From Psammoneis japonica (taxonomy: Eukaryota): DNA of 64,000 bases. Under the pieces are notes generated by a model. The model was given only the letters and a program-made list of their open reading frames with translations. It did no database searches and had not been told where the DNA came from. Positions 1 to 64,000 of this stretch are shown here, piece after piece; position 1 is the first letter of the stretch; the number at the start of each line of letters is the position of its first letter. Both the position numbers and the translations under genes were made by a program. The DNA lies in contig QPGO01000033.1 of the NCBI GenBank assembly GCA_008632985.1, forward strand, positions 558,001 through 622,000, read 5' to 3'.

Positions 1-513
1 TACTACGCTGCGTAGAATCTACGCGTCAGATTACGACAAATTTGGTGTCCCGTTGAGGTGAAGTTTCGCGCATCGTCGATGGCGGCGATAGTTGTGACGC
101 GAACTTCATCGAAGCGCCTTGCTCCATGACTTCATACCGTTTCGGTGATTGCAAGAGAAGATCAGCAACGCGAATATAAAAGCACAACACTCTCCTGACG
201 TCTCGTACTATCTGGTTCTGGCGTTGAACCTGCGATTCGGCTTTACAGACCTCGTGTGTTCAAAACGGTATTTTTGCGACTTTTTTCGAAACCAGACGTG
301 TTGCAAGTTTCTCCGTACCGAAGTTCTACGCTAGGAGGCTTCTTCACACCAAACGAAAACGCAACAAAGACTTACGTTGCACTCTTTCGTAGCACTTTCG
401 AGCTAAGCCGCCGCCAGAGTCGATTATCGATAGCACAGCTCACTGCACGCATCACATTGCTGGTTGAATCGTCCCTCTACTAGTTGGAGAGTAGAACGAA
501 TCTCGCAGCAAGC

Positions 514-2088
514 ATGGCGGACGACCAGATACCACTGCAGCGATGGCTAGAGGAGGATGAGGTTGTGGAGGATGACAGTTCTGATCGGGGTGCTCTGGGG
601 ACTTTTGCTGTAGTAATGTCAAACATACTGCTCTTTCTGCTAATTTTCGGCTTGAGTGCCACGGTCGATATCGTGAACCTCAAAAAGCAAATGAAGAACA
701 AGTTTGCATTGGGAACTGGAGTGGCGATGCAGTTTATAATCATGCCGGTGTTAGGTTTCATAGCCGTCATGGTACTTAAGGAAGCGGGTCTAAGTCACGC
801 GATGGGGCTAACGCTTCTCGTGGTCACGTCGAGTCCAGGAGGCTCCTATTCCAATTGGTGGTGTTCCACGTTTAACGCCGATCTGGCACTTTCTGTTGCC
901 ATGACGGCGCTCTCTACAATACTGAGCGTCGGGCTACTACCAGCAAACTTGTTCCTCTATACACATTTAGTGTATGGATTGAGCGATAACGAAGAGGGGG
1001 AGGAAGACGTGATTGGAGCGCTCGACTTTGGTGCGCTATTCATGTCTTTGGGCGTTGTGATTGCAGCCATTTTGACCGGGTTGTTTGCTTCGTACAAGGT
1101 TAACAATGTTACATTTAACCTGTGGGCCAACAAGGGTGGGACAGTCGCGGGGATATTGCTAATTATCTTTTCTGCTGTGATTGGCAGCGGAGCTGGGGAC
1201 GAAGATAGTGGAGGCCTTTTCAGTCATCATTGGACCTTTTATGTTGGTGTGGCCTTTCCTTGCCTGGTGGGGCTCGCGCTAGCCAATCTTATTTCAAGAT
1301 GCTTTCGTCTGGCAAAGGCTGAAGTTGTGACTATATCGGTACGTGTTTCTGCTCGAGGTTTCTTTCTTGATACTTTGCTCGTAACTCACGAATGGCGTTT
1401 CGTTTTCTTTTACCTGTAGGTTGAATGCTGTTACCAAAATGTTGGTATCGCGACATCCGTGGCGATCAGCATGTTTGACGATCCTACAGAACGAGCCGAA
1501 GCGGTTGCTGTTCCGTTGTTTTACGGGATTGTGGAAGCAGTCGTTTTGGGGATTTACTGTGTGGTTGCTTGGAAAATTGGTTGGACCAAGGCACCAGCCG
1601 ATGAAAAGTTTTGTGTTGTCGTATCCAAGACTTACGAAGTTTCAGACGACGATGATGGGGAAGAAGAAGAAGAGGAAGGGTGTGACGAAGACGAGGATAT
1701 TGATGCGTCTGACGGAGAGGAGGATACTCCTCCAGAACCTGCTCTTGCAGACGAAGAGGAAGAGCCAACACATAATGGCTGGTTCCACTGGCTCTTTTCG
1801 CCCTTTCGTCGACGAAGAAAAGAACCTTCCGATGTGGAACATGATGAATATGAATTGGCAAAGGCCAAGGCAGAACCGACGAAGGACGTCGATCGCAAAC
1901 GTCTGGTCAGTGAAGACTACACAGCCAAAACATCTGATACAGAAATAAGTACCAGCAGCAGTGCTGCTGGTAGCCTTCATGCCGCCAACAGTGGAGCCGA
2001 TGTTGAGTTGTGTTTGGAAAGTATACAAGAAATCAGTGTGACGCCAGATGCACCATGTATAGCCTTGGACAAGGATGACGATGCATGA
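514..2088 (+). CDS. SLC10/BASS-family sodium:bile acid symporter-like membrane protein, 2 exons (514-1338, 1420-2088), ~497 aa, acidic C-terminal tail
   Basis: Motifs QFIIMP, SSPGGSYSNWW and DLALSVAMT. An 81-nt GT..AG intron at 1339-1419 (gtacgt donor, ctcac branch point, ctgtag acceptor) joins TIS to VECCYQNVGIA, matching the SLC10 E-x-x-x-QN motif. Confidence 0.9.
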
Positions 2089-2349
2089 CGTCTATTCTTT
2101 TTGTGAGTGAGAAAGAAATTTAATAAAATTATAAACACTTCGCACAGTTACTAGACTAGAAATATCTTCCGTCAGGTAAATCCAGAAAACTTGTCAGAAG
2201 ACACACGTCAACGCAACACCATGTCAAGACAGGCGCGAGCCGGGGTCCAGGTCGTAACTACCTTGTTAGGTGTAATCTTGCTCTTGTTTCATCAAACCAG
2301 CCTCTCTCTGCCGGTTCTAGCACTAGCTAGAGAAAAGTGGAAACCCCTC

Positions 2350-3720
2350 TCTAGAGGCAGGCCTGACACATTGGATGCTGCCACACATGAACACATCCAC
2401 AACCACACACATCTCCTGGACAACTTGTTTTAGATTGTTTGCGGCAAAGCGTTCTTTGAACCATGGTGACACCAAGACACAGCTTGTTCAGCTTGATTTC
2501 TGATGACAGCAGTGCTCCAGGAAACAGCGGCATTTGGCCAGAAAGAACTTTGCAGTGAGAAGCAATTTGGTGGTGTGGGACAAGGAAAAGAGGCAAAATG
2601 TGCAAAAGAAATGAGAAAGACAAAACAAAAAGCACATCAGCCACTGTTGCCAAAATGAAAGGCAGTTGAAGTGGAAAAAGTTGCTTTTCAGCTGTGGCAC
2701 CACAAAAGGATGAAGCAGCAGCAACAGGAGGCTTTTTTTCATCCACCAAGGCAACCCAAGGTTTTCAAGATCAAGTCAGCAAGATGTGGCAGATGCAAGT
2801 TGCTGTGCAAGTGGGATGTTGTGGCTTTGTCAGTGCATCAAAAGGGCACCCCCTTGTTGGCAAATGCATTTTGGGTGTGGCAAGCCCACCTTTTTGTTGT
2901 TGGCTGGTGTCGCTCAGTGGGATTTGTTGCCAGAGCATGTCAAAAAAATTCTGTTCTAGAACAAAGAAAGCCAAAGTCAAGCAGCCATGCAAAAGTGCAC
3001 AGCAAGCTGCTCATCTGAGTCCAGCAAGGTCAAACTTTTGCAGCGTGCACGGCGGCTGTTTTGCCATGACAAAGTTTTTGATGGAGCCAAAGAGCTTGTG
3101 AGATCACTGGGATGCCACATGTTCAAGATCCATTCATTGTTGGAAAATCCGTCAATGCCAAATCTTGGGCTCACAGGTGGTTTAGTTGATGAGTTTTTGC
3201 AAGCTGAGAAGATGTTGGGGCGCGGCCGCCACTGTCAAGAAGAGGAACATCATGAGAAAAGAAGGAAAAGCAGCTGCTAGAAGAAGAACAGAAAAGATGG
3301 CAACATGGGCATGTTCAGAGAAAAGAGCAGGTTGGCTGTGATTTTGAAACATTCCCAGTGCCGCCAGAGCCCACTGGAGAGAGCGACAAAACCTGTGAGG
3401 GCTTGGGCACACAAAAAGCAAATGGGGGGGGACGTTGACAGCACACCACAAGCAACAATCCACACAACAGCACACCAAATTGAAATGGCTCAGCTCCTCT
3501 CATTTGGCACTGCCAACGTCACTCTTGTTGACTGCCCTTGTTGGCTCATCCTCCCAGACCTGCTTTGTGTGTCATTCACTTTGGGCTGGGTTGGCAGAAC
3601 ACCCAAACAAGAGAGGTGAAAAGAACTCCTTTGCAAAACAAGAGAAGTGCGTTGAAAAACGCCAGATCAGCACACATGGAAATGTTGAAGAGCCCTCATT
3701 TTTAATCTCAGAGAAGCAAT
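2350..3720. mobile_element. Degenerate TpA-depleted island between host genes, probably a TE relic of unidentified family
   Basis: Only about 4 internal TpA in ~1.35 kb (tttag twice, ctag, tttaa), while the flanks are normal. Broken Cys/His-rich frames; no termini recognised. Confidence 0.5.
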
Positions 3721-4307
3721 AGAAGCAATCGCACATCATTTTTCTTTGTGCACGTCCGCCCTGTTCTCCCGCGACCCGCGACTTGTCCTCCCGCGATCCG
3801 CTTCTCCCGCAAAACACTTTGTGAACATTGAGTAATATTCATATTTATATATTAAATTACAATAACATGCACGAATAAAAATATATGTTCGCGACCAGGA
3901 AACGCGAACGGCAGGTTGGTGTCAAATTCGCCATCTGCCATCATTTCAGTCACAACATCATCTCGCTCGCACAAAAACCCGACTGCCTCCAACGGTAGCC
4001 ATCCCATTCCTATTGATAAACGCCTCTCTTACAAATCACGAGTGTAAGTGAGAAGACTTTCAAATCGTCAACAAAATCCTTCTCTCGTTGTCCGTTCTCG
4101 CTCTGGATTGCACCGTCTTGTTGATGGCATTGCGCGCAGTTACACGAACGAATCTCGCGCGCGAGCAAAACTGCAGCAACGTAATGATGACGTGGACTCC
4201 TTTAAATGTGATTACGTCATCGTTTTGTTATTGTTTTTATGAACAACTTTGTGACTGGATACACTGTTTTCTAACGCTATCACGATTTATGTATGATTTC
4301 CGTTAGA

Positions 4308-5657
4308 ATGATATTTTTGGAAAACTACAGACCTAAATATCCGAATAAAAAGCTGAATCTCGCCCACGTTGTTGAGGAGTCGACGCCTACTCAGCAAAAT
4401 GACAAAGACTCCTCTGCAAGACCCGCGGCACTGACTACTCCACGCCGTAACACCGCAACAACAAGCATGAAAAGTAGCATGTTGGAGTCTAGAAGCATGC
4501 CAATGATATCAGGTGACTCGGAGAAGCAGCTGGAATTGCTGCAGACGTGTATGCTGGACTCTTCCGAAACGGACGCTCGACCTCCAGCGATCGGTCGGTG
4601 CTCCTCCTCTTCGTCGCTGTCGGAAGCGCAAAACGAGAGCTGCGCTGTTGATAATTCCTATTGCGTAGTGGCAGAGGCGAGATCTCTGGCTTCTACTAGT
4701 GCTTTAGGAGAACCTTCTGCTGTTCAACTCGGTACTTCTTACAACATGACGCTAAGACGGTCCCGGTCTTACAGCGATGATCGTATGCAGCCTCCACGTG
4801 ACGGTCCACCCGAAGCACCACCTTCACCGAGTTTTGGACTCAGGATGAAAACTTCGATTCACCGTAGCAAAAAGAAACTTGGAGAAATGCGACAACGATT
4901 TCCTTCTCGTAAGGACCGCAGCAAGTGGCTCATCCCCGCCGATCATCCGTTGAAGGTAGCGTGGGACATGCTTACAGTCATTCTATCCTGTCTCGGAGCG
5001 TATGCGACACACGCTAGTATTCGCGACCGATCGTTTCAGAGATCTGGCTTTGTTTTCTTTTGCGAAATGTGGTTCTTGGTTGACATTTTGCTCAACTTTG
5101 TAACGGAGCACAAGACGTTTGACGGAAAACTCATTCGCGATGGAAAAACAGTATGGGCGCGATATCTCACGACATGGTTCTTTGTGGACGCCATTAGTCT
5201 AGTTCCATGGGAGTCGCTCTATGTCAAGCCAATTATTGACATGCAGAACAGAAGGAATGTCTTTAAGAAATTTTTCTTTCGGTCACGTGCCGTTGTTCGA
5301 GTGACCCGAGTGCTTCGAGGAAGACACCTTCGTCTCTTTGGTCAAGTGGCGTCTCATACAAAGCATGCCGGTGTTGGTGCAAAGCGATTACTAAGGCTTA
5401 CTATCAAGTATGTCCCCAAGTATCTTTTGTTTTACCGGAACATGAAGGCCGTCTTGGCAGTAAGAACGTTGCGACAAGTGCATTGGTTTCGAAAGGTCAT
5501 GAAGAGTTTCCTACCCCGAAAGGAAGATGACGACGCGTACTCTTTGACGGAAGAAGGAGAAGAAGAGGAGATTTTTGATCATTATGAAGAAGACATTGAC
5601 GACGATGTTTATGTTTTCGAGTACAAGGGCATTGCATCTGAAAAGAAATTCCAATAG
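4308..5657 (+). CDS. Protein with a KCNH/CNG/HCN-type S1-S4 voltage-sensor-like region and no pore or CNBD; start uncertain (possible upstream intron ending at 4306)
   Basis: WLIPADHPLKVAWD (pre-S1/S1), FLVDILLNFVT (S2), RYLTTWFFVDAISLVPWE (S3) and Arg-rich RAVVRVTRVLRGRHLRLF (S4-like). A ctaac branch point at 4271 and ttag acceptor at 4303-4306 lie upstream. Confidence 0.75.
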   Translation: MIFLENYRPKYPNKKLNLAHVVEESTPTQQNDKDSSARPAALTTPRRNTATTSMKSSMLESRSMPMISGDSEKQLELLQTCMLDSSETDARPPAIGRCSSSSSLSEAQNESCAVDNSYCVVAEARSLASTSALGEPSAVQLGTSYNMTLRRSRSYSDDRMQPPRDGPPEAPPSPSFGLRMKTSIHRSKKKLGEMRQRFPSRKDRSKWLIPADHPLKVAWDMLTVILSCLGAYATHASIRDRSFQRSGFVFFCEMWFLVDILLNFVTEHKTFDGKLIRDGKTVWARYLTTWFFVDAISLVPWESLYVKPIIDMQNRRNVFKKFFFRSRAVVRVTRVLRGRHLRLFGQVASHTKHAGVGAKRLLRLTIKYVPKYLLFYRNMKAVLAVRTLRQVHWFRKVMKSFLPRKEDDDAYSLTEEGEEEEIFDHYEEDIDDDVYVFEYKGIASEKKFQ

Positions 5658-6027
5658 CGTGGTCAAAATCGCTCGACTCTTGACTGAATCGTTTTTGGTT
5701 TGGAACTAGAAACTGTTTTCAGTCGCACTTTGGCTACTTGATAAACTTACTAATAGATGTCCAATCACTACTGTAACTCTAGCTTAGACTGCTATGGGAA
5801 ACACTCTTAGGTTAGGGCCCTACACTCTATGTACCTATGGTAGACTGCTCCTCCAATTTTTTGGCCGTCCGTGCGTTGGACTTACCATCCGCACTCAATG
5901 GCGCGCGTGACGTCGCGCAATCGCCATGCAGGTTTTCCCGCGGATCTTTTTCTTGCGCCGCCACCTCATCCATGCTCGTGCTCTCACTTTTTCATCGGCA
6001 TCCGAATATTTCATCGGAAGAAGAACC

Positions 6028-7683
6028 ATGTTGGCCTCCAACGTGCTTACGGCTCGTTGTTGTCTCTTACGACAAAATGCCGTTCCATATTCTTATTGTA
6101 AGCCGAGTTTCGTTCGCAGCCATAGCACCGCTGTTTCAGCTTCCGCAACGACAGCAACCTCATCCGTTGCGTCTGCTGAAACTCCCGAGCCCCAACTGGT
6201 CCAGGTTCCGTCTCTTCCTATCCTTGGTTCTTCTCTTCCTATCCACTCTGGAATGCCCAAGCTGAAACAAACTTCTGTTTATGAGTTTTGGCCCGAAATG
6301 AAACGTCGCTTTGGAAACTTTTATTCGTTTGGAATGCCCGGTCTCGGGAAGGGCCTCCACGGCACGTGTCACGTCATTCAAGACCCGCACGAAATGGCAA
6401 AGATTCTTAGACGGGAGGGGAAGTTTCCTTCAGGAGCAGCCGAGTTCTCGTGGGCTTTTTCAAAATTCTTTGAAGATCGCAACATGAGCGTCGGAGGTAT
6501 TGTGAAGAACGGGCCTGAATGGAAACGAATTCGTAACTTCATACAGACGGATCTATTGACTCCTGCATCTGCCGCCCGATACCTGCCGTTGGTCATTGAA
6601 GCTGCGCCAGGAATTTCTCGTGGAGCTCCACAGTACAGCCAGAATCTCAACCACTTTCTCAACTTGGCTTCGTTTGACATGTTTTCGAACATCATGTTGG
6701 GACAAAAGACTCGCATTACAGATCCCGAACACCAGTCAGACCCGGAAGATGAACTCTTTTGCTCCAGCGTGGCGGAAGCGCTCCGTATCAATAGCGAAAT
6801 GATGCAAACGGCGTATCATGCCATTATGGCCAAAGTTTTGGGTGTTGAAACTTCTTTGTACAAGCAGTTTGCCGCCCACTGGGATGCAGCTCAAGCCATT
6901 GGGGATAAAAAGATTGACGCTTTGGTTGATAAGCGCAACAGCACTACTTCCAACACACTGACGCCCAACGAGGAGGCTTGTTATGCCAACCAAGCCTTTG
7001 CTCGAAGTGAAACGGATGACAAAGTAACGCTAGACGAAGCAAAGACCATCATTTCTGGCCTCTTATCTGCTGGTGTTGATACTACCGGAGGAATGTTGAG
7101 CTGGAAATTATTGCACTTGGCTACTAGTCCAAAAGCTCAAGAGAAAATCTATCAAGAACTGATGCGGAACGGTGGAAAGATAACTCCGGAATCGGTGAGC
7201 GCCACTAAGGCTCCGTATCTACACGCTTGCTTGCGCGAATCCCATCGCTTGGCCAATCCCAACGTTATGATTCCCTTGAAACGAATTCCCACCGAAGTGA
7301 CAGTCCATGGAGTACCGCTTCCACCCGACAGCGTCATTCTTTTGGATGGGTATTCCACTGGCGTGGATCCCAATCTCGTACAAGACCCCTTGGAGTTTCG
7401 TCCTTCGCGATTCTTATCCGATGCCGTGGCGGCGCGCAAGGGAACGCCATCCGAAAAGGTGGATCACGTTTTCTTTTCAGGACCCTTTTCCCAAGGGGCG
7501 CGCAAATGCCCCGGAAGCCGTGTGGCCAACTTAGAAGCAGCTGTGATTGTGGCGCAACTCGTATTGGATTGGGAAATTGCGGTGCCAAGCATTGACCATT
7601 GGACCGATGTATCGTACGATCTGCAAACCGTCACGACGGCCCAGTTACCTCCGATGGAATTCACTCCCCGTCGTGGTTTTTAG
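6028..7683 (+). CDS. Cytochrome P450, intronless, with a probable N-terminal mitochondrial-type transit peptide (alternative ATG at 5926)
   Basis: WKRIR (C helix), AGVDTT (I helix), ESHR (ExxR), FRPSRF (PERF) and FSQGARKCPG (heme cysteine). Confidence 0.95.
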   Translation: MLASNVLTARCCLLRQNAVPYSYCKPSFVRSHSTAVSASATTATSSVASAETPEPQLVQVPSLPILGSSLPIHSGMPKLKQTSVYEFWPEMKRRFGNFYSFGMPGLGKGLHGTCHVIQDPHEMAKILRREGKFPSGAAEFSWAFSKFFEDRNMSVGGIVKNGPEWKRIRNFIQTDLLTPASAARYLPLVIEAAPGISRGAPQYSQNLNHFLNLASFDMFSNIMLGQKTRITDPEHQSDPEDELFCSSVAEALRINSEMMQTAYHAIMAKVLGVETSLYKQFAAHWDAAQAIGDKKIDALVDKRNSTTSNTLTPNEEACYANQAFARSETDDKVTLDEAKTIISGLLSAGVDTTGGMLSWKLLHLATSPKAQEKIYQELMRNGGKITPESVSATKAPYLHACLRESHRLANPNVMIPLKRIPTEVTVHGVPLPPDSVILLDGYSTGVDPNLVQDPLEFRPSRFLSDAVAARKGTPSEKVDHVFFSGPFSQGARKCPGSRVANLEAAVIVAQLVLDWEIAVPSIDHWTDVSYDLQTVTTAQLPPMEFTPRRGF

Positions 7684-8879
7684 AAGAAAGATTGATACGA
7701 TGAGCGATATCTTTGTTTTTAAACGCACGTTGCGCAATTCAATTATGATACGAACAACTGTTTTTATTTTAACGCATTATGAATGGTTGGGTCGCTTAGC
7801 TCTTGCTTTCTTGTTTTCAGTTTTCAGGCTTTGTAAAACGAAGTGCAGCAGATCCTTCAAGTTCCAAAGATGCCATTCTTGAAGCTGCTTCACGCTCACG
7901 GTGAATGACACTGTCAGCAGCGACTTGTTTGCATTCAGTCTGAGCCGCTTGTCAGCAACTTGCCATTCCTCAAATGTGTCGGGTGGGATGAGTGTGCCAC
8001 ATGACTTGGAGCGCATCTCCCTTGTTTGAGACACATGATCCATTCTGGCATGCATTGTGGAAATGGAGTGGGACAGAGTCTGCATCCAATGCATGCAGAT
8101 CTGCCAACTTTGCTGGCCAGGCGGGCGCCCCATGTTTGTGGCACCTCTTGGTGGCTGCATTTGGTGGAAATTGTAAGATGTCACAATCCAGAGCCATTCC
8201 GCCAATCAGTGGTCTGGAGAGTCAAGTTCCAGAAGATCACCAGAGTGCTCTGAAATCAATTGACTGTCCAACACAGGCCCAATGGCATCCAGACAGGCTG
8301 TGACCTGCAGTTTGGAGGAAGATTGAAATCTCAGAAGCAGGGAGGCTTTCAGAAGAACAACTGATGGATTGCCAAACAAGGAGGAAGCTGTGTCAAAATC
8401 CTCAAAGAACACATGATGATCAGAGGTGACCCAACAACCAAAGGCCTTGCAACAACAATGTTGTGCTGCATCAAGGTGCTCCATTGGAGGTCCACACATT
8501 CCACCCAGGGTCATGCCGCAGGTGGGACAACTGACTTTTGACCGATCCCACAGATGGTCAATGTCTTCCTTGTCAAGGGGAAGCCCAAAATCATTTCCAC
8601 TTGACAATTCACAGTGTCGCCCTTTCTGCAACATCTGAGTCCATGAGTTGATGCACATGTCCTGACAATTCACAAACGCTCCTTGGTTTTGTGTGCTTTC
8701 TTTGCTCATTTGTGTGACACTGTGCCCTTGTCAACAAATCATGATTCCTTGGCAAGCAGATTTGTGGTTGTTTGAGACACTCTGCTCACCACAACCATTG
8801 GCCACAGGTTTGATTCACCCACATGTGTCAGAATTCTTGTCTGACATCACAAACAGCTTGCGCAACCATCATGCTTTCT

Positions 8880-11130
8880 TTCTTTTTTTCTTTGTTTCTG
8901 GCAGCAAATGATGGCTCACTTGCATTTGTGGAGCTTTTTGCCTTGGTCATGAAGCTCCCCAACATGTCATCTGTTGGACAGTGCTGTGCAGCTGCCTTTC
9001 TCAATCTGATCTGTTGCAAAAAAATGGATGTTGAGTGCCCTGCACTTTCCCTGTGCTCTTTTGTGCCCATTTGTCTCTGACTGGTGCTTTTGTTGTCCTG
9101 ACATGGGACATTCCTGTCAATTCGGTGATGAACAACTTGGTCCACAGAGTGCCATGGTCATCACATCATCAACTCCAAGCCATTTGGCCTCAGCACTGCT
9201 TTGAACATCCAGCTTCTGGCACTTGGAAAAGGCTTGCACTGCGTCATCACCCATGGTCATTGCACCTCCAGTGTGGCTCTTGATGTCTGGGTGCACCACA
9301 AATGATGCACCCACATGCCACTTCATGACTTGGAGGTTGTCAAACTCAGTGCAGCAACTTCATTTCTTGTCCAGCTCAGGCACTTGACAAATGAACTGGC
9401 TTCCCCCAATCCTTGTTGGTGGGATCTCTCAATCTTGCAAACAGTGCTGCAATTGCAGGGTGTGCATCCACGCAGCCTCTCTTGGATGGGAGCTGTCCCT
9501 TGCAACCCATGCGCGGAACATCTGTGCCTTCTTGGCTGGCAATCTGGTGCCGCCTGCCTGTGTCAAGTGGCTTCTCTCCTGCTGGCATTCTTGTGGCAGT
9601 GTCAGTGCTCTTGATCTTCTCTGGGAACTGGCCAATCAAATTGTGCATGTGCAGCTGGTTGTGTCAATTTTCGCCTTGCCTTTTTTGCTGAAATCCAGGG
9701 TGGTCATCCCCAGGTGGTTGCGCCACTTTCCTTGAGTGGCAACAACTTTGCCATGGCTCCCATGCATTTTCTTGTTGAGCCAACTCAGGAATTTGTTGTC
9801 AATCTTGGGGTTGTTGTGGCTTGACAGCAGGCTGTCTACATGATGGCACAGTGTCCACCCTTTAGAACATTGCAGTGGGGTCAGAGGCAGATGTTGTTGA
9901 TGCCACACACATCTGCAGTGTTCAATGGGTTGGGTTCAGCATGGGATGGGAGACAAACTCTCTGAAACAGAGCTCAAAATGTTTGTCATGGGCAAGGTTC
10001 CTTTGTTGCACAACAGTGTGTGGGCTGTGCATGTCTGATGTTCCCTCCTTTTGTCCATGCACACTGACACGACAGTGTTCTTGATTGCAGTGCACTTGCA
10101 CATCAACTTGGGCATTGTCTTTTGTCCAGTGGGTGGCGCACAGTTGCCCAAGTTTGCGCTTCAACAGTCTGGATGTTCTTTTCAACTTTGAGAACATGGT
10201 CGTTGGCATCTGTGGACATTGGCTCTGGGTTTGTGCACCATCCACAATGGCTGCCAGCATGTCCTTGCACTCTGGGCCACTCTCCATGAAATCAATCTTG
10301 AGCGCAGCTGTGTTGTGCTGTTGCAGGATCATGTCCAATGCCTCTCGCACATTGGCGTGGTTCTTGGACTTTAGCTTCACACTTGATTGGCACTCAATCA
10401 TCTTGTCTGTCACATGCAGTGTCTTCACTCTGCACACATCTGCCATGTCAATGCAGAACATTGTGCTTTCTCTCTGCTTCTCACAGATTTCAGGCGGCAA
10501 TGCCACAATGTCATTCCTGTTTTTGGGAACAGTGCACATGCTGGACATTTCCTTTCAGTGCATCTGTCAGTGGTCTCCACATGCCCGCCATTCTGTCCAC
10601 ATCTTCAGGTGCAATGGTCAGATTCTTCATCTGTTTTGATCACAAAAACAGTTTGAAATCCTTCACACTTGGGACTGCAGCTTTGCAATGTGGCTTGAGT
10701 GCTTTCTCAGCATCAGCTGCCTCTGCCTCTCTCACAGTGGCCCTTGATTCTGCTCCACTGTGAAAATTGTTGCTCTGGATGAGCCCCTGCACTTCTTCTT
10801 GGCAGCTTTCTTCTCATCCTTCCACAGCATGCTTGCATGCTCTTTGTGCTCTTGCAGCTCTTTGGCAAATGCAATGAATCTCTGACTCAGCGCAAACACA
10901 CACAGTTCTTCAATGATGTCAACCTTGAACACTGCAACCTTGTCCCCTGCCTTTTTTTGTGCAGCAGCCATCTGCCACTTGGTTGTCACAAGTCACGTGC
11001 AGCGCTTGTTCTTCACATCCTTTGAACCAAGGACATTCACTGTTGCATTGTCTGATCCAAGCTCAAGCATTGGAATCCCAGCACTGTGCAGTTTTTGTCT
11101 GGGGCATCAACACCTGCATCAGTTGACAGG
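8880..11130 (-). mobile_element. Degenerate Ty1/copia (CoDi-like) pol fragment, here family D: integrase, RT and RNase H with large internal deletions
   Basis: RNase H WHVGASFVVHPDIKSHTGG..KCQKLDVQSSAEA (9117-9326); RT HHVDSLLSSH..HLGMTTLDFSKKGK (9640-9850); integrase-region APEDVD..ALKG and FCIDM. Confidence 0.8.
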
Positions 11131-11244
11131 TCAATCTTGATCCTTGGCTGCCGTGCATTGGCAGGTGCAGCTGGTGGTTGCCGTTTGATGCAGGTGGTGG
11201 TTGCAGTCAGAGGTTGCAGTTGGTGGTTGCTGTTCTGTGTGTGA

Positions 11245-11542
11245 TGTTCTACAAAGTTGTTTCATGCTCCCCATTTTGCAAAGCCAAAGGCTTTCTGCTT
11301 TCAACATTTGTGAGAATGAAAACACTCTGGGGACACATTCTTTGATGTCTGCAGAATGCACCCGGGCAAACCATTGACTGTGTGCTGCAAGTGTGAAGGA
11401 GGAGATGCACTCACAAAATTGCCTCTTTTTCTGTTGGCGATCATTCATGCTTTCATCACTTGACAAATTTGCTGCAGAACTTGCACATGGAATTCTGCAG
11501 GCCCAATGTCACACGGAGTCCCGCCTGGGACTGGAGCCTGTC
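11245..11542 (-). mobile_element. Truncated copy of the GACG-TIR MITE family (one TIR only)
   Basis: Similar to 39170-39299 and to the reverse complement of parts of 48759-49714; ends in the TIR tcccgcctgggactggagcctgtc. Confidence 0.7.
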
Positions 11543-12130
11543 TGCCGTTGCCAATCATCAAAAGCTGCTGGAAGAGCTGCACTCCTTGAGCCTGGCTGTG
11601 CCCGGATCTCAGGGCCTTGTCTCAGCACTCCAAGAAAATCTCCGACATGCACTGCGCTGGACTCCAGGGTCTGAACATCTGCCAATGCTCACTCGGCGTT
11701 AGATGATTTTTGAGATCTGGAGCCCACCCTCGACACCCAACCTGCTTGCATGCAGGAACCAGCCCCACTCAAGCCAACCATCACAGGTTGTCATGGTTGG
11801 CTTGAGCAGCACCTCAAAAATGGGTGTCGGGTTTTGTTTTCATCACAGGTTGTCATGACGCTGCTGCTGGACACAGTGCCGGCAGCATTCTTCTCCCAAC
11901 AAGTGCCGCCGCTCCTGGAGCCACCAAGCTCTGATTCAGCAACTGCTGCGGATGTCAACAGTGTGATGCAGGCCCAGTCATGTGGCGGCTCCCCTTCCCA
12001 AAAAGCATCAGCTGTCGACTGGCCACATGCTCCAACCCACAAGGCCCCATCACTGACACCAACCTCAAACTTGTGGGCAGCGTCCTCCAATCCTGCAGTG
12101 CTGAAGACTGTTTCAACATCCGTGAACCAG
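11543..12130 (+). mobile_element. DIRS/Ngaro-like (tyrosine-recombinase retrotransposon) RT-RNase H fragment, degenerate
   Basis: QKLLEELHSLSLAVPGSQGLVSALQE and WRLPFPKSISCRLATCSNPQGPITDTNLKLVG resemble the RT/RNase H region of YR elements (recognised from memory of the family). Confidence 0.55.
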
Positions 12131-12987
12131 TGGTTTCAAGGAAAACAAACAAGTTGTTTCAAGGAAAACAACCAGCTGTTTCAAAGAAAACAAACAAATT
12201 GTTTCAAGGAAAACAAACGTGTTGTTTGAAGGAAAACAAACACTTTGTTTCAGGGAAAACAAACACGTCATTTCAAGGAAAACAAATGTGTCATTTCAAG
12301 GAAAACAAACGTGTTGTTTCAAGAAAAACGACCAGGGGTTTCAAGGAAAACAAACAAGTTGTTTCAAGGAAAACAAACAAGTTGTTTCAGGAAAACAAAC
12401 AAGTTGTTTCAAGGAAAACAAACATGTTTTTTCAGGAAAACAAACAAGTTGTTTCAAGGAAAACAAACGTGTTGTTTCAAGAAAAACAATTGTGTTGTTT
12501 CAAGGAAAACAAACATGTGGTTTCAAGGAAAACAAACGTGTGGTTTCAAGGAAAACAAGCGTGGTGTTTCAAGGAAAACAAACATGTTGTTTCAAGGAAA
12601 ACAAACATGCTTTTTTTGAGGAAAACAAACAAGTTGTTTCAAGGAAAAAAAAACATGTTTTTTTTGAGGAAAACAAACAAGTTGTTTCAAGGAAAACAAA
12701 CATGTTGTTTCAAGGAAAACAAACAAGTTGTTTCAAGGAAAACAAACGTGAAAGGAAAACAAACAAGTTGTTTCAAGGAAAACAAACGTGTTGTTTCAAG
12801 AAAAACAATTGTGTTGTTTCAAGGAAAACAAACATGTGGTTTCAAGGAAAACAAACGTGTGGTTTCAAGGAAAACAAACGTGTGGTTTCAAGGAAAACAA
12901 ACGTGTTGTTTCAAGGAAAACCAACGTGTTGTTTCATTGAAAACGAACGTGTTGTTTAAAGCAAAACAAACATGTTGTTTCAAGGAA
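12131..12987. repeat. Minisatellite 1: ~23-bp unit GTTTCAAGGAAAACAAAC(AA/GT/AT)GTT, about 37 copies
   Basis: Directly visible tandem array without unique spacers. Confidence 0.95.
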
Positions 12988-13171
12988 TGAATGAATGCTG
13001 ATGCACTGTCACGAGTGCAGGCAGTTTACATGCTGTTGGCGATTGGTCCACTGTCGCTTGTTTGGTGGTCCCAGCAGTGCAACATCTCACAATTCCAGAG
13101 CCTGTTGATGCTGTTCAACACTGTGTCTTGTCTCACACCCAATTCTTGGCTGTCATGGTGGCATTCATTCA
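12988..13171 (+). repeat. 5' LTR (184 bp, TG..CA) of copia family A, copy A1, followed by PBS-like cttcatcagagcc (13172-13184)
   Basis: Same length as, and similar in sequence to, the reverse complements of 32826-33009 and 54083-54266. Confidence 0.9.
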
Positions 13172-16100
13172 CTTCATCAGAGCCAACATGCTGTGATGTT
13201 CATTGCCTGGAATGGGCATCGCAAACGGTGTGACGGCATTGTTGCGATCGATCGAATTTTGCAGCAAGCGCCATGTTGGTCCCATGGTTGCTTGTGCAAT
13301 CGCTGAGTTCTTCCTGTGTGTCAACATTCATGGATGTGAACAACATGCTCTTGGAGACCAGAGCTGTGATCCGTCAGACATGACGTCAGTGGACAAAATG
13401 TTTGATCACGTGGATGGAACATGTTGGCCAAGACATGTGAACATTCATGACAAGGACAACACAATGATTCATGCATTGAGGTCTGTCATTTGATCACACA
13501 CATTTGATTGATCAAAATGCATTGTCAAATGGTTTGGACACACTGCACATGTGGGTGCATGTCTGTTGGAAATTGTTGCTCAGGAGTGACACCACCTGCT
13601 CACGGGGTTGCCAAGCAGAAGCCACCAAATCTTTTCTCACTTTTCTCCACTCACACAAGTGGACACTGCACATGTGGATGCATGTCTGTTGGAATTTGTT
13701 GTTCAGGAGTGACACCGCCTGCTCGTGAGCTTGCCAAGTGGAAACTGCCAAATCGGCACAAGAGCCACACATTTTTCTCACTTTTCTCCACTCACACAAT
13801 TGGACGCTCACGTGTTGAAACGCGAGTGACTGTTGACACACCATGGCCGCTGCCACAGCTTTTGCCGCTTGTCTCACGCATTGTTGGTGCAATGTGCAGA
13901 CGCACACCCACATGGCCAGTCAAGGCTTTGCTGCCATTCAGGACTTGGAACAGGTCCCTTTGGCAGAAATGGCTGCTGTGACCAAGGGCATCATGAAGAG
14001 CATGGACACCGCCGCCAACCCTCAAGTCCGCTTCCCACACCTGGTGAATCGCAAGTTCAAGGCACTGCACGCATGGATTGACCACTGCAGAGCCCGGAAT
14101 CAACAGCCGGCTGCTGCTCTCTTTGCTGGTGATGTTGTCAGGACATGGACGGCACGTCTCACAGAATTGGAGCAATTCAAGTCAGTGGACTTGGACGATG
14201 AATTGGCTGCCAAGACGGCCGTGGAACTCAAGAATCCACATGACTGGCCTGCCTTCCAAGAGTCACTGGAGACTGAACTGTGCCACCACCGCAGTGCTGT
14301 TGCTGGAGCACCCTTCATCTGCCCACCTGGGGAGCATGAAGACGTCACCGCCAAAATGTTAGCTGCCACCCACTCTGCCATTGACGAAGACCTTGTTGCT
14401 GCAACCCGACTTGCAGGAGCACAGCATGCACAGGACAGGCAACGCCTGCATGATCTCTTGAAGAAGCCAGTGACAGGGGGGCCCGGATGGGCTTTTGTCA
14501 AACCTTCCAATCGCAATTGTGATGGTCGCACTGCCTTGTTTCTTGCACTCAAGAGGCAGGCGGAAGGATCAGCTGCTGCCACCACCTGCAAGAACCATGC
14601 CTGTGCACAGATTGCTGCCGTGAAGCACACCGGACGGGGTTGTTTTATTTTTGACCAGCACATTGAACGCCATCAGAAGGCTCACAACGACTTGTCCAAG
14701 CTCAATGAACCGGCAGCCGAGACCAAGAAGGTCTCTGACTTTCTCAAGGGCATCTCTGACCCTGGGTTGGAGACTGGCAAGAGTGCAGTGGACGGCGATC
14801 CTGCAAAGCCAGCGGATTTCGAAGCATGCCAGCAGCACATGAAAACTCTGGTGGAAAATGCCAAGAACCGCAATGCTGACACTTGCGGAATCGCATCCGT
14901 CCAATGCCGCAACAACCGGCGCGGAAACCCTGGCGGCAAGCACCCACCCAAGAAGGACAAACCCAGAATCTGGGCAGGCCATTGTTCTGTTGAAGAGTGG
15001 AATGCTCTCAACGGTCCTGAGCAAGAGCAAGTTGAGAAGCTCCATGAGGCCAAGAAAGCCGAGAAGAGGTGCAAAGCAGCAGCTGCATCCTCGGAGGCTG
15101 AGTCGGCTGGTGCCAAAACTCGTGCTGTTAAAAAGGTGGCTGTTGCTGAGCCTCAACCCACTGATGAACAAAAGGACCCTGAAGAGTTGGAAAAACCGCC
15201 TGCTGCCAGTGCAGGCACGCAGTTCGGACGCAGCACCCACAAGAAACCTCAGAAGGAGGAACAAATGGTTGTGCCAGCACCAAAAGGCACAGAGCTGACT
15301 GCCACTGCACCTTCTGGCACTGTGCATTTATCTGGGCGATTCCCAAAGGACACACACATCTCTTTGTCATCTGCTGGACATTCAGATGGTGAAGCAACCA
15401 GTGGCTTGGACTCGCGCGCTGACACATGTGCTGTTGGGTCCAATTTTGTCATGTGCTCCAATGTCAACTGCACCATTGTAGCACATCCTTGCTCCAAAGA
15501 GTGTGCACCAATGACAATTGTCCCTGTTTGCATGGCTGCTGCCATGTGGGTTGATCCAGCTGATGGACTGCCGCACCTGCCACCAGTCCATGAGGCCATG
15601 TTTTTTGGAGACAGAACAACTGACACCCCACTGTGCCCCAACCAACTGCAAGCAAATGGGCTGACTGTCCACGACACCCCTTGCCAGTTTAATCCCAACA
15701 GCACACACTCCATTGTTTTCCCTGACTCAAAAATCAGGATGCCTTTGCACATGCGAGGTGTTGTTGCTTTGGTCTTTGACTCACACAAGCCAACTCAGGA
15801 GGATCTGGAGAACCTCCCCCAGACAGAACTCACATCACCCCTTGAATGGGAACCTTCTGCTGATGCCATGGCACAAAAGGAGGAAGAGCACGCATGTGCC
15901 AGTGTGTGCCAAGGATCAGCAAAGTCTGATGGACAGTCGACAATGATGAATGCGACCAGGTGTGTTGCTTCAATTCACTCGCATCAGACATCCCATCATG
16001 ATGAGAATGTCATTGTGGACACCAATGACAACAATTCTCTGCATCGCCACTTGTTTGCTCAGGTGAATGTCTCTCACAACAACATTGAGGGAGACGGGCC

Positions 16101-16853
16101 ACATGACCGGTGCAACCCAGACGTCCACCCGGATTGTGCTGAACGGAAACGGGTGCATGCACTGTCAACCTCGAGTCATGCATCAACTGTCACGCTCGAG
16201 ATGCTCTCTAAGAGGTGGAACATTGGCCTGACGGCCACTGAGAACACCCTCAGAGTGACAACCCAGGCAGGGGTCCGTAACTTCTGCACACCATCAGAAC
16301 GGAAAGTCCGGAAGAAAGCCCCTTGGCTTGAGTTCCCTGCTGTCAAGGGATGCTTCTACTCAGACCAAATGTTTTCGAAGGTTAAATCAACACACAGCAA
16401 GACAGGAGGAAGTGCATTTGCCAATGGAAGGGGGCATGATGGGTTCCATCCTTGGAAGAAGAAGCAGGACCACCCAAATGCCGTCACATCATTTGTGAAT
16501 TACGTTGGCACACCGCAAATCCTTGTGTCGGATGGCTCGCCAGAAATGGCAGAAGGCCAGACCAAGGACATTTGCAGGGAATGCAGGACACACCAGGAGG
16601 TGTCCACCCCATGCAGCCCCTGGCAGAACCTGGCCGAGGCATCCATTTGTGAGTTGAAGAAGAGAGTTCGTGTGACTCCATGCCAGACTGGCGCTCACAG
16701 GCAACTTTGGTCCCACAGTGCCAAATGGACATGCGACATCCGACGCATGATTGCGGTTGACATTTCAGATGTGGGAGGACAAGTCCCAGAAGAAGAGGTG
16801 ACAGGTTCAACACTTGACATCTTGTCCCTCTCTCTCTTTGACTGGCATCAACC
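12988..16853 (+). mobile_element. Copia family A copy A1: LTR, UTR with ~120-bp duplication, gag-protease-integrase (ORF from 13843), truncated at 3' end
   Basis: Protease LDSRADTC; LSKRWNIG..TLRVTTQAGVR; integrase SDG..PCSPWQNLAE. Only 2 Tyr in the 1019-codon ORF. Confidence 0.9.
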
Positions 16854-17060
16854 ACAAGACAGCGTCGAAACTTTCGGACAAGTGGCAAAAGCCGCACTCT
16901 GAAGCATGCGGCTGCGTCAACGTGAGAATGAGTGTCACCACAGTCAGGGCAACCCACCGTTGCCTCAGGGGATCCCGTGTTCCTGCCTCTCAGATCAGCT
17001 CCAGGAACCCCAGTGGGAAGATGGCGCAGGTCTGTCCCTCTACAAACGCTGAAAGACCCA
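16854..17060 (+). mobile_element. C-terminal fragment of a non-LTR retrotransposon ORF (restriction-like endonuclease type)
   Basis: KLSDKWQKPHSEACGCVNVRMSVTTVRATHRCLRGSRVP followed by QWEDGAGL in a shifted frame. Confidence 0.6.
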
Positions 17061-17318
17061 GATGCAATCGACCACCACCCAACCAGACTGTGCGCCAAAC
17101 CACAGTCCACAGAGCACACTGATGCCATGCCCAGAAGACAACAAAAACCCACCATCACAAAGGAGCACGGCACCACAATCAGTTCAAAATTCACGTGCAC
17201 TGCCTGCAAAAATGCGCGTGTCAACTGCCCCTTGTTCGTGCGACTGCATTGACCACACAACGTCCATTTTTCTGTCTGTGATGGGATTGTGGTGAGTCAA
17301 ATGTCAGCACATTGATTT

Positions 17319-17640
17319 TCAAAAAGAAGCTGGAGTTGTGGCACGCACCAAGTTCAAATTCGCAGTTGGCTCTGTCCCAACCCACGCCCATTGTCTCAAT
17401 GCATCTTCATGCATGCCATCACAGATTCCAGCCATTGTTGTTTCAGGATCATGCAGTTTGAGAAAACAAAGGGTGTGCAACAAATGAGTGGGCAGAAACC
17501 CATGTGGCACATTGCCATCATCTTCAAGAAGGCCTCACAACTTGCGCAACACGTCTCGCGGAGAGCAGAAGTAAGATGCAAACCTGTGGTTCCAAATCCG
17601 TTCCGACCCCATTGGCCTCTGGACAATGCCATGTGCAAGA
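17319..17640 (-). mobile_element. PIF/Harbinger-like transposase N-terminal fragment, degenerate
   Basis: FGTT..PTHLLHTLCFLKLHDPETTMAGICDGMHEDALRQWAW resembles the HLLWxLxFLKxY..TFRKW HTH region. Confidence 0.5.
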
Positions 17641-19530
17641 CAATCCACTGTGGCTTTGGGCAGTCGCGTGGTCATGGCAGGTGATGCATGCTTGTCTGAA
17701 TCATGTGTTTGATGTTTGTCATGCTGTGACGGTGCACTGCTGCTGCTGCTGTCGTTGTCGTGCGTGCCACGCAGAAGTTTTCAGTGCAGCAGGTTGGGTT
17801 CTCATCAAGTTGAGAGTGTGGTCAAATTTTATTTCGGGGATGCCACCTGCAGGCCATTTTCTAAGATTCCCTTTGGACGCGGTTCGGGAACAATTTGGGA
17901 ACGCTTTTGGAGCATTCCGGGAGCGGTGGAAATGCGGGAATGACGAAATGCCCATTTTTGTTGAATGGCATTTCCATGATGGAGCCATTGGCGGTTGTCA
18001 CAGTTCTCATTTAGTGTCAAACAATGCCAGCAGTTACAGCGCATCCTGACAGTTCAACTTGTGGCCACTGCAGCTCAAAATCATTGAGACTGCCAACAGC
18101 CATTTTTTTCTTAGAGAAAATAGAAACCTGTTTTGACGGGTGCACCTTTTGGCAACAAAGCCATCAAATCAATTTAACTTTTGCAATTGCATGTGACACA
18201 TGGACAGTTGGAAAAATGGCGCACTTCACAATGATGCATTGTCCATCTCATCAGCTGATTGACAGGCTCCAAAGTTGAGCTGGTGTGGTTGAGAATGTTC
18301 TCGGTGTGTTCTCGGAACGCTTTTGGAATGCTTCACTGCAAATGAGATTCTCTTCATTTGTGCTCCGAACACTTTGTTCTGAGCAATGCTTTGTTTAAAT
18401 TGTCCCGACACAATGTGGGACATTCAGAGCAAATGAGAGTCAATTGAGGCAACAACGCCCACGCAGAGCACAATCAGAGTAAATTTGGTTGTTTGGAGCC
18501 ACAGAATTTTGTTTGGAGCATTGCATTCATTAATTTGTAAATTAGAGCACTGTGCTGACATTCAGAGCGCTGCTGTGATTGCATCCATTCAATCAGAGCA
18601 CGACTCTGAATGATGTTTGGATGCCCGTGCATCTCCATTTAATTGGAGCACAGCTCTGAACAAAGTTTGGATTTCCCAACGGACAATGACAGCCTCTCCA
18701 TTTAAACAGATCACAACTCTGAACAAATTTGTTGATGCTCTGAACAACTGTCATTTGCAAAGCTGTGCGTCAATCGACCATGTGAACAAACACATCTGCC
18801 AAACTCTGACTGTGCCGGTGAAATCAATCCCAAGCAATTGCATCGTGCGCACTGCGTTGCCTTCATTTGTTGTTGTTTTGGGTCATCCTTCGGTGCCGTT
18901 TGTCAGATGCAGCTGACATGGTCTTTTGACAACACTGCACACACAATGCAAACCTGCAATTGCAAGAACCATTCAATGCATTCATGCAAACCCAAACTGC
19001 CTTTCTTTGTCCCACCTTGCAACTGCTTGATCCAAAAACAACATCACACTCTTCGCCACAGCACTTTGCAGGGAACAGTGGGTTGGTTTTGAAGTGCGCT
19101 TGAGCAAAACATTTTCCATCATCTTGGTGGACCAAGGCATGGAACAAGTGAGCCTCCTCGCACTTGCACTGCAAACACAAACAAACAACACAATTGGTTT
19201 GCGTGCGTGAACAAGACAACACAACAACAGGCATGCCAAATCAACAATGACGTTTGCTCCATGCCTGCGAATTGCAAGCAGTTGTTTGATCCGCTTGAGC
19301 AACAATGAGTGTTGCAGTTTTGTGTGTGCGTTTGTCATTTGCTGTCTTTGTCTTTGTTGCAAACAAACAACAAAGTGAGAGGTGTTTCCAAGAAACTGCA
19401 CACAATCCGCACCACTTCATCATGCATTCTCACCATTTTATTTCGCAATGGATTTAATTGACAATGGTTTAGAGTGGTTGGCTGGTTGAGTCTGCAAAAG
19501 AAGTGCCATCATGACACACATTGAATGCCG

Positions 19531-21800
19531 TTAGATCAACTTCTCAATGGCAATCCGGAGCACCAACAATGCTCTCACCTTTTCATTTGTGCCATTTGTC
19601 ATTGTCTCTTTGACCTTTCTCATTGCAAACAACAATGGCTGTGTGAGACGTGTCTGATGAATTGCACAGTTGGCTGCAAGACAATGTGATCTCACTGTCT
19701 TCTGTGGTGCTCTCTCTGACATTTCAGCAACTGGGGATGGTTGAGTCTGGCATCCAGCAATGACGCCCCAAAGTTGTTGGAGCAATGGTTTCATTTGCAA
19801 CTGGAGCACCTGCAATGCTCTCACCTTTTCATCAGTGCCAATGTCAACCACCTCATTTGCCTGGTCATGAAGAACAGCAGGAGCAGTGTGATTGGTTGAT
19901 CCAATCCATGTGTTGCGTTCAGCCTCAGAGCTCTGTTCACTCACCTGTTTTTTTTGCGCTCGCTCCAGTGTTTCAACTGTCTGGGATGGTTTGGTGTGGC
20001 ATCCAGCAACCCAATGACGCCAAAGAGCTGTCAGAGCAACAGTCCAAATCGACAGCTGGAGCACCGACAATGCTCTCACCTTTTCTTTTGCACCAGTTAA
20101 CTCGTCCATCTCATCAACCTTTTGCACGAAGAATGGTGGCGTGAGCGACGTGCAATGCAGCAGCATGACACAAGACATTTTTCTCACCGCTTCAGCATTC
20201 CCGGGCTCTTGTTCTATCCTGCAACAAGGGGACCCAGACAACTGTGTCTGACAAGCAAAACAAGGCATCAAAGCGGAAGTTGGTTAGAGCCATCCAACGC
20301 CACAGCAATTGGACCACCAAATCACACAGTCACCTGTGACACCATTTCTGCCAACTCTTCGTCATTGGAATTCCAACCATCGATGACATCCAAATCCATG
20401 GTGAGGGGTTCTAGTTCATCATTGCGTTCCCGACAAGGAGTTGGCTCTGCCTCCTTCTCCTTCTTGGTTAACTTCTGCTTTGCCGCAGGTTTGGATGGGC
20501 AATTTAGCACGGTGTCCATGGTCAGTGTTGGCACCTGAGTTTTGGACTCATGTTGCGGATCAAGCACAATCTCTTCGTTGACCATTTGGGATGAACTGGT
20601 GACTGTCATGCTGCCACAAATCGACTGGAGCAAATCTTCCTTGGACAGCGGAACTCCCATTTGTTCTGACAACATGCTTGCTGTTTTCGCAAGGTCCACA
20701 AGGGATGCAATGTCAATGTCTTTGCTGGATGCTCCCTGAGCAACTTGTTTTGATGCTTTGGTGTTCTCCACCTGCTGTCAAGGACCGGCAATGGGAACGA
20801 AGTCGCAAACCAAACAAGTTTGTCGACAAAAGGACAAACAAACAATGTGCAACTAACTCACCGCCACTGGCTTCATCGACACGACGTAAAACTTTGCTTT
20901 GGTTGTTGTTTCCACATTGGTTGCAGCGGGAACGGCCACATGTGTTTTACCTCCATTCTCCTTGTTGCTCTTGTGCATTGTAGTTGCCACACACCAGCCT
21001 GCTTTTTGCAGCACAAACTCCACAAATGTTTTAATTGTTTGACATTTGGCTTGGCGTGCCACCACAGTGAACCCGCCTCTGTCATTGCAACACATTTTGC
21101 GAGGTTTGCTGGAAGTGTCCGTGGCATGCGGCATGAGCTTCATGTTGTTTTCGGCAAACCATTTGTCAATGGCAGCAGCCAGCCATCCTCTGTTGTGATG
21201 AAAGGCGTGGAAAACTTGACACACGAGCTGCTGATTCTCGGTTGTGTTGTCCATGCTTGCCAGAATGTTCTTGAAGTCTTCTGTTGTGATGGGCTTGGTG
21301 TTTGTTGATGGCATCAACCACTCCCTTGACCATTGCATTGTTCCGACAGCCCTCCAGGCATTGAGTCATGACGCATCCTCGAAGTGACAACCGGATTTGT
21401 GCCACCTCTTGAAGCATCTTCTTGCCATTGGGCGGCACCGTCTCCACCTCACCAAGTTGTGGATGTGCCTTTTGGCATGACCACAAAAGAGCAGCATCCT
21501 CTGGTCTTGCGGGGTTGGCCCCTGTTGTCGGATGGAAAAAGTCTCTTGGACAATCCAGTGGACGATTGGGTGCTGTCATTTTTTCCCCTGGATTTGTCAC
21601 AGAAGCTTCCCACTGCATGTCAGATCACAATGTCAGCTTCCAAACGCACACTGCGATTTCAAACACACCCACCTGTGTTTCATGCTGTTGCAGCATCTGT
21701 CCTTGATGTGGTTGTGTTTCCCTCTGTTGAAGTGTCTGTCCTCGATGTGTTTGTAAGATCAAGGCTGACGACCGACACCTGTGTCTGATGAAATGAATTT
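19531..21800 (-). pseudogene. Decayed spliced gene(s) of unknown function with three ~250-bp repeated units (EKVRALxVLxL)
   Basis: caatgctctcaccttttc recurs near 19567, 19812 and 20068. Long coding-like frames 20322-20771 and 20853-21618; TpA-depleted. Confidence 0.45.
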
Positions 21801-22399
21801 GTCATTGTGTTTTCGACTTCCAATCACTTTTCATGCTTGTGGATGGTCCTGGACGAGCCGAATCTGTTTGGCACAATTGCAAAGTCACGGTTGCATGTTC
21901 TCATTGCACGGTTTTTGAATTGCATTTAGTTTTGTTCTTTTCTGCATTTTTCATTGTTTCAATCAAGCATCAATGTTCTTAAATGAACACTGACAACCAT
22001 GTTGACCTGTTGTGTTAAGAACATTGTTCTTTCCTCCCATTTGAAACAAAATTTTCCTGAAACAAAAATTGGGTTCTCATTGGCTCACTTTTGAATGTGT
22101 GATTTTCCACAATTGAAGTCTGAGTTTTCATGTGTGTGCTTTTTTAAAGTGCTCGCTTCATCTGCATTGTTGAATGAAATGCTTTGTGCAATCACACGAT
22201 TGGGTGGGAGGACGTGTGCGCGCATGCTGCTCTTTCAGCGTGTGGAACATGTGTGGGGCCCTGTGCACAGGGCTTGTCTGCAAATGCGCAGTGCAGCACA
22301 ATGCACGTGTTTTGCGCTTTTGGTGATTGAGAGCACATTCGCTGCTCCACCTCATTTTCACAAATCCTCTGCGCTGCACAAGCCTCCTTTTGTCCATCA

Positions 22400-23860
22400 A
22401 CAGAACTGCGATCCCTCCCCTTTTTTCCATCCAATCATCTTTTGGGCCTCTTCTTGAATCTTGCATCTTGCTCTTTTGTGCACTGAACAATCCCAAACAA
22501 TGCCATGGATGACATGGCAAACAACTGGGGGTGCAATTTGGTTGCCATTAGCCCGTGTGGCTTGAAGCACAATGGCAAAGAATTGATGAATTCTTCCATG
22601 GACATCGGCCATCACAAGCAGCCAGAAGAAGTCATTTTTTGTCACTTTGATGGTGAATTCCTGCTGCACAAAGTGATGCCAAACGGCTCCGATGCAAATC
22701 TGTTTGCAATTGATTCTGTGACGGGAGGGCACAACGATGGATGTTTGATTGCATGTGGAAGTCATGTGGCCGGTGATCATGGGCTGATCCACTGTTGGAC
22801 TGCCAGCACGTTCAGTGCAGAACATGGTCCCAGCATGGCAATGCATCCGGACGACGTGTTTAACTCTTTTACATGCAATCACACCATTGTGCTGCCGCAT
22901 CATGTGCCAGGCACTCTGAGCTCCGCGGAGCTCAGTGAGCATGAAAACGATTGTCTCAACCACACTCATCTCCGTTGTTTGATGCAGGCTGTAAAGAAGG
23001 TGCCAATCACTGCATTGTTTTTAGAATTGATGCTGGCAAACAATGGCGCAACACTCAGCGACGATTTTCTGGAATCTCTCGGTCGGTTGGCCAACCGCCA
23101 TTCCTTTGAGATTGTTGTTGATGAAATTGTGATGGGCGGACGCAGTGGATGCATGCTCTCATGCATGGCTGAACCCAAGCATTTTGTTGATGCTGTTGCC
23201 TGTGTCACCATGGGCAAATGGCTGCAAGCTGGCACAGTTTTGGCAAAACCCGATCATTGCAATCGGTTTTGCAGCATGATGTCATCTCTTTCCAATCGTG
23301 GCACCTCCACGGGCATGGATTGTAAAGAAATTGTCATGACATGGAAGACTGCAACTTCACAGTTCTGTCTCACAGCCGAGCATTGACAAACTGTCCTAAA
23401 GAAACTCAAAGTGACAGAGCAAGATGCATGGGGCAGCGGCTTGCTTGTGTTTGCTCCTGTGAAACGAAGTGATCTGACACCTGCGACCAAGAATCATTTT
23501 CTTCCCCTGCTTTGCGCCACCCCATTGGACAACGTGAAAGTCCAAAAGCACGATCAGTGGACGAAGCCTCTTGTGAGCCAATGCATTGTTGATGGGTGCC
23601 GCTGTTGGTTAAACGTGCACCTGCGCACGGATGAGGAAATGAGCGGCATCCACAAATTGCTCAGTCATTTTGCGGATCAACCCGCGGGCATGTGTTTTCA
23701 AACTAAGGGGCTCATGATGAATGTCCTTGGTGGGAAGCCTTGTGCACCACTGCAAACGTGCCAACTGTTGCGTGCTGCAGAAAAGGCCGGGCTTGTTGGC
23801 AAAACATTGGTGACTCGCAAACGCCCACATGCCTGGAAATTGTTGGCCCCAACAACCATG
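22400..23860 (+). pseudogene. Class-III PLP-dependent aminotransferase-like gene, decayed
   Basis: NGSDANLFAI (cf. SGSEAN), ALFLELMLANNG..FLESLGRL..IVVDEIVMGGRSG (cf. DEVQTGxGRTG) and VTMGKWLQAG (PLP lysine). In-frame TGA at 23384. Confidence 0.7.
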
Positions 23861-23899
23861 CCAAGCAAGAAGAACCAACCTGCAATTGCACTGTCTTGC

Positions 23900-25106
23900 C
23901 GCTTGCGTTTGCGCAACCTTGTTTGGACAGCCTTCGGCATTTCAAAAAAAATGCTTCCTCCACTGCTGATTTTGGATCTTCTGCCAGTGCATCTGTTTCA
24001 AATGTTTCATTCCCCAAACACCAATTCAACCACTGAGTGTCTTTTGCCGGAAGAGCGAATTCATGATTGGAGTCGAAGATCCAACCACCATGCAAAGCAG
24101 TGCAATGATTGTTTGTCAACTGACAAAGAACAATGTCATCGGCAATGTGGGTGGTCAAATTGAAGAATCCCTTCTTGCCAGCTGCCATTTTCTGATGCTT
24201 CTTGCATGCGCGCCACTTCATTGATGCAGCCAGTGGAGGACAAAGCTTCTGCTTTTGTCCCAACAACATGCTGATGGCAAACTCCAACCATTTGTTCTTG
24301 GTGTTCTCTGACCTGCAAGAATGATCCATGTAACTCACAATGTGTCACTCCATCCTTTCATCTCCAATGTAGTTTGGGACACTGGCCAGGCTCAAAAACA
24401 TGCACGTGTCTTTCTCCCCTTGTTGATGTTTGACTGGGGGTCCCGAGCTGGGAAATTCCAGCCCGCTTTCATCTGACACGTTACCCTCCGGAAGTTTGCA
24501 CCATTTCTTCCCTGGTTTCCAATCACACATGGCCTTGCACACTGCAGGACATCGCTGCTGAAAATTGGCTCTTGCCCACTCCATGGCACAACAGCAGGGT
24601 TTCTTCCTTGTGCCAACCCCCATGAATGCTGGCATTCCCTCCGGACCTTCAAAATCATCATCGGCTGCAAGCCCCTCCTTCACTTGCTCCTTCTCTGTCA
24701 GCCATCTCACTTTGTGAACCTGACCTTTGTTTATGACGTGATCAGCTCTGTTGCCAATTTGCCTCTTTTGTCTGGCGTTGAGAGTCACTCTTGTGTTGGG
24801 TTTTGCTTTGGCTTCCTGAGTGGCATCTCGAACAAGGTTCATCTTCGCTCCTCCAATGTCCTTGTCATTGGTTGCTCCAAAACAGTCTTCAGCAAATGTT
24901 CTGCCGTGCTTGAGATCTTCGAACCATCCACATGAAACTGGCCCTTCATGCTCAACAGCATCGCCTGGCACCTCACTTTCATCCGGCTGTGTGGCCCGAT
25001 CAACCCACTCAAAACCATGTGGCCGTGCCAAGTCTTTGACATCCTCACAGTGCATCCTCACCTCACAACACAGATCTTGATGCTTCTTGTCACTGGCAGA
25101 CAACAC
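23900..25106 (-). pseudogene. Decayed ORF ending in a papain-like (C39-like) peptidase domain
   Basis: HQQGEKDTCMFLSLASV (Gln..Cys) followed by HCTALHGGWIFDSN (His..Asp). Confidence 0.5.
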
Positions 25107-27311
25107 TTTTCTTCATGACACAAGGAGACCTTGATCTTCTGGGTTCCGAATCGGACTCCTCTGCCTCTGGGTCACCATCTCCCTCTTGTGGTTTTGGTTT
25201 CTGCTTTTCTCTCTTGTTTCCCCTGGCAGAGAATGTGTGGTCAAGCATCGCCTCCTTCGCCAGCTCTGTAAAACAACATTGTTGGAACAACCGATTGATC
25301 TGGCACCAATGCAGTTGGTCCGCTTCTTTGCACCAAATGGCAGTGTGTCGCAAAGGTGGCAGAAAGAAATCCTTTTTGTTCAACTGCACTTGGCATTTCT
25401 CTGGGTCCTTCAGAGTTTCTCTGTCTTCTTGTGCAGCGCCAACCAGCAGTTTGTACACTGCACTTTTGCTTTGTGCAGTGCAAATGGGGTGCTTGCCCGG
25501 AACACACATTGCACGATCACAGTGAGGGCCCGTAAGCGCTGAAAACAAAGTTGCTGCTGGTGACAGTCCACCTTGATCTTCCTGGTTGCAATTGATGGGA
25601 AACACCATGTCGCATGTGTTGCACTTCAAATGTGTTCTTTCAAGAAGTTGACATTTGGCTCCATCATCACCTGAAGGCATTTCCATTTCCATGTCTTCAT
25701 CTGAATCACTCCGACTCTGCTGGCAACACTTGGGGTTGAGAACATGCTTCCGGTTGTCAGTTCCCAACTCCGCAGTTGAGTCAAACTTGCCCTGCACACA
25801 TTTCGCTCTTTGAGCCAGCTCAGAAGTTTTTCCATGTTTCATCATTTGCTGGTTCACTTGTTTGGCAGGAGAAATTGACGCTTGCGGCAAACAAAGCCGT
25901 TGTCTTGAAATGTGACTTGACTTGGTTGGCATCGCTTGCACCCACACAACATTTGCAGGATTTGCAAATGCACTTTCCGATGTCAAACCATTGGCATCCA
26001 TCCATGTGCTTTTTCCAGGAAGGTTCAAAAGAATCCAATGTTGCACTGCCAACCATCACCAATGACAATTTGTAGATGAGGTCTTTCTCTTGATCCGCCA
26101 AATCTCGGTGTGGATCGGAGGGTCCCTTCTTGCTGCTCCAGAACCCAACACGATCCTGCCAATGTTTTGCATTGCACTGGAAATCATTGTCTGTGTGAGA
26201 GATGGGCAAGGTGATTTTTGCAGAAAGTGTGGTGACTCTGCATTTCACCATCAGTGCCCGAGTGTTCTCTCCGTCCTCTTCGATCAAAGCACTCCAATTC
26301 CAATGGTGTCTTGCTCTTTCCAAAGAGGGTTCCTCATTCATTTCATCTGTGATGTCCTCGAAACCCAAAGTTTCACAGTGGCATTGTTTGAGCTTGACTT
26401 GACAATGCAGCATTGTGTCCCAAGTGCCAACAACCGTGCAGCCAACAGATTGAGCCATGCTAATCAGGAATGGGCACAACCCATGGTCATGGACTTTGGC
26501 TCCTCTGTCGACTCATGCACAGTCAACAATTGTTGCTGGCACCAATTCAATGCACTGACACAACAATGCAGTGACAAGATCAGTTGCCAGTTTGCCGCTG
26601 CATTGATTTTTTGGCACTGCACAAATTCCCAAAATGTGAGTGTGTTTGTTGTTCAACAAGTCAACAATGTCGCCTTCGTTTTCTTCATTAAATTCATGAA
26701 GAAGAAAATCCTTTACAGCTGCCCTTGCTTTTTTAATTCCTTCTTTGCAGATGTCGGATGACAATCCCTTCTGGTTGTGATGCAACAAAATGCACCTCTT
26801 CCCGCGATTCTGCCCACGTCCAGAATTTGCCAACCCAGTCAGTGATTTTGTTTCTGTGCTTGGGTTGACCACGGTGAACAACCCACAAGTGCGGTGGACA
26901 TTGTCCCGCACACACTTTGACATGTCATGTTTGATTGAAGTCATGAAATGCCGGAGCTTGGGAGAAATGTTTTGAATGCCCCCCTCCTTGGATTTTGATG
27001 ATTTTGGCAAAGAACCCACGTCTTCCTTCTCCTGAGAAGCATCGTTGTCTTTTTCCTTAGAATTCACAGCTTCCTTTTCCCACAAAACATCAACATCTTT
27101 CTCCTCCTGTGATGACCGGATTTCCTCCTCCTCTTCTTCGACATCTTCTTCCTGGGAATTGTGGTCATTCTCCTCCTGTGACAACCGGATTTCCTCCTCC
27201 TCTTCTTGGGATGCAACAACAGCCACTTTGGCAAGAGCTTCCACTCCATTGTCCCCTGACATTGCAGGCGAATCCTCGCTTCCCTTTGCTGCTGCGGCAT
27301 TTTCGTCAAAC
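25090..27311 (-). pseudogene. Decayed long ORF with an acidic N-terminal part and a possible GNAT-like segment (~26330-26660); probably continuous with the peptidase ORF
   Basis: VHDHGLCPFLISMAQ..CHCETLGF resembles GNAT motifs A and B once Tyr is restored. Splice acceptor-like tgtgcag at 27312. Confidence 0.35.
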
Positions 27312-28295
27312 TGCACAACACAACGAGGGCACCCCAGCCAGTTCTCCAGGTCTTGTTGTTGAAAACCAATTAGCGGAATGTCGCTGGGCGACGGACTGGC
27401 AGCCCCACTTGTCCGTTGCTGTGCAATTGTCAGCAGCAGACGCGGAGATGCAGGGAAGAGATGTCACAGATGGAGACGACCCACCAACAAGCAGCTTTGG
27501 AGCACACATGTTCTTGCCAATGTCAAGGAGCAATGAGCTTGCGCCGTCCATCAACACAACCCAGATCAGCCGCTCCTCTTTTCTTCAAACTGTGCAACAC
27601 AACGAGGGCACCCCAGCCAGCTCTCCAGGTCTTGTCATTGAAAACCAATTGGCAGAACATCACTGGGCGATGGACTGGCAGTGCCGCTCCTCCGTTGCTG
27701 CACAATTGTCAGCAGCAGACACAGACACACAGGGAAGAGATGTCACAGACGGAGACGATCCGCCGACAAGTGGCTTTGGAGCATGTGTGTTCTTGCCAAT
27801 GTCAAGGAGCAAGGAGCTCACGCCGTCTGTCAACACAACCCAGATCAGCTGCTCCTCTTTTCTTCAAACTGCACAACACAACAAGGGTGCCCCAGCCAGT
27901 TCTCCAGGTCTCATTGTTGAAAACCGATTAGCGGAATGTCACTGGGCGACGGACTGGCAGCCCCACTTGTCCGTTGCTGTGCAGTTTTCAGCAACAGAGG
28001 CAGAGATGCAGGGAAGAGACATCACAGACGGAGACGACCCACCAACAAGCAGCTGTTGAATGTGTGTGTTCTTGCCAATGTCAAGGAGCAACAAGCTTGC
28101 GCCGTCTGCCAACACAACCCAGATCAGCCGCTCCTCTTTTCTTCAAACTGTGCAACACAACGAGGGTGCCCCAGCCAGTTCTCCAGGTCTCATCATTGAA
28201 AGCCGATTGACGGAATGTTGCTGGGTGACGGACTGGCAGTCCCGCTTGTCCGTTGCTGTGCAATTGTCAGCAGCAGACGCAGAGACACAGGGAAG
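27306..28295. repeat. Tandem repeat, 279-bp unit, about 3.5 copies
   Basis: caaactg(c/t)(a/g)caacacaac recurs near 27307, 27586, 27865 and 28144. Confidence 0.95.
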
Positions 28296-28949
28296 TTGCT
28301 GACTTTGTCTGCAACCAATTTCATTGCAGCACCTGATGATGATTGTAAAGAGTCAACGAAATGCAGCACACACACCAAATCATCTGAGCAATGCGATAAA
28401 GAAACAATGTGCAGACTGCGCCGTGAGCTCAGCATTGTTCTCACAGCAGCATTGCAGTTTCTGTTCTGGTGGTGTCTTGCAATGATCCTTCACTGAAGGT
28501 CACAATGTTGTCAACACTTCTCAACAAGTTGATAAAAATGACAACATGCAATGGAAGGATGAGTGAGAATGGCATTGCATGAACAGCAAAGTTTGATGAC
28601 AACAGCAGTGTCAGTGGCAGTGTCATGGATGCACGCTTTTCCACCATTTGTGTCGTTGCAACATGTGGCAAATGCAGTGATGTCACAGAAAAGAGGGGAC
28701 TTGTTTTCTTGTTAAAATCTGCAGTGAATGCAGAATTTTTGTGGTGTTCTGTTTGTGGCGCTGCAGGCGGCCACAACCAGTTGGCCGGGTGAGGGGATGA
28801 CATGCAAAATTCTGGATTCCGATGTTCTGACTCACCCAACATGCATCTCTCAATCACGACCATAAAGACGACATCATCATTGCACAGCCCCACTCTCTTG
28901 CGCATGACAAAGGAGTTGTTGAGCTGTGCCGCTCTCATTGTTTTTCAAC

Positions 28950-31900
28950 CATGCATCATGGAAAAGGTCCATGTGACGCTCCCGCTTGGAGCAGATCCGG
29001 CACTCCTGAGGGAAGAAGGAGGAGTGCGCGTCCATCAAGAGATCCACCGGGTCGCTTGATTTGTCAAAGATCCGAGTCACCCAATCAAAGTTCCACAGGT
29101 CGGTTGTGGTCAAATCCAAATGACAGATCCAGGGAACGCAGACTGTCTGAACGGCGATGCAGGTCAAGGTCGAATTCCCGCCCACGACGAAGGTCTCAAT
29201 CGCCGTCCTGGTCTTGGTCAAGTTGTCGGTCTCGCTCTTTGTCAAGTTCTTGGTCTCGATTGCGTCATTGGACTGGCCATCGTCATCATTCAGGAACTTC
29301 TTTGCGCGGTTCTCCTTGTCTGGGTCTAGGTCTCATTCTCGTCCCAGGCATCTGCGATGGTGTCGGTCACCATCCATGGGTTGCCATCACTCAAGTTGCC
29401 GGTCTGGTTGCAGGAAACGTTTTGGCACTGTGCCCCACTCTCCATCTGGGGATCGCCGCGGTCAGTCGCGATCGCGGCAGAGGTCACGCCGAAGGTCTCC
29501 ATTCAGTTCACGGCAATCATGGTCTTGTCGAAGGTCTCTGGCTTCATCAAACAAAAGGTCCAGGTTGTCACCTCGGCGCAGACACAGGTCACCACACAGG
29601 TCACCGTCCAGGCACAGGTCACCCTCCAGGTCAAAAAACAGGTCTCCAACAACGTTGAGGTCACCATCAAGGTGTTGGGGTCGATTGCGCATTCGCAAAC
29701 CCAGGCATTTGTTGTGCTCGCACAGGCCGGGCACATGGAGGAAATCTGAGAGTTGCAGTTGGGACAAAAGCCATCCTCCAGCATGTGCTGCAGATGACAG
29801 CATCCGCTCAAGGAGTTCAAGCAGAACAAGTCAACCCACCAACATTGGTGTGGTCCCATTTTGTCAAATGCGACTCCGCAAACACAGAAGCAGCAGTCCC
29901 ATCTCACACCGAACAAGATCTGCCACATCCAGGTCACGCAGCCTGGAATCTCCCCTGGGACGATCTCCACCTCCTCGCAAGTGGAGACCAGCAGACCGGT
30001 TGCTTTGCTTGCTGAGTGAGCAGCACATGCAAGAGGAAGCAAAATGCCATGAGGACTTGGCTTCTGTGCATCACGTCGAGGAGCAATCAACAAACAGCGA
30101 TGGCGTTGATTCTGTTTTCTCAAGACAGAGTGGCCAATCATCTCATTGGCATGACAGCGCAGTTGTGTCAGCACTTCCCAGTGATTGCTCCGATTCTGAT
30201 TTCCCCAATGGAAGCAGAGACAAATCATCTGATTGCCATCCAAGCGCTGTTGAGGCAGCGCTGCCCTTGCAGATGCAGCATCCAATTTTCACTGGCAACT
30301 GCATGACTTGGCGGGAGAAAACAGTGTTGTCCCATTCCCTGCTGCAAGAAGAGAGCTTGCATGCCAAAAACATGTTCAATGTTGTTTTTGCATTTGAGGA
30401 GATGAACAGTGCACACTTCCATTGCAATTCTGGAAAAGCCAAAGCACTTGACAATTTGGGGAAACTGTCTGGAGAATGCAGGCAAAAGCATGCTGCCCAT
30501 CTGCATGTTGTCTTCCAGTTGAAGCTGCAGGTTTGCTTGGCAAGCAGAGCAGACATCCCCCACCACCAAGCGCCAATTCCAGATTTGGCGTTGACACTTG
30601 GACAGGATGAAACTGACATCAAATGGTCCTTGTGTGATGTTGATTCCAACCATTGCAATGACTTCTCATGTTGGTGCTTGACCACTTTCCAAACAAACAC
30701 CCAATCCACCAAATTGACTGGGGCCAATCATGCGTGCTGATTGACAAATGCCATGAACGTGAGTCGAAAAGCAACCAGGGAAAGAAAACAAAGAAAGGCA
30801 ATGTTGGCAAGAAAACTGGCAAGAGAAAACGTTTTCAGAAAAAGAAAAGCAACAAGTCCAAGAAAACTGGGACCCATCGTCAACCAAAGGACCACTGTGC
30901 AGATTTCAGCATTTGCACCAACACAAGCACCACAAGGGAAGGCCATGCGGATGGTGCTGCATGGCCTCGCGTTGGGAAAGGGACCAAGGAAGCAATGCCT
31001 TTTTTCGAGTCAATGTCTGAAATTGCGGAGACACTGAATCCCACTTTTACATCTAGATTGTGGCACAATGAAGAGATGAAAAACCGACGTCAAGACCATG
31101 CAGGTTCGTTGCCGGATGCCTCAGCAAGTGATGTCATGGAGGTGCTGCGTCTGGCAAAAAACAAATTCGGCAAAATTTCGGACAGCCACTCAGATGAATG
31201 CAACGGCCAAAACAAAGACATGCCCCCAGTTTTGTTTGTTTCAAAAATCTGAGATGATGGAGAAACAAGAGATGCTGCCATTGCTTGCACCCGCAGTTCT
31301 GTAGAAACTGCGGAGAAGAGGATTTGACTTGCCTTGCCCATCACAACACGAGCCATTCGCACCTGCCAAAACTTGCCTGTGCACCAGCAGCGACTGGAGC
31401 CGGCAATGATCTGTGATCACTTGACAGGATTTAAGGGACACAAAGGAATCGATGCATTGAAAGGCGACTGCAACATGGAGCCAACGTCATGCCACCAGCT
31501 CTTTCTGCACTTCATTGTCGCAATGATTGACAAGTTCTCACTTGTGTTGCCACAGATTGTTGCTGTTCAGACTTGCTTTGAGGTGTGCCCTGCGCAGTCC
31601 CATTGCTTTGGAGCAGTTGTGTTGGTTCTTTTATCTGTTGATGCCTTCCAGCCACCAAGTGACCCCCGCGGATTGGGACATCTCATTTGCGAAATGATGG
31701 TCCATGTGAAAGAGGCACATTGCAGAGGCATCCCTCTGCGATGTGTGTCGCGCAGCAAGAGACCACCCTTGCCAACCAAGGATGAATGGAAAGAACAGAA
31801 TGATGAAAAGGGAAAGTGGATTTGTGACATTTGGAATGAGCATGCAAACAAGCCACAGAACAAAGACATTGTCTCCATTTACAAGAAACTGATGAATCAG

Positions 31901-32605
31901 TTGTCTGAATTCTCACCGCAACGCGACGTCTTGCACCTCAATCATTCGATTGCGATCATGGCAGAAATTGGCCAGCTTCCCATTTGGATGCTGCATTGTT
32001 GCCACTGCAAAAAGGATTCCCTCCCCAGCATGAAAATTGCCGAAGAATGTGGCCTGGGCAAGATGGATGATGCGGACATGTTCCGTTTGGCTCAAACCAC
32101 ACAGGGTGCACCCACTGTGCAGTTGAACAACGCCGGGGGTGATGACAAGAAAGACACTCACTTCACCATTTGTTTTGTTGAGAACATTCTTTGCAAAATG
32201 TTTTGCTTCTGGATCAGCAAAGGGAGGGTCAACCACTGTGATGTCCATTTTGCAGGAATGTCATTTTTTGTTTTCCACGAGAAGGCGAATTTTGTTTGTC
32301 ACTTTGATGGTTCCAGTGACCCCGAAGAGCTGCCTCCCGGTGGATCAATCCAAAACTTTGCATGTGATGGTGAGGAAAAAACGATGGAGGAGATTGCCAA
32401 GGAACTGTGTGAGGACAATGATTGGGCCGGGTCGACTTGGGATCATGGTCCCATTGAAATTGCTTTTGAGTTCAATTTTGACAAACTGCTGTCCAATCCA
32501 CCAGAGGCGATGTTGGACATTTTGGCCAAAAACAAAATGTCAAACAAAATGAGGGACCAATCTGCACAGCTCCACTTTACAAACAGAAATGGGAAAATGC
32601 AATGA
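28950..32605 (+). pseudogene. Decayed large gene: RS-rich N-terminal region, basic linker and a C-terminal globular domain containing VENILCK
   Basis: RSRSPS repeats at 29000-29950; long frames 29157-30740, 30668-31252 and 31334-32605. Confidence 0.5.
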
Positions 32606-32825
32606 GAGCAGATGCCCAGCTTGCATGTCCTTCTTGTCCCCCGCAACTGGCTGCGTGTGGGCCACAACAGTGCGTCTTCAAACAAAAAAGCATGTGCGCT
32701 GCTCCTGCGCGGGTCTATCCACCATTGGAGCACGTGCACTGCTCATGCCACTGTCTCCCCCACACAGGCTGGATTGTCAACCGAGATGGATGACAGAGCA
32801 GTTGATGGTTTGCCGGCTGTCAACC

Positions 32826-33009
32826 TGAACAAATGCCACCATGACAGCCAAGAATTGGGTGCAAGACAAGACAGAGTGTTGAACAGCATCAACAGGTTCT
32901 AGAATTGTGAGATGTTGCGCTGCTGGGGCCACTGAATGAGCGACAGTGGACCAATCACCAACAGTGCATCAACTGCCTGTGTCCGTGACAGCACATCAGC
33001 ATTCATTCA
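32826..33009 (-). repeat. 3' LTR (184 bp) of copia A2, preceded on the minus strand by PPT-like gaggggac
   Basis: TG..CA ends; matches the other family A LTRs. Confidence 0.9.
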
Positions 33010-36000
33010 GTCCCCTCGAACTGACACTGGCTCCGCTTGGGTCAGATCGACAGACAAATGCAACCTGATGCTGCCCCATTCCAGGGCAGCAGTTGTGTTT
33101 TGGGGGGTGGGAAAAGCCGCACCTGCGCGGCAAACCCGTTTGGTTTGTCCCCTTTTGGGACTTGCCATGGGACGTGACTTGTGATTTCCCAGAGCTTTGG
33201 TCCAGGCAACAACTTGGTCAGTGCATCTGCCAGATTCGTGCGTCCGTCTTCCCAAGCAATGTGCGCCATTCCAGTGGCTTGTGCCTGACGAGTCCTGTGA
33301 CAAACAATTGCATTGTGCTTCTTCTTCAAAGTGGACTCTGGTTTAGTTGAGTTCTTGAAGACAGCCTCATTGTTGCAGAAAACGTTGGTGGCCCCATCCA
33401 TGGGGATTCCAAGCATCCAAAGCTTGCAATGCAAGGCTTCGATTTGCTCCACTGCAGTCTTCACAGCCACAAACTCCGACCCAAAAGCAGAGGATTCTAC
33501 GGCATTCTGCCGCTTAGAGCAATGCAAGATGGGCGCTTGTTGGACAAAGATCAGGATCCCAGTGTGGGACCTGCGCGTCACACGGCATCCGGCGTGATCA
33601 GCATCGACAAAGCAAGTGGCAGTCATGCTGTTCCCGCGTGCTTCCGGCACATTCGACGGCATTGGTTCAGCCGCGCCAGGGCAACATTCTTCCCAATCAC
33701 ACTTGGCAAAGCGACTCTCGTCAAAGACGGGCTCAGTGTCGTCAAACACCAGCGCAGACTTTGAGTGAGCCTTCAAGCATGCAAAGACATGGAGCACCTC
33801 GTCCAGGTGTCCAACTCATGGTGCTGCCAAGCAGGAGGACATGAGCGAGACAGCGACAAAAATGTCCACTCGACCCAGCTCAACTGCCCAACGTAGCACA
33901 CCTGCAAGGCCTTGACAGCAGCTGGCCGTTTTGGCATTCAACTCAGGTGAACCATCCAGTTCAGGCCTGTGTCCCGAGCTCAAGGGCGTCGACACCTTCA
34001 TCGGAAGACGCCTGTCAGTTTTCTTAAGCTCCAACTCAGCATCAGCTAATGCCCTTTTGACATGAAGGTCAGAGGACATGGCCCAGCATGTCTTGCTGTC
34101 CGAGTCAGACAGCTGGTGCTTTCTGATCTGGGCGCCCAAGCACTCTTCCGGTTCGCAGACACTTCTGTCCTTGAGCGTGCACCTGGAGCTCACATGATCC
34201 ATGACCTTCTGAGGTTCATGGGAGATGCACAACAAGTCGTCCACATAGACAAGTGCATGTTCCCAGTGCTTGAAGCCATCCGGCTTAACCGCAGCCTGCA
34301 TCCAGACATCCGGGTCAGCCTTGCAAGACTCGAACCCAGCGTCCCGCAGAGCAGCTGCCACATGTTCCCTAAATCTTGCACCTGAAGACTTGAGACCACA
34401 CAAGGCTCGGACAATGATCACCTGCCTTCCCTCGTTCTGCTTCCCAAATTCCAGGCCAGCAGCAGTGCAACACTTTTCCTCAGTGTGTGCGTTCAAGCAG
34501 GCACTCTGAACGTCAGCACTCAGGACCTCCAGGTCATTCAGAGCTGCTGCAGTGAATGCTGTCCTGGCGCTGTCACGCGACACCACGCTGGAACATGTTG
34601 ATTCCTTGGGTGGATCGGTTTGATGGCCTCTGGCCACGAACCTCGCTTTACGTTGGAGGGTGCTCTTGATGTCAAAGATCACATGCATCATCGCGGAATT
34701 CGAACGCAGGCATGACGTTGCGCATTTCCTTCTCGACAGCCTTGAACCAGAAGTCGGTCCCCGTTCTGTTGTCTGTTTCCACAGCTTCCTTGACAGATTT
34801 CGGGAGTTCAATTCTGAACTCATGCGTGCGTTTCCAGTGACGCAACTTGACTTTCTTCAGGATCCTTGATCTACAACGCAAGACGTCTTGGACCCACCAG
34901 TTGAAGGCTGGTTCACCAGCCACTTTGTTTGCTGCAGCGTGCTCAGCAACCTTGACTGGATTGGACTCCTTCAAATCCTTGAGAGGAACCCAGGATGCAG
35001 TCCCATCCTTCCATTTGACTTGCAGGTCCCAGCCCACAGTCGTCCTCCCAGGAGCACGCCTGCCAGTCTCAGTCATCATGCACCCGTCATCGGCTGTTAC
35101 GGCACGGGCATCACGTCGGTGATTGACTGTTTCCTTCATGATCTGGCAGGCATTCCCTTCAGAGTCGATCTGAGTGAACAGGTTCTCTGCAATTACGTCA
35201 GCAGTGTGGGAATCAGTGGATCTGTCAGGGAATTCCACGTCGCACATCCTCGAGTCCAGGACAGGGTTGTCGTTCCCAGTGCCAACAGGAACCCCGTCGC
35301 TGTCTCGCTTGCGTGCAATGGCCCTAGCATGAGTCAGCTTGCCTCCTCGTGGCAACATGACTTGAGCTGTGAGATGTTCATCTAGCCCTTCCAGGGCACA
35401 CTCATCAGCTTCCGGTTTGGAAGCGTCAGGTTCCACGGGTTCAACAGCATTGTCCCATTCGTCCATGAAGTCGTCAGGGAGTTCAGGGAAGTCAGCACTG
35501 GCGTCCTTTTCCGGGATGCCAAGCCATTCGATCAAAGCTTGATCAACCAATGCAAGATCCATCTGGATCGCCGGAGTTTACAGGTCATCCTCCGGTGTGG
35601 CCCACACATCCTTCCAAATGATGTCTTTGCCTGATTCGGGCAAAACAATGAATGCCATGTCGTCAGTGCAGTTGTCAGCTGCTCCGAGCCAACGGCCAAT
35701 GCACTTCTTTTCGTGTGGGAACTCCGCCACAGGCATGCAGTGATGAACAGGTTGACACCAATCAAAGAGAGAGAGGGAAGAGATGTCGGGTGTCAAACCT
35801 GTCACCTCCTCTTCTGGGACTCGTCCTCCCACATCCGATGCACTGGTCACAATCATGCGTCAGATGTCACATGTCCATTTGGCGCCACAGGACCAAAGTC
35901 GCCTGTGAGCGCCAGTCCAGCGTAGAGTCACACGGACTCTTTTCTTCAACTCACAAATGGGTGCCTCGGCTGGGTTCTGCCAGGGGCTGCAAGGGGTGGA

Positions 36001-38680
36001 CACCTCCTGGTGCATCCTGCATTCCTTGCAGATCTCTTTGGTCTGGCCTTCTGCCATTTCTGGTGCGCCATCCGACACAAGGACCTGCGGTGCGCCAACG
36101 TCATGTGTGAATGACATGACGGCCTCTGGGTGGTCCTGTTTCCTCTGCCAAGGATGGAACCTGTCACACCCTCTTCCGTTGGCAAATGCACTTCCTCCCA
36201 TCTCGCCATGCATTGATTTGACCTTCGAAAACATCTGGTCGGAGCAGAATCGTCCCTTGACAGCAGGGAACTTAAGCCAAGGGGCTTTCTTCCAGACTTT
36301 CCGTTTGGATGGTGTGTGGACATTGCGGACCCCTGCCTGGGTCGTCACTCTAAGGGTTTTCTCAGCGGCCGTCAGGCCAATGTTCCACCTTTTAGAGAGC
36401 ATCTTGGGCGTGATGGTCGATGCACGACTCGAGGTCGACAGTGCATGCACCCGTTGCTGCTTGGCACAATCCGGGTGGACATCCAGGTCGTGCCGGTCGT
36501 GTGGCCCGTCTCCCTCAGTGTCGTTGTGGGAGAAATTCACCTGAGCAACAAGGCGGTGATACAAAGAATCGTCGTCATCAGCGTCCACAATGACACTCTT
36601 GTCGTGACAGGACGTTTGGCATGAATGAATGGAAGCGACACACCTGGTCGCATTCATCATCGTCGACCATCCGTCCGGCTTTGCTGATCCTTGGCGCACA
36701 CCAGCACATGCATGTGCTTCCTCCTTTTGCACCAGGGCATCAGTGGAAGGCTCCCCAGCAGGGGTGATGCAAGTTCCAGCAGGGGGAGGTTCTCAAGATC
36801 CTCCTTTGTCGGCTTGTGTGAATCAAAGACTGAAGCAACACCTCGTGTGCGCAATGGCATCCTGATCTTCGAGTCAGGAAAAGAAATGGAGTGTGTGCTG
36901 GTCGGATCAAACTGGCGAGGGGTGTCGTGGACAATCAGCCCATTTGCTCGCAGTTGGTTGGGGCATGGGAGGGTGTCAGTCATCTTGTCCCAAAAAACAC
37001 AGCCTCGTGGACCAGCAGCAGGCATGGTTGTCCATCAGTTGGATCAACCCACACGGCAGCAGCCGTGCAAACAGGAACTTTTTCCATTGGTGCACGCTCT
37101 TTGGAGCAGGGGTGCACCACGACAGTTCTGTCGATGTCAGAGCACATCACAAAATTGGACCCAACAGCACACGTGTCAGCGTGCGAGTCCAAATCAGTGG
37201 TGGCTTCGTCATCTGAATGCCCAGCAGATGACAAAGAGACACGTTGGCGGCAGGTTCACCAGGCTCTTTGGAGTCTTTCGGTGTGTCAGCAGGTTGAGTG
37301 GCAGGCTCGGCAACAGCTGCTTTCTTCACAGCGCGAGTTTTGGTGTCGACCGACTCAGCCTCCGAGGATGCAGCAGCAGCTTTGCGTTTCTTTTCAGCCT
37401 TCTTGGCATCGTGGAGCTTTTGGACTTGCTCTCGTTCGGGACCATCAAGAGCATTCCACTCTTCAACAGGACAATGGCCTGCCCAGATCCTGGGCTTGTC
37501 CTTCTTGGGTTGGTGCTTCCCACCAGGGTTGCTGCGCCGATTGTTGCGGCGTTGGATGGATGCGTTCCTGCGAGTGTCAGCATTGCGGTTCTTGGCATTC
37601 TCGACCAGAGTTTTCATGTGCTGCTGGCATGCCTCGAAATCCACCAGCTTCGTTGGGTCTCCATCCACTGCACTCTCACCAGTTTCCAACCTGGGGTCGG
37701 AGATGCCCTTCAGAAAGTCAGAGACCTTCATGGTCTCGGCCACCGGTTCATCAAGCTCAGACAAGTCATTGTGAGCCTTTTGATGATGCTGAGCGCACTG
37801 GTCAAAGGTAAATCGACCCCGTCCAGTGTGCTTCGCGGCAGCAATCTGTGCATGTGCTCGGTTCTTGCAGGTGGTGGCGGCAGCCGATCCTTCTGCCTGC
37901 CTCTCAAGTGCAAAGAAAGCAGTGCGACCATCGCGGCTGCGATTGGAAGGTTTGACAAAAGCCCATCCGGGCCCCCCCTGTCACTGGCTTCTTCAAGAGA
38001 TCATGCAGACGTTGCCTGTCCTGTGCATGCTGAGCTCCTGCAAGGTGGGCAGCAGCAACAAGGTCCTCGTCAATGGCAGCGCAGGTGGCAGCCAACATCT
38101 CGGCGGTGACCTCTTCATGTTCCCCAACCAGGCAGATGAGGGGCACTCCGGCAACGGCACTGCGGTGGTGACGCAGTTCGGTCTCTAGCAGCTCTTGGAA
38201 GGTGGGCCAGTCGCATGGGTTCTTGAGCTCCATGGCCATTTTGGCAGCCGATTCGTCATCCGAGTTGGCGGACTTGAATTGCTCCAGTTCCGTGAGACGT
38301 GCCGTCCATGTTCCAGTGACGTTGCCAGTGAAGAGAGCAGCGGTCGGCTCTTGGTTCCGGGCTCTGTGGCAGTCAATCCATGCACGCAGAGCCTTGAGCT
38401 TGCGATTCGCCAGGTGTGGGAATTGGACTTGGGGGGTTGGCGGCGGTGTCCACGCTCTTCACAATGCCCTCAGTCACATCGGCAATTTCCGTCAAAGGGA
38501 CCTGCTCCAGGTCCTCGATCGCAGTGAAGCCTTGGCGGGCTGTGCAGGCACGCGTCTGCGCATTGCATCCACAGTGCGCAAGACAGGCGGCAAAGGCTGC
38601 GAGAGCGGCCATGGTGTGTCAGCAGTTGTTCACGTTTCGACGTGTGAGCATCTACTTGTGTGAGTGGAGGAAAGTGAGAA
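32826..38680 (-). mobile_element. Copia family A copy A2: gag (from 38612), protease, integrase, RT, RNase H and 3' LTR; 5' LTR missing; internal deletions
   Basis: KARFVARGH, ALCGLKSSG, YVDD (34236-34247), FVDADHAG..SKRQNAVESSAFGSE. Confidence 0.95.
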
Positions 38681-38794
38681 TGACACACCCCCTCAAGATG
38701 AAGAACCAAAGAAAGATCACCCAGATGAGGGGGGCACCGGCAAGCCACCAGATGACAAAGCGACTTCTGACAGAGACGGAATGTCAGAGCAAAT

Positions 38795-41262
38795 CTTTGT
38801 GATTTTGCACCCTTTGTCATTTTGCACCCTTTGCCACCATTTTGCACCCTTTGTGATTTTGTGCCCTTTGCCGCCATTTTGCACCCTTTGTGATTTTGCG
38901 CCCTTGACGCGTCCAGCCCTGGGTGGGAGCTCGCAGTGCTGACGTGTGACAACAATGATTTTTGTCATCCGTCGCATGTTTCGTGCGCAGATTTCCACGT
39001 GTGACATTTAAAAAAAATGTCCAGACTCGCTGTTTTGCGAAGCCCCAGACGTTTTGCACAACAAATTTACAGAAACAACAATGTGCCAGTTGCATTCTTC
39101 AATGTCTGAAGAATGTAACTGGCTGAGTAAAAAATGATGTGCTTCAATCATGTGCGAGTTTGTGCGTTCACAAAATTGCCTCATTTTCTGTTGGCGATCA
39201 TTGACGCTTTAATTGCCGCATGATTTTGCTGCGGAGCTCGCACGTAGAAGTCTGTGGGCCCAATGTCACACGGATTCCCACCTGCGTCTGGAATGCATCC
39301 CTTGGCCATTTTGCGCCCTTTGTGATTTTGCACCCTTTGCCGCCATTTTGAGCCCTTTGTGATTTTGCACCCTTTGTGATTTTGAGCCCTTTGCGACTTT
39401 GGGCCCTTGGCCATTTTGCACCCTTTGTGATTTTGCACCCTTTGCCGCCATTTTGCGACATTTGTGATTTTGCACCCTTGCCGCCCTTGACCATTTTGCG
39501 CCCTTGGCAATTTTGCTCCCTTTGTGATTTTGTGCCCTTGGCCATTTTGCACCCTTTGCGACTTTGTGCCCTTGGCCATTTTGCGCCCTTTGTGATTTTG
39601 CACCCTTTGTGATTTTGCGCCCTTTGCCGCCATTTTGCACCCTTTGCTGCCATTTTGCACCCTTTGAGATTTTGCACCCTTTGCCGCCATTTTGCACCCT
39701 TTGTGATTTTGCACCCTTTGTGATTTTGCACCCTTGGCCACTTTGCACCCTTTGTGATTTTGAGCCCTTTGTGATTTTGAGCCCTTGGCCATTTTGCACC
39801 CTTTGTGATTTTGCACCCCTTGCCGCCATTTTGCACCCTTTGTGATTTTGCACCCTTGGTCATTTTGCACCCTCAGTCATTTTGAGCCCTTTGCGACTTT
39901 GCGCCCTTGGCCATTTTGCACCCTTTGTGATTTTGCACCCTTTGCCGCCATTTTGCACCCTTTGTGATTTTGTGCCCTTTGCAGCCATTTTGCACCCTTT
40001 GTGATTTTGCACCCTTTGCCACCATTTTGCGCCCTTTGTGATTTTGCACCCTTTGTGATTTTGAGCCCTTTGTGACTTTGGGCCCTTGGCCATTTTGCAC
40101 CCTTTGTGATTTTGCACCCTTTGCCTCCATTTTGCGCCCTTTGTGATTTTGCGCCCTTGCCGCCCTTGACCATTTTGCGCCCTTGGCAATTTTGCTCCCT
40201 TTGTGATTTTGTGCCCTTGGCCATTTTGCCCCCTTTGCGACTTTGTGCCCTTGGCATTTTGCGCCCTTTGTGATTTTGCACCCTTTGTGATTTTGCGCCC
40301 TTTGCCGCCATTTTGCACCCTTTGCTGCCATTTTGCACCCTTTGAGATTTTGCACCCTTTGCCGCCATTTTGCACCCTTTGTGATTTTGCACCCTTTGTG
40401 ATTTTGCACCCTTGGCCACTTTGCACCCTTTGTGATTTTGAGCCCTTTGTGATTTTGAGCCCTTGGCCATTTTGCACCCTTTGTGATTTTGCACCCCTTG
40501 CCGCCATTTTGCACCCTTTGTGATTTTGCACCCTTGGTCATTTTGCACCCTCAGTCATTTTGAGCCCTTTGCGACTTTGCGCCCTTGGCCATTTTGCACC
40601 CTTTGTGATTTTGCACCCTTTGCCGCCATTTTGCACCCTTTGTGATTTTGTGCCCTTTGCAGCCATTTTGCACCCTTTGTGATTTTGCACCCTTTGCCGC
40701 CATTTTGCGCCCTTTGTGACATTGTGCCCTTGGCCATTTTGCGCCCTTTGTGATTTTGCACCCTTTGCCGCCATTTTGGGCCCTTTGAGATTTTGCGCCC
40801 TTTGTGATTTTGCACCCTTGGCCATTTTGCGCCCTTGGCCATTTTGCTCCCTTTGTGATTTTGTGCCCTTTGTGATTTTGTGCCATTTGCCGCCACTTTG
40901 CACCCTTTGTGATTTTGTGCCCTTGGCCATTTTGCAACCTTTGTGATTTTGCACCCTTTGCCGCCATTTTCCGCCCTTTGTGATTTTGCACCCTTGGCCA
41001 TTTTGCACCCTTTGTGATTTTGCGCCCTTTGCCGTCATTTTGCGCCCTTTGTGATTTTGCACCCTTTGCTGCCATTTTGCTCCCTTTGTGATTTTGCGCC
41101 CTTGGCCATTTTGCGCCCTTTGTGATTTTGCACCCTTGGCCATTTTGTGCCCTTGGCAATTTTGCTCCCTTTGTGATTTTGTGCCCTTTGCGATTTTGCG
41201 CCCTTGGCCATTTTGCTCCCTTTGTGATTTTGCACACTTTGCGATTTTGCGCCCTTTGTGCC
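38795..41262. repeat. Minisatellite 2: 17/20-bp units (TGATTTTGCACCCTTTG, CCATTTTGCACCCTTGG, CCGCCATTTTGCACCCTTTG) with a 678-bp higher-order duplication; interrupted by a MITE
   Basis: Visible array; the marker cattttgcaccctcagtcattttgag occurs at 39861 and 40539. Confidence 0.95.
38906..39299 (-). mobile_element. MITE (394 bp), ~24-bp imperfect TIR, TSD CCTT
   Basis: cctt|gacgcgtccagccctgggtggga ... tcccacctgcgtctggaatgcatc|cctt; removing it restores a satellite unit. Confidence 0.9.
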
Positions 41263-42993
41263 CTGAGCTCAAGGGCATCAACGCCTTTGTCGGAAGGCCC
41301 GCCAGTTTTCTTGAGCTCCAACTCAACTTCGGCCAATGCCCTTTTGACACAAAGGTCAGAGGACATGGCCCAGCATGTCTTGCCATCCAAGTCAGACAAC
41401 TGGCACTTTCTGATCTGGGCGCCCAAGCACTCTTCCGGCTCGCAGACACTTCCGTCCTTGAGCCCGTGCCTGGAGCTCACATGATCCACAGCCTTCTGAG
41501 GTTCATGGGAGATGCACAACAAGTCATCCATGCACACAAGCACATGTTCCCAGTGCTTGAAGCCACCCAGCTTGACCGCAGCTCACATCCAGACATCCGG
41601 GTCAGCCTTGCAAGACTCGAACCCAGCATCACGCAAGGTGGCTGCCATGTGTTCCCTGAGTCTCGCACCTGAAGACTTGAGACCACACAAGGCTCAGACA
41701 ACAATTGCCGGCCTTCCTTCGTTGTGCTTCCCAAATTCCAGGCCAGCAGCAGTGCAACACTTCTCTTCAGTGTGTGCGTTCGGTTCACCAGCTGCCTTGT
41801 TTGCTGCAGCACACTCAGCAACCTCGACTGGGTCAGATTCCTTCAAATCCTTGAGGGGAACCCAGGATGCAGTCCTGTCCTTCCATTTGACTTGCAGGTC
41901 CCAGCCTGCAGTCGTCCTCCCAGGAGCGTGCCTGCCAGCCTCAGTCGTCATGCACCCGTCATCAGCCGTTGCGGCACGGGCATCACATCGGCGGTCAACT
42001 GTCTCCTTCATGATCTGGCAGTCATTCCCTTCAGAGTCCATCTGAGCAAACAGGTTCTCTGCAATTGCGTCAGCGGCACAGGAAACAGTGGATCCATCAG
42101 GAAACTCCACATCGTGTGTCCTCGAGTCTGGGACAGGGTTGTCATTCCCAGCACCAATGGGAACCCTGTCATCATCTCATTTGCATGCAATGACCCCAGC
42201 ATGAGTCAGCTTGCCTCCACGTGGTGACATGACTTGAGCTGTGAGGTGTTCATCTGGCCCCTCCGGGGTGTGCTCATCAGCTTCTGGTTTGGAAGCATCG
42301 GGTTCCATGGGTTCAACAGCATTGCCCCATTCGTCCATGAAGTCATCAGGGAGTTCAGGGAAGTCAGCATTGGCGCCCTGTTCCGGGATGCCAAGTCATT
42401 CGATCAAGGCCTGATCGACTGACACAAGATCCGCTTTGATCGCCAGAGTTTCAAGGTCATCCTCCGACAAGGCCCACACATCTTTCCGAATGATGGGTCT
42501 GCCTGATTCGGGCAGGATGACAAATGCCATGTCGTCAGCGCAGTTGCAGTTGTCGGCTGCTCCAAGCCAACGGCCGATGCACTTCTTCTTGTGTGGGAAC
42601 TCTGCCACAGGCATGTGACAGCAGACAGGTTGACATCAATCAAAGAGAGAGAGCGATGAAATGTCAGGTGTTGAACCTGTCACCTCTTCTTCTGGGACTC
42701 GTCCTCCCATGTCCGATGTGCTGGCAGTCGCAATCATGCGTTGGACATCACATGTCCATTTGGCACTGTGGGACCAAAGTCGCCTGTGAGCGCCAGTCCG
42801 GCACAGAGTCACTCGGACTCTCTTCTTCAACTCATGGATGGATGCCTCGGCCAGGTTCTGCCAGGGGCTGTGCGGGGTGGACACCTCCTGGTGCATCCTG
42901 CATTCCTTGCAAATCTCCTTGGTCTGGCCTTCTGCCATTTCCGGTGCGCCATCCAACACAAGGACTTGCGGAATGCCAACGTCATGCACAAAT

Positions 42994-45900
42994 CGGCAGG
43001 GGAAGAAGCCTTCAGCTCGCAGGCAGTCGGCGAAGCGCTCGTGCCAGCGGAGACCGGAGCTGCGCAGTCCATGCAGTGCCTTGTGGATGACAAGGATGTG
43101 TCCTTCGAGTTTGCCGAACTCGGGTCCAGCTACAATGTAAAGCTTCTCCTTGGTGGTGGCTTCAAGGCAGGCATTGCCAATGTCGGTGGCCCATGTCTCC
43201 AACTCATTGAGTTCGGCCAGGAAAATCATCAGCCGAAGGCCACGGAGGGAGACTGCTCCGGAGCAGACACTGTCGACAGGTACGTCCGTGAGGTGCCCGT
43301 CGGCTACGAGTCGTGCCTTGTGGCGACCGTCGTGTTTCACGTCGTACACTGGGTGCACTCGGATCTTCTTGTGTCCCGCAGGAGGAGTGGAAGACTTGAA
43401 GGGCCCGCAGTCATGGAAGACTTCGTATTCGTCGAGTTGGTCCATCTCGAGATTAGTTGCGTCTCCCCACTTGCGGTTGCCGTTGCGTTCGTCTAGTGAC
43501 ATGGCGTGTTTGTAGTTCCGGGGAACTTCGCATCCACACTTGCAGCGAGGTGCAGTGCGGAAGGAGCGAAGCTTGGCTTGGTTGGCCATGCGAAACAGCT
43601 TCTTTTGGTGCCTCGCGATGGTGCGGAACCGCTTCCAGCCATCCGTGTCGAGGAGTCCGTTCTCTCGTGCATAGATGGCACAGGTGACGGGGTCGTCCTT
43701 GGCGATGATGGCAAGAGGCTCGGACGTGATCTCCCCACTTTCCCATTCAAGCATGATGTTGTAGCTGGAGCCTTTCCAGGTTGGGTCGTGAGGCTTCAGA
43801 GGTCCTTCGTGTGACATGATGCATCGAAATTTCCAAACAGTGGTGTCTTCGTCTTCTTGCTCAATGTGATTCATGATGTCATTGCAGGCAAGGACTTCCT
43901 CGCATTCGTCATTGTTGACAGAGCAGACGAACTTAGTGAGCTCGGGATTGCCGTTCACTTTCCATTCGTGGTCTTCGACGGCCTTGACGATGCAAGCTCT
44001 GTGGCGTTGTCCGTCCTCTTGTGGCTGCATGAGGAAGGTGCGTCCAATGATGTCTTGCGGATCGAAAACTGGCATCTTGGGTGTCCTGATCTCCCCATCA
44101 GGAGAGTCGACGGGTTGTCGTCATGGCGAGATTTGATGATGGGTTCAGGTGGCTCCCCATCAGGAGGATCAAGATGCAAGTTTCGAACGGCAGGATCGGG
44201 GGCAGCGGAGCGGACGTTGGACCGGCAGAGGATCTTCTGAGTCTCGTCAGATAGAATCTTGAAGGTCATCTGGTGGCCGACGTGCTCAGCAATGCCAACG
44301 AAGCGTCCACGCAACTCACGGGATTCGGACGGCCAATCGGAGTCATCGAGGTGGAAGCACACGGGTTCCCACCAGTGAAAGCGAAGCAATGGGCTGATGT
44401 CCGGGGTGGAGCCAGTGAGAGTCTCGAGGGGCGTGCGCCAGTGGAGACGTGGGGACGCTGTGTGGTTGAGCATGAAGCACACGTACATGAGCGCCAGCAG
44501 CCATGTGTGGGCGGGCGAACCAAAACGATCCATGACAGTGTTCGCCATGCGCTTCACGGTCTGGCATCAACGCTCGGCAAAGTTTTGGTGTTGCTGGTGA
44601 GCGGGGTTGGGTGATTTGCAGGCCTTGCGAAGGTGTGTACCGGCGGGCATGCGGGCGTACTGCGTGGTGCAGTCAAAAGTACGACGGACCGCATCGGCAG
44701 GTAGGAAGCCAAAGTAAGGCCGAAGAGACTCAAAGGGGGGGTCCTTGGGCTGTACAGTGCGCTCCGGAGGTGGAACGTCATCGCCCTGGGGGCCAATCGC
44801 ATGCAGATGACACTCGTAGAACACGTCGTCGTTCGGAATGAGGTGATCATCGAGGGCGGACGCGTGATCGGCAGACAAGGAAGCGGACATGATGGTCTCG
44901 TTGACAACGACACGATGACGGTAGTTGCCACATTCGTCAAACAGGTTGGCAGTGGGATCGTCCTGCAGGTCAGAGATCGCGTCGCACCACTGGTCGTCGT
45001 CAGTGACAGAGTGATCAAGGACGGAAGGGTCCCATGTGTCATCACCGGTGAGGATGACATGGGGCAGGGTGTCCCATTCGGCGTCAGTGTAAGGTCGCAT
45101 GGCAACATAAGGCAGGCCAGCCTTGATGTCAATGGGGATGACATAGACATCAGGAGTGGCAATACGCTGCAAGCCATTGGGCACCTTGACAGAGCGATCG
45201 TTGACATCCTGTTTGTACCATTCGAGCTGGCCGCAGGAATGGATGGTCTTGCCCTTGCCCGTGCATGCGCACTGATGGAGGATGGCGATGACGGGACCAC
45301 GCTGGGTCTCAATGACGGCACCAGCGGTGACAATGGGGATGTCTGCCAATTGATGATCGTCAATGCCCTGAACGTCGACTTGGCAAGAGGTGCGTGCAAT
45401 GACGCGAACGTCGTCACCAGCAATGCCGCCGTTGGCCCCACGATCGACTAGAGCGCCAGTGCGTGTGGAGCGATGAGCAGAGGCAGAGCAAATGACATTG
45501 TGGTTGTCAACGCGGCGGTGAGTGCGGCCATTAAGTTCTGTGTCATCTGCAGAAGCTGGCTGGGTAGAGGAAGCGGCGGATGGCCCCGGTCGACTGGCAT
45601 TGGGGGCTTGGTTAGGAGACAACAGACGTTGCAGATCACCGGGTGGCAGTGGCTTGCGTTTGGCGAGGTGCGCCAGGATGGGATTATCCGAAGTGGCGTC
45701 CACATGTGGAGCGGAGTCACCAGAGTCAGCAGGAGTCATGTTGGACAAGTTGACATCACCGTCACTCCCAAGGCGTTGGTCGTGAAGGTTGGCCGTAACA
45801 GACTCATGGCAGTCACTGGCTCGCGGGTTGCGGGGAGGTGGACGAGAATGCTCAAGGATGATCGCCTTGGAGGAATCGGGCAACGAATCCCAGAGCCGTT

Positions 45901-48353
45901 GGTGGTCGGGAGGGAGACGTCTCCATTGGACACTGGTGAGGCTGGGACCGCGGGTGCAGGCAGCATTGGCTTGAAGGACGTCAACGTCGCTGTCAATGTC
46001 GTAGAACACATCGTCGGACGGTTCCTCGGAGTAGACGTCGTGTGCGCACATGGCGCGTCGGGGAGCTCGAGGTGTCGTCTTGGGTTGAAACGTGCTGTTG
46101 TACTGAGCTGCCGCGGAGAGGAGCAAGCCACAGCATTGATCGTATGTGAGGCTCTTGCCACTCTGCGTACGATGCTGATCAGCTTGGTTCTTGACAGCAC
46201 GGAGTTCCTCGACAGGGTGCACGGCATTCTCGAGCATGACGCGCTTCTGTCCTTCAGAGAAGTGGTCACTGGCCGGGATGAGTGCCTCGTACTTGCGCAA
46301 CTGATCTTGCCAATGAAGGATGAACCCGTGGGTCGGACCTTTCCAAGTGCCATCACCAAGACGTGCGGTGGTGAGGCACGTGAGCAGGGTGGAGGACTCG
46401 ATGGATGCGCGGGTGGAGGCAAGCGCGCACTCAGACAAGGAGCGGCAGACGGTCTGTGCATCAGAAGACCCCACATTTTCGCGAATGGGAGCCTTGCCCT
46501 TGTCGGTGAGAAGGATGCGTTCGAAGACGGTGAACATGCACTTTTGCTGTTCAGCAAAGAGCAGCTTGTCTTCGGGGCTGGTCGGTTTGTACGACGAGTC
46601 TAGAATGCACTCGACGTCTTGGGCACGGGCTTGTGCCACAAGTGAGGTGTGCCAAGTGTGCCACTGCTTGTCGGATTTGAGAGCCGTGAAAGCGGTGGGA
46701 TCACGCTTGATGCCTCGCTTGAAGTCCCGCACCGGGTCGCGTGCCTTGGTCGGGTTGGTGACATGTGGAGGTGCAAGGGGTGAGCTGCCGATGGACACAC
46801 AAGACATGCAGTCGGGGCTGAGGCGGCAGGCAAGGAACTCGTCATGCGCGAACAAAGAGGAGTCATTGGCAACGTCAAGACCTTTGTGTGCTTTGACAAT
46901 GTGCAGACTGACTGGTGCTGCTAACATGTTCTTATAACCACGGGGCAAAGGGATCACATTAGTGCCGTTGTCGCACTCAAGCGAGTCGATTTGGGACGGT
47001 GTGAACGTGAACAGTTCCTGATGCGAGTCCGTGCCGTCTTGGGCCAAAGCCAAACGAAGAGGACTCCCAGCACCTTGGGCAAGCACGGTTCCAACCACGT
47101 GCTCGAAACCATCGGTTTGTTGCTGACGAGTGAGAACCATGGCAGACAAAAGTGGTGTCAGGACAATCAATTCTGGTTGGGAAGCGAAGGTAGACTCGAA
47201 ACTTGGGTGAGAACAGACTTGACTTGAAATGGACTTGACTTGAAATCTTGAACTGTCTTAAAATCAGAAGTCGCCGGGCTTTGTTATCCCGTTCGTTGTT
47301 GAGTGCTAAACTTCCTATCCGGTCCGTAGAGTTGTGCCGGCACGTCCGGACCCGCAGCCAGTGGCGCTTTGGGTTGCTTGCGAGCGGAGCAGCGGGTTGT
47401 AAACCCCTGCAGGTGAGCTGACCAGAGGTGGACAAGACCCCCGAACCGTTCTTATTTTACATCGGTTGGATTTCCCGATCAGGCTGGCCAGTTGACGCAG
47501 GCGTCAGGCGCTGTGGACGAACAAACAAACGCGGGAAAGCACCCTCGCCCCAACGCAGGCTGTGGTCACGGCTGCTTGCTCTCACAGTCGTCCTCGTGGA
47601 CCCAGCAGAACTGTAGAGCACCAGCAGTCCGGGGTAGATCAGGTACAATGGACTCGGTGTGCTTGTAGAGTGGTGGCAAAACCGCAGTCCGAAGAGTGGG
47701 TACAGGTTCTTGGCCGTGAAGATGTGCACACATACATGTCTTCAGCGACAAAGATCCTTGAATATGCAGGGTTCTTGACCGTTAACCGATGAATGGGTAT
47801 GTCAAGGGATGAGGATCAAGGATAGACTTGGACATGACCGTTGAATGTATGTCTTCAGCGATCAAAGGTAGCACAATCAATCCAGATATCCAGCGGTAAG
47901 GAGACTTGACGGTGACGTTAACTTCCTGCCGATGCCCTGGCATTGAATGCGCGTAGACTTGCCGATGCATGTAGAATGTATACGGAGGTCCACGTAGAAT
48001 TGAAATAGCGTCGTTGGTAAATCAACGACGACGATGGCGGTTGCTCAATGGGTTGACAATGAGCAAGACTGTTAATCTGACAGAAATTGAAGGCAAATGG
48101 CAAGAGTTCAAACAACAACTCCTTACTGCTGTCCAAATGGCAGATGAGTCTCCGCTCAGAGACCGTTGCAGGAGCCGAAAGACGTGCAAGTCGGCATGAT
48201 CGGGCTACTGTCATTGTTCTTGTGAGCCTTGTGGCTCGAAAGCAAACTACATCGCGCGTGAACGCGCGGAACTAAAGCACACAAAACTGTGCACGGTAAA
48301 CTAAACAGCGCGCGATGCTTCGCGCGCACCCAAATCCTGTTCAAATCCTGTCA
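42994..48353 (-). mobile_element. Younger copia element, here family C (CoDi-type): 5' LTR, gag-pol from ~47140, integrase core deleted, truncated within RT
   Basis: DFKRGIKRDP, protease LVDRGANGG, HQNFAER, VYDVKHDGRHKARLVADGH, DIGNACL, ALHGLRSSG. Starts TGACAGG on the minus strand exactly at the break in family A. Confidence 0.9.
47429..48353 (-). repeat. Putative 5' LTR of element C (inner boundary uncertain)
   Basis: TG at the outer end; a candidate CA end is followed after 4 nt by TGGTCAGCTCACC (PBS-like). No second LTR is available for confirmation. Confidence 0.45.
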
Positions 48354-48758
48354 GACATGATGGCATTCGGGTGGTCCTGTTTCTCTTCCAAGGATGGAGC
48401 CTGTCATGCCCTCCTCCGCTGGCAAATGCACTTCCTCCCATCTCGCCATGCATTGACCTGACCTTTGAAAACATCTGGTCAGAGCAGAAGTGTCCCTTGA
48501 CAGCAGGGAACTCAAGCCACGGGGCTTTCTTCCAGACTTTCCGCTCGGATGGCACGCCAACATTGCGGACCCCTGCCTGGGTTGTCACTCTGAGGGTGTT
48601 CTTGGTGGCCGTCACACCAATGTTCCACCTCTTGGAGAGCATCTCCGGGTGTGATGGTTGATGCACGACTTGAGGTCAACAGCGCATGCACCCATTTCCA
48701 CTTGGCACAATCCAGGTGGATGTCTGGGTTGCACCAGCCGTGCAGCCCGTCTTCCTCA

Positions 48759-49714
48759 GACGGGTTCCAGCCCCAGGTGGGACTTTTTGTGACATTGGGC
48801 CCACAGAATTCTGCGTGCGAGCTCCGCAGCAAAATCATTGGGCAGTGAACATGTGAATGATTGCCAACAGAAAAAAAGGCAACCCCGCAAACGCATCTCC
48901 TCCTCCACACTTGAAGCATGTGCTTTGCAGCATGCCCGGGTGTGTTCTTCAGACATTGAAGAACACACCCAGTGTGTGATGTGTTCCAGCCGCACGTGAA
49001 CCAAATCGTGCACAGAAAACGACATTTGCACGATTTTTGCGCGGTCCCTAACTTGCTGTCGAACTTTCACCACCAAAAGCATGGATTTGTCCAAATGCAA
49101 ATGTTTTGCAACACTGACAAGACTCGTGTGAGTGTTGCAACATCATTGTCATTGTGCTGTCTGTGTTTTTCATTGCGTTAAAAGATTCGTAACACAACGG
49201 ATGATTTTCGGCAAAAATGTTGCCATCATTTGGATGTCACCTGAACATGTCTTTCTGCTGTGCTGCTTGGCAGATTTTCTACCTGCAAAGAAATCTCAGC
49301 ATAAATCCACTGACGTACAATCAGTGTTGAGTCCACTGAGGAAGTTTGTGACACATGTCCCATGAGGACTTGAATGCCCCACAAAAAACTGTTTAAATGT
49401 TCATGCTCTAGACGCCTGTGAAAGCCAATCCGCTCAAGTGTTTTGTGTGAAAATGCTTCGTGCACTTAAAGACACATGATTTACACTCAAAATCGATTGT
49501 CGTTTTGTGCGTCACCTGGGACTGGAACACGTCGTGTTTTTGTTGACATGAGTGCAGACAACAGAAAGCCTTTGGCTTCGCAAAACAGGCGGTGTGGAAC
49601 AATTTTTTGTGACAGAGCATGCAGAAATGTGCACGCAAAACATGCGACGGATGACAAAAATCAAACATGTCACAGCTCAGCAGTGCAAGGTCCCACCCAG
49701 AGCTGGAGCACGTC
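48759..49714 (+). mobile_element. Longer member of the MITE family (956 bp), TSD CTCA
   Basis: ctca|gacgggttccagccccaggtggga ... tcccacccagagctggagcacgtc|ctca; the empty site is seen in A1 and A2. Confidence 0.9.
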
Positions 49715-49945
49715 CTCAATGTTGTTGTGGGAGATGTGCTCGCCTGAGCAACCAGGCAGTGATGCAGAGAATCGTTGTCATCAGTGTCCACAATGGCGTT
49801 CTCGTCATGATGAGATGTTTGGTGTGAATGAATTGAAGCGACACACCTGGTCGCATTCATCATCATCGCCTGTCCATCAGACTTCACTGACCCTTGGCGC
49901 ACACTGGCACATGCATGCGCTTCCTCCTTTTGCGCCATGGCATCA

Positions 49946-51525
49946 AAACCACAATTCTGCATTTAAAGTGCTGCTGCGCTTCCACCCTGCAACTCTGACA
50001 ACAAGCCAACCCACACCCCCAGTGCACCAACAGCGCGGCAGGAATGCATTGCGATTGGCCAAGATGGGCGTCACCAACAAATGATGATGCCCGCCAGGAA
50101 CAGTTGGGAGTGGTGTCACAGACAGCAACAGCAAATTAAAAACAAAACCAAAATTCTGTGTTTAAAGTGCTGCTGCGCTTCCACCCTGCAACTCCGGCAA
50201 CAAGCTGACCCACACCCCCAGCACACATGTGTGCGGCAGGAATGCATTGTGACCAGCCAAGATGGGCATCACCAACAAATGATGATGCCCGCTGGGAACA
50301 GTTGGGAGTGGTGTCACAGACAGCAACAGCAAATTGATTTGGAACCTTCAAAGCACTTGAAACCACAGCAATGGAGTGGCTCTTTGCTTCTGGCTGGATC
50401 TGATCATTCCACTGAAGCAAGCCGTGCTGGAACATTCCAAAGTGAGAAGGGATCTGAAACAGAGCAAACACCGCAAATTTCACAAACAGGGACCAAAACA
50501 TCACCAACCTCCGAGTTGGTCTCAAAATCAAACTTCTGGTGGCAGCAACAACAAAAAGGAGTTCACCACACAGAGCAAAGAACTTAAAAAGGCACTGAGG
50601 AAAGGGGGGGTCATTGGAGCTTGGCAGGTGCAGATGGAGAGCCGTCGGATGATTGGAAAACAGGCCATCAGAAAATGTTTTCATGACACGCAGAACTTGT
50701 GCTGAGTCTTGCACAGGAACTTGGCAGGAAGCATTGGCAAACAGGCAAAGATCCAAATCAAGCCGAGTTGATCTCGAATTCACACTTCTGGAAGCAGCAA
50801 AGATGGAAGGGTGTTCGCTGCACAAAGCAGAGAACTTAAAAGGACAGCAGGCACAGGGGGGGTCTTTGGAGCTTGGCAGGTGTGGACAGAGAGCAGTTGA
50901 GAGATTGGGAGATCGGCCATTTGAAAATGTTTCCTTGACGTGCAGAACTTGTGCCGAAACTTGTGTGGACTTGTCGGCACAAGGAAGGTTGGCCAACGCA
51001 CACTGAGCTGGTCTCTTCTTCAAACTTCTGAAAGGAACAATGACAGGAAGATGTTCGCCACATGACACAGGAAACTTGAATGGACAACAGAGAGAAGGGG
51101 GGTCGTTGACACTTGAGAGGCATGGAGAGAGAGCAGTCAGCAGTTTGACGAGTCGTTCATCTGAAATGACTTGCAGAACACACAGAATTTGCACTGAGAC
51201 CTGTGTGGAAACTTTGCAAGTGAGAACAAAAAATGTCAAGAAGAACGTCAAGCAATTGAGCCAAGAGAGCTGGATGCAATTCGTTTTCCACTGCATGAGA
51301 TTGTCGCTGATCATGGAACAATGGCATGTCGACAAAGGAGCGCATGTGGAAAAACATGCAGAGGGTGCAGCTGTGAAACAAAGGCAGAATTGTGGCCACA
51401 AGGAATGCATGGAATCGCACAAGAATCGATCATTGCCAACAATGCAAAGGCAGCCAATTGGTTGTCCTCGTGTCATGACTTCTTTTTTCTTTTTGTGGGA
51501 GCCGCGTTTTGGTTTGCATTCAGCA
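49946..51525. mobile_element. 1.58-kb insertion flanked by a 13-bp direct repeat, containing internal ~200-bp and ~240-bp tandem duplications
   Basis: cgccatggcatca at 49933-49945 and 51526-51538; single copy at the empty site in A1. Confidence 0.75.
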
Positions 51526-54082
51526 CGCCATGGCATCAGCAGAAGGCTCCCATCTCAGGGGTGATGTGAGTTCCAGCCGGGGAAGGTTCTCCAGATCCTC
51601 CTTTGTTGGCTTGTGTGAGTCAAAAACTGAAGGAACACCTCGCATGTGCAACGGCATCCTAATCTTCGAGTCAGGGAAAGCAACAGAGTGTGCACTGTTA
51701 GAATCAAACTGTCGAGGGGTGTCGTGGGCAGTCAGTCCATTTGCTCGCAGTTGGTTGGGGCACAGCAGATTGTCAGTCATCCTGTCCCCGAAAAACATGG
51801 CCTCATGGGCTGACAGCAGGTGTGGTTGTCCATCAGTTGGATCAACCTGCACAGCAGCAGCCGTGCAAATGGGAATGTTTTTCATTGGCGCGTGCTCTTC
51901 GAAGCAAGGGTGCACCATGACAGTGCGGTCGATGTCAGAGTGCATTGCAAAATTGGACCCAACAGCACACGCATCAGCATGCGAGTCCAAGTCATTGGTT
52001 GCTTCACCATCTGAATGTCCAGCAGATGACAAAGAGACACACACATCCTTTGAGAATTGCCCAGACAAATGCACAGTGCCAGCAGGTTCAGCAACAGTCG
52101 GCTCTGTGCTTTTTGGTGCTGGCGCAACTGTTCATGCCTCTTTCTGAGGTTTCTTGTGGGCGCTGCGTCTGAACTGCTTGCCTTCGTTGGCAGCAGGTTT
52201 GCCTGACTCTTTGGAGTCCTTTTGTTCATCAGCAGGTTTGGGTTCAGGCTCGGCGACAGCCACCTTTTTAACAGTGCAAGTTTCGACATCAACCGACTCA
52301 GCCTCTGAAGATGCAGCTGCTGCTTTGCATTTCTTCTTGGCTTTTTTGGCCTCACAGAGCTTCTTGACTTGCTCTTGCTCAGGACCATCAAGAGCACTCC
52401 ACTCTTCAATGGGACAGTGGCCTGCCCTGATCCTGGGCTTGTCCTTTTTTGGTTGGTGCTTGCATCCAGGGTTTCTGCACCAGTTGTTGTGGCGTTGGAC
52501 GGATGCGATTCCGCCAGCATCAGCATTGCAGTTCTCAGCATTTTCTGCCAGAGTCTTCACACGCTGCTGGCATGCTTCGAAATCCACTGGCTTTGTTGGG
52601 TCTCCATCCACTGCACTCTTGCCAGTCTCCAACCCAGGGTCGGAGACACCCTTGAGAAAGTCAGAGACCTTCTTGGTCTTGGCTGCCGGCTCATCAAGCT
52701 TGGACAAGTCATTGCGAGCTTTCTGATGGCATTGAGCGTGCTGGTCGAAAGTGAAACAACCCCATCCAGTGCACTTTGCGGCAGCAATCTGTGCACAGGC
52801 ACGGTTTTTTGGGGTGGTGGCAGCAGCCGATCCTTCCGCCTGCCTCTTGAGTGCAAAGAAGGCAGTGCGACCATTGTGGTTGTGATTGGAAGGTTTGACA
52901 AAAGCCCACCCGGCCCCCCCTGTCACTGGCTTCTTCAAGAGATCACACAGGCATTGCCTGTCCTGTGTGTGCTGAGCTCCTGCAAGTCGAGTGGTGGCAA
53001 TGAGGTCTTTGTCAATGGCAGAGCAGGTGGCAGCCAACATTTTGGCAGTGGCGTCTTCATGCTCCCCAGCCAGGCAGACAAGGGGTGTGCCGGCAATGGC
53101 ACTGTGGTGATGGCGTGGCTCACTCTCCAGCAACTCTTGGAAGGCAGGCCAGCCATGCAGATTCTTGAGTTCCACGGCCGTCTTGGCAGCCAACACATCG
53201 TCCGAGTCCGCTGACTTGAATTGTTCCAGTTCTGTGAGACGTGCCATCCATGTCCCAATGACGTCACCAGCAAAGAGAGCAGCAGTCGGCTGTTGGTTTC
53301 GGGCTCTGTGGCAGTCAACCCATGTGCGCAGTGCCTTGAACTTGCGATTCACCAGGTGTGGGAAGTGGACTTGCGGGTTGGCGGTGGCATCCACGCTTTT
53401 CACAATGCCCTCAGTCACAGCAGCAATCTCTGCCAAAGGGGCCTGTTCCAAGTCCTGAACAGCAGCAAAGCCTTTGCCGGCTGTGCAGGTGCGCGTCTGC
53501 ACATTGCATCCACAATGCACAAGACAAGCGGCAAAGGCCGCGGCAGCGGCCGCCGTGTGTCAGCAGTCACTTGCATTTCGATGCGTGAGCATCCACTTGT
53601 GTGAGTGGAGAAAAGTGAGAAAAGATTTGGTGGTTTCTGCTTGGCAACCCCGTGAGCAGGTGGTGTCACTCCTGAGCAACAATTTCCAACAGACGTGCAC
53701 CCACATGTGCAGTGTGTCCAAACCATTTGACAGCGCACTTTGGTCAAACAAATGCGCACAGTCAATTGACAGACCTCAGCACACAAATCATTGTGTTGTC
53801 TTCATCACAAATGTTTGCATGTCTCAGCCAACATGTTCCATCCACGTGATCAAACATTCCGTCCACTGACGTCATGTCCAGCGGATCACAGCTCTGGTCT
53901 CCAAGAGCGTGTCGTTCACATCCATGAATGTTGGCATGTGCAAAAGACTCAGCGATTGCGTGAGCAACCATGGGACCAACATGGCTCTTGCCACAAAAAT
54001 CGATCAATCGCAACGTGCCGTTGCGCTGTTTGCGATGCCCGTTCCAGACGATGAACATCACAGTGCATTGGCTCTGACAAAG

Positions 54083-54266
54083 TGAACAAATGCCACCATG
54101 ACAGCCAAGAACTGGGCACAGGACAAGACAGGGTGTTGGACAGCATCAACAGGTTCTAGAGCTGTGAGATGTTGCGCTGCTGGGACCACCAAACAAGTGA
54201 CAGTGGACCAATCGCCAACAGCACATGAACTGCCCACATTTGTAACAGCATGTCAGCATTTGTTCA
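54083..54266 (-). repeat. 5' LTR (184 bp) of copia A3/4, followed on the minus strand by PBS-like ctttgtcagagcc
   Basis: Matches 12988-13171 and 32826-33009. Confidence 0.9.
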
Positions 54267-54485
54267 TGATTTTGCACCCTTTGCGATTTTGCACCCTTTG
54301 CCGCCACATTGCGCCCTTTGCGATTTTGCACCCTTTGCCGCCATTTTGTGCCCTTGGTCATTTTGTGCCCTTTGCGATTTTACATCCTTTGTGATTTTGC
54401 ACACTTTGCCGCCATTTTGCGCCCTTTGTGATTTTGCGCCCTTGGCCATTTTGTGCCCTTTGTGATTTTGTGCCCTTTGCCGCCA
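54267..54485. repeat. Distal remnant of minisatellite 2
   Basis: Same 17/20-bp units, in the same orientation as 38795-41262. Confidence 0.9.
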
Positions 54486-54769
54486 TCACATGTGGTGCAT
54501 TTGGGATGGGAGGGTTCAGGTTTGGGTCATGAGGTGGCACAAAACGCTTCCGGTTGAATGACAGACCCCACCTGATTGATGCCAAGTGGCCGTGGTTGAA
54601 GGACAGACCACACAAAAATGGATGCGCACCCGTGTCTGTTTCTCATCCACAGTCGAACTCAGGACATGCATTTGCCAAAGCTGTCGATGCAATTTTGCTC
54701 CTGTCAACAGACAGACCATGCAAAATGGATGCGTGCCCGCATCTAATTCGCATCCACAGTCAAGCTCAG

Positions 54770-57700
54770 GACACGGCCTCATTGTCGCAGAAGACGTTGG
54801 CGGAGCCATCGATGGGAGCACCCATCATGTGAAGCTTGTGTCGAAAGGCCTCGATCTGCTCCACGGCAATTTTCATCACAACAAATTCCACATTCCTGAA
54901 AACGTGATTGATTGAAGGTCAGTTCCGTGTCATCGAACACCATCGCTGACCTGGCATGTGCCTTCAAACAGGCAAAGATGTGAAACTCCTCATCCAGGTG
55001 CCCAACCCTTGGTGCTGCCAAGCAAGAAGACAGAAGAGAGACTGGCGCTGCAATGTCAGTGCGCCCCAGTTCCACCACCCAACACAAAACGCCAATGAGT
55101 CCCTGGAAACAAGTCGCCCTTCGGGCATCCAGCTCAGGTGCAGCGTCAAGTTCAGGGTGATGCCCCAAACTCAATGGCGTTGTGACTCTCTTCTTGAGTC
55201 CCCGGCCTGCACGGCCGAGTTCAAACTCAATGTTGGCAGTGGCCCGCTTGACACACAAGTTAGATGAAAGGGCCCAACATGTTTTGCCGTCCGAGTCAGA
55301 TGGTTGGAACTTCTTCACTTCGGCACCCAGGTGCTCTTCCGGTTCCTTGACGCTTCCCTCTTTTAGCACATGTCTCAAAGCCATGTAATCCATGAACTTC
55401 TGGGGTTCATGCGAGACAACCAGCAGGTCATCTGCATGTGCAAGCATGCATTCCCAGCACTTGAAGCCATCCAGCTTGGCATTCTTGTGCATCCACACAT
55501 CGGGATCACCCTTGCCACAGGTGAATCCCACGAGCCTTGGCGTTGCTGCCACATGTTCCCTAAAAGCAGCGCCGGAACTCTTCAGTCCGCACAGGGCCCT
55601 GACAATTTCAACGGGTCGACCGACACTCTGCTTGCCAAAGTCCAGGCCAGCAATTGTGCAACAGCACTCCTTCATTGGTGCATTCAGACGAGCATTCTGA
55701 ATGTTGGCACACATGACTTCCAAGTCATTCAGAGCTGCTGTCGTGTGGCCTCCAGCCACGTGTTGCGCTTTCCTGTTCAAGTCCAACTTGATGTCAAACA
55801 CCAAGTGGCACTTAATTTCCTTGTGTCCCATCTGGTCATCATCGACAAATTCGAAGGCTGGCATTGCATTGTGCATCTCCTTCTCAATTGCATTTCCCCG
55901 CAGGTCAAGCCCAGACTGTTCATCCAGCATCAAGGCCTGCTCCACGGATTTTGGCAATTCGACACCGAATTTGTGAGTGCGCTTCCAGCACCTGGTCTTG
56001 ACTTTCATGACCATCCTGGCATGACGACGCAACATGTCTCGAACCCACCAGTTGAACGCTGGCTCACCAGCCATCTCATTTGCAACAGCATGCTCCGTGA
56101 CTTGGACAGGGAATGATTCTTTTGCCTCCGACAAAGGGAGCCAACTAGAGCTTCCATCTTTCCACTCAAACTGTGTGTCCCAGTCAATCGTCGTTCGGCG
56201 GGGCCTGCGCGTGCCACTCTTTGTGACAAAGAAACCATCATCTTTGTGCACTGTGCATGCGTCACTTTGGTGACCTGCAATCTCTTTGACAATTTGGCAA
56301 GATCGTCCCTCCCCTTCAACCTGGGAGCAGATGTTCTCAGCAATTAAATTGGCTGTGAACATGTCGGCAGATCTGTCTGGGAACTCTACCTCGCAAAGCC
56401 GTGAATCCAGGACAGGCTTTTTGTGCCGCTTCCCTGTCTGATTTCCATCCGCAACGCGCTTCCTGGCAACAACTTTTGCGTGCTGCAGCTCACCAGCTCG
56501 TGTGAGCCTAAGTTCCACCGCCAGACACTCATCCATTGCCTCCGGCGTGAACTCATCTGCTTCCAGATGAGTTGCATCTTCTTTGAATGGCTCTGCATTG
56601 GCATCTTCCTTGCCAAATGGGTCTTCGGGTGGTTCTGGGAACTTGTCACTCCCTTCCTGACCGTCCCCTGGCCTGAGTTTCAGACTGGCATCGAGATGCT
56701 CAATCTTTTGCCAAATCGCATTGGTCTTCAAGTCATCCTCAGGCAGAGCCCACACATCCTTCCAAATGATGGGTGTGCCTGATTCAGGTGGGATCACAAA
56801 TGCCATGTCATCTGCACAGTTTTCTGTGACACCTGACCAGCGCCCGATGCACTTCCTTTCAAAGGGAAATTTTGCCTGAAATGTCATAAAGTGCACCGGC
56901 TGGCACCAGTTGAAGAGGGCATGAGCTGAGACGTCTGGTGTTGAACCCGTGATGTCCTCTTTGGGGACTTTCCCATCCATTTCCGGATGCTCAGAGGCCG
57001 TGAGCCTCCTGACAGCCATGGCCCACTTGGCACAGCAGGACCAGCAGCGTTTTGGCGCATTCGTGCGCCTTGTTGCAATCCGCACTTTCTTCTTCAGCTC
57101 ACGAATGGAGGCTTCGGCCAAGTTCTGCCGTGGACTGCAAGGAACAGCAACCCCTTGTTTGATCTGGCACCCCAATGATTCGTAATGGGATCCGGACCTT
57201 GGAGTCCGGGAAGGCAATTGAATGAGTGCTGGAGCTGCCAAACTGCTTTGGCACATCATGCACCATCAAGCCGTCAGCATGGAGCTGATTGGGACATGTC
57301 AGTGAGTGTTTCATCCTGTCCCCAATGTGCATGGCCTCATTCAAGATGAGGAGGTGTGGCTGACCAGAACTTGGGTCAACCCAGACAGCAGCAACCGTCT
57401 GCATCGGGATGTTGTTGATCGGGTCACATTCACTGGAATGTGGATGTGCAGTGAAAGCACGAGAGGGGTCAGAGAAGGGAACACAGCTGGATCCTGCAAT
57501 GCATGTGTCGGCATGCGTGTCCAGCTTGTTGAAAAGGGAGTTGTCACCTGCATCAGTGTTGACTGAAGCTGTGTGTCTTAAGGATTTAGCAAAAGGCACA
57601 GACACATTTCCATTGGTGCAGACAGAAGCAGCATCACAAGAATTGATTTGAGACTCCATTTTAACTTCTACAAGGTTGTTGTCCTTGCTCATTGGCGCAA

Positions 57701-59846
57701 CCTTTCATTCCTTTTTCTTGGCTTCCGCAATGCTTGCAGCTGCAGGCTTGTGTGCTTTGCGCCCAAACTGATTCCCAGCATCGGCACCCCCTTTTTCCTT
57801 CGAGGTTTTCTCCTTTTCAACGTCCTTGGGATCAGCAACCGTCACCTTGGAATGTTTCCTCAGAGGTTCTTCGGTTTCCTCCGTTTTCAGAGCAGCAGCT
57901 TGGCGCTTCTTCTCACGCTTCTTCTTCTCCCGAAGCTCATTGACTTTGGCCTTCTCCTCTTGGTTGAGGTCATCCCATTCTTCCTTGGGACAATGGCCTG
58001 CCCTGATCCGGGGCTTGTCTTTCACCTTGCCTTTTCCCTGGCCTTGGTTCCTGTTCCTGGCGTTGTCCCGTTCCAATGCCACGATCTGGCGGTGATCCGT
58101 TGCCCGATTCTTTGAGTTCTCAACCAGTGTCTTCATGTGCTGTTGACACAGCTCAAAGCTGGAGAGTTTTGCCTTGTCGCCATCTGCGACGCTCTTTCCA
58201 ATCTCCAACCTTGGGTCCGTGATTCCCTTCAGGAAATCTGAGACCTTCTTGGTCTCTGCCACCGGCTCATGCTGGTTGAATGCATGACGACCATGCCCAG
58301 CGCATTTTGCGGCAGTGATCTGAGCATGCATGCGGTTCTTGAGTGGTTTGATCAAGGCCCGCCCTGGCCCATCAATGATCAGTTTTTTCAAGAGATCACA
58401 GACCTGCTTGTTGTCAGTGTCATGCAAATTCCCTCAATGGATCGTGGCAGCGTCAAGGTCCTTGTCGACGTTCGAATGAGTGGCATTGTGCACCTCATTG
58501 TTGACTTCCGAAGTCTCGCGAACAACGCACAAAAGTGGAACGCCCGTAACTGCATTACGGCGGTGCTGGAGCTTGGTCCCAAACAGCTCGTCCCAATTGT
58601 AAAAATCGTGCATCTGACTCAGAGGTGTAGCGCTTGGGGAGTTGTCATCTGATTTGTCCTTCTGGATGTTCGACAATTCACTCAGACACTCTGTTCAGCA
58701 AGTGATTGCAGCGTTGTTGAAAGCTTGGGCCTGCCTTGGCTGTCCACGTGTCGTTTGACAATCCAGAAAAGCTCAAAATGCCTTGAACTTCCTGATCAAA
58801 AGGTGTGGGAACTGCACAGCTGGGTTGTCAACAGCGTCCTTGACGAATCCCTTGACCATGTCTCCGACCTCGGACAGTGGGATTTGGTGGCAGGAATCAG
58901 CATCGGTGATCCCTTGCACCACAACATGGGCCCTGGTGGCATCGTCAAACCCAATCCGGGTGAGGGCTGCACCAAAAGCGACAGCGGCAGCCATTGTGCA
59001 GTCAAAACAACCCCGTCAGAGGCACGACATGCGTGTGTGCGTGTTTCGTTTCGATTTTCTCACGCCAACGGCAAAAGTTGGCTCTGCCAATGACATTGAA
59101 ACCGGCAAATTAACGGAGTGTCAATTTCCTCAACAACTCCACACTCAACATGTCCCAGCGCACATCAGCACTGCGCACACATTAAATTGTTTCCAATGAT
59201 TGATTTCCGTTGTGCACTGCTCAGGTCCAATGAGTGAACTGTGTTCACATTCACAACTGTGTCACATTTGCAGTGAACAATTTCGATTGAAGTGAGGTCA
59301 TGGTGTGTCTTTCCATTGTGCATTTGGTGCGCGATCGCCAACGGCAAAAGTTGGCTCAACCAACGACATTGAGACCGGCAAATCAACGGAGTGTCAATTT
59401 CCTCAACAGTTCCATGCTCAACACATCCCAGTGCACATCTGCATTGCACGCACATCGAATCGTTTCCAACGATTGATTTCCGTTGCACATTGCTCAGGTC
59501 CAACGAGCGAGTTGTGTTCACATTCACAACTGTGTCACATTTGCAGTGAACAATTTCGATTGCGCGAGCGTCCATGGACCATGGCGCTTGCCGCAAAAAT
59601 CGAAAGAATGGCCGCCATGCCATTGCCCATTCCAGGCTGCAGAACAAAGAGAGACGTCATTGGCTCTGACAAAGTGAGCAATTCACGCCACAGTCTCCAG
59701 GAATTTGACAAGATGTGATGGAAAATGTTGGCACGGCAATCAACAGGTTCTAGAAAATTGTGAGGTCATTCCATGCCACCCTCTGTGTCAGTGACAGTGA
59801 TGGTCTTTGCCAAACACCACACTCAGCAACAGCATGACTGCACTCA
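54770..59846 (-). mobile_element. Copia family B (related to A): putative 5' LTR 59675-59846, UTR with ~270-bp duplication, gag from 58994, protease, partial integrase, RT and partial RNase H
   Basis: MAAAVAFGAALTRIG, LDTHADTC, SPRQNLAE, ALCGLKSSG, HADD (55427-55438). Same PBS-like sequence at 59662-59674; LTR shares atcaacaggttctaga with family A. Confidence 0.9.
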
Positions 59847-59849
59847 CTG

Positions 59850-62800
59850 AGCAAAATGTTTTGGCACAACATCGTCTCAGGGTGATGCCAACCAAGGACG
59901 TGCAAAACCAACAAGTTGACTGCAATGTAAAAAGTTGACTCCATCATGATGCTCCATTTAAGAGGGCGGTCCAGAGACAGCCCGCTGCACTTTTTGCACA
60001 GAAACTGCACGAGAGCCAAGCAAGTGCATTCCTGCACAGACGCAGCACAAAAACAGAAAGCATGGCATGCCCATCAGCGACTCACGACAACACCACGTGA
60101 TGACCATGCATCAAAATGGAGTCGTCCACATCTTTTTTGCAGCTCCTCTTTCACTTGCTCGATTGCTCCAAAAGGGCCAGGGAAAGCTCGTGTGCTTCTG
60201 TCATGATGGATCAATGTAAACCAAAGTTGTTCTTTTTGTTCTGCAACATCAGAGTGCAGTGCAACAGATTGTCAAGGCGCACCCGCACGTTGGCTGTGCT
60301 GTCAGCCAAATCAACACCATTTGCCGTTCACTCACTCGACAAATTACAAAGCTGATGATTCTTGTTGGCTGAAACTCTTGAGCTGCTTTTGAGACTTGAC
60401 ACAATGACCCACTTGTCCCATCCTTCACCCTCCACATTTCATCAGAGGCCGCAACACAGTGTTGTTCACTTTCCTTTGTAAATTTTGGAACATTGAATTG
60501 CACAAAAGTGTGTCATCATTGTCCAACTTCAACAAAAATTTTAAGAGTCAAGTTGAATTTCTCATTTCCTTTTTGTGTGTGCAATTGTTGCCTTTTTGTT
60601 TTGACCCAAATTTGCCAAAGACTTTCAATGCACATTTTGTCATCAAAAAATGAGTTTTGTTTTGATGAATTTGTTGCACATTCATGGAAACGTCAACTTT
60701 GACAGTGCTTTTCAATGGCTCCACCGCAGTCTTGCGTGGCCCTGACAAAGAGAGAAGGGGCAGGAGGACTTGCCGTGCCTGCCAATGTCAAGACTGCAAA
60801 GGACGTGGAGGCAAACATTTGTGTGAGCACCAGATGCATCCACAGTTGGGAAATCAACACTGCACTGCTGTCGTGCCATTCAGCTAGACCAGCAATCACC
60901 AGCAAGAGTGACCATAAACTTGCCTTCTGTTGGCACAAAAAGCAAACATGCCCTCATGACAAGTGCACCCATTTCCATCTCTCGCTGCTGTTTTGACTTT
61001 CGACCGGCATCCCAAGAGTGACACCATGGCCCGACGGCATCACGCAGCCCCTCGGCATTTCCACAGCCCCCCCCCTTTCCCAAGGTCCATTGATGGCATT
61101 GTTGCATTGCAGCCCCTGCTCGCAGCTGTGATTTGTTGTGTGCTCTTCAGCAAAGTTGATTTTGTGTTCCCAACATCTGTCGATGGCGTCACCGTGGCCC
61201 AGCTCCTTGCCAACCGTGTGAGAATCAAGCAATGCCAACAGCAGCAAAAACACAGAAGGAGCTTTCACCCATTTTTGGACTTTCTCACCTCTGTTTTCTT
61301 GGACACACAATGTCAGAGTAAAATGTGGAATTGACCTGCATTGGCGTTGTTTGCAAGAGAAGGTTTGACGGCAATGATCAAGCATCGGCTGCTTCTGCGC
61401 CATCATGGTGGTTTTTTGTGATGATTTTCTGCGCTGCGTTGTCTCACTTGAATGTGGAAAACTGTTTTGCATTCATTGTTGCTTTGTTTCTACAAAGTTT
61501 GTGTCTTTTTCATGTTTGTTGGAGGCACACTAAAGAATCAGATTTTTTGCATCAAAACGAAGCATGACAACACACACTTGGACTTGCAGCACTGAACTCT
61601 TTCTCCCTTCTTTTCCCTTTTCCTGTCTTCTCCTCTCTCTCTCCTCCCCTCCTCTTTTGTGTTCTGTCAATGACACCAAAAAATTGCCTTGTTTTCACCT
61701 GTGCCCACCAGTTTTCCAGTCAGCAGCTCCCTGCCTGCATTTTGGCACATTTTCTGCATGTGCAATGCTCTGCCCATTTCACAGCAGCGCACCCTCTCCC
61801 CAAAATGCATTTGACAAGAGGGTGTGCTGTTGTGTTGTTTGTCAGCAGCAGATCCTGAACCAATTTCATGGTGCTCACCTTTCGTCGCATGTTGCGAGAC
61901 ATCAGTTTGGAGTGAACTTTCCAATCGACAGATTCGCATGCTGGGTCAGACCATCTGCACTTCTCCTGCACATGTTGGATCAGAGCTGGGCTGGAAGCTT
62001 TGCAACGGAGAACTGATTTAAATTTCAAGCACACCTGAGCCGAAAAATGTCCGGAGAGACAGAAAAGGAACAGCAGAACCGCGTGCTTCTCCACCGTGAC
62101 ATCCAGGCAATGGCAGAATTTGTTCACACGATCATTGCCGGAGACAACCCAAATGATCCCACATCTGGTCAGCCTTGTTTCTGATTTTTACGTTGCAAAA
62201 GTCTCCAAAGTTTGATCAACGATCAAGCCCAAGACCTCCACAGTGCCCATTTTGTCACTGACATTGTCATGCGTCACGTTCAGTGCAAACCCAAGGACAT
62301 GGACTGTCGGTTCCTGAAGATTTTCTGTCATGTCAATGCCCAAAAGGAATGGTGCCTCTTTGTCAACAGCTTTCCGGATGCATGCAATGCTGACGATCCT
62401 GGTTCCCAGGTGGATGAGATCAAGGGGTTCCTTGGTGACCCAACCGGCAACATCAAGAACACGGTGATGATGCAAGGCGATTCCCTTGCACGCCGGGAGG
62501 CTCATGAAGAAAAAATCAATTCCATGTTGAATCATGAATTTGAGAACCGTTGTCCCAAGGAGCAAAATGGCATCTGGCCTGGGCACAGCAAGCAGCTCAC
62601 AATGCTTTGTTGCAGAATGCACGATCAGAGGGCCGACTGCTTGGAAGATGATGACAAACAACATTGCAAATCTAAAACCAAACGCAAAATTAAGAGGATC
62701 CGCAAAGATGGCACCTGTTTGTGCGATGGCAAGCAACCCGCCCACCTCCCACCTTTTGCCTTTCTGCCTGCATCTGTCATCTCAATGTCCCTTCTCACAC

Positions 62801-62927
62801 TCCATGGTTGCACACGCCTCACCAGAGCCTTCCTTGACCGTCCCTGACAAGAAGGCCAAGCCTGCATCTCACTCGAAACCAGCACCTCCTTCATTGTCTG
62901 GTGATGTGCCATTGTCTGGGGAGGGAG
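59850..62927. other. TpA-depleted decayed coding-like sequence, unassigned
   Basis: Broken frames such as RRTCRACQCQDCKGRGG near 60770 and 62212-62847; no domain recognised. Confidence 0.3.
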
Positions 62928-63264
62928 GAAGCGTTCCAGGCGCAGGTGGGAATCCGTGTGACATTGGGCCCGCAGAATTCTGCGTGCGAGCTCCGCAGTA
63001 AAATCACACGGCAATTAAAATGTGAAGTGCATCGTTTTTTACTCAGCCAGCTACATTCTTCAACCATTGAAGAGCGCAACTGGTGCATTGTTGTTTCCAC
63101 AAATTCGTCACACAAAACATCTGGGGCTTCGCAAAACAGTGCTTCTGGACAATTTTTTAAAATGTCACATGTGGAAATGCATGTGCGAAACATGCGACGG
63201 ATGACAAAAATCATTTGTGTCACACGTCAGTGCTGCGAGCTCCCACCTGGGGCTGAAACGCGTC
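62928..63264 (+). mobile_element. MITE (337 bp), TSD GGAG
   Basis: ggag|gaagcgttccaggcgcaggtggga ... tcccacctggggctgaaacgcgtc|ggag. Confidence 0.9.
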
Positions 63265-64000
63265 GGAGGCGCGCCGGACTCTCACCGCTGACCTTCCGTC
63301 ACTCTCAGAAATGATGGAAAACCAAAAACCTGCTCCCACCTCCAAAGGCCCTTTGTCCAAACTGCGTTCCTCTCCTCCGTCTGTTTCGGGCAAATCTTCC
63401 TGCAGTTGCGTCTCCTCCCAGCAACCCTGATGACATGTCGTGGCTGGACAAGTCCACACTCTGCAATCACTTTGACCTGTCCAAGTGTCGGCCCGCCACC
63501 ACCGAGGAAGTTGCTTCTCATTTGTCACACCTGCACATCATTGACAAAGCCACCAACACTGATCAGTTTCTTCGTCATTCCGCTGACTTTCACCTGGCAG
63601 ACAACTTGCGGGAAAACTGGCACACGTTCTCAAACAATGCGCCTTCATGTGATTCCGCCACCGCATCTTGTGTCCGAACCAAGCACCCTCCTGACCTTGA
63701 TCACTTCTCCAAGGAACTCTCCATTGCCAGACAAGCCAACTCTCTGTGCAAAGGGCACTTTGGGTGCATTCGTGTGTGCATTCCTGCCCTCCTTGGAGAG
63801 AGTGAGCTGCGGGATGAATTTGCAGCGGGTGCGTTTGATGATGCAAAACTGGTCATGGACAGGGGAGACGTTTCGACATTGGACACATTCCAGGTCTAGG
63901 TGGGACCTCACACTGCTGAACTGTGACATCGACAGTTTTTTGAATCGCGTCGTGTGTCGCGCACGTACATTTCTGCGTGATGTTGGCAAAATTTTGCATG

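Follow-up and report, generated by a model that had tools for sequence, protein, structure and literature searches.

Nearly all TpA dinucleotides have been lost from most of the 64,000-nt stretch of DNA analysed here (the window), and the pattern of loss suggests that silenced, CpG-decaying transposon DNA in this diatom-like genome has probably undergone A:T-to-G:C hypermutation in situ. From 7851 to 64000 there are 273 TA steps where base composition predicts 3387, and 2011 CG steps where it predicts 3622; 727 of the 935 60-nt lines in this interval contain no TA, versus 8 of 108 in host DNA. When observed/expected (o/e) ratios are taken over 2-kb intervals, TpA lies at 0.00-0.12 nearly everywhere past 8 kb and at 0.48-0.65 across the host genes, so that the host DNA is itself mildly TA-poor. 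Within the erased DNA, TG and CA rise to ~1.3-2.0, AA/TT lie at 0.9-1.5 and CpG at 0.14-0.7, ApT is undepleted (AT ~0.9), and G+C is 45-58% in nearly all intervals. The domain has a sharp edge: dense TA ends at 7834, and no further TA occurs until 8174. The depletion of TA beside ordinary genes, which an initial annotation of this DNA had placed after ~7850, is thus confirmed as a real observation. (Part of the TG/CA excess comes from CpG decay, a contribution which that annotation had not separated.)

The features of the window are collected in Table 1. The symporter-family gene has 13-26 TA per 500 nt and an 81-nt GT..AG intron at ~1338-1418 (one X2 contig skips 1337-1419), and the best named relatives of the cytochrome P450 gene are from pennate diatoms (45-48% identity). 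The TA-free island between host genes has no blastn copy elsewhere within the 64-kb window; its sequence is matched by two contig records from X1, a public DNA run whose Logan contigs were assembled separately (word depth ~55). The most strongly erased block gives no Pfam match and no recognisable transposon protein, and its blastn matches within the window are short and confined to 11253-11544; at 8005-8671 the X1 word depth is ~60 and the X1 contigs concur with the window. Both the island and this block have approximately single-copy word depth in X1, and copies of them are almost absent from the window. Consequently, the view that erasure is restricted to repeats is unsupported; the copia families are repeated, but these two segments are not visibly so, although old erased copies would share no words. 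By comparison, the bin at 12007-12673, which holds the 23-bp satellite, has an X1 word depth of 159,351. The proposal that captured genes are affected could not be confirmed either, since the sole non-transposon match in the erased DNA is a weak one to Aminotran_3, which falls below the Pfam cut-off and has no PDB relative.

Table 1. Features of the window (positions counted from its first nucleotide; P0131 and P0161 are the protein queries)
Feature	Position	Strand	Basis or remark
Host gene, sodium/bile-acid symporter family	484..2088	+	Pfam SBF E=4e-24; normal TA
TA-free, CpG-poor island between two host genes	2432..3702	.	3 TA in 1271 nt (2957, 3183, 3278)
Host genes block, normal TA and CpG	4275..7683	+	Frames 4275-5657 and 5911-7683
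Weak ion-transport-like host frame	4275-5657	+	
Cytochrome P450 host gene	5911-7683	+	Pfam p450 E=1e-47
TA-erased domain, whole	7835..64000	.	TA/CpG counts; continues past window end
Most strongly erased block	7835..11900	.	TA o/e 0.02-0.03; CpG o/e 0.14-0.26
23-bp satellite, 37.5 copies, directly upstream of A1	12133..12987	+	TRF
Copia copy A1: 5' region and gag-protease-integrase, truncated past integrase	12987..16902	+	
Copia copy A3, near full-length, erased	32826..38700	-	Polyprotein 37207-33165
17-bp satellite array, no TA	39308..41260	.	TRF
Copia copy A4, 3' part, erased	41301..42989	-	tblastn P0131 residues 419-812 and 963-1126
Younger copia Y1, another family, truncated in reverse transcriptase	42978..47140	-	tblastn P0161 residues 1-1503
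1.1-kb piece, normal TA and CpG	47191..48302	.	38 TA in 1112 nt
Copia copy A2: 5' region and gag-protease, truncated, erased	51526..54267	-	blastn, tblastn
Copia copy B, integrase to RNase H	54772..57629	-	tblastn P0131 residues 23-1344

Much of the erased domain consists of copia elements, and the Ty1/copia order of protease, integrase, RVT_2 reverse transcriptase and RNase H is found in the window copies (RVT_2 matches by Pfam at 33819-34856 and 42639-44120). When the intact 1409-aa polyprotein P0131 is used in tblastn, it spans residues 53-538 in A1 (15391-16854) and residues 53-1409 in A3, which also retains a 184-nt LTR remnant (33009-32826, LTR match by blastn), has RVT_2 at E=1.7e-9 and carries one in-frame TGA where relatives carry Arg. 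A2 is 83% identical to A1 over 2219 nt (blastn); the 17-bp satellite, which also adjoins A2 at 54269-54486, lies in a region with no TA at all between 39501 and 42500. The 5' part of A4 is found beyond Y1 at 48376-48642 (P0131 residues 321-409 at 48642-48376), so that Y1 sits between two erased A4 fragments, both of which match A1 by blastn. The open frames of A1 (13837-16899) and B (54782-57265), 1021 aa and 828 aa by recount, have 2 Tyr each, as first described, and the altered copia motifs given at the same time are all present in the translated frames (as ALCGL/ALHGL, CMDD/HADD and PCSP/PHSP), with RALCGLKSSG and AHADDLL in B. Because the window copies bear CpG decay, frameshifts, truncations and an in-frame TGA, they are dead regardless of TA.

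Y1 is only about half erased (TA o/e 0.24-0.4), and its CpG is near normal (~0.9); at its 42 Tyr positions there are 13 Tyr, 11 Cys and 3 His. The TA-normal piece just upstream of the Y1 polyprotein start, which ends abruptly at the erased A4 fragment and is not repeated elsewhere within the window, is possibly the 5' LTR/leader of Y1. This piece (47191-48302), lying inside the erased domain, has no account under a hypermutation reading; together with the second island (2432-3702) and the half-erased Y1 (42978-47140), it goes beyond what the initial annotation described.

Several tests support TA, rather than CG, as the ancestral pair at the erased sites, as was originally argued. At 105 codons where intact copia relatives carry Tyr, the window has TGC at 32, TGT at 19, CAC at 20 and CAT at 16, the others being TTY (12), TAY (3), CGT (2) and CTC (1); thus, Cys or His is found at 87 of the 90 TA-derived Tyr codons (TGY 51, CAY 36, TAY 3). 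All 6 conserved Tyr of A1 are changed, and its Tyr content is 0.2%, versus 3.1-4.1% in 15 intact homologues. When Tyr residues of P0131 are aligned to the erased copies (n=138), they meet Cys 56 times, His 44, Phe 13 and Tyr 4; in the control of intact against intact proteins (n=95), the counts are Tyr 64, Phe 12, His 3 and Cys 0. It had been allowed that intact copies might be equally TpA-poor, but TA is at normal levels in all 80 of the related copia loci taken from metagenomes (median o/e 0.72, lowest 1-kb interval 0.33), and the 151 distinct family A and B relatives listed by two word-based searches are, without exception, normal in TA or Tyr.

The loss depends on flanking sequence. The 180 surviving TA steps depart from the control distribution, for which the composition of other copia families was used (chi-square 261, p=5e-51), with TTAA found 45 times and ATAT not at all. 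Ranked by flank 5' of T, loss follows the order A>G>C>T, or equivalently T>C>G>A for the flank 3' of A, and it is because of this order that TTAA outlasts other contexts. A model with additive half-sites matches survival in most of the 10 contexts; GTAA and CTAC survive ~2x as often as it predicts. The gains that locate the mutated pair are ACA/TGT +19 and GCA/TGC +29.5, versus CCA +10 and TCA +5, and on the TG side ATG +8 versus TTG +22. The central pair of R-T-A / T-A-Y is therefore the one mutated, with survivors mostly TTAA. Flanking bases also account for the excess of Cys over His at Tyr codons: by preceding base, the CA share is 13/22 after A, 13/31 after G, 5/18 after C and 5/16 after T, as predicted, with a borderline effect by Fisher test (p=0.05 for A versus C/T, 0.08 for R versus Y). 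Where the copies are mixed at a site, the model does no better than 50:50 in a test biased towards 50:50 by design. Survivors in Y1 depart from the model (GTAC 12, with ~3 expected), possibly owing to a G+C-rich composition. Both strands, as had been claimed, are affected to a similar extent: in sense orientation, T-A-Y to T-G-Y gains +22.7 per 1000 and R-T-A to R-C-A gains +13.4.

Copies of one family have mutated the same sites independently. In three pairwise comparisons there are 98, 83 and 58 double differences of CA versus TG, the first over 2861 nt, where ~51 are predicted if every TA resolved independently; transversions between copies are 3-5% and transitions at other sites ~3.5%. CpG decay is a second, ordinary process in the erased DNA and does not account for the TA loss. 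It is seen at 128 sites of the alignment where some copies have CG and others TG/CA, and as Arg changed to Gln, Cys or His. The two depletions correlate (rho 0.54, p=1.5e-5, 56 intervals), and TA loss tracks both CpG decay and element age. TA loss is the faster of the two, for in Y1 half the TA has gone and CpG is little reduced. X1 and the window also differ by TG/CA doubles at the single-copy sites 8765/6 and 9660/1 (2 of 11 differences in erased single-copy DNA, 0 of 13 in host DNA), two sites which constitute the allelic evidence.

That these families were always TA-poor, or that TA was selected away, has a negligible probability. The mildly TA-poor host DNA is in its favour, but it is refuted for families A and B by the 80 loci and 151 listed relatives, by the replacement of conserved catalytic Tyr residues and by the copies that differ, CA versus TG, at the same sites. 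It is highly improbable that modified TA sites were simply mis-read and the true sequence retains TA. Some long-read base-callers do make systematic consensus errors at modified motifs, and no platform is recorded for the assembly or for X1. However, X1 contigs, which break at repeats like short-read graphs, cover 2432-3702, 7835-9843 and 10588-11142, each contig differing from the window in 4-8 letters, and none of the listed differences restores TA; over ~3.8 kb of erased DNA there are ~20 differences, where at least 150 would be expected if TA were truly present. Thus, an artefact of base-calling is unlikely, and reads from an independent platform, which might have shown TA, do not do so in X1, where "independent platform" is a reading of contig depth and length and the sample is perhaps that of the assembly. 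In addition, Tyr-free relatives of other copia families are encoded by separate public contigs (P0199 in Logan, P0223 in ENA), and the window copies are dead on other grounds. Error-prone patch repair, in which T:G mismatches from 5mC deamination would enter non-canonical mismatch repair and A:T pairs would be miscopied by a polymerase-eta-like enzyme, is very unlikely, even though it would explain why TA loss and CpG decay are correlated in the same DNA and the WA-to-WG hotspot of polymerase eta includes TA. The WA signature also strikes AA, yet AA/TT is undepleted; AA-to-AG differences come near those found in GA context (66 versus 39 between A1 and A3), and a strong 3'-flank rule with near-complete TA loss at ~50% CpG loss misfits a CpG-driven process. 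WA-motif mutagenesis was rejected on these grounds.

Editing during retrotransposition, by which RNA or cDNA is mutated by an ADAR/ADAT- or APOBEC-like enzyme and elements insert already damaged, is also unlikely. It would fit the independent outcomes among copies of one family and the state of Y1, whose coding part is half erased, unlike the 1.1 kb upstream of it (possibly LTR/leader), a pattern that recalls the editing gradients of reverse transcripts; the Tyr codons of Y1 also favour TG over CA, 11:3. Against it, both strands are mutated to a similar extent in sense orientation, the roughly single-copy segments 7835-11900 and 2432-3702 have no retroelement protein, X1 differs from the window by TG/CA doubles at sites that are single-copy, and insertion-time editing does not predict a correlation with CpG decay and relative age. 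The most serious alternative, though a doubtful one, is a mutagenic epigenetic thymine mark at TpA in silent DNA, for example TET/JBP-type oxidation to 5-hydroxymethyl- or 5-formyluracil, whose occasional pairing with G would yield T-to-C changes as a by-product, with no dedicated mutator or defence needed. The outcome in sequence would be the same, since R-[T]-A to R-C-A and T-[A]-Y to T-G-Y are one change read on opposite strands, and a gradual erasure that tracks CpG decay, itself a known by-product of a silencing mark, is consistent with it. 5-Hydroxymethyluracil (5hmU) of dinoflagellates prefers TpA, and in the telomere repeats of trypanosomes base J occurs at TpA. Enrichment of 5hmU over repeats is reported for the dinoflagellate Breviolum, but base-resolution mapping in that species reportedly gave no 5hmU sequence motif (PMC11071213). 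Moreover, among the matches listed the 5hmU literature is centred on dinoflagellates and none on diatoms was found, no thymine-modifying gene was seen within the 64-kb window, and a rate ~100x background is high for a side effect.

The preferred reading, hypermutation in place, has partial counterparts in known systems. RIP (repeat-induced point mutation) is confined to transposon/repeat DNA, with sharp edges, changes on both strands, dead copies and skewed dinucleotide indices, and is triggered premeiotically by duplication above a length and identity threshold, through a RID/DIM-2 type methyltransferase. In ascomycete fungi it hypermutates DNA heritably, by transitions, and prefers a certain dinucleotide (PMC2621366, PMC7882544). 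The erasure in the window is likewise heritable, dinucleotide-specific, sharp-edged and two-stranded and leaves dead copies; however, RIP makes TpA from CpA and creates stop codons, whereas here TpA is lost, G+C rises, no stop can be created and the host is a stramenopile. Fungal RIP was rejected given the loss of TpA, the TG/CA excess and the Tyr-to-Cys/His changes, and the opposite direction had been correctly noted at the outset. Diatoms do have DNMT4 enzymes that are related to RID and have no known function (PMC9998398). Decay of methylated CpG, which is observed in the erased DNA as CG to TG/CA, is also a time-dependent loss of a self-complementary pyrimidine-purine step in silenced DNA, but it cannot remove TA. 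APOBEC3 acts on retroviruses and LTR elements as a deaminase-driven hypermutation with neighbour preferences that is fixed in genomes (PMC4866542). Unlike the window erasure, which is on both strands and includes non-retroelement DNA, the action of APOBEC3 and ADAR is on single-stranded cDNA or RNA and strand-asymmetric (G-to-A, or A-to-G on one strand), and such editing was rejected because the gains on the sense strand lack this asymmetry. ADAR also prefers a 3' G, unlike the 3' preference T>C>G>A seen here.

In the proposed mechanism, T:A pairs of TpA steps would be converted to C:G in place, at the DNA level, giving TG or CA at ~100x the background substitution rate and at several times the rate of CpG decay in the same DNA. 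The preferred target would be the centre of 5'-R-T-A-3' / 5'-T-A-Y-3', on both strands equally; erasure would accumulate with the age of the insert and halt no more than a few tens of bases short of host genes. The chemistry would most likely be enzymatic deamination of the adenine following T to hypoxanthine, which pairs with C, perhaps by an ADAT/TadA-like deaminase recruited to silent chromatin. The target adenine of ADAT/TadA is preceded by U/T (U33-A34 in tRNA), which resembles the 5' T requirement here, and T-A-C, in which bacterial TadA meets its target, ranks second among contexts in the window. In this group, which also takes in fungal TAD2/TAD3 mRNA editing and the adenine base editors of the laboratory, RNA is the substrate of the natural enzymes, and no natural chromosomal DNA adenine deaminase was found in the literature searched; within the 64-kb window no deaminase-type enzyme gene was seen. 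Because TpA is its own complement, adenine and thymine chemistry are inseparable by sequence. Base J and 5hmU are likewise enzymatic modifications of T in the nuclear DNA of protists, but they are unreported as a cause of T-to-C erasure and unknown from diatoms in the literature searched. The overall interpretation first offered is partly supported, by an ancestral TA, changes on two strands, independent events and no obvious artefact; 6mA turnover, which it also named, fits poorly because ApT is undepleted.

Since TA to TG/CA can never create a stop codon, elements would be inactivated by missense, Tyr to Cys/His, with the YxDD box of reverse transcriptase included; loss of TA-containing signals would presumably add to this, and long false open frames would be left in every phase. 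The outcome would then serve as heritable transposon inactivation, though erasure could be a by-product rather than a defence. No description of a TA-erasing process was found in the literature searched. It is possible, and we suggest it tentatively, that in this diatom lineage a natural enzyme system rewrites chromosomal DNA at T-A-Y as a stop-codon-free "reverse RIP" against transposons, by means of either a DNA adenine deaminase that descends from tRNA deaminases and is targeted to chromatin or an enzyme that causes thymine to pair like cytosine. If true, this would disable transposons heritably and permanently and erase TA-containing signals, and in TA erasure cells may have a new means of crippling mobile DNA.

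Dinucleotide statistics and counts of TA per line confirm the loss of TpA that the initial annotation had placed after about position 7850. The observed/expected (o/e) ratio of TpA is 0.48-0.65 in host-gene windows, whereas almost all 2-kb windows after 8 kb give 0.00-0.12; in these erased windows TG and CA rise to an o/e of 1.3-2.0 and CpG stands at 0.14-0.7. Within 7851-64000, TA occurs 273 times where 3387 are expected and CG 2011 times where 3622 are expected, and TA is absent from 727 of the 935 60-nt lines of the erased region, compared with 8 of 108 in host DNA. The edge of the erasure is sharp, with dense TA up to 7834 and the next TA at 8174. Between two host genes, 1.27 kb of sequence (2432-3702, 3 TA) form a second island that is TA-free and poor in CpG. 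Inside the erased region, depletion is only partial at 43.0-47.2 kb (TA o/e 0.24-0.4, with near-normal CpG), and over 1.1 kb, from 47191 to 48302, TA is at its normal level up to an abrupt junction with erased DNA.

The features of the host and erased DNA are collected in the table. Among named records, the P450 is closest to proteins of pennate and centric diatoms (48% identity for Epithemia, 45% for Mayamaea), and identity reaches 57% among further database records. The host is thus a diatom-like stramenopile. Two public sequencing runs, X1 and X2, have separately assembled contigs that match the window. X2 (recorded as 'DNA?') looks like RNA, because one of its contigs removes the 81-nt GT..AG intron of the symporter gene (1337-1419). 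The X2 contigs fall on host genes and leave 8005-12006 uncovered, a blank that is not counted as evidence. (It should be noted that at positions 753 and 5195, in host DNA, and 3184, in the island, X1 and the window differ as TA versus TG/CA; these three sites outside the main erased domain are too few for a claim of leakage.)

Features of the host and erased DNA (A1 to A4, copies of copia family A; B, copia copy of family B; Y1, younger copia copy of another family)
Feature	Position	Strand	Description	Basis
Sodium/bile-acid symporter-family gene	first 7.8 kb		host gene	Pfam SBF, E=4e-24
Ion-transport-like frame	first 7.8 kb		weak match	
Cytochrome P450 gene	first 7.8 kb		host gene	Pfam p450, E=1e-47
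23-bp satellite	12133-12987		at 5' end of a family-A copy	
A1	15391-16854	+	truncated	tblastn
Tandem repeat	27300-28295		279-bp unit, inside erased DNA	
A3	37207-33165	-	nearly full length	tblastn
17-bp satellite	39308-41260 and 54269-54486		at 5' ends of family-A copies	
A4	48642-48376 and 42989-41301		two fragments	tblastn
Y1	47140-42978	-	truncated in reverse transcriptase, between A4 fragments	tblastn
Tandem repeat	49944-50335		198-bp unit, inside erased DNA	
A2	52065-51526			tblastn
B	57629-54772			tblastn
Tandem repeat	59063-59562		273-bp unit, inside erased DNA	

The elements were mapped by tblastn with intact copia polyproteins of ~1400 aa found by sequence search; among the erased or part-erased frames, no more than two retain a match to Pfam RVT_2. 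No element in the window has both LTRs: A3 keeps a 184-nt 3' remnant only, and Y1 is without direct repeats. The 23-bp satellite has a summed word depth of ~159,000 in X1 versus ~55 for unique DNA and is thus a major satellite of the genome; its main variable site alternates between CG, CA and CAA and carries little information on TA. Neither 7835-11900 nor the island shows a transposon protein, and these blocks have almost no further copy within the window. Captured genes had also been listed among the affected sequences, a claim for which the sole candidate is a weak class-III aminotransferase-like stretch at 22487-23383 (+) (Aminotran_3, E=4e-5, below the Pfam cut-off) with no relative found in the PDB; it could be a decayed host-gene fragment. 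In the reverse-transcriptase/RNase H region of A3 there is a single in-frame stop, TGA at 33816-33818 (-), where relatives have Arg (P-R-x-G-H-L), as would be expected from CGA-to-TGA change by CpG decay rather than from the TA process.

Comparison with intact relatives indicates which state is ancestral. The two long ORFs with 2 Tyr each are borne out as frames of 1021 and 828 aa, and the altered copia motifs that had been quoted are present in translated frames of the window. In A1, Tyr makes up 0.2% of residues, Cys 3.5% and His 5.3%, versus 3.1-4.1% Tyr and 1.1-1.6% Cys in 15 intact homologues. When the Tyr positions of P0131, an intact copia polyprotein of 1409 aa, are aligned to erased copies (n=138), they read Cys at 56, His at 44, Phe at 13 and Tyr at 4; between intact homologues, Tyr is kept at 64 of 95, with 3 His and no Cys. 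Tyr is supported by at least 3 of the 6 intact queries at 105 codons, for which the erased copies have TGC (32), TGT (19), CAC (20) and CAT (16), the remainder being TTY (12), TAY (3), CGT (2) and CTC (1). Ile-to-Thr/Met, Val-to-Ala and Leu-to-Pro changes are raised, as expected from ATA, GTA and CTA, and Arg-to-Gln/Cys/His changes in the same copies carry the mark of ordinary CpG decay. Intact relatives are normal in both TA and Tyr, rather than equally poor in them as the refuting condition of the initial annotation would have it: among 80 related copia loci from metagenomes, used as the control, the median TA o/e is 0.72, with every 1-kb window at 0.33 or above. Taken together, the Tyr-to-Cys/His codons and the intact relatives support TA as the ancestral pair, as had been proposed. 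The reading as a mutational process at the level of DNA is also supported.

The TA sites that survive reveal a sequence rule. The 180 TA in 50,322 nt of erased DNA are distributed non-randomly relative to the 22,394 TA of the control loci (chi-square 261, p=5e-51). TTAA is over-represented 4.5-fold among them (45 sites), and CTAA and GTAA are so ~2.2-fold, with one survivor in ATAC and none in ATAT; survival is 33% for TTAA, 13% for CTAG, 1.2% for GTAC and under 0.5% for ATAT. An additive model, in which each half-site (one T:A pair of the TpA with its own flank) receives ~3.0, 2.2, 1.0 or 0.55 hits for A, G, C or T before the T, reproduces most mixed contexts (CTAA, predicted 0.21 and observed 0.17; ATAC, 0.0055 and 0.003), with about twice the predicted survival in GTAA (0.064 and 0.16) and CTAC (0.04 and 0.075). 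Relative to the control, the gains per 1000 trinucleotides are +19 for ACA/TGT, +29.5 for GCA/TGC, +10 for CCA/TGG and +5 for TCA/TGA, and on the opposite side +8 for ATG/CAT and +22 for TTG/CAA. At Tyr codons, the share of CA is 13/22 after A, 13/31 after G, 5/18 after C and 5/16 after T (A versus C/T flank, Fisher p=0.05), compared with model predictions of ~0.54, 0.46, 0.29 and 0.18. Since the mutated pair follows the hot flank, the unit is a trinucleotide with the mutated base central, and R-T-A to R-C-A is the same event as T-A-Y to T-G-Y on the other strand. (Sites that are mixed among three copies show a ~50:50 outcome, which is forced by how they were selected.) The survivors of Y1 depart from the rule, with 12 GTAC versus ~3 expected, perhaps because of the G+C-rich composition of this element.

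Both strands are affected, as had been suggested: in the sense orientation TGY rises by 22.7 where TAY falls by 31.3, and RCA rises by 13.4 where RTA falls by 23.3; the excess of Cys over His (51:36) comes from sequence context, not transcription. The ~3 hits at hot half-sites, set against a background change of ~3% per copy, amount to a ~100-fold higher rate, and CpG in the erased copies has received ~0.7 hits per site. Loss of CpG relative to the control loci also seems to vary with context (TCG/CGA, -49%; ACG/CGT, -40%; CCG/CGG, -31%; GCG/CGC, -19%), perhaps owing to a preference in methylation or deamination, or else to compositional differences.

Three family-A copies share ~82% identity; transitions make up 79-83% of the differences between them, with transversions at 3-5% and transitions outside pyrimidine-purine steps at ~3.5%. 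In pairwise comparison, CA in one copy faces TG in the other at 98, 83 and 58 sites, versus at most 17 for other double differences. Were each ancestral TA resolved independently, TA alone would yield ~51 such doubles per 2861 nt, and CpG is estimated to add ~18 (using a CpG loss of ~50% per copy); the observed and predicted numbers thus imply that essentially all erasure is younger than the separation of the family-A copies. Several findings indicate that the DNA is probably mutated in place, on the chromosome, and not at the time of insertion. Depletion of TA and of CpG is correlated over 56 1-kb windows (rho 0.54, p=1.5e-5; without the Y1 region, rho 0.34, p=0.016). Y1, lying between erased A4 fragments, is itself half erased (Tyr positions: Tyr 13, Cys 11, His 3 of 42; CpG ~0.9), and DNA without retroelement features is also erased. 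In addition, two approximately single-copy sites, 8765/6 and 9660/1, carry TG/CA doubles between X1 and the window, a thin sample of 2 of 11 X1 differences in erased single-copy DNA versus 0 of 13 in host DNA.

X1 also bears on whether the erasure is an artefact. It contains 72% of the sampled words of 4001-13900, and its contigs (word depth ~55, breaking at repeats) cover 1-5758, 7254-9843 and 10588-11142, including ~3.8 kb of erased DNA. They differ from the window by 4-8 letters each; a normal TA density would require at least 150 differences over the erased part, and none of the differences listed restores TA. The agreement of X1, a run of unrecorded platform and possibly from the same sample as the assembly, is strong but not final evidence against an artefact. 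Tyr-free relatives belonging to another copia family (P0199 and P0223) are encoded by separate public contigs.

The process is TpA-specific, flank-dependent and strand-symmetric, and changes A:T to G:C. Its action is limited to transposon DNA that looks silent and is undergoing CpG decay; the edges are sharp to within tens of bases, and the changes build up with age. Under the genetic code TAG yields TGG or CAG, and TAA yields TGA or CAA, so that no new stop can arise and inactivation proceeds by missense, including in the YxDD box (CMDD, HADD); loss of TA-containing signals would add to it. The chemistry that we favour is deamination of the adenine that follows T, with an ADAT/TadA-like enzyme as the candidate, because to our knowledge the target A of all known ADAT/TadA substrates is preceded by U, and because T-A-C is among the hot contexts in the erased DNA. 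A mutagenic modification of thymine at TpA would give the same sequence outcome and is equally compatible with the data.

Other sources of the changes fit less well. Turnover of 6mA, which had been put forward as a mutator, is unlikely since ApT is not depleted, and a patch process of the polymerase-eta type is unlikely since AA is spared. Editing of RNA or cDNA, which might be considered for retroelements, is unlikely given that both strands and non-retroelement DNA are affected. UV TA-photoproducts give transversions, and the predominance of transitions among the family-A differences sets them aside. The trigger may be repetition, as in RIP and as the initial annotation proposed, or chromatin state. 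Simple spreading across the whole domain is at odds with the normal-TA piece that lies within it at 47191-48302, and a simple repeat rule is at odds with the erased blocks that are single-copy.

Mobile DNA is known to be targeted by hypermutation in fungi (RIP, C-to-T) and in vertebrates (APOBEC editing). Like RIP, TA erasure is a heritable process that hypermutates mobile DNA by point changes and prefers a short sequence; however, it lacks RIP's defining direction, and it lacks the strand asymmetry of APOBEC/ADAR-type editing. There is a realistic chance that new enzymology lies behind TA erasure. The openly accessible papers searched in full text gave no account of hypermutation directed at TpA, be it in diatoms or in other organisms. 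The closest diatom text found describes diatom DNMT4 enzymes as related to fungal RID and of unknown function (PMC9998398).

Of 561 copia loci from metagenomes the 80 best are all intact, the best-scoring database relatives being intact by construction; likewise, 113 further matches to the erased B protein all have at least 2.85% Tyr. Among 150 representatives related to Y1, two are without Tyr and two are part-depleted (ENA/Logan contigs). The predicted proteins P0199 and P0223 (and partly P0205 and P0232) have 0% Tyr and 8-12% Cys+His; P0199 (Logan) and P0223 (ENA) are copia reverse transcriptases with Tyr-to-Cys/His changes in the NAYL, ALYGL and YVDD motifs. Since the identity of this group to Y1 is 49-53%, it comes from another family or organism.

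With TAA and TAG gone, TGA is the sole remaining stop, and long frames consequently abound: the window holds 64 stop-to-stop frames of at least 200 aa, on both strands and in all six phases, often overlapping and mostly without a protein-family match. Most of them are not genes. Gene finders will call false proteins in such DNA, and Tyr-free 'proteins' derived from it are already present in public collections; because erased DNA also defeats profile searches, both gene and transposon annotation of such genomes will be misled. If the process is as proposed and has its putative defence role, the occurrence in a stramenopile alga of an A:T-to-G:C counterpart governed by a trinucleotide rule of its own would mean that the same defence logic has re-arisen with a different chemistry. 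A natural deaminase acting on adenine in chromosomal DNA would be of direct interest for base-editing technology, and a mutagenic thymine mark would reveal an unknown epigenetic modification in diatoms.

Follow-up and report, generated by a model that had tools for sequence, protein, structure and literature searches.

Post-insertion conversion of TpA to TpG or CpA in chromosomal copia retrotransposons of the diatom Psammoneis japonica

How do neighbouring retrotransposon copies come to carry cysteine in one copy and histidine in another in place of the same tyrosine, even in the active site of the reverse transcriptase (RT)? The question is raised by a 64,000-nucleotide stretch of the Psammoneis japonica genome (contig QPGO01000033.1; hereafter the window), where the RT YxDD motif, as a preliminary description had noted, reads YVDD, CMDD, and HADD; all three lie on the minus strand (Table 1). 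That description held that each copy had mutated independently, on either strand, and after insertion. The interpretation is supported, with corrections: after insertion, and in every copy independently, TpA in chromosomal DNA is converted to TpG or CpA; either strand may be altered, and the target is strictly TpA. Of this there can be hardly any doubt. The best explanation overall, to which we give slightly better than even confidence, combines this conversion with a host adenine deaminase as its likely agent.

Table 1. Coordinates of features in the window (positions 1 to 64,000; strand as read in the window).
Feature	Position	Strand	Remarks
Host genes (bile acid:sodium symporter family, ion-transport-like, cytochrome P450)	484..7683	+	Internal control
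TpA-depleted repeat domain	8001..64000	.	TpA observed/expected 0.00-0.16 per 2 kb
Truncated copia family A copy (LTR, gag, start of pol)	12973..16853	+	NPHDW, RLHDLL, PCS
Copia family A copy	32826..38680	-	gag-pol and 3' LTR (at about 32826-33010); without 5' end
RT motif YVDD (TAT GTG GAC GAC)	34236..34247	-	In the 32826..38680 copy
Second family A copy (disrupted, with some parts lost)	41257..54266	-	Carries CMDD, PHS, CLCDLL
Pieces of the second family A copy	41257-42993, 48354-48759, 49704-49945, 51526-54266	-	5' LTR at about 54083-54266
RT motif CMDD (TGC ATG GAT GAC)	41523..41534	-	Tyr codon TA to TG; Val to Met is of CpG type
Young copia family B element, partly mutated	42994..48353	-	Nested inside the second family A copy
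Related copia subfamily copy	54773..58270	-	About 69% DNA identity to family A
RT motif HADD (CAT GCA GAT GAC)	55427-55438	-	In the 54773..58270 copy

The elements are of Ty1/copia type, with RVT_2 RT matches, an integrase-type motif upstream of RT, and LTRs with TG...CA ends; 4-base target-site duplications, read by eye, flank eight of the 12 elements that have both flanks. They are the same type of substrate, also in a diatom, as the CoDi Ty1/copia elements, described as having an RVT_2-type RT, a length of about 6.7 kb, and LTRs that are bounded by TG...CA and measure about 190 bp (PMC2806351). Named diatom relatives of these elements come from Fragilaria crotonensis and Epithemia clementina. 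The left end of the family B element was placed by a protein match and by its junction with the family A copy.

Depletion of TpA is confined to the repeats and spares the host genes, in which observed/expected ratios are normal (TpA 0.48-0.65, CpG 1.0-1.2); the gene-rich neighbouring 10 kb has TpA at 0.38-0.87. Throughout the repeat domain, CpA and TpG stand at 1.3-2.1, and the one exception to TpA depletion is the young element at 44-48 kb (0.24-0.40). A TpA-poor island also sits between the first two host genes, and a multicopy repeat with an aminotransferase-like piece, as well as methyltransferase-like pseudogenes, are likewise TpA-poor; no unmutated parent gene of the captured aminotransferase-like piece was found, its 79% match being TpA-poor itself. 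In the tandem arrays of the window, differences are mainly of CA/TG and CpG type; only five involve TA, so that the differences there give no polarity.

Tyrosine codons always begin with TA, so affected copies lose nearly all tyrosine and would be dead; TAA and TAG stops are erased as well, and the frames remain open. In the 32826..38680 copy, 109 of 124 TA-class sites in the RT-RNaseH part are altered, and the conserved tyrosine positions scored other than that of YVDD, 20 of 20, are Cys or His. The 1021-residue open frame of the truncated copy holds two tyrosines, the subfamily copy has Cys or His at 15 of 17 scored conserved positions, and the family B element is mutated at 67 of 126 TA sites. 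Across 30 genomic family A copies, columns defined by retention of tyrosine in 72 homologous polyproteins (Y 1964, H 27, C 5) held C 331, H 218, Y 59, and R 5 (676 cells), which chance comes nowhere near explaining. Judged by these homologs, which give the polarity, TA is the ancestral state. In the family A alignment both single-transition states occur in 301 of 753 YpR column pairs, as compared with 35/756 for RpY, 6/872 for RpR, and 5/714 for YpY; in this tally no column had TA and CG each in two or more copies. The earlier reading of Cys and His as TpA outcomes is borne out at tyrosine columns, which polarise to TA. CpG decay also makes CA/TG, and with it His and Cys. In the Gag motif CLCDLL (52936, minus strand), for example, the first C is a decayed Arg codon (CGC to TGC) and no TpA event. 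The other Gag readings were recovered as described (NPHDW at 14233 and RLHDLL at 14443 on the plus strand; NPCDW at 38207 and RLHDLL at 37994 on the minus strand). The integrase motif, given earlier as PCS in two copies and PHS in a third, reads PCS at 16609 (plus), 35977 (minus), and 57125 (minus), and PHS at 42858 (minus).

Two further readings required adjustment. The YVDD and CMDD copies are siblings, but the HADD copy, at 68-69% DNA identity, belongs to a related subfamily. The Cys/His outcome does extend to the RT active site, as CMDD and HADD attest, but that site is unusually resistant: its tyrosine is retained in 19 of 30 copies, as against 0-5 at 20 other tyrosine columns. The search query carried tyrosine there, which may slightly bias the selection of 30 out of 104 candidates. 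Selection on the catalytic residue is an unlikely reason for this survival, since copies retaining it have lost nearly all other tyrosines and a like-flanked site is retained in 12 of 15 heavily hit copies. Elsewhere, seven of 147 related RT proteins in public records show the same tyrosine loss, and the three compared with this genome are 55% identical or less. Word-indexed homolog searches found none of 239 proteins exceeding 20% Cys/His at tyrosine sites, and two metagenome scans for DNA of the signature proteins gave nothing useful beyond one weak 19-residue match.

Shared descent does not account for the altered sites. Between pairs of copies, the agreement in CA/TG is at the chance level in family A (0.595 against 0.601; 389 pairs) and in family B (0.647 against 0.648; 321 pairs), and at conserved tyrosines of family A the two values coincide (0.588 and 0.588), with none of 391 pairs in full agreement. 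Over all TA columns of family A, closer pairs agree slightly more (rho -0.34), an effect absent at the tyrosine-only columns. Nor are the changes confined to one strand: family A has CA 1269 to TG 1257, Cys and His outcomes are interspersed within 29 of 30 copies, per-copy strand ratios are homogeneous (p 0.99; p 0.18), and no residual strand correlation extends beyond 2 bases. A single burst per copy with strand segregation was considered and rejected, there being no runs and no per-copy strand excess. The strand symmetry proposed for testing holds for family A and is inexact in family B, which leans toward A>G on the sense strand: the TG share is 0.64 where context would give 0.58, and the residual is 0.19 (interval 0.00-0.37). 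A 65:28 strand bias in one pairwise comparison was set aside as mostly this family-wide lean, itself largely predicted by context.

Three copies alone were insufficient to place the mutation after insertion; direct proof comes from LTR pairs. In 13 elements, 125 of 176 differences between paired LTRs fall at TA/CA/TG (75 TA versus CA/TG and 50 CA versus TG; the others are 23 of CpG type, 25 other, and three gaps), hence the change came after insertion. The pairs are 85-96% identical by local alignment and differ mostly through TA changes, whereas CoDi pairs are given as 94-100% identical (PMC2806351).

The specificity of the process is narrow. In family B, A>G is found in 2071 of 7438 TA cells (0.28) against 34/9220 at AA, 33/13880 at CA, and 34/13508 at GA (0.0024-0.0037 over non-TA adenines), and transversions stand at 0.0003-0.0009; together with homolog polarity these rates restrict the A>G and T>C transitions to TpA. 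Double conversion of TA to CG is rare (8/3863 and 3/3704 cells). Elements of this young, nested family have 5-80% of TA sites altered, against 0.2% private other changes and about 4% CpG decay. Read on the strand of the changed A, TAC exceeds TAT, which exceeds TAA and TAG, and change is about threefold lower after a 5' CpG; a neighbour-effect model fitted to family A is predictive for the columns of family B (rho 0.71). The CpG's own state affected the adjoining TA differently in the two families. Within TATA, double changes fall on the same strand (109:34 and 81:33; expected share 0.36-0.44; stratified p 3e-9 and 4e-4), a coupling limited to TATA that vanishes beyond 2 bases. The changes form patchy domains, some of which end inside elements; the 5' LTR and leader are frequently spared, and in high-copy families some copies are almost untouched or keep spared 5' islands.

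That the mutator is an adenine deaminase of the host, recruited to the silent chromatin of repeats, is perhaps slightly better than an even bet. Adenine would be deaminated to hypoxanthine in briefly opened DNA and fixed as G by replication, and a site would cease to be a target once either strand was altered. Each encounter may hit a few nearby adenines, over many cell divisions, with targeting that would track chromatin state and not pairing between copies. The genome encodes candidates, namely an ADAT2-like gene, which belongs to a housekeeping family, a TadA-like gene, and two A_deamin-family genes. No unusual or chromatin-fused deaminase was found among the genome matches, which resemble housekeeping tRNA and nucleotide enzymes with the exception of one fusion of a deaminase to a 2OG-Fe(II) dioxygenase; eight of 27 DNA methyltransferase matches were inspected, and the 10 frames scanned held no deaminase fusion. 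Some of the sites that resist most strongly here, among them the YVDD codon, lie in TACG, the natural context of TadA. Early TadA-derived editors are reported to favour YAC (PMC7056309).

Sequence alone cannot separate a modified A from a modified partner T, and the leading alternative, an unlikely one in our judgement, follows from this: thymine in TpA of the same silent repeats would be oxidised to 5hmU and further, mispair with G, and be fixed as C, leaving an identical spectrum. In a dinoflagellate 5hmU is enriched on repeats, and early work is cited there for a TA/TC preference (PMC11071213); the same source reports 5hmU without a motif in Breviolum and nowhere uses the word 'mutation'. 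The dioxygenase fusion noted above would suit this route. A search of the genome for TET/JBP came back empty, which counts weakly against it given that the control query was empty too, and TC is not hit here (GA 0.0025 against TA 0.28).

Pol eta/iota-type polymerases favour G opposite T, and such an error-prone enzyme, inserting G opposite T at TA in heterochromatin repair patches, would fit both strands, the short same-strand coupling in TATA, and the patchy domains. The Pol eta hot spot is WA, comprising TA and AA, whereas AA is here at background; with transversions scarce and the coupling gone beyond 2 bases, we rate this marginally lower still. A prior mark on the adenine of TpA in repeats, 6mA or another, with later deamination or misreading of the marked base, is improbable: marking would yield the strict dinucleotide specificity and the domain boundaries observed, but the known eukaryotic 6mA contexts are ApT, not TpA.

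A pre-integration origin, whether through RT error or through editing of the element's RNA or cDNA, might draw on the A_deamin-family genes and would suit the sense-strand lean of family B. As the main route it is contradicted by LTR differences within single insertions, by the interspersion of both outcomes, and by TpA poverty in the aminotransferase-piece repeat and methyltransferase-like pseudogenes, so that its likelihood is very small. The least probable reading, already contradicted, is an artefact, either long-read base-calling errors, which modified bases can produce systematically, or CpG decay misread as TpA loss: CpG decay is real here (135 family A columns hold CG, CA, and TG), but tyrosine columns polarise to TA, TA-change and CpG-decay rates are uncorrelated in family A (rho 0.15, p 0.43), and CpG decay is ordinary in four family A copies whose TA change amounts to 13-28%. 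Over 32830-38680, the 852 contigs of run X1 (platform not on record; possibly the same sample as the assembly) cover 30 of 30 bins at 99% or better, list no differing letters, and include copy-specific pieces with a depth of 23-40; runs X2, X3, and X5 contributed no coverage.

RIP requires pairing of duplicates and a sexual cycle, and it runs the opposite way, C to T, making TpA from CpA and TpG where here TpA is lost; C>T at CA was seen in 11 of 13795 family B cells. Near-untouched copies in high-copy families and domains ending inside elements may set the present process further apart. In common with RIP of Neurospora and other Pezizomycotina are repeat-restricted, dinucleotide-specific, post-insertion transitions that ruin coding capacity (PMC7296669). 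APOBEC and ADAR act before integration, on cDNA or RNA, and mark one strand, whereas here both strands are marked in each copy and LTRs, which such editing would leave identical at insertion, diverge afterwards. What APOBEC DNA editing of LTR retrotransposons and ADAR hyper-editing have in common with the present process is retroelement hypermutation that is host-driven and motif-specific (PMC4866542).

The closest system comes from Bigelowiella natans, in which integrated NCLDV and virophage DNA undergoes TpA hypermutation (Mettrop et al., bioRxiv 10.64898/2026.01.13.699255). That system shares conversion of TpA to TpG or CpA on either strand, the AT to GC direction, confinement to foreign or silent DNA, and change far above background; RT and DDE domains are enriched there among TpA-poor coding sequences, some lines continue to mutate at roughly 1000 times the background rate, and an ADAT2-like deaminase is proposed (same preprint). 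Bigelowiella natans is a rhizarian, and the main text of Mettrop et al. does not mention diatoms. Its process is live and described for two viral regions (TpA rho 0.45), whereas ours is a near-saturated record (0.00-0.16) in LTR retrotransposons; a preference for certain neighbours, coupling within TATA, sparing of 5' LTRs, and dating by paired LTRs do not figure in the text consulted, and the supplements may hold data on neighbours or strands. No account of the process in diatoms turned up in the literature open to our searches, which excludes bioRxiv supplements and most subscription papers, or in a 2025 preprint on diatom TEs that was searched by term.

Within the literature searched, that one preprint is the precedent for natural chromosomal A:T to G:C change, and this genome is a near-complete record of a TpA-erasing process in a second eukaryotic supergroup. 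Laboratory adenine editors could be obtained only by evolving a tRNA enzyme. The specificity described here (strict TpA, TAC > TAT > TAR, low after CpG, same-strand TATA pairs) is a fingerprint against which candidate enzymes can be tested, and RT proteins that lack tyrosine and are rich in Cys and His offer an inexpensive way to detect the process in other genomes. In genomes of this kind LTR-divergence ages, open reading frames, and repeat GC content mislead. More tentatively, and as a possibility we hold below even, diatoms may possess a natural chromatin-targeted DNA adenine editor that serves as a defence, RIP in reverse, editing neighbouring TpAs on one strand per encounter and sparing active promoters, and common to Bigelowiella and several unsequenced hosts of diatom-type copia elements. 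If so, it would amount to an ancient form of immunity, widespread among protists, from which a natural A-to-G editor of chromosomal DNA could be obtained.

The three reverse transcriptase motifs of the preliminary description (YVDD, CMDD and HADD) are all present on the minus strand at the positions tabulated below, and the integrase (PCS or PHS) and gag (NPHDW or NPCDW; RLHDLL or CLCDLL) variants were likewise found. Their carriers had been described as sibling copies; this holds for the YVDD and CMDD copies, which belong to one copia family (family A), but not for the HADD copy, which is only about 69% identical to both. The window's reverse transcriptase is of Ty1/copia type, and its named relatives, like those of a host gene (Seminavis robusta, Bacillariaceae), are diatoms. 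The ratio of observed to expected TpA is 0.48–0.65 in the host genes at 0.5–7.7 kb and 0.00–0.16 in the repeat domain from 8 kb on, where CpA and TpG are raised and CpG lowered. A 1.6-kb TpA-poor island with sharp edges is flanked by two normal genes. Tandem arrays adjoin copia ends or breakpoints, and the 23-base array also lies beside a copy at another locus, L038. A piece resembling class III aminotransferases probably derives from a host gene that a mobile element picked up. At least 12 further near-full copies of it exist, 90–93% identical, and all seven that were fetched are TpA-poor.

Positions of features in the window
Feature	Positions	Strand
YVDD motif	34236-34247	minus
CMDD motif	41523-41534	minus
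HADD motif	55427-55438	minus
Tandem arrays (17-base and 23-base units)	39300-41260, 38795-38905, 54268-54486, 12133-12987	
TpA-poor island	2200-3800	
Aminotransferase class III-like piece	22300-23500	

Because both TA and CG can give rise to CA and TG, the polymorphic columns were polarised. In family A (104 candidates found genome-wide, of which the best 30 were aligned), 110 columns contain TA, CA and TG and 135 contain CG, CA and TG; no column of this alignment holds TA and CG in at least two copies each. Sorting the CA/TG columns by the origin implied by homologous proteins, as had been proposed, assigns the conserved Tyr columns to TA: the family A copies read C 331, H 218, Y 59 and R 5 there among 676 cells, whereas intact polyproteins of other origin (72 were compared) have Tyr 1964 times, His 27 times and Cys 5 times. 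The split of columns by origin, together with the homologs' Tyr, therefore separates two overlapping processes in family A, TpA loss and ordinary CpG decay. The two are uncorrelated per copy (rho 0.15): four copies have 13–28% of TA sites altered with normal CpG decay, and the remaining 26 have 67–100% altered. Little TpA change with full CpG decay was seen in the family A copies at L043, L045, L046 and L049, the first of which also carries a nearly untouched insertion of family B, a young copia family, and is surrounded by DNA of normal TpA content. Nearly every in-frame stop in the genome's copia reverse transcriptase matches is TGA, the pattern that erasure of TAA and TAG combined with decay of CGA would leave, and dead copia copies retain open frames of more than 1400 codons.

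Both strands were altered, consistent with the preliminary description: 129 TA columns of family A yielded CA 1269 times and TG 1257 times, in a ratio homogeneous across copies (p 0.99) and with runs absent. The proposed independence of outcomes was also borne out. Pairwise agreement was at the level of chance, both over TA columns (0.595 observed, 0.601 expected) and at 21 conserved Tyr positions (0.588 for each); none of 391 copy pairs agreed fully at the latter, Cys and His were both present in 29 of the 30 copies, and no sharing by descent was evident at Tyr sites. One result is contrary: over all TA columns, family A pairs closer at other sites agree slightly more (rho −0.34), which we read as a few subfamily variants. 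The trend was not seen at Tyr-only columns in four of the closest pairs (0.47–0.74) or in family B (rho −0.03).

The two long terminal repeats (LTRs) of an element are identical when inserted. Both were contained in 13 of 20 long fetched stretches, and these 13 pairs showed 176 differences: 75 of TA versus CA/TG, 50 of CA versus TG (a class in which TA and CG origins are pooled), 23 of CpG type and 25 of other kinds, besides 3 gaps. Since LTRs start identical yet differ at TA sites, the TA changes arose in the chromosome and later than insertion, as had been claimed. TA was kept on the 5′ LTR side in 61 of the 75, and the first ~800 bases of the copies at L035 (44 of 56 TA sites) and L040 (46 of 56) mostly keep TA, the body being mostly altered. 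CpG decay in the family A leader (columns 200–800) is below that of the body in most copies, which suggests that the leader may be a long-unmethylated promoter region. Contigs from a public run, which may be the assembly's own sample, reproduce the copy in the window and show no alternative bases.

The element nested at 43–48 kb of the window is a member of family B. In the best 30 of 350 candidates, 5–80% of TA sites and ~4% of CpG sites (297/7496) are altered. Private other changes amount to 0.2% per site, and A>G per cell is 0.28 at TA versus 0.0024–0.0037 at AA, CA and GA, a background lowered by dropping non-TA/CG columns with a minor letter in at least three copies. Kept and altered TA sites are clustered along the copies (combined z −9.2), and the 5′ third is often spared. 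The TG share is 0.64, where neighbour effects learned from family A predict 0.58; the remaining lean is borderline.

The change rate depends on the base 3′ of the altered A on its own strand (C 0.48, T 0.41, A 0.28, G 0.28 in family A; C 0.39, T 0.28, A 0.22, G 0.16 in family B), and a CpG immediately 5′ brings it down to 0.12–0.13. Among 273 TAs surviving in the TpA-depleted part of the window, 117 are YTAR and 28 RTAY; among 670 in genic DNA the counts are 112 and 190. The YVDD codon, in a resistant context, is kept in 19 of 30 family A copies. Change from TA to CG is very rare. Double changes at TATA fell on the same strand (TGTG or CACA) 109 times versus 34 in family B (13 sites) and 81 versus 33 in family A (12 sites). 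Sequential independent hits would give a same-strand share of 0.36–0.44 under a rough model built on few isolated sites (6 and 9); stratified tests of the excess gave p 3e-9 and 4e-4. No strand coupling was seen between TAs at least 3 bases apart.

The data fit a process that reaches the copies repeatedly at low dose and each time marks a single TpA or two adjacent ones on one strand, within domains that chromatin would delimit. The leading chemistry would be adenine deamination, favoured because the TAC preference matches early TadA editors (PMC7056309) and because a preprint on TpA hypermutation in Bigelowiella natans proposes deamination (Mettrop et al., bioRxiv 10.64898/2026.01.13.699255). 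Thymine oxidation and an error-prone polymerase are less probable sources of the changes; a weak search of the genome found no TET/JBP, and its deaminases mostly resemble housekeeping genes. One frame of the P. japonica genome (G000) combines a zinc deaminase domain with a 2OG-Fe(II) dioxygenase (L055:313-1785, contig C79), and two separate A_deamin (ADAT1/ADAR-type) genes lie at L065 (C40) and L066 (C79). C5 DNA methyltransferase-like frames at L120, L121 and L122 (C301, C297) are almost Tyr-free, lie in TpA-erased DNA and possibly represent methyltransferase-carrying mobile elements; five other strong C5 methyltransferase matches are TpA normal.

Two word-indexed searches returned the Tyr-loss signature in 0 of 239 homologs. 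A full-library search added 147 proteins, seven of which, from ENA, JGI and Logan records, have Cys/His at 62–88% of conserved Tyr positions. These seven are 35–53% identical to one another, and a cluster member 1377 residues long has zero Tyr. Three of them, compared with the whole P. japonica genome with only the best candidates scored, reached at most 47%, 54% and 55% identity among the matches listed; such low identity makes other organisms their likely source, and we infer TpA loss behind them from the protein alone. The literature searched contained no description of TpA hypermutation in diatoms. The Bigelowiella preprint reports the same mutation spectrum as that of the P. japonica copies. 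TpA loss in P. japonica is a real and strong feature, of a kind only recently described.

Follow-up and report, generated by a model that had tools for sequence, protein, structure and literature searches.

TpA loss in nested retrotransposons beside diatom-like genes, and a Ty1/copia-type family in mid-conversion

The window, meaning the whole 64-kb stretch of DNA analysed, is taken to be chromosomal DNA of a diatom-like alga. In it, 8 kb of ordinary genes are followed by 56 kb of dead Ty1/copia-type retrotransposons nested in one another. One of the genes encodes a P450 whose named relatives are all from diatoms. About 150 bases past its stop codon begins a repeat domain depleted of both TpA and CpG (7835..64000, no strand assigned). 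The edge is sharp: the last TA is at 7834 and the next is at 8174. An island of ~1.3 kb between two normal genes (2432..3832, no strand assigned) is depleted in the same two dinucleotides, with three TA between 2432 and 3702, and resembles nothing else in the window. At ~2432, ~3832 and ~7835, TpA and CpG drop jointly within ~100–300 bases. Depletion is confined to such discrete regions, and the adjoining genes keep a TpA observed/expected ratio (o/e) of 0.59–0.66, with CpG at 1.02–1.16. Apart from the element described below as C, the remaining ~50 kb of repeats have a TpA o/e of 0.06–0.07 and a CpG o/e of 0.49–0.55, showing that CpG decay is active in the same domain as TpA loss. CA and TG are raised to 1.6–1.7 in repeats where TpA has been destroyed. 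The old elements are TpA-depleted along their whole extent, and the tandem arrays and the 1.3-kb island are as strongly depleted as the other repeats. No LTR pair was found within the 64-kb window.

The old repeats compared copy by copy belong to the copia-like family A. Copy 1 is inverted (12988..16853, plus strand; TpA 0.05, CpG 0.44), and copies 2 (33968..38680; TpA 0.09, CpG 0.64), 3 and 4 (51527..54267; TpA 0.03, CpG 0.48) lie on the minus strand; copy 2 was used in the copy-to-copy comparisons. Copy 3 hosts element C and is split into a left part (41257..42993, 0 TA in 1737 bases, CpG 0.49), a middle part (48354..48759, 0 TA, CpG 0.44) and a right part (49714..49945, 0 TA, CpG 0.65). Between the last two sits a second nested insertion, insert D (48760..49713, no strand assigned; 954 bases, TpA 0.14, CpG 0.69), which is missing from copies 1 and 2. 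Across family A, ~97% of TA is gone. Retention is ~2–3% for TA against ~50% for CG, and TpA has been lost ~4–6 times faster per site than CpG, as had been predicted. The loss runs from TA to TG or CA and is specific to that dinucleotide: per lineage site, A-to-G change at non-TpA sites is 0.011–0.079 and C-to-T change at CpG is 0.13–0.21, values that are rough because polarisation was by majority rule. Alignment of three copies gives 71 dinucleotide columns that mix CA and TG without any CG, of which CpG decay explains at most ~14 (estimated from CG-bearing columns), and TA is left in only seven columns. The copies therefore lost TA independently of each other. The process is also symmetric between strands, with 39 columns reading CA, CA, TG and 32 reading CA, TG, TG (p 0.48), and no clustering of changes was detected in family A (runs tests, z −1.4 to +1.2). 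The TA that survive in old elements are enriched for TTAA and [C/G]TAA contexts, and ATAN is almost absent. The neighbour preferences of ADAT and ADAR do not match this context.

Element C (42994..48353, minus strand) lies inside family A copy 3. It is a 5′ fragment, 5.36 kb long, of a Ty1/copia-like retrotransposon present in multiple copies. The original prediction that it is nested there was borne out: the flanking sequences 42000..42986 and 48354..48759 adjoin in another family A copy (35128..36105 and 36113..36518), and because the flanks are uninterrupted in that copy, 42994..48353 is an insertion. C contains a 5′ non-coding part, gag, protease and a putative integrase (gag-PR-INT), and the first part of the reverse transcriptase (RT). 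It is truncated at its 3′ end within the RT. Specifically, the match to the Pfam RVT_2 profile (PF07727, E 1.4e-12; score 48.2 bits, cut-off 31.6) covers profile positions 10–145 of 244 and stops at 42994; other copies of the family extend further into the RT in loose contig ends. C is thus a fragment of a Ty1/copia LTR retrotransposon and not a whole member copy. There is no target-site duplication in the letters of its junctions, and no second LTR or internal direct repeat within it. Copies 1 and 3 of family A have cacaaat at the insertion site, where copy 2 has tgtgaat. Entry into family A was probably via break repair, not via integrase. The RT part, of the RVT_2 type found in diatom Ty1/copia-like elements, is 57–69% identical to environmental and diatom (Nitzschia, Cylindrotheca) sequences, and we take the group to be the CoDi-type Ty1/copia retrotransposons of diatoms.

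The coding part of C is broken into three pieces, all on the minus strand. The first is an 896-aa open frame (44570..47257; gag, protease and, putatively, the N-terminal part of integrase) that aligns with homologous polyproteins across residues 40–890. This length is stop to stop. The first Met is residue 40, giving 857 aa and not the 867 aa initially reported; the accompanying count of about 15 Tyr was correct, the frame having 15 Tyr, 25 Cys and 37 His. An in-frame TGA (44567..44569) then divides the polyprotein. In other copies this codon is CGA at 94% of contig depth, so the TGA is a private CpG-decay mutation. Beyond it, the frame continues for 203 aa (43955..44566), a part that resembles the integrase C-terminal region of homologous polyproteins and has no Pfam family at E 0.001 or better; at the same threshold, no integrase family matched in Pfam. 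The 203-aa frame overlaps the next one, which places a frameshift between 43955 and 44120. The third piece is a 375-aa pre-RT and N-terminal RT part (42994..44120), identified by its RVT_2 match and by alignment with homologues. Upstream of the coding part lies a non-coding 5′ end (47154..48353, minus strand). The earlier description of 47200..48350 as LTR/UTR is correct in that this part is non-coding; we regard it as a putative LTR plus leader. The summed contig depth of the public runs is highest at 48024..48274.

How far has TpA loss gone in C? The whole element has 83 TA in 5360 bases. The coding part (42994..47153) has 45 TA against 188 expected (o/e 0.24; CpG 0.93), and the non-coding part has 38 against 70.0 expected (o/e 0.54; CpG 0.96), making it the least converted stretch. 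CpG is thus still abundant, as the original prediction stated. TA density falls near 47190–47260, a little way 5′ of the first Met codon (47140). The proposed unevenness of the loss also holds, since the non-coding/coding TpA o/e ratio is 2.2 in C, and none of 21 relatives exceeds 1.5 (binomial p 0.0005–0.012). The non-coding part is less converted only, and not near-normal or spared as had been suggested, because the median o/e upstream of the ORFs in relatives is 0.89, against 0.54 here. Among 80 environmental relatives, none had a TpA o/e below 0.33 and none had the Tyr-to-Cys signature described below.

The same loss is visible in codons. Of 30 alignment columns that are Tyr in homologues, 14 are Tyr in C, 11 are Cys and 3 are His, with Trp and Phe at 1 each. 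The converted codons are TGC (10) and TGT (1) for Cys, and CAC (2) and CAT (1) for His. By part, the 896-aa frame has Tyr at 9 of 17 columns with at least 50% Tyr in homologues (Cys at 6, His and Phe at 1 each), and the 375-aa part has Tyr at 4 of 11 columns with at least 70% Tyr (Cys at 4, His at 2, Trp at 1). Many expected Tyr are therefore now Cys, as had been claimed from individual motifs. For example, the Cys of LLTCLT is Tyr in 36 of 45 homologues, the two of HQCACTG are Tyr in 38 and 23 of 48, and those of RCKCGC correspond to Tyr in 38 of 50, Tyr in 31 of 51, and Phe in 28 with Tyr in 21 of 51; the Cys of EQQKCMF is divided between Tyr (21/44) and Phe (19/44). Homologue-Tyr positions read as Cys number 12 of 57 in C versus 20 of 4640 in the 80 environmental relatives (Fisher p 6e-16). 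CpG decay has affected 5 of 42 ancestral CGN Arg codons in C, against 15 of 29 Tyr codons lost (p 0.0004; rate ratio 5.7). The 11:3 ratio of Cys to His among converted Tyr codons (p 0.057) hints at a strand bias that family A does not have. In the old elements, Tyr is kept at 0–1 of 12–33 homologue-Tyr positions.

Other copies of C's family were seen in contigs assembled from a single sample's four public runs, which share 56% (X1) or 30–31% (X2–X4) of the sampled 31-letter words of 42000..49500. Heterogeneity, which had been proposed as a check among reads or haplotypes, is present among copies. At the Tyr286 codon, the window copy has TGC and the others have ~19% CAC and ~11% TAC. At 44638–9, the window has TA and the others have 44% CA and 31% TG. 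TA, TG and CA states are likewise mixed at 44203–4, 45519–20 and 44565–6. Conversely, the window copy retains Tyr at 43512–4, 44921–3, 45215–7 and 46289–91, where 52–100% of other copies have Cys. Some Cys codons are already in the family: those of RT residues 195 and 318 are, and that of residue 79 probably is. This partly bears out the first condition that had been named as refuting the prediction, Cys codons already in the consensus. Other sites are polymorphic. Codons in common with other copies mean that part of the conversion predates the window's copy, and most of the TpA loss in C may have come before this copy split from its family. Some of the conversions in the window copy also occur in other copies, and some are private to it. 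Hence, the description of C as caught mid-conversion applies to its family, and conversion of the window's C copy at its own locus is no more than a possibility.

Ranked by nesting, TpA and CpG are 0.00 and 0.44–0.65 in the host copy of family A, 0.14 and 0.69 in insert D, and 0.32 and 0.94 in C, so the predicted relation between TpA and nesting order holds in the window. The TpA:CpG decay-rate ratio is roughly constant over the three (3.7–9.7 from composition; 5.7 from the codons of C). These three nested ages are consistent with progressive TpA loss. The likely explanation is a process at the DNA level that would convert TpA to TpG or CpA inside the presumably silenced repeat domain while sparing adjacent genes. 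Such A:T-to-G:C transitions would occur site by site, unclustered and equally on either strand, ~4–6 times faster per site than CpG decay in the same domain, until nearly no TpA is left. C's younger, multi-copy family would be about half-way through. The process may be enzymatic and aimed at silent chromatin. Its chemistry could be adenine deamination at 5′-TA by an ADAT2/TadA-like enzyme or, alternatively, thymine oxidation.

Before a 2026 preprint on a chlorarachniophyte, we knew of no eukaryote that directs A:T-to-G:C mutation at invading DNA. RIP, APOBEC and 5mC decay all change G:C to A:T. The preprint (Mettrop et al., bioRxiv 10.64898/2026.01.13.699255) describes mutation-accumulation lines of Bigelowiella natans in which two silent viral inserts gained 231 mutations; 230 of them changed A to G or T to C, and all of these lay at TpA. 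The TpA-only signature here matches that hypermutation, and we infer that the two may be the same kind of process. In both, as far as the preprint describes it, TpA alone is hit and becomes TpG or CpA depending on the strand, and foreign DNA, silent in B. natans and presumably so here, forms discrete TpA-poor tracts rich in CpA and TpG. It also lists an enrichment of reverse-transcriptase and transposase domains among TpA-depleted genes. There are differences. That host is a rhizarian, and the P450 relatives here point to a diatom-like one. The proven targets in B. natans are a single-copy giant-virus insert (Rho TpA 0.45) and a virophage insert, whereas those here comprise LTR retrotransposons, satellites and one small island, with TpA o/e down to 0.00–0.07. 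The rate was measured in real time there and is derived from copies here. Three features of the window do not appear in the preprint's main text: parallel CpG decay, a neighbour-base preference and a nested age series.

Other known systems share less. Like RIP, the process involves transition hypermutation at one dinucleotide against mobile or duplicated DNA and wrecks reading frames, but RIP as described changes C:G to T:A, mostly at CpA, and creates TpA (PMC9998398). Fungal RIP was rejected because the direction here is the reverse, with TpA destroyed and CA and TG at 1.6–1.7. Transposable elements in diatoms are described as methylated by DNMT5a (PMC9998398). Decay of 5mC at CpG likewise turns a palindromic dinucleotide into TG or CA on either strand of silenced transposon domains with sharp borders; it is nonetheless unable to remove TpA, which here is lost ~4–6 times faster than CpG. 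ADAR and APOBEC make deaminase-type transitions against mobile or viral nucleic acids, but, as the preprint summarises them, they act on RNA or single-stranded cDNA in a strand-biased, clustered way. ADAR-type RNA hyperediting of one strand was rejected on the 39:32 symmetry and runs tests of family A and on the balance in C, where the sense-strand excess of TG (~76) roughly equals that of CA (~65).

A related alternative places the editing before integration: UA sites in the retrotransposon's genomic RNA, or in its RNA:cDNA hybrid, would undergo A-to-I change in each replication cycle, so that new copies are born mutated and inherit the pattern. The Cys codons common to several copies would fit, as would the lean towards Cys in C, which corresponds to sense-strand A-to-G, and the usual preference of ADAR for U upstream of the edited A noted in the preprint (10.64898/2026.01.13.699255). 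However, both directions are equal in family A and the two excesses in C are about equal; the tandem arrays and the gene-flanked island are depleted too; depletion ends at domain borders, not element borders; and the B. natans mutations, as reported there, arose in integrated, transcriptionally silent DNA. Pre-integration editing is thus improbable. Only slightly less so is the idea that a partly converted master was multiplied later, in trans or by DNA duplication, with the window copy hardly changed at TpA since, in which case there is no clock. Contigs of other copies have the same Cys195 and Cys318, the coding part diverges from the run contigs by 141 of 6125 bases (2.3%, summed over the X2–X4 pieces), and the near-fixed private differences of the window copy are mainly CpG decay (12 versus ~2–3 TA losses, among the 40 of 621 variable places listed, and with majority states at TA sites not necessarily ancestral). 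Against this, the mixture of TA, TG and CA at the same sites, together with Tyr retained where other copies have Cys, rules out a single fixed master as the source, and the decay-rate ratio is roughly constant over A, D and C. It is very hard to believe that a modified base at TpA was read as G or C during sequencing or base-calling. Strand-dependent miscalls could give a random choice of TG or CA at each site and copy, but the old copies also bear frameshifts, stops and ordinary substitutions in proportion, and the public-run contigs show like variation, although they come from one sample, maybe the assembly's own data, and so are not independent.

What would a DNA-level TpA process imply? 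So far it has been reported from one unrelated alga only. Near-complete loss in the retrotransposons of a diatom-like genome suggests that major phytoplankton lineages share the process widely and that it polices transposons besides viral inserts. A more specific reading, held with somewhat less than even confidence, is that a diatom has DNA editing targeted to chromatin domains, by an adenine deaminase at 5′-TA or a paired-thymine oxidase, that clears silenced retrotransposons of TpA at several times the pace of 5mC decay and is the same system as the one acting on Bigelowiella viral inserts. If so, TpA editing would be an old genome defence common to SAR algae, the nested A, D and C would be a built-in clock based on TpA versus CpG retention, and the neighbour-base preference (ATA most and TTA least susceptible) could identify the enzyme. 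The family of C, insert D and family A offer three time points at one locus, from which one can read both the pace of TpA loss against CpG decay and a context preference that constrains candidate enzymes. There is also a consequence for annotation. Erasing TpA removes TAA and TAG stops and so leaves long false ORFs in all six frames of dead repeats.

The observation on element C, the minus-strand 5' fragment of a Ty1/copia-like retrotransposon at 42994-48353, is confirmed, and the broad inference drawn from it is supported: TpA is lost progressively and specifically, at a faster pace than CpG decays, and unevenly along C. Two sharper claims of the original prediction, that this copy is being converted in place and that its LTR was largely spared, are only partly supported. 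C is indeed nested inside family A, an older copia-like family. Family A copy 2 (33968-38680, minus strand) has the counterparts of 42000-42986 and 48354-48759 as one continuous stretch, so 42994-48353 is an insertion, here into copy 3 (41257-49945, interrupted, minus strand). Host sequence is uninterrupted on both sides of C, at 42993/42994 and 48353/48354. On its own strand, C starts with a 1.2-kb non-coding 5' part, followed by an 896-aa open frame whose first Met is residue 40. A TGA at 44567-44569 breaks this frame, which then resumes for 203 aa. Past a frameshift, a 375-aa stretch carries the start of an RVT_2 reverse transcriptase (RT), which ends at profile position 145/244, exactly at 42994. 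Contigs of other C copies run past 42994 into further RT sequence as loose ends, and there is no target-site duplication in the host letters on either side. The cut RT, its continuation in other copies and the missing duplication together indicate that the window's C is a 3'-truncated fragment, precisely seated in family A. It looks like a fragment captured at a repaired break rather than integrated; capture of retroelement DNA fragments at repaired breaks is familiar from work on yeast Ty1. Contigs joining 42993 to 48354 exist, and other A copies or an empty allele fit them equally well at 80% likeness, so they were left out of the comparison. C has no internal repeat of at least 80 bases, Pfam gave nothing at E <=0.001 for its 896-aa and 203-aa ORFs, and no LTR pairs, sought for the post-insertion mutation spectrum, were found within the window.

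What has happened to the coding sequence of C? The 896-aa frame contains 15 Tyr, in agreement with the initial count of about 15. When this frame is aligned with 60 representatives and the RT part with 51 homologues, the 30 Tyr-majority columns (>=50%) hold 14 Tyr (TAC 11, TAT 3), 11 Cys (TGC 10, TGT 1), 3 His (CAC 2, CAT 1), 1 Trp (TGG) and 1 Phe in C, and the 20 columns with >=70% Tyr hold 8 Tyr, 8 Cys, 2 His, 1 Trp and 1 Phe. All four motifs in which Cys had been read as former Tyr (EQQKCMF, LLTCLT, HQCACTG, RCKCGC) fall on Tyr or Tyr/Phe columns. In the RT part, whose homologues are mostly 57-66% identical, 7 of 18 mismatches at 190 conserved columns lie on the 11 Tyr columns. At positions where a full-length homologue has Tyr, C has Cys in 12/57 cases, compared with 20/4640 in 80 environmental relatives (metagenome loci; p 6e-16), which have His in 208/4640; these loci are biased toward unconverted copies because the scan that fetched them used Tyr-containing peptide patterns. 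In the window's old elements, meaning the depleted repeats other than C, Tyr remains in 0-1 of 12-33 such cases. Neighbour bases of kept and converted Tyr codons in C show no clear difference across the few sites available.

CpG is still abundant in C, as had been noted, with an observed/expected ratio (o/e) of 0.93 over 42994-47153 and 0.96 over 47154-48353. At 46 Arg-majority columns, C has 37 CGN codons, 1 AGA, 5 outcomes of CpG decay (TGC 3, CAC 1, CAA 1) and 3 other changes. Change of TA to TG or CA thus took 15/29 Tyr codons, versus decay of 5/42 CGN codons (Fisher p 0.0004), a per-site TpA:CpG loss rate ratio of 5.7. The expectation that TpA loss outpaces CpG decay therefore holds; CpG loss neither equals nor exceeds it. 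Dinucleotide totals agree: relative to 28 unmethylated-looking relatives, the coding part of C is missing ~94 TA and ~35 CG and has ~76 TG and ~65 CA extra on the sense strand, by our own subtraction. A rather low TpA is probably an inherent property of some families as well: two environmental relatives, L069 and L075, have TpA o/e of 0.33 and 0.36, and neither is among the 25 listed loci with the lowest Tyr retention.

Other copies of C were seen as contigs of four public runs from one sample, possibly the assembly's own data, at >=80% likeness; 15,761 contig pieces came from one run (X1). Contig depth summed over C is ~56,000-130,000, with a peak of 415,000 at 48024-48274, and is 4,600-12,000 in the flanking bins 42000-43003 and 48526-48776. 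The C family has many copies, the summed depth itself not being a copy number. A search for near-identical short protein fragments from other C copies gave a best match of 73% identity and none from Psammoneis japonica. Transitions predominate among the contig changes relative to the window (A>G 154, T>C 143, C>T 132, G>A 120), against 66 transversions. The site-by-site comparison of copies rests on 40 listed of 621 variable places. Among these, there are at least 12 near-fixed places with CA or TG in the window and CG in other copies, which are private CpG decay of the window's copy; one of them is the in-frame stop, where 94% of other-copy depth has CGA.

The Tyr codons behave differently from one place to another. 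Cys318 and Cys195 are identical in the covering contigs, as Cys79 probably is. Cys73, by comparison, is Tyr in 38% of depth, and the codon for Tyr286, an invariant Tyr in 51 homologues, is TGC in the window and elsewhere CAC in ~19% and TAC in ~11% of depth. The column-580 codon is CAC in the window versus TGC in 84% of depth. Variation runs in the other direction too: window TAC codons at 46289-91, 44921-3, 43512-4 and 45215-7 are TGC in 100%, 83%, 52% and 58% of depth, respectively. At 44638-9, TA in the window is elsewhere CA in 44% and TG in 31%. Since some conversions are common and some vary from copy to copy in both directions, the C family as a whole is mid-conversion, and at the listed places the window's copy is neither more nor less converted than the rest. 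The claim that this copy was caught converting in place is supported only in part: states vary among copies, and Cys318 and Cys195 are already carried by others. At the 40 listed places of 621, these shared conversions fit a partly converted source lineage and recurrent hits alike.

TpA loss is also uneven along C, as predicted. In 47154-48353, 38 TA are observed for 70.0 expected (o/e 0.54), and in 42994-47153, 45 for 188 (o/e 0.24), giving an upstream-to-coding ratio of 2.2, compared with 0.78-1.5 in 21 relatives with long ORFs. The median TpA o/e of these relatives is 0.78 in coding sequence and 0.89 in the upstream 1.2 kb; their coding TpA is only loosely tied to GC (r -0.18), with a predicted value of 0.66 +/- 0.15 at C's GC. 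The non-coding part of C holds a share of the surviving TA above expectation (binomial p 0.0005-0.012 for three choices of baseline). This excess and the ratio of 2.2 show that the unevenness is real. The idea of a largely spared LTR survives to the extent that the non-coding 5' part is less converted than the rest, though between about a quarter and 40% of the TA there is gone too. The fall in TA density, near 47190-47260, comes shortly before the first Met codon; it matches the border of the coding sequence and not a demonstrated LTR end. Old elements are TA-depleted along their full length. The unevenness could arise from uneven targeting, from selection for working cis-sequences in still-spreading lineages, or from descent of the 5' part from another sub-family. 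Summed over the listed pieces from three of the runs (X2-X4), other-copy contigs differ from the window at 72/1595 bases (4.5%) in 47454-48072 and at 141/6125 bases (2.3%) in the coding part.

The surroundings of C are far more depleted. The whole window has an o/e of 0.14 for TpA, 0.60 for CpG, 1.54 for TG and 1.62 for CA. Its first 8 kb contain ordinary, almost intron-free genes, encoding a bile-acid:sodium symporter family protein, an ion-transport-like protein and a cytochrome P450; the named relatives of the P450 are all diatoms (Epithemia, Mayamaea, Trieres, Cyclotella, Thalassiosira and Seminavis, at 36-48% identity), and its best match outside this named set is 57% identical. Protein Atlas rows for the P450 carry no taxon finer than 'Eukaryota'. 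TpA o/e in the genes (1-2400 and 3800-7800) is 0.59-0.66 and CpG 1.02-1.16. Nested repeat DNA fills the rest of the window from ~7835, with at least four partial family A copies (81.9-87.3% identical pairwise), satellites and other fragments. Repeats outside C have TpA o/e of 0.06-0.07 (190 TA in 50.6 kb), CpG of 0.49-0.55 and TG/CA of 1.6-1.7. The satellites lie at ends of family A copies (17-base unit x110 at 39308-41260; 23-base unit x37.5 at 12133-12987; 279-base unit x3.6 at 27300-28295), with the same 17-base unit adjoining copy 4 (51527-54267, minus strand) at 54269-54486, and all four arrays have TpA o/e of 0.00-0.01. The edge of the large depleted domain is sharp, with a TA at 7834 and none until 8174. 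Between two normal genes, at ~2432-3832, lies a further island of 1.3 kb with similarly sharp edges; it has 3 TA within 2432-3702 and depleted CpG, and shows that the process also follows small domains. Nothing similar to the island was found elsewhere in the window or in 80 metagenome loci; a solo LTR is one possibility, and a silenced fragment of unrelated origin another.

Nesting provides relative ages, and TpA loss is progressive along them, as had been proposed. Host A copy 3 has 0 TA in 2375 bases (TpA o/e 0.00, CpG 0.44-0.65). Insert D, 954 bases at 48760-49713, sits in the same copy ~400 bases from C, is absent from copies 1 and 2, and has TpA o/e of 0.14 and CpG of 0.69; parts of it resemble 39176-39293, 11338-11544 and 62933-63026. 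C itself has TpA o/e of 0.32 and CpG of 0.94. With relatives as baselines, the TpA:CpG decay ratio comes to 3.7-3.9 (A), 3.9-4.3 (D) and 7.9-9.7 (C), which is roughly steady. The locus is a useful three-point time series for the TpA-erasing process.

Family A also speaks to the direction of change. CA/TG double differences between copies arise from a TA or a CG ancestor, so the two cases have to be separated; the simpler reading, that such differences prove a TA ancestor, was rejected because CpG decay yields the identical pattern. CG-bearing columns were used to bound the share of CpG decay. Among 1931 dinucleotide columns in three copies, CG is kept in all three in 17, in two in 48 and in one in 58; CG retention is ~0.5, and columns decayed in all three are estimated at about 14 or fewer. 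Since 71 columns mix CA and TG without CG, most of these had a TA ancestor, lost separately in each copy. TA survives in only 7 columns, a retention of ~2-3% versus ~50% for CG. Background change per lineage site is 0.011-0.079 for A-to-G in other contexts and 0.13-0.21 for C-to-T at CpG. The heptamer at the insertion site is cacaaat in copies 1 (12988-16853, plus strand) and 3 (at 42987-42993) and tgtgaat in copy 2 (36106-36112), as expected for one TATA-containing ancestor converted in opposite directions. ADAR-like RNA editing would also replace A with G, and is disfavoured by the symmetry between strands and the lack of clustering in family A: (CA,CA,TG) and (CA,TG,TG) columns number 39:32 (p 0.48), and runs tests on TG/CA order along each copy give z of -1.4 to +1.2.

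The chemical direction of fungal RIP is the opposite one. Thymine oxidation at TpA is a candidate alternative, by chemistry of the 5hmU or base-J type known from the dinoflagellate and kinetoplastid literature. In literature on diatoms or repeats, no report of TpA loss was found; the sole related paper found is a 2026 bioRxiv preprint on Bigelowiella natans (10.64898/2026.01.13.699255). In its mutation-accumulation lines, 231/302 nuclear mutations fell in two integrated viral regions, and 230 of these 231 were A-to-G or T-to-C, all at TpA; the rate was about 6e-7 per site and generation. Coding sequences of B. natans that are depleted in TpA are enriched for reverse transcriptase and transposase domains, and its authors propose an ADAT2-like DNA adenine deaminase (10.64898/2026.01.13.699255). 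The window shows this TpA signature in a different lineage and in targets of a different kind. Depletion is far stronger in the window (0.00-0.07, compared with a Rho of 0.45 in the B. natans viral region), and CpG decay occurs in the same domain. Diatom transposons are CpG-methylated through DNMT5a (PMC9998398), which agrees with a TpA process that would follow the silenced, presumably methylated domain. What the window shows is a new case, its host probably a diatom, of a type of genome defence with one earlier description, from 2026.

The TpA-erasing process may have a neighbour-base preference. Relative to genes and to 24,199 TA of relatives, the 190 surviving TA in old repeats are enriched for TTAA (25% versus 4-5%), GTAA/TTAC (25% versus 11-16%) and CTAA/TTAG (21% versus 8-9%), and poor in ATAT (0% versus 7-9%) and ATAC/GTAT (1% versus 14-16%); ATAG and GTAC each make up 2% of survivors. 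Survivors are scattered over the domain (8001-42993 and 48354-64000), in more than one repeat. By our own arithmetic, these contexts roughly fit a multiplicative half-site model in which the base before T makes a site susceptible in the order A > G > C > T (equivalently, T > C > G > A after A). The pattern suggests such a preference and is best taken as a lead, since newly created TA may add to the survivors.

Two Pfam matches fall in the depleted domain. LbR_Ice_bind, at 11935-12987, arises from translation of the 23-base array. Aminotran_3, at 22487-23383, was dropped as a host-gene relic (E 4e-5, 22.9 bits, below the cut-off of 30.5); it has no counterpart among solved structures and is probably spurious, and, if real, would mean that a host-gene relic was also converted. 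Erasure of TAA and TAG (185 together, versus 1594 TGA, in 35 kb of old repeats) leaves many long false ORFs of 200-1000 aa in all six frames of the dead repeats, and gene finders would over-call in 8001-64000.
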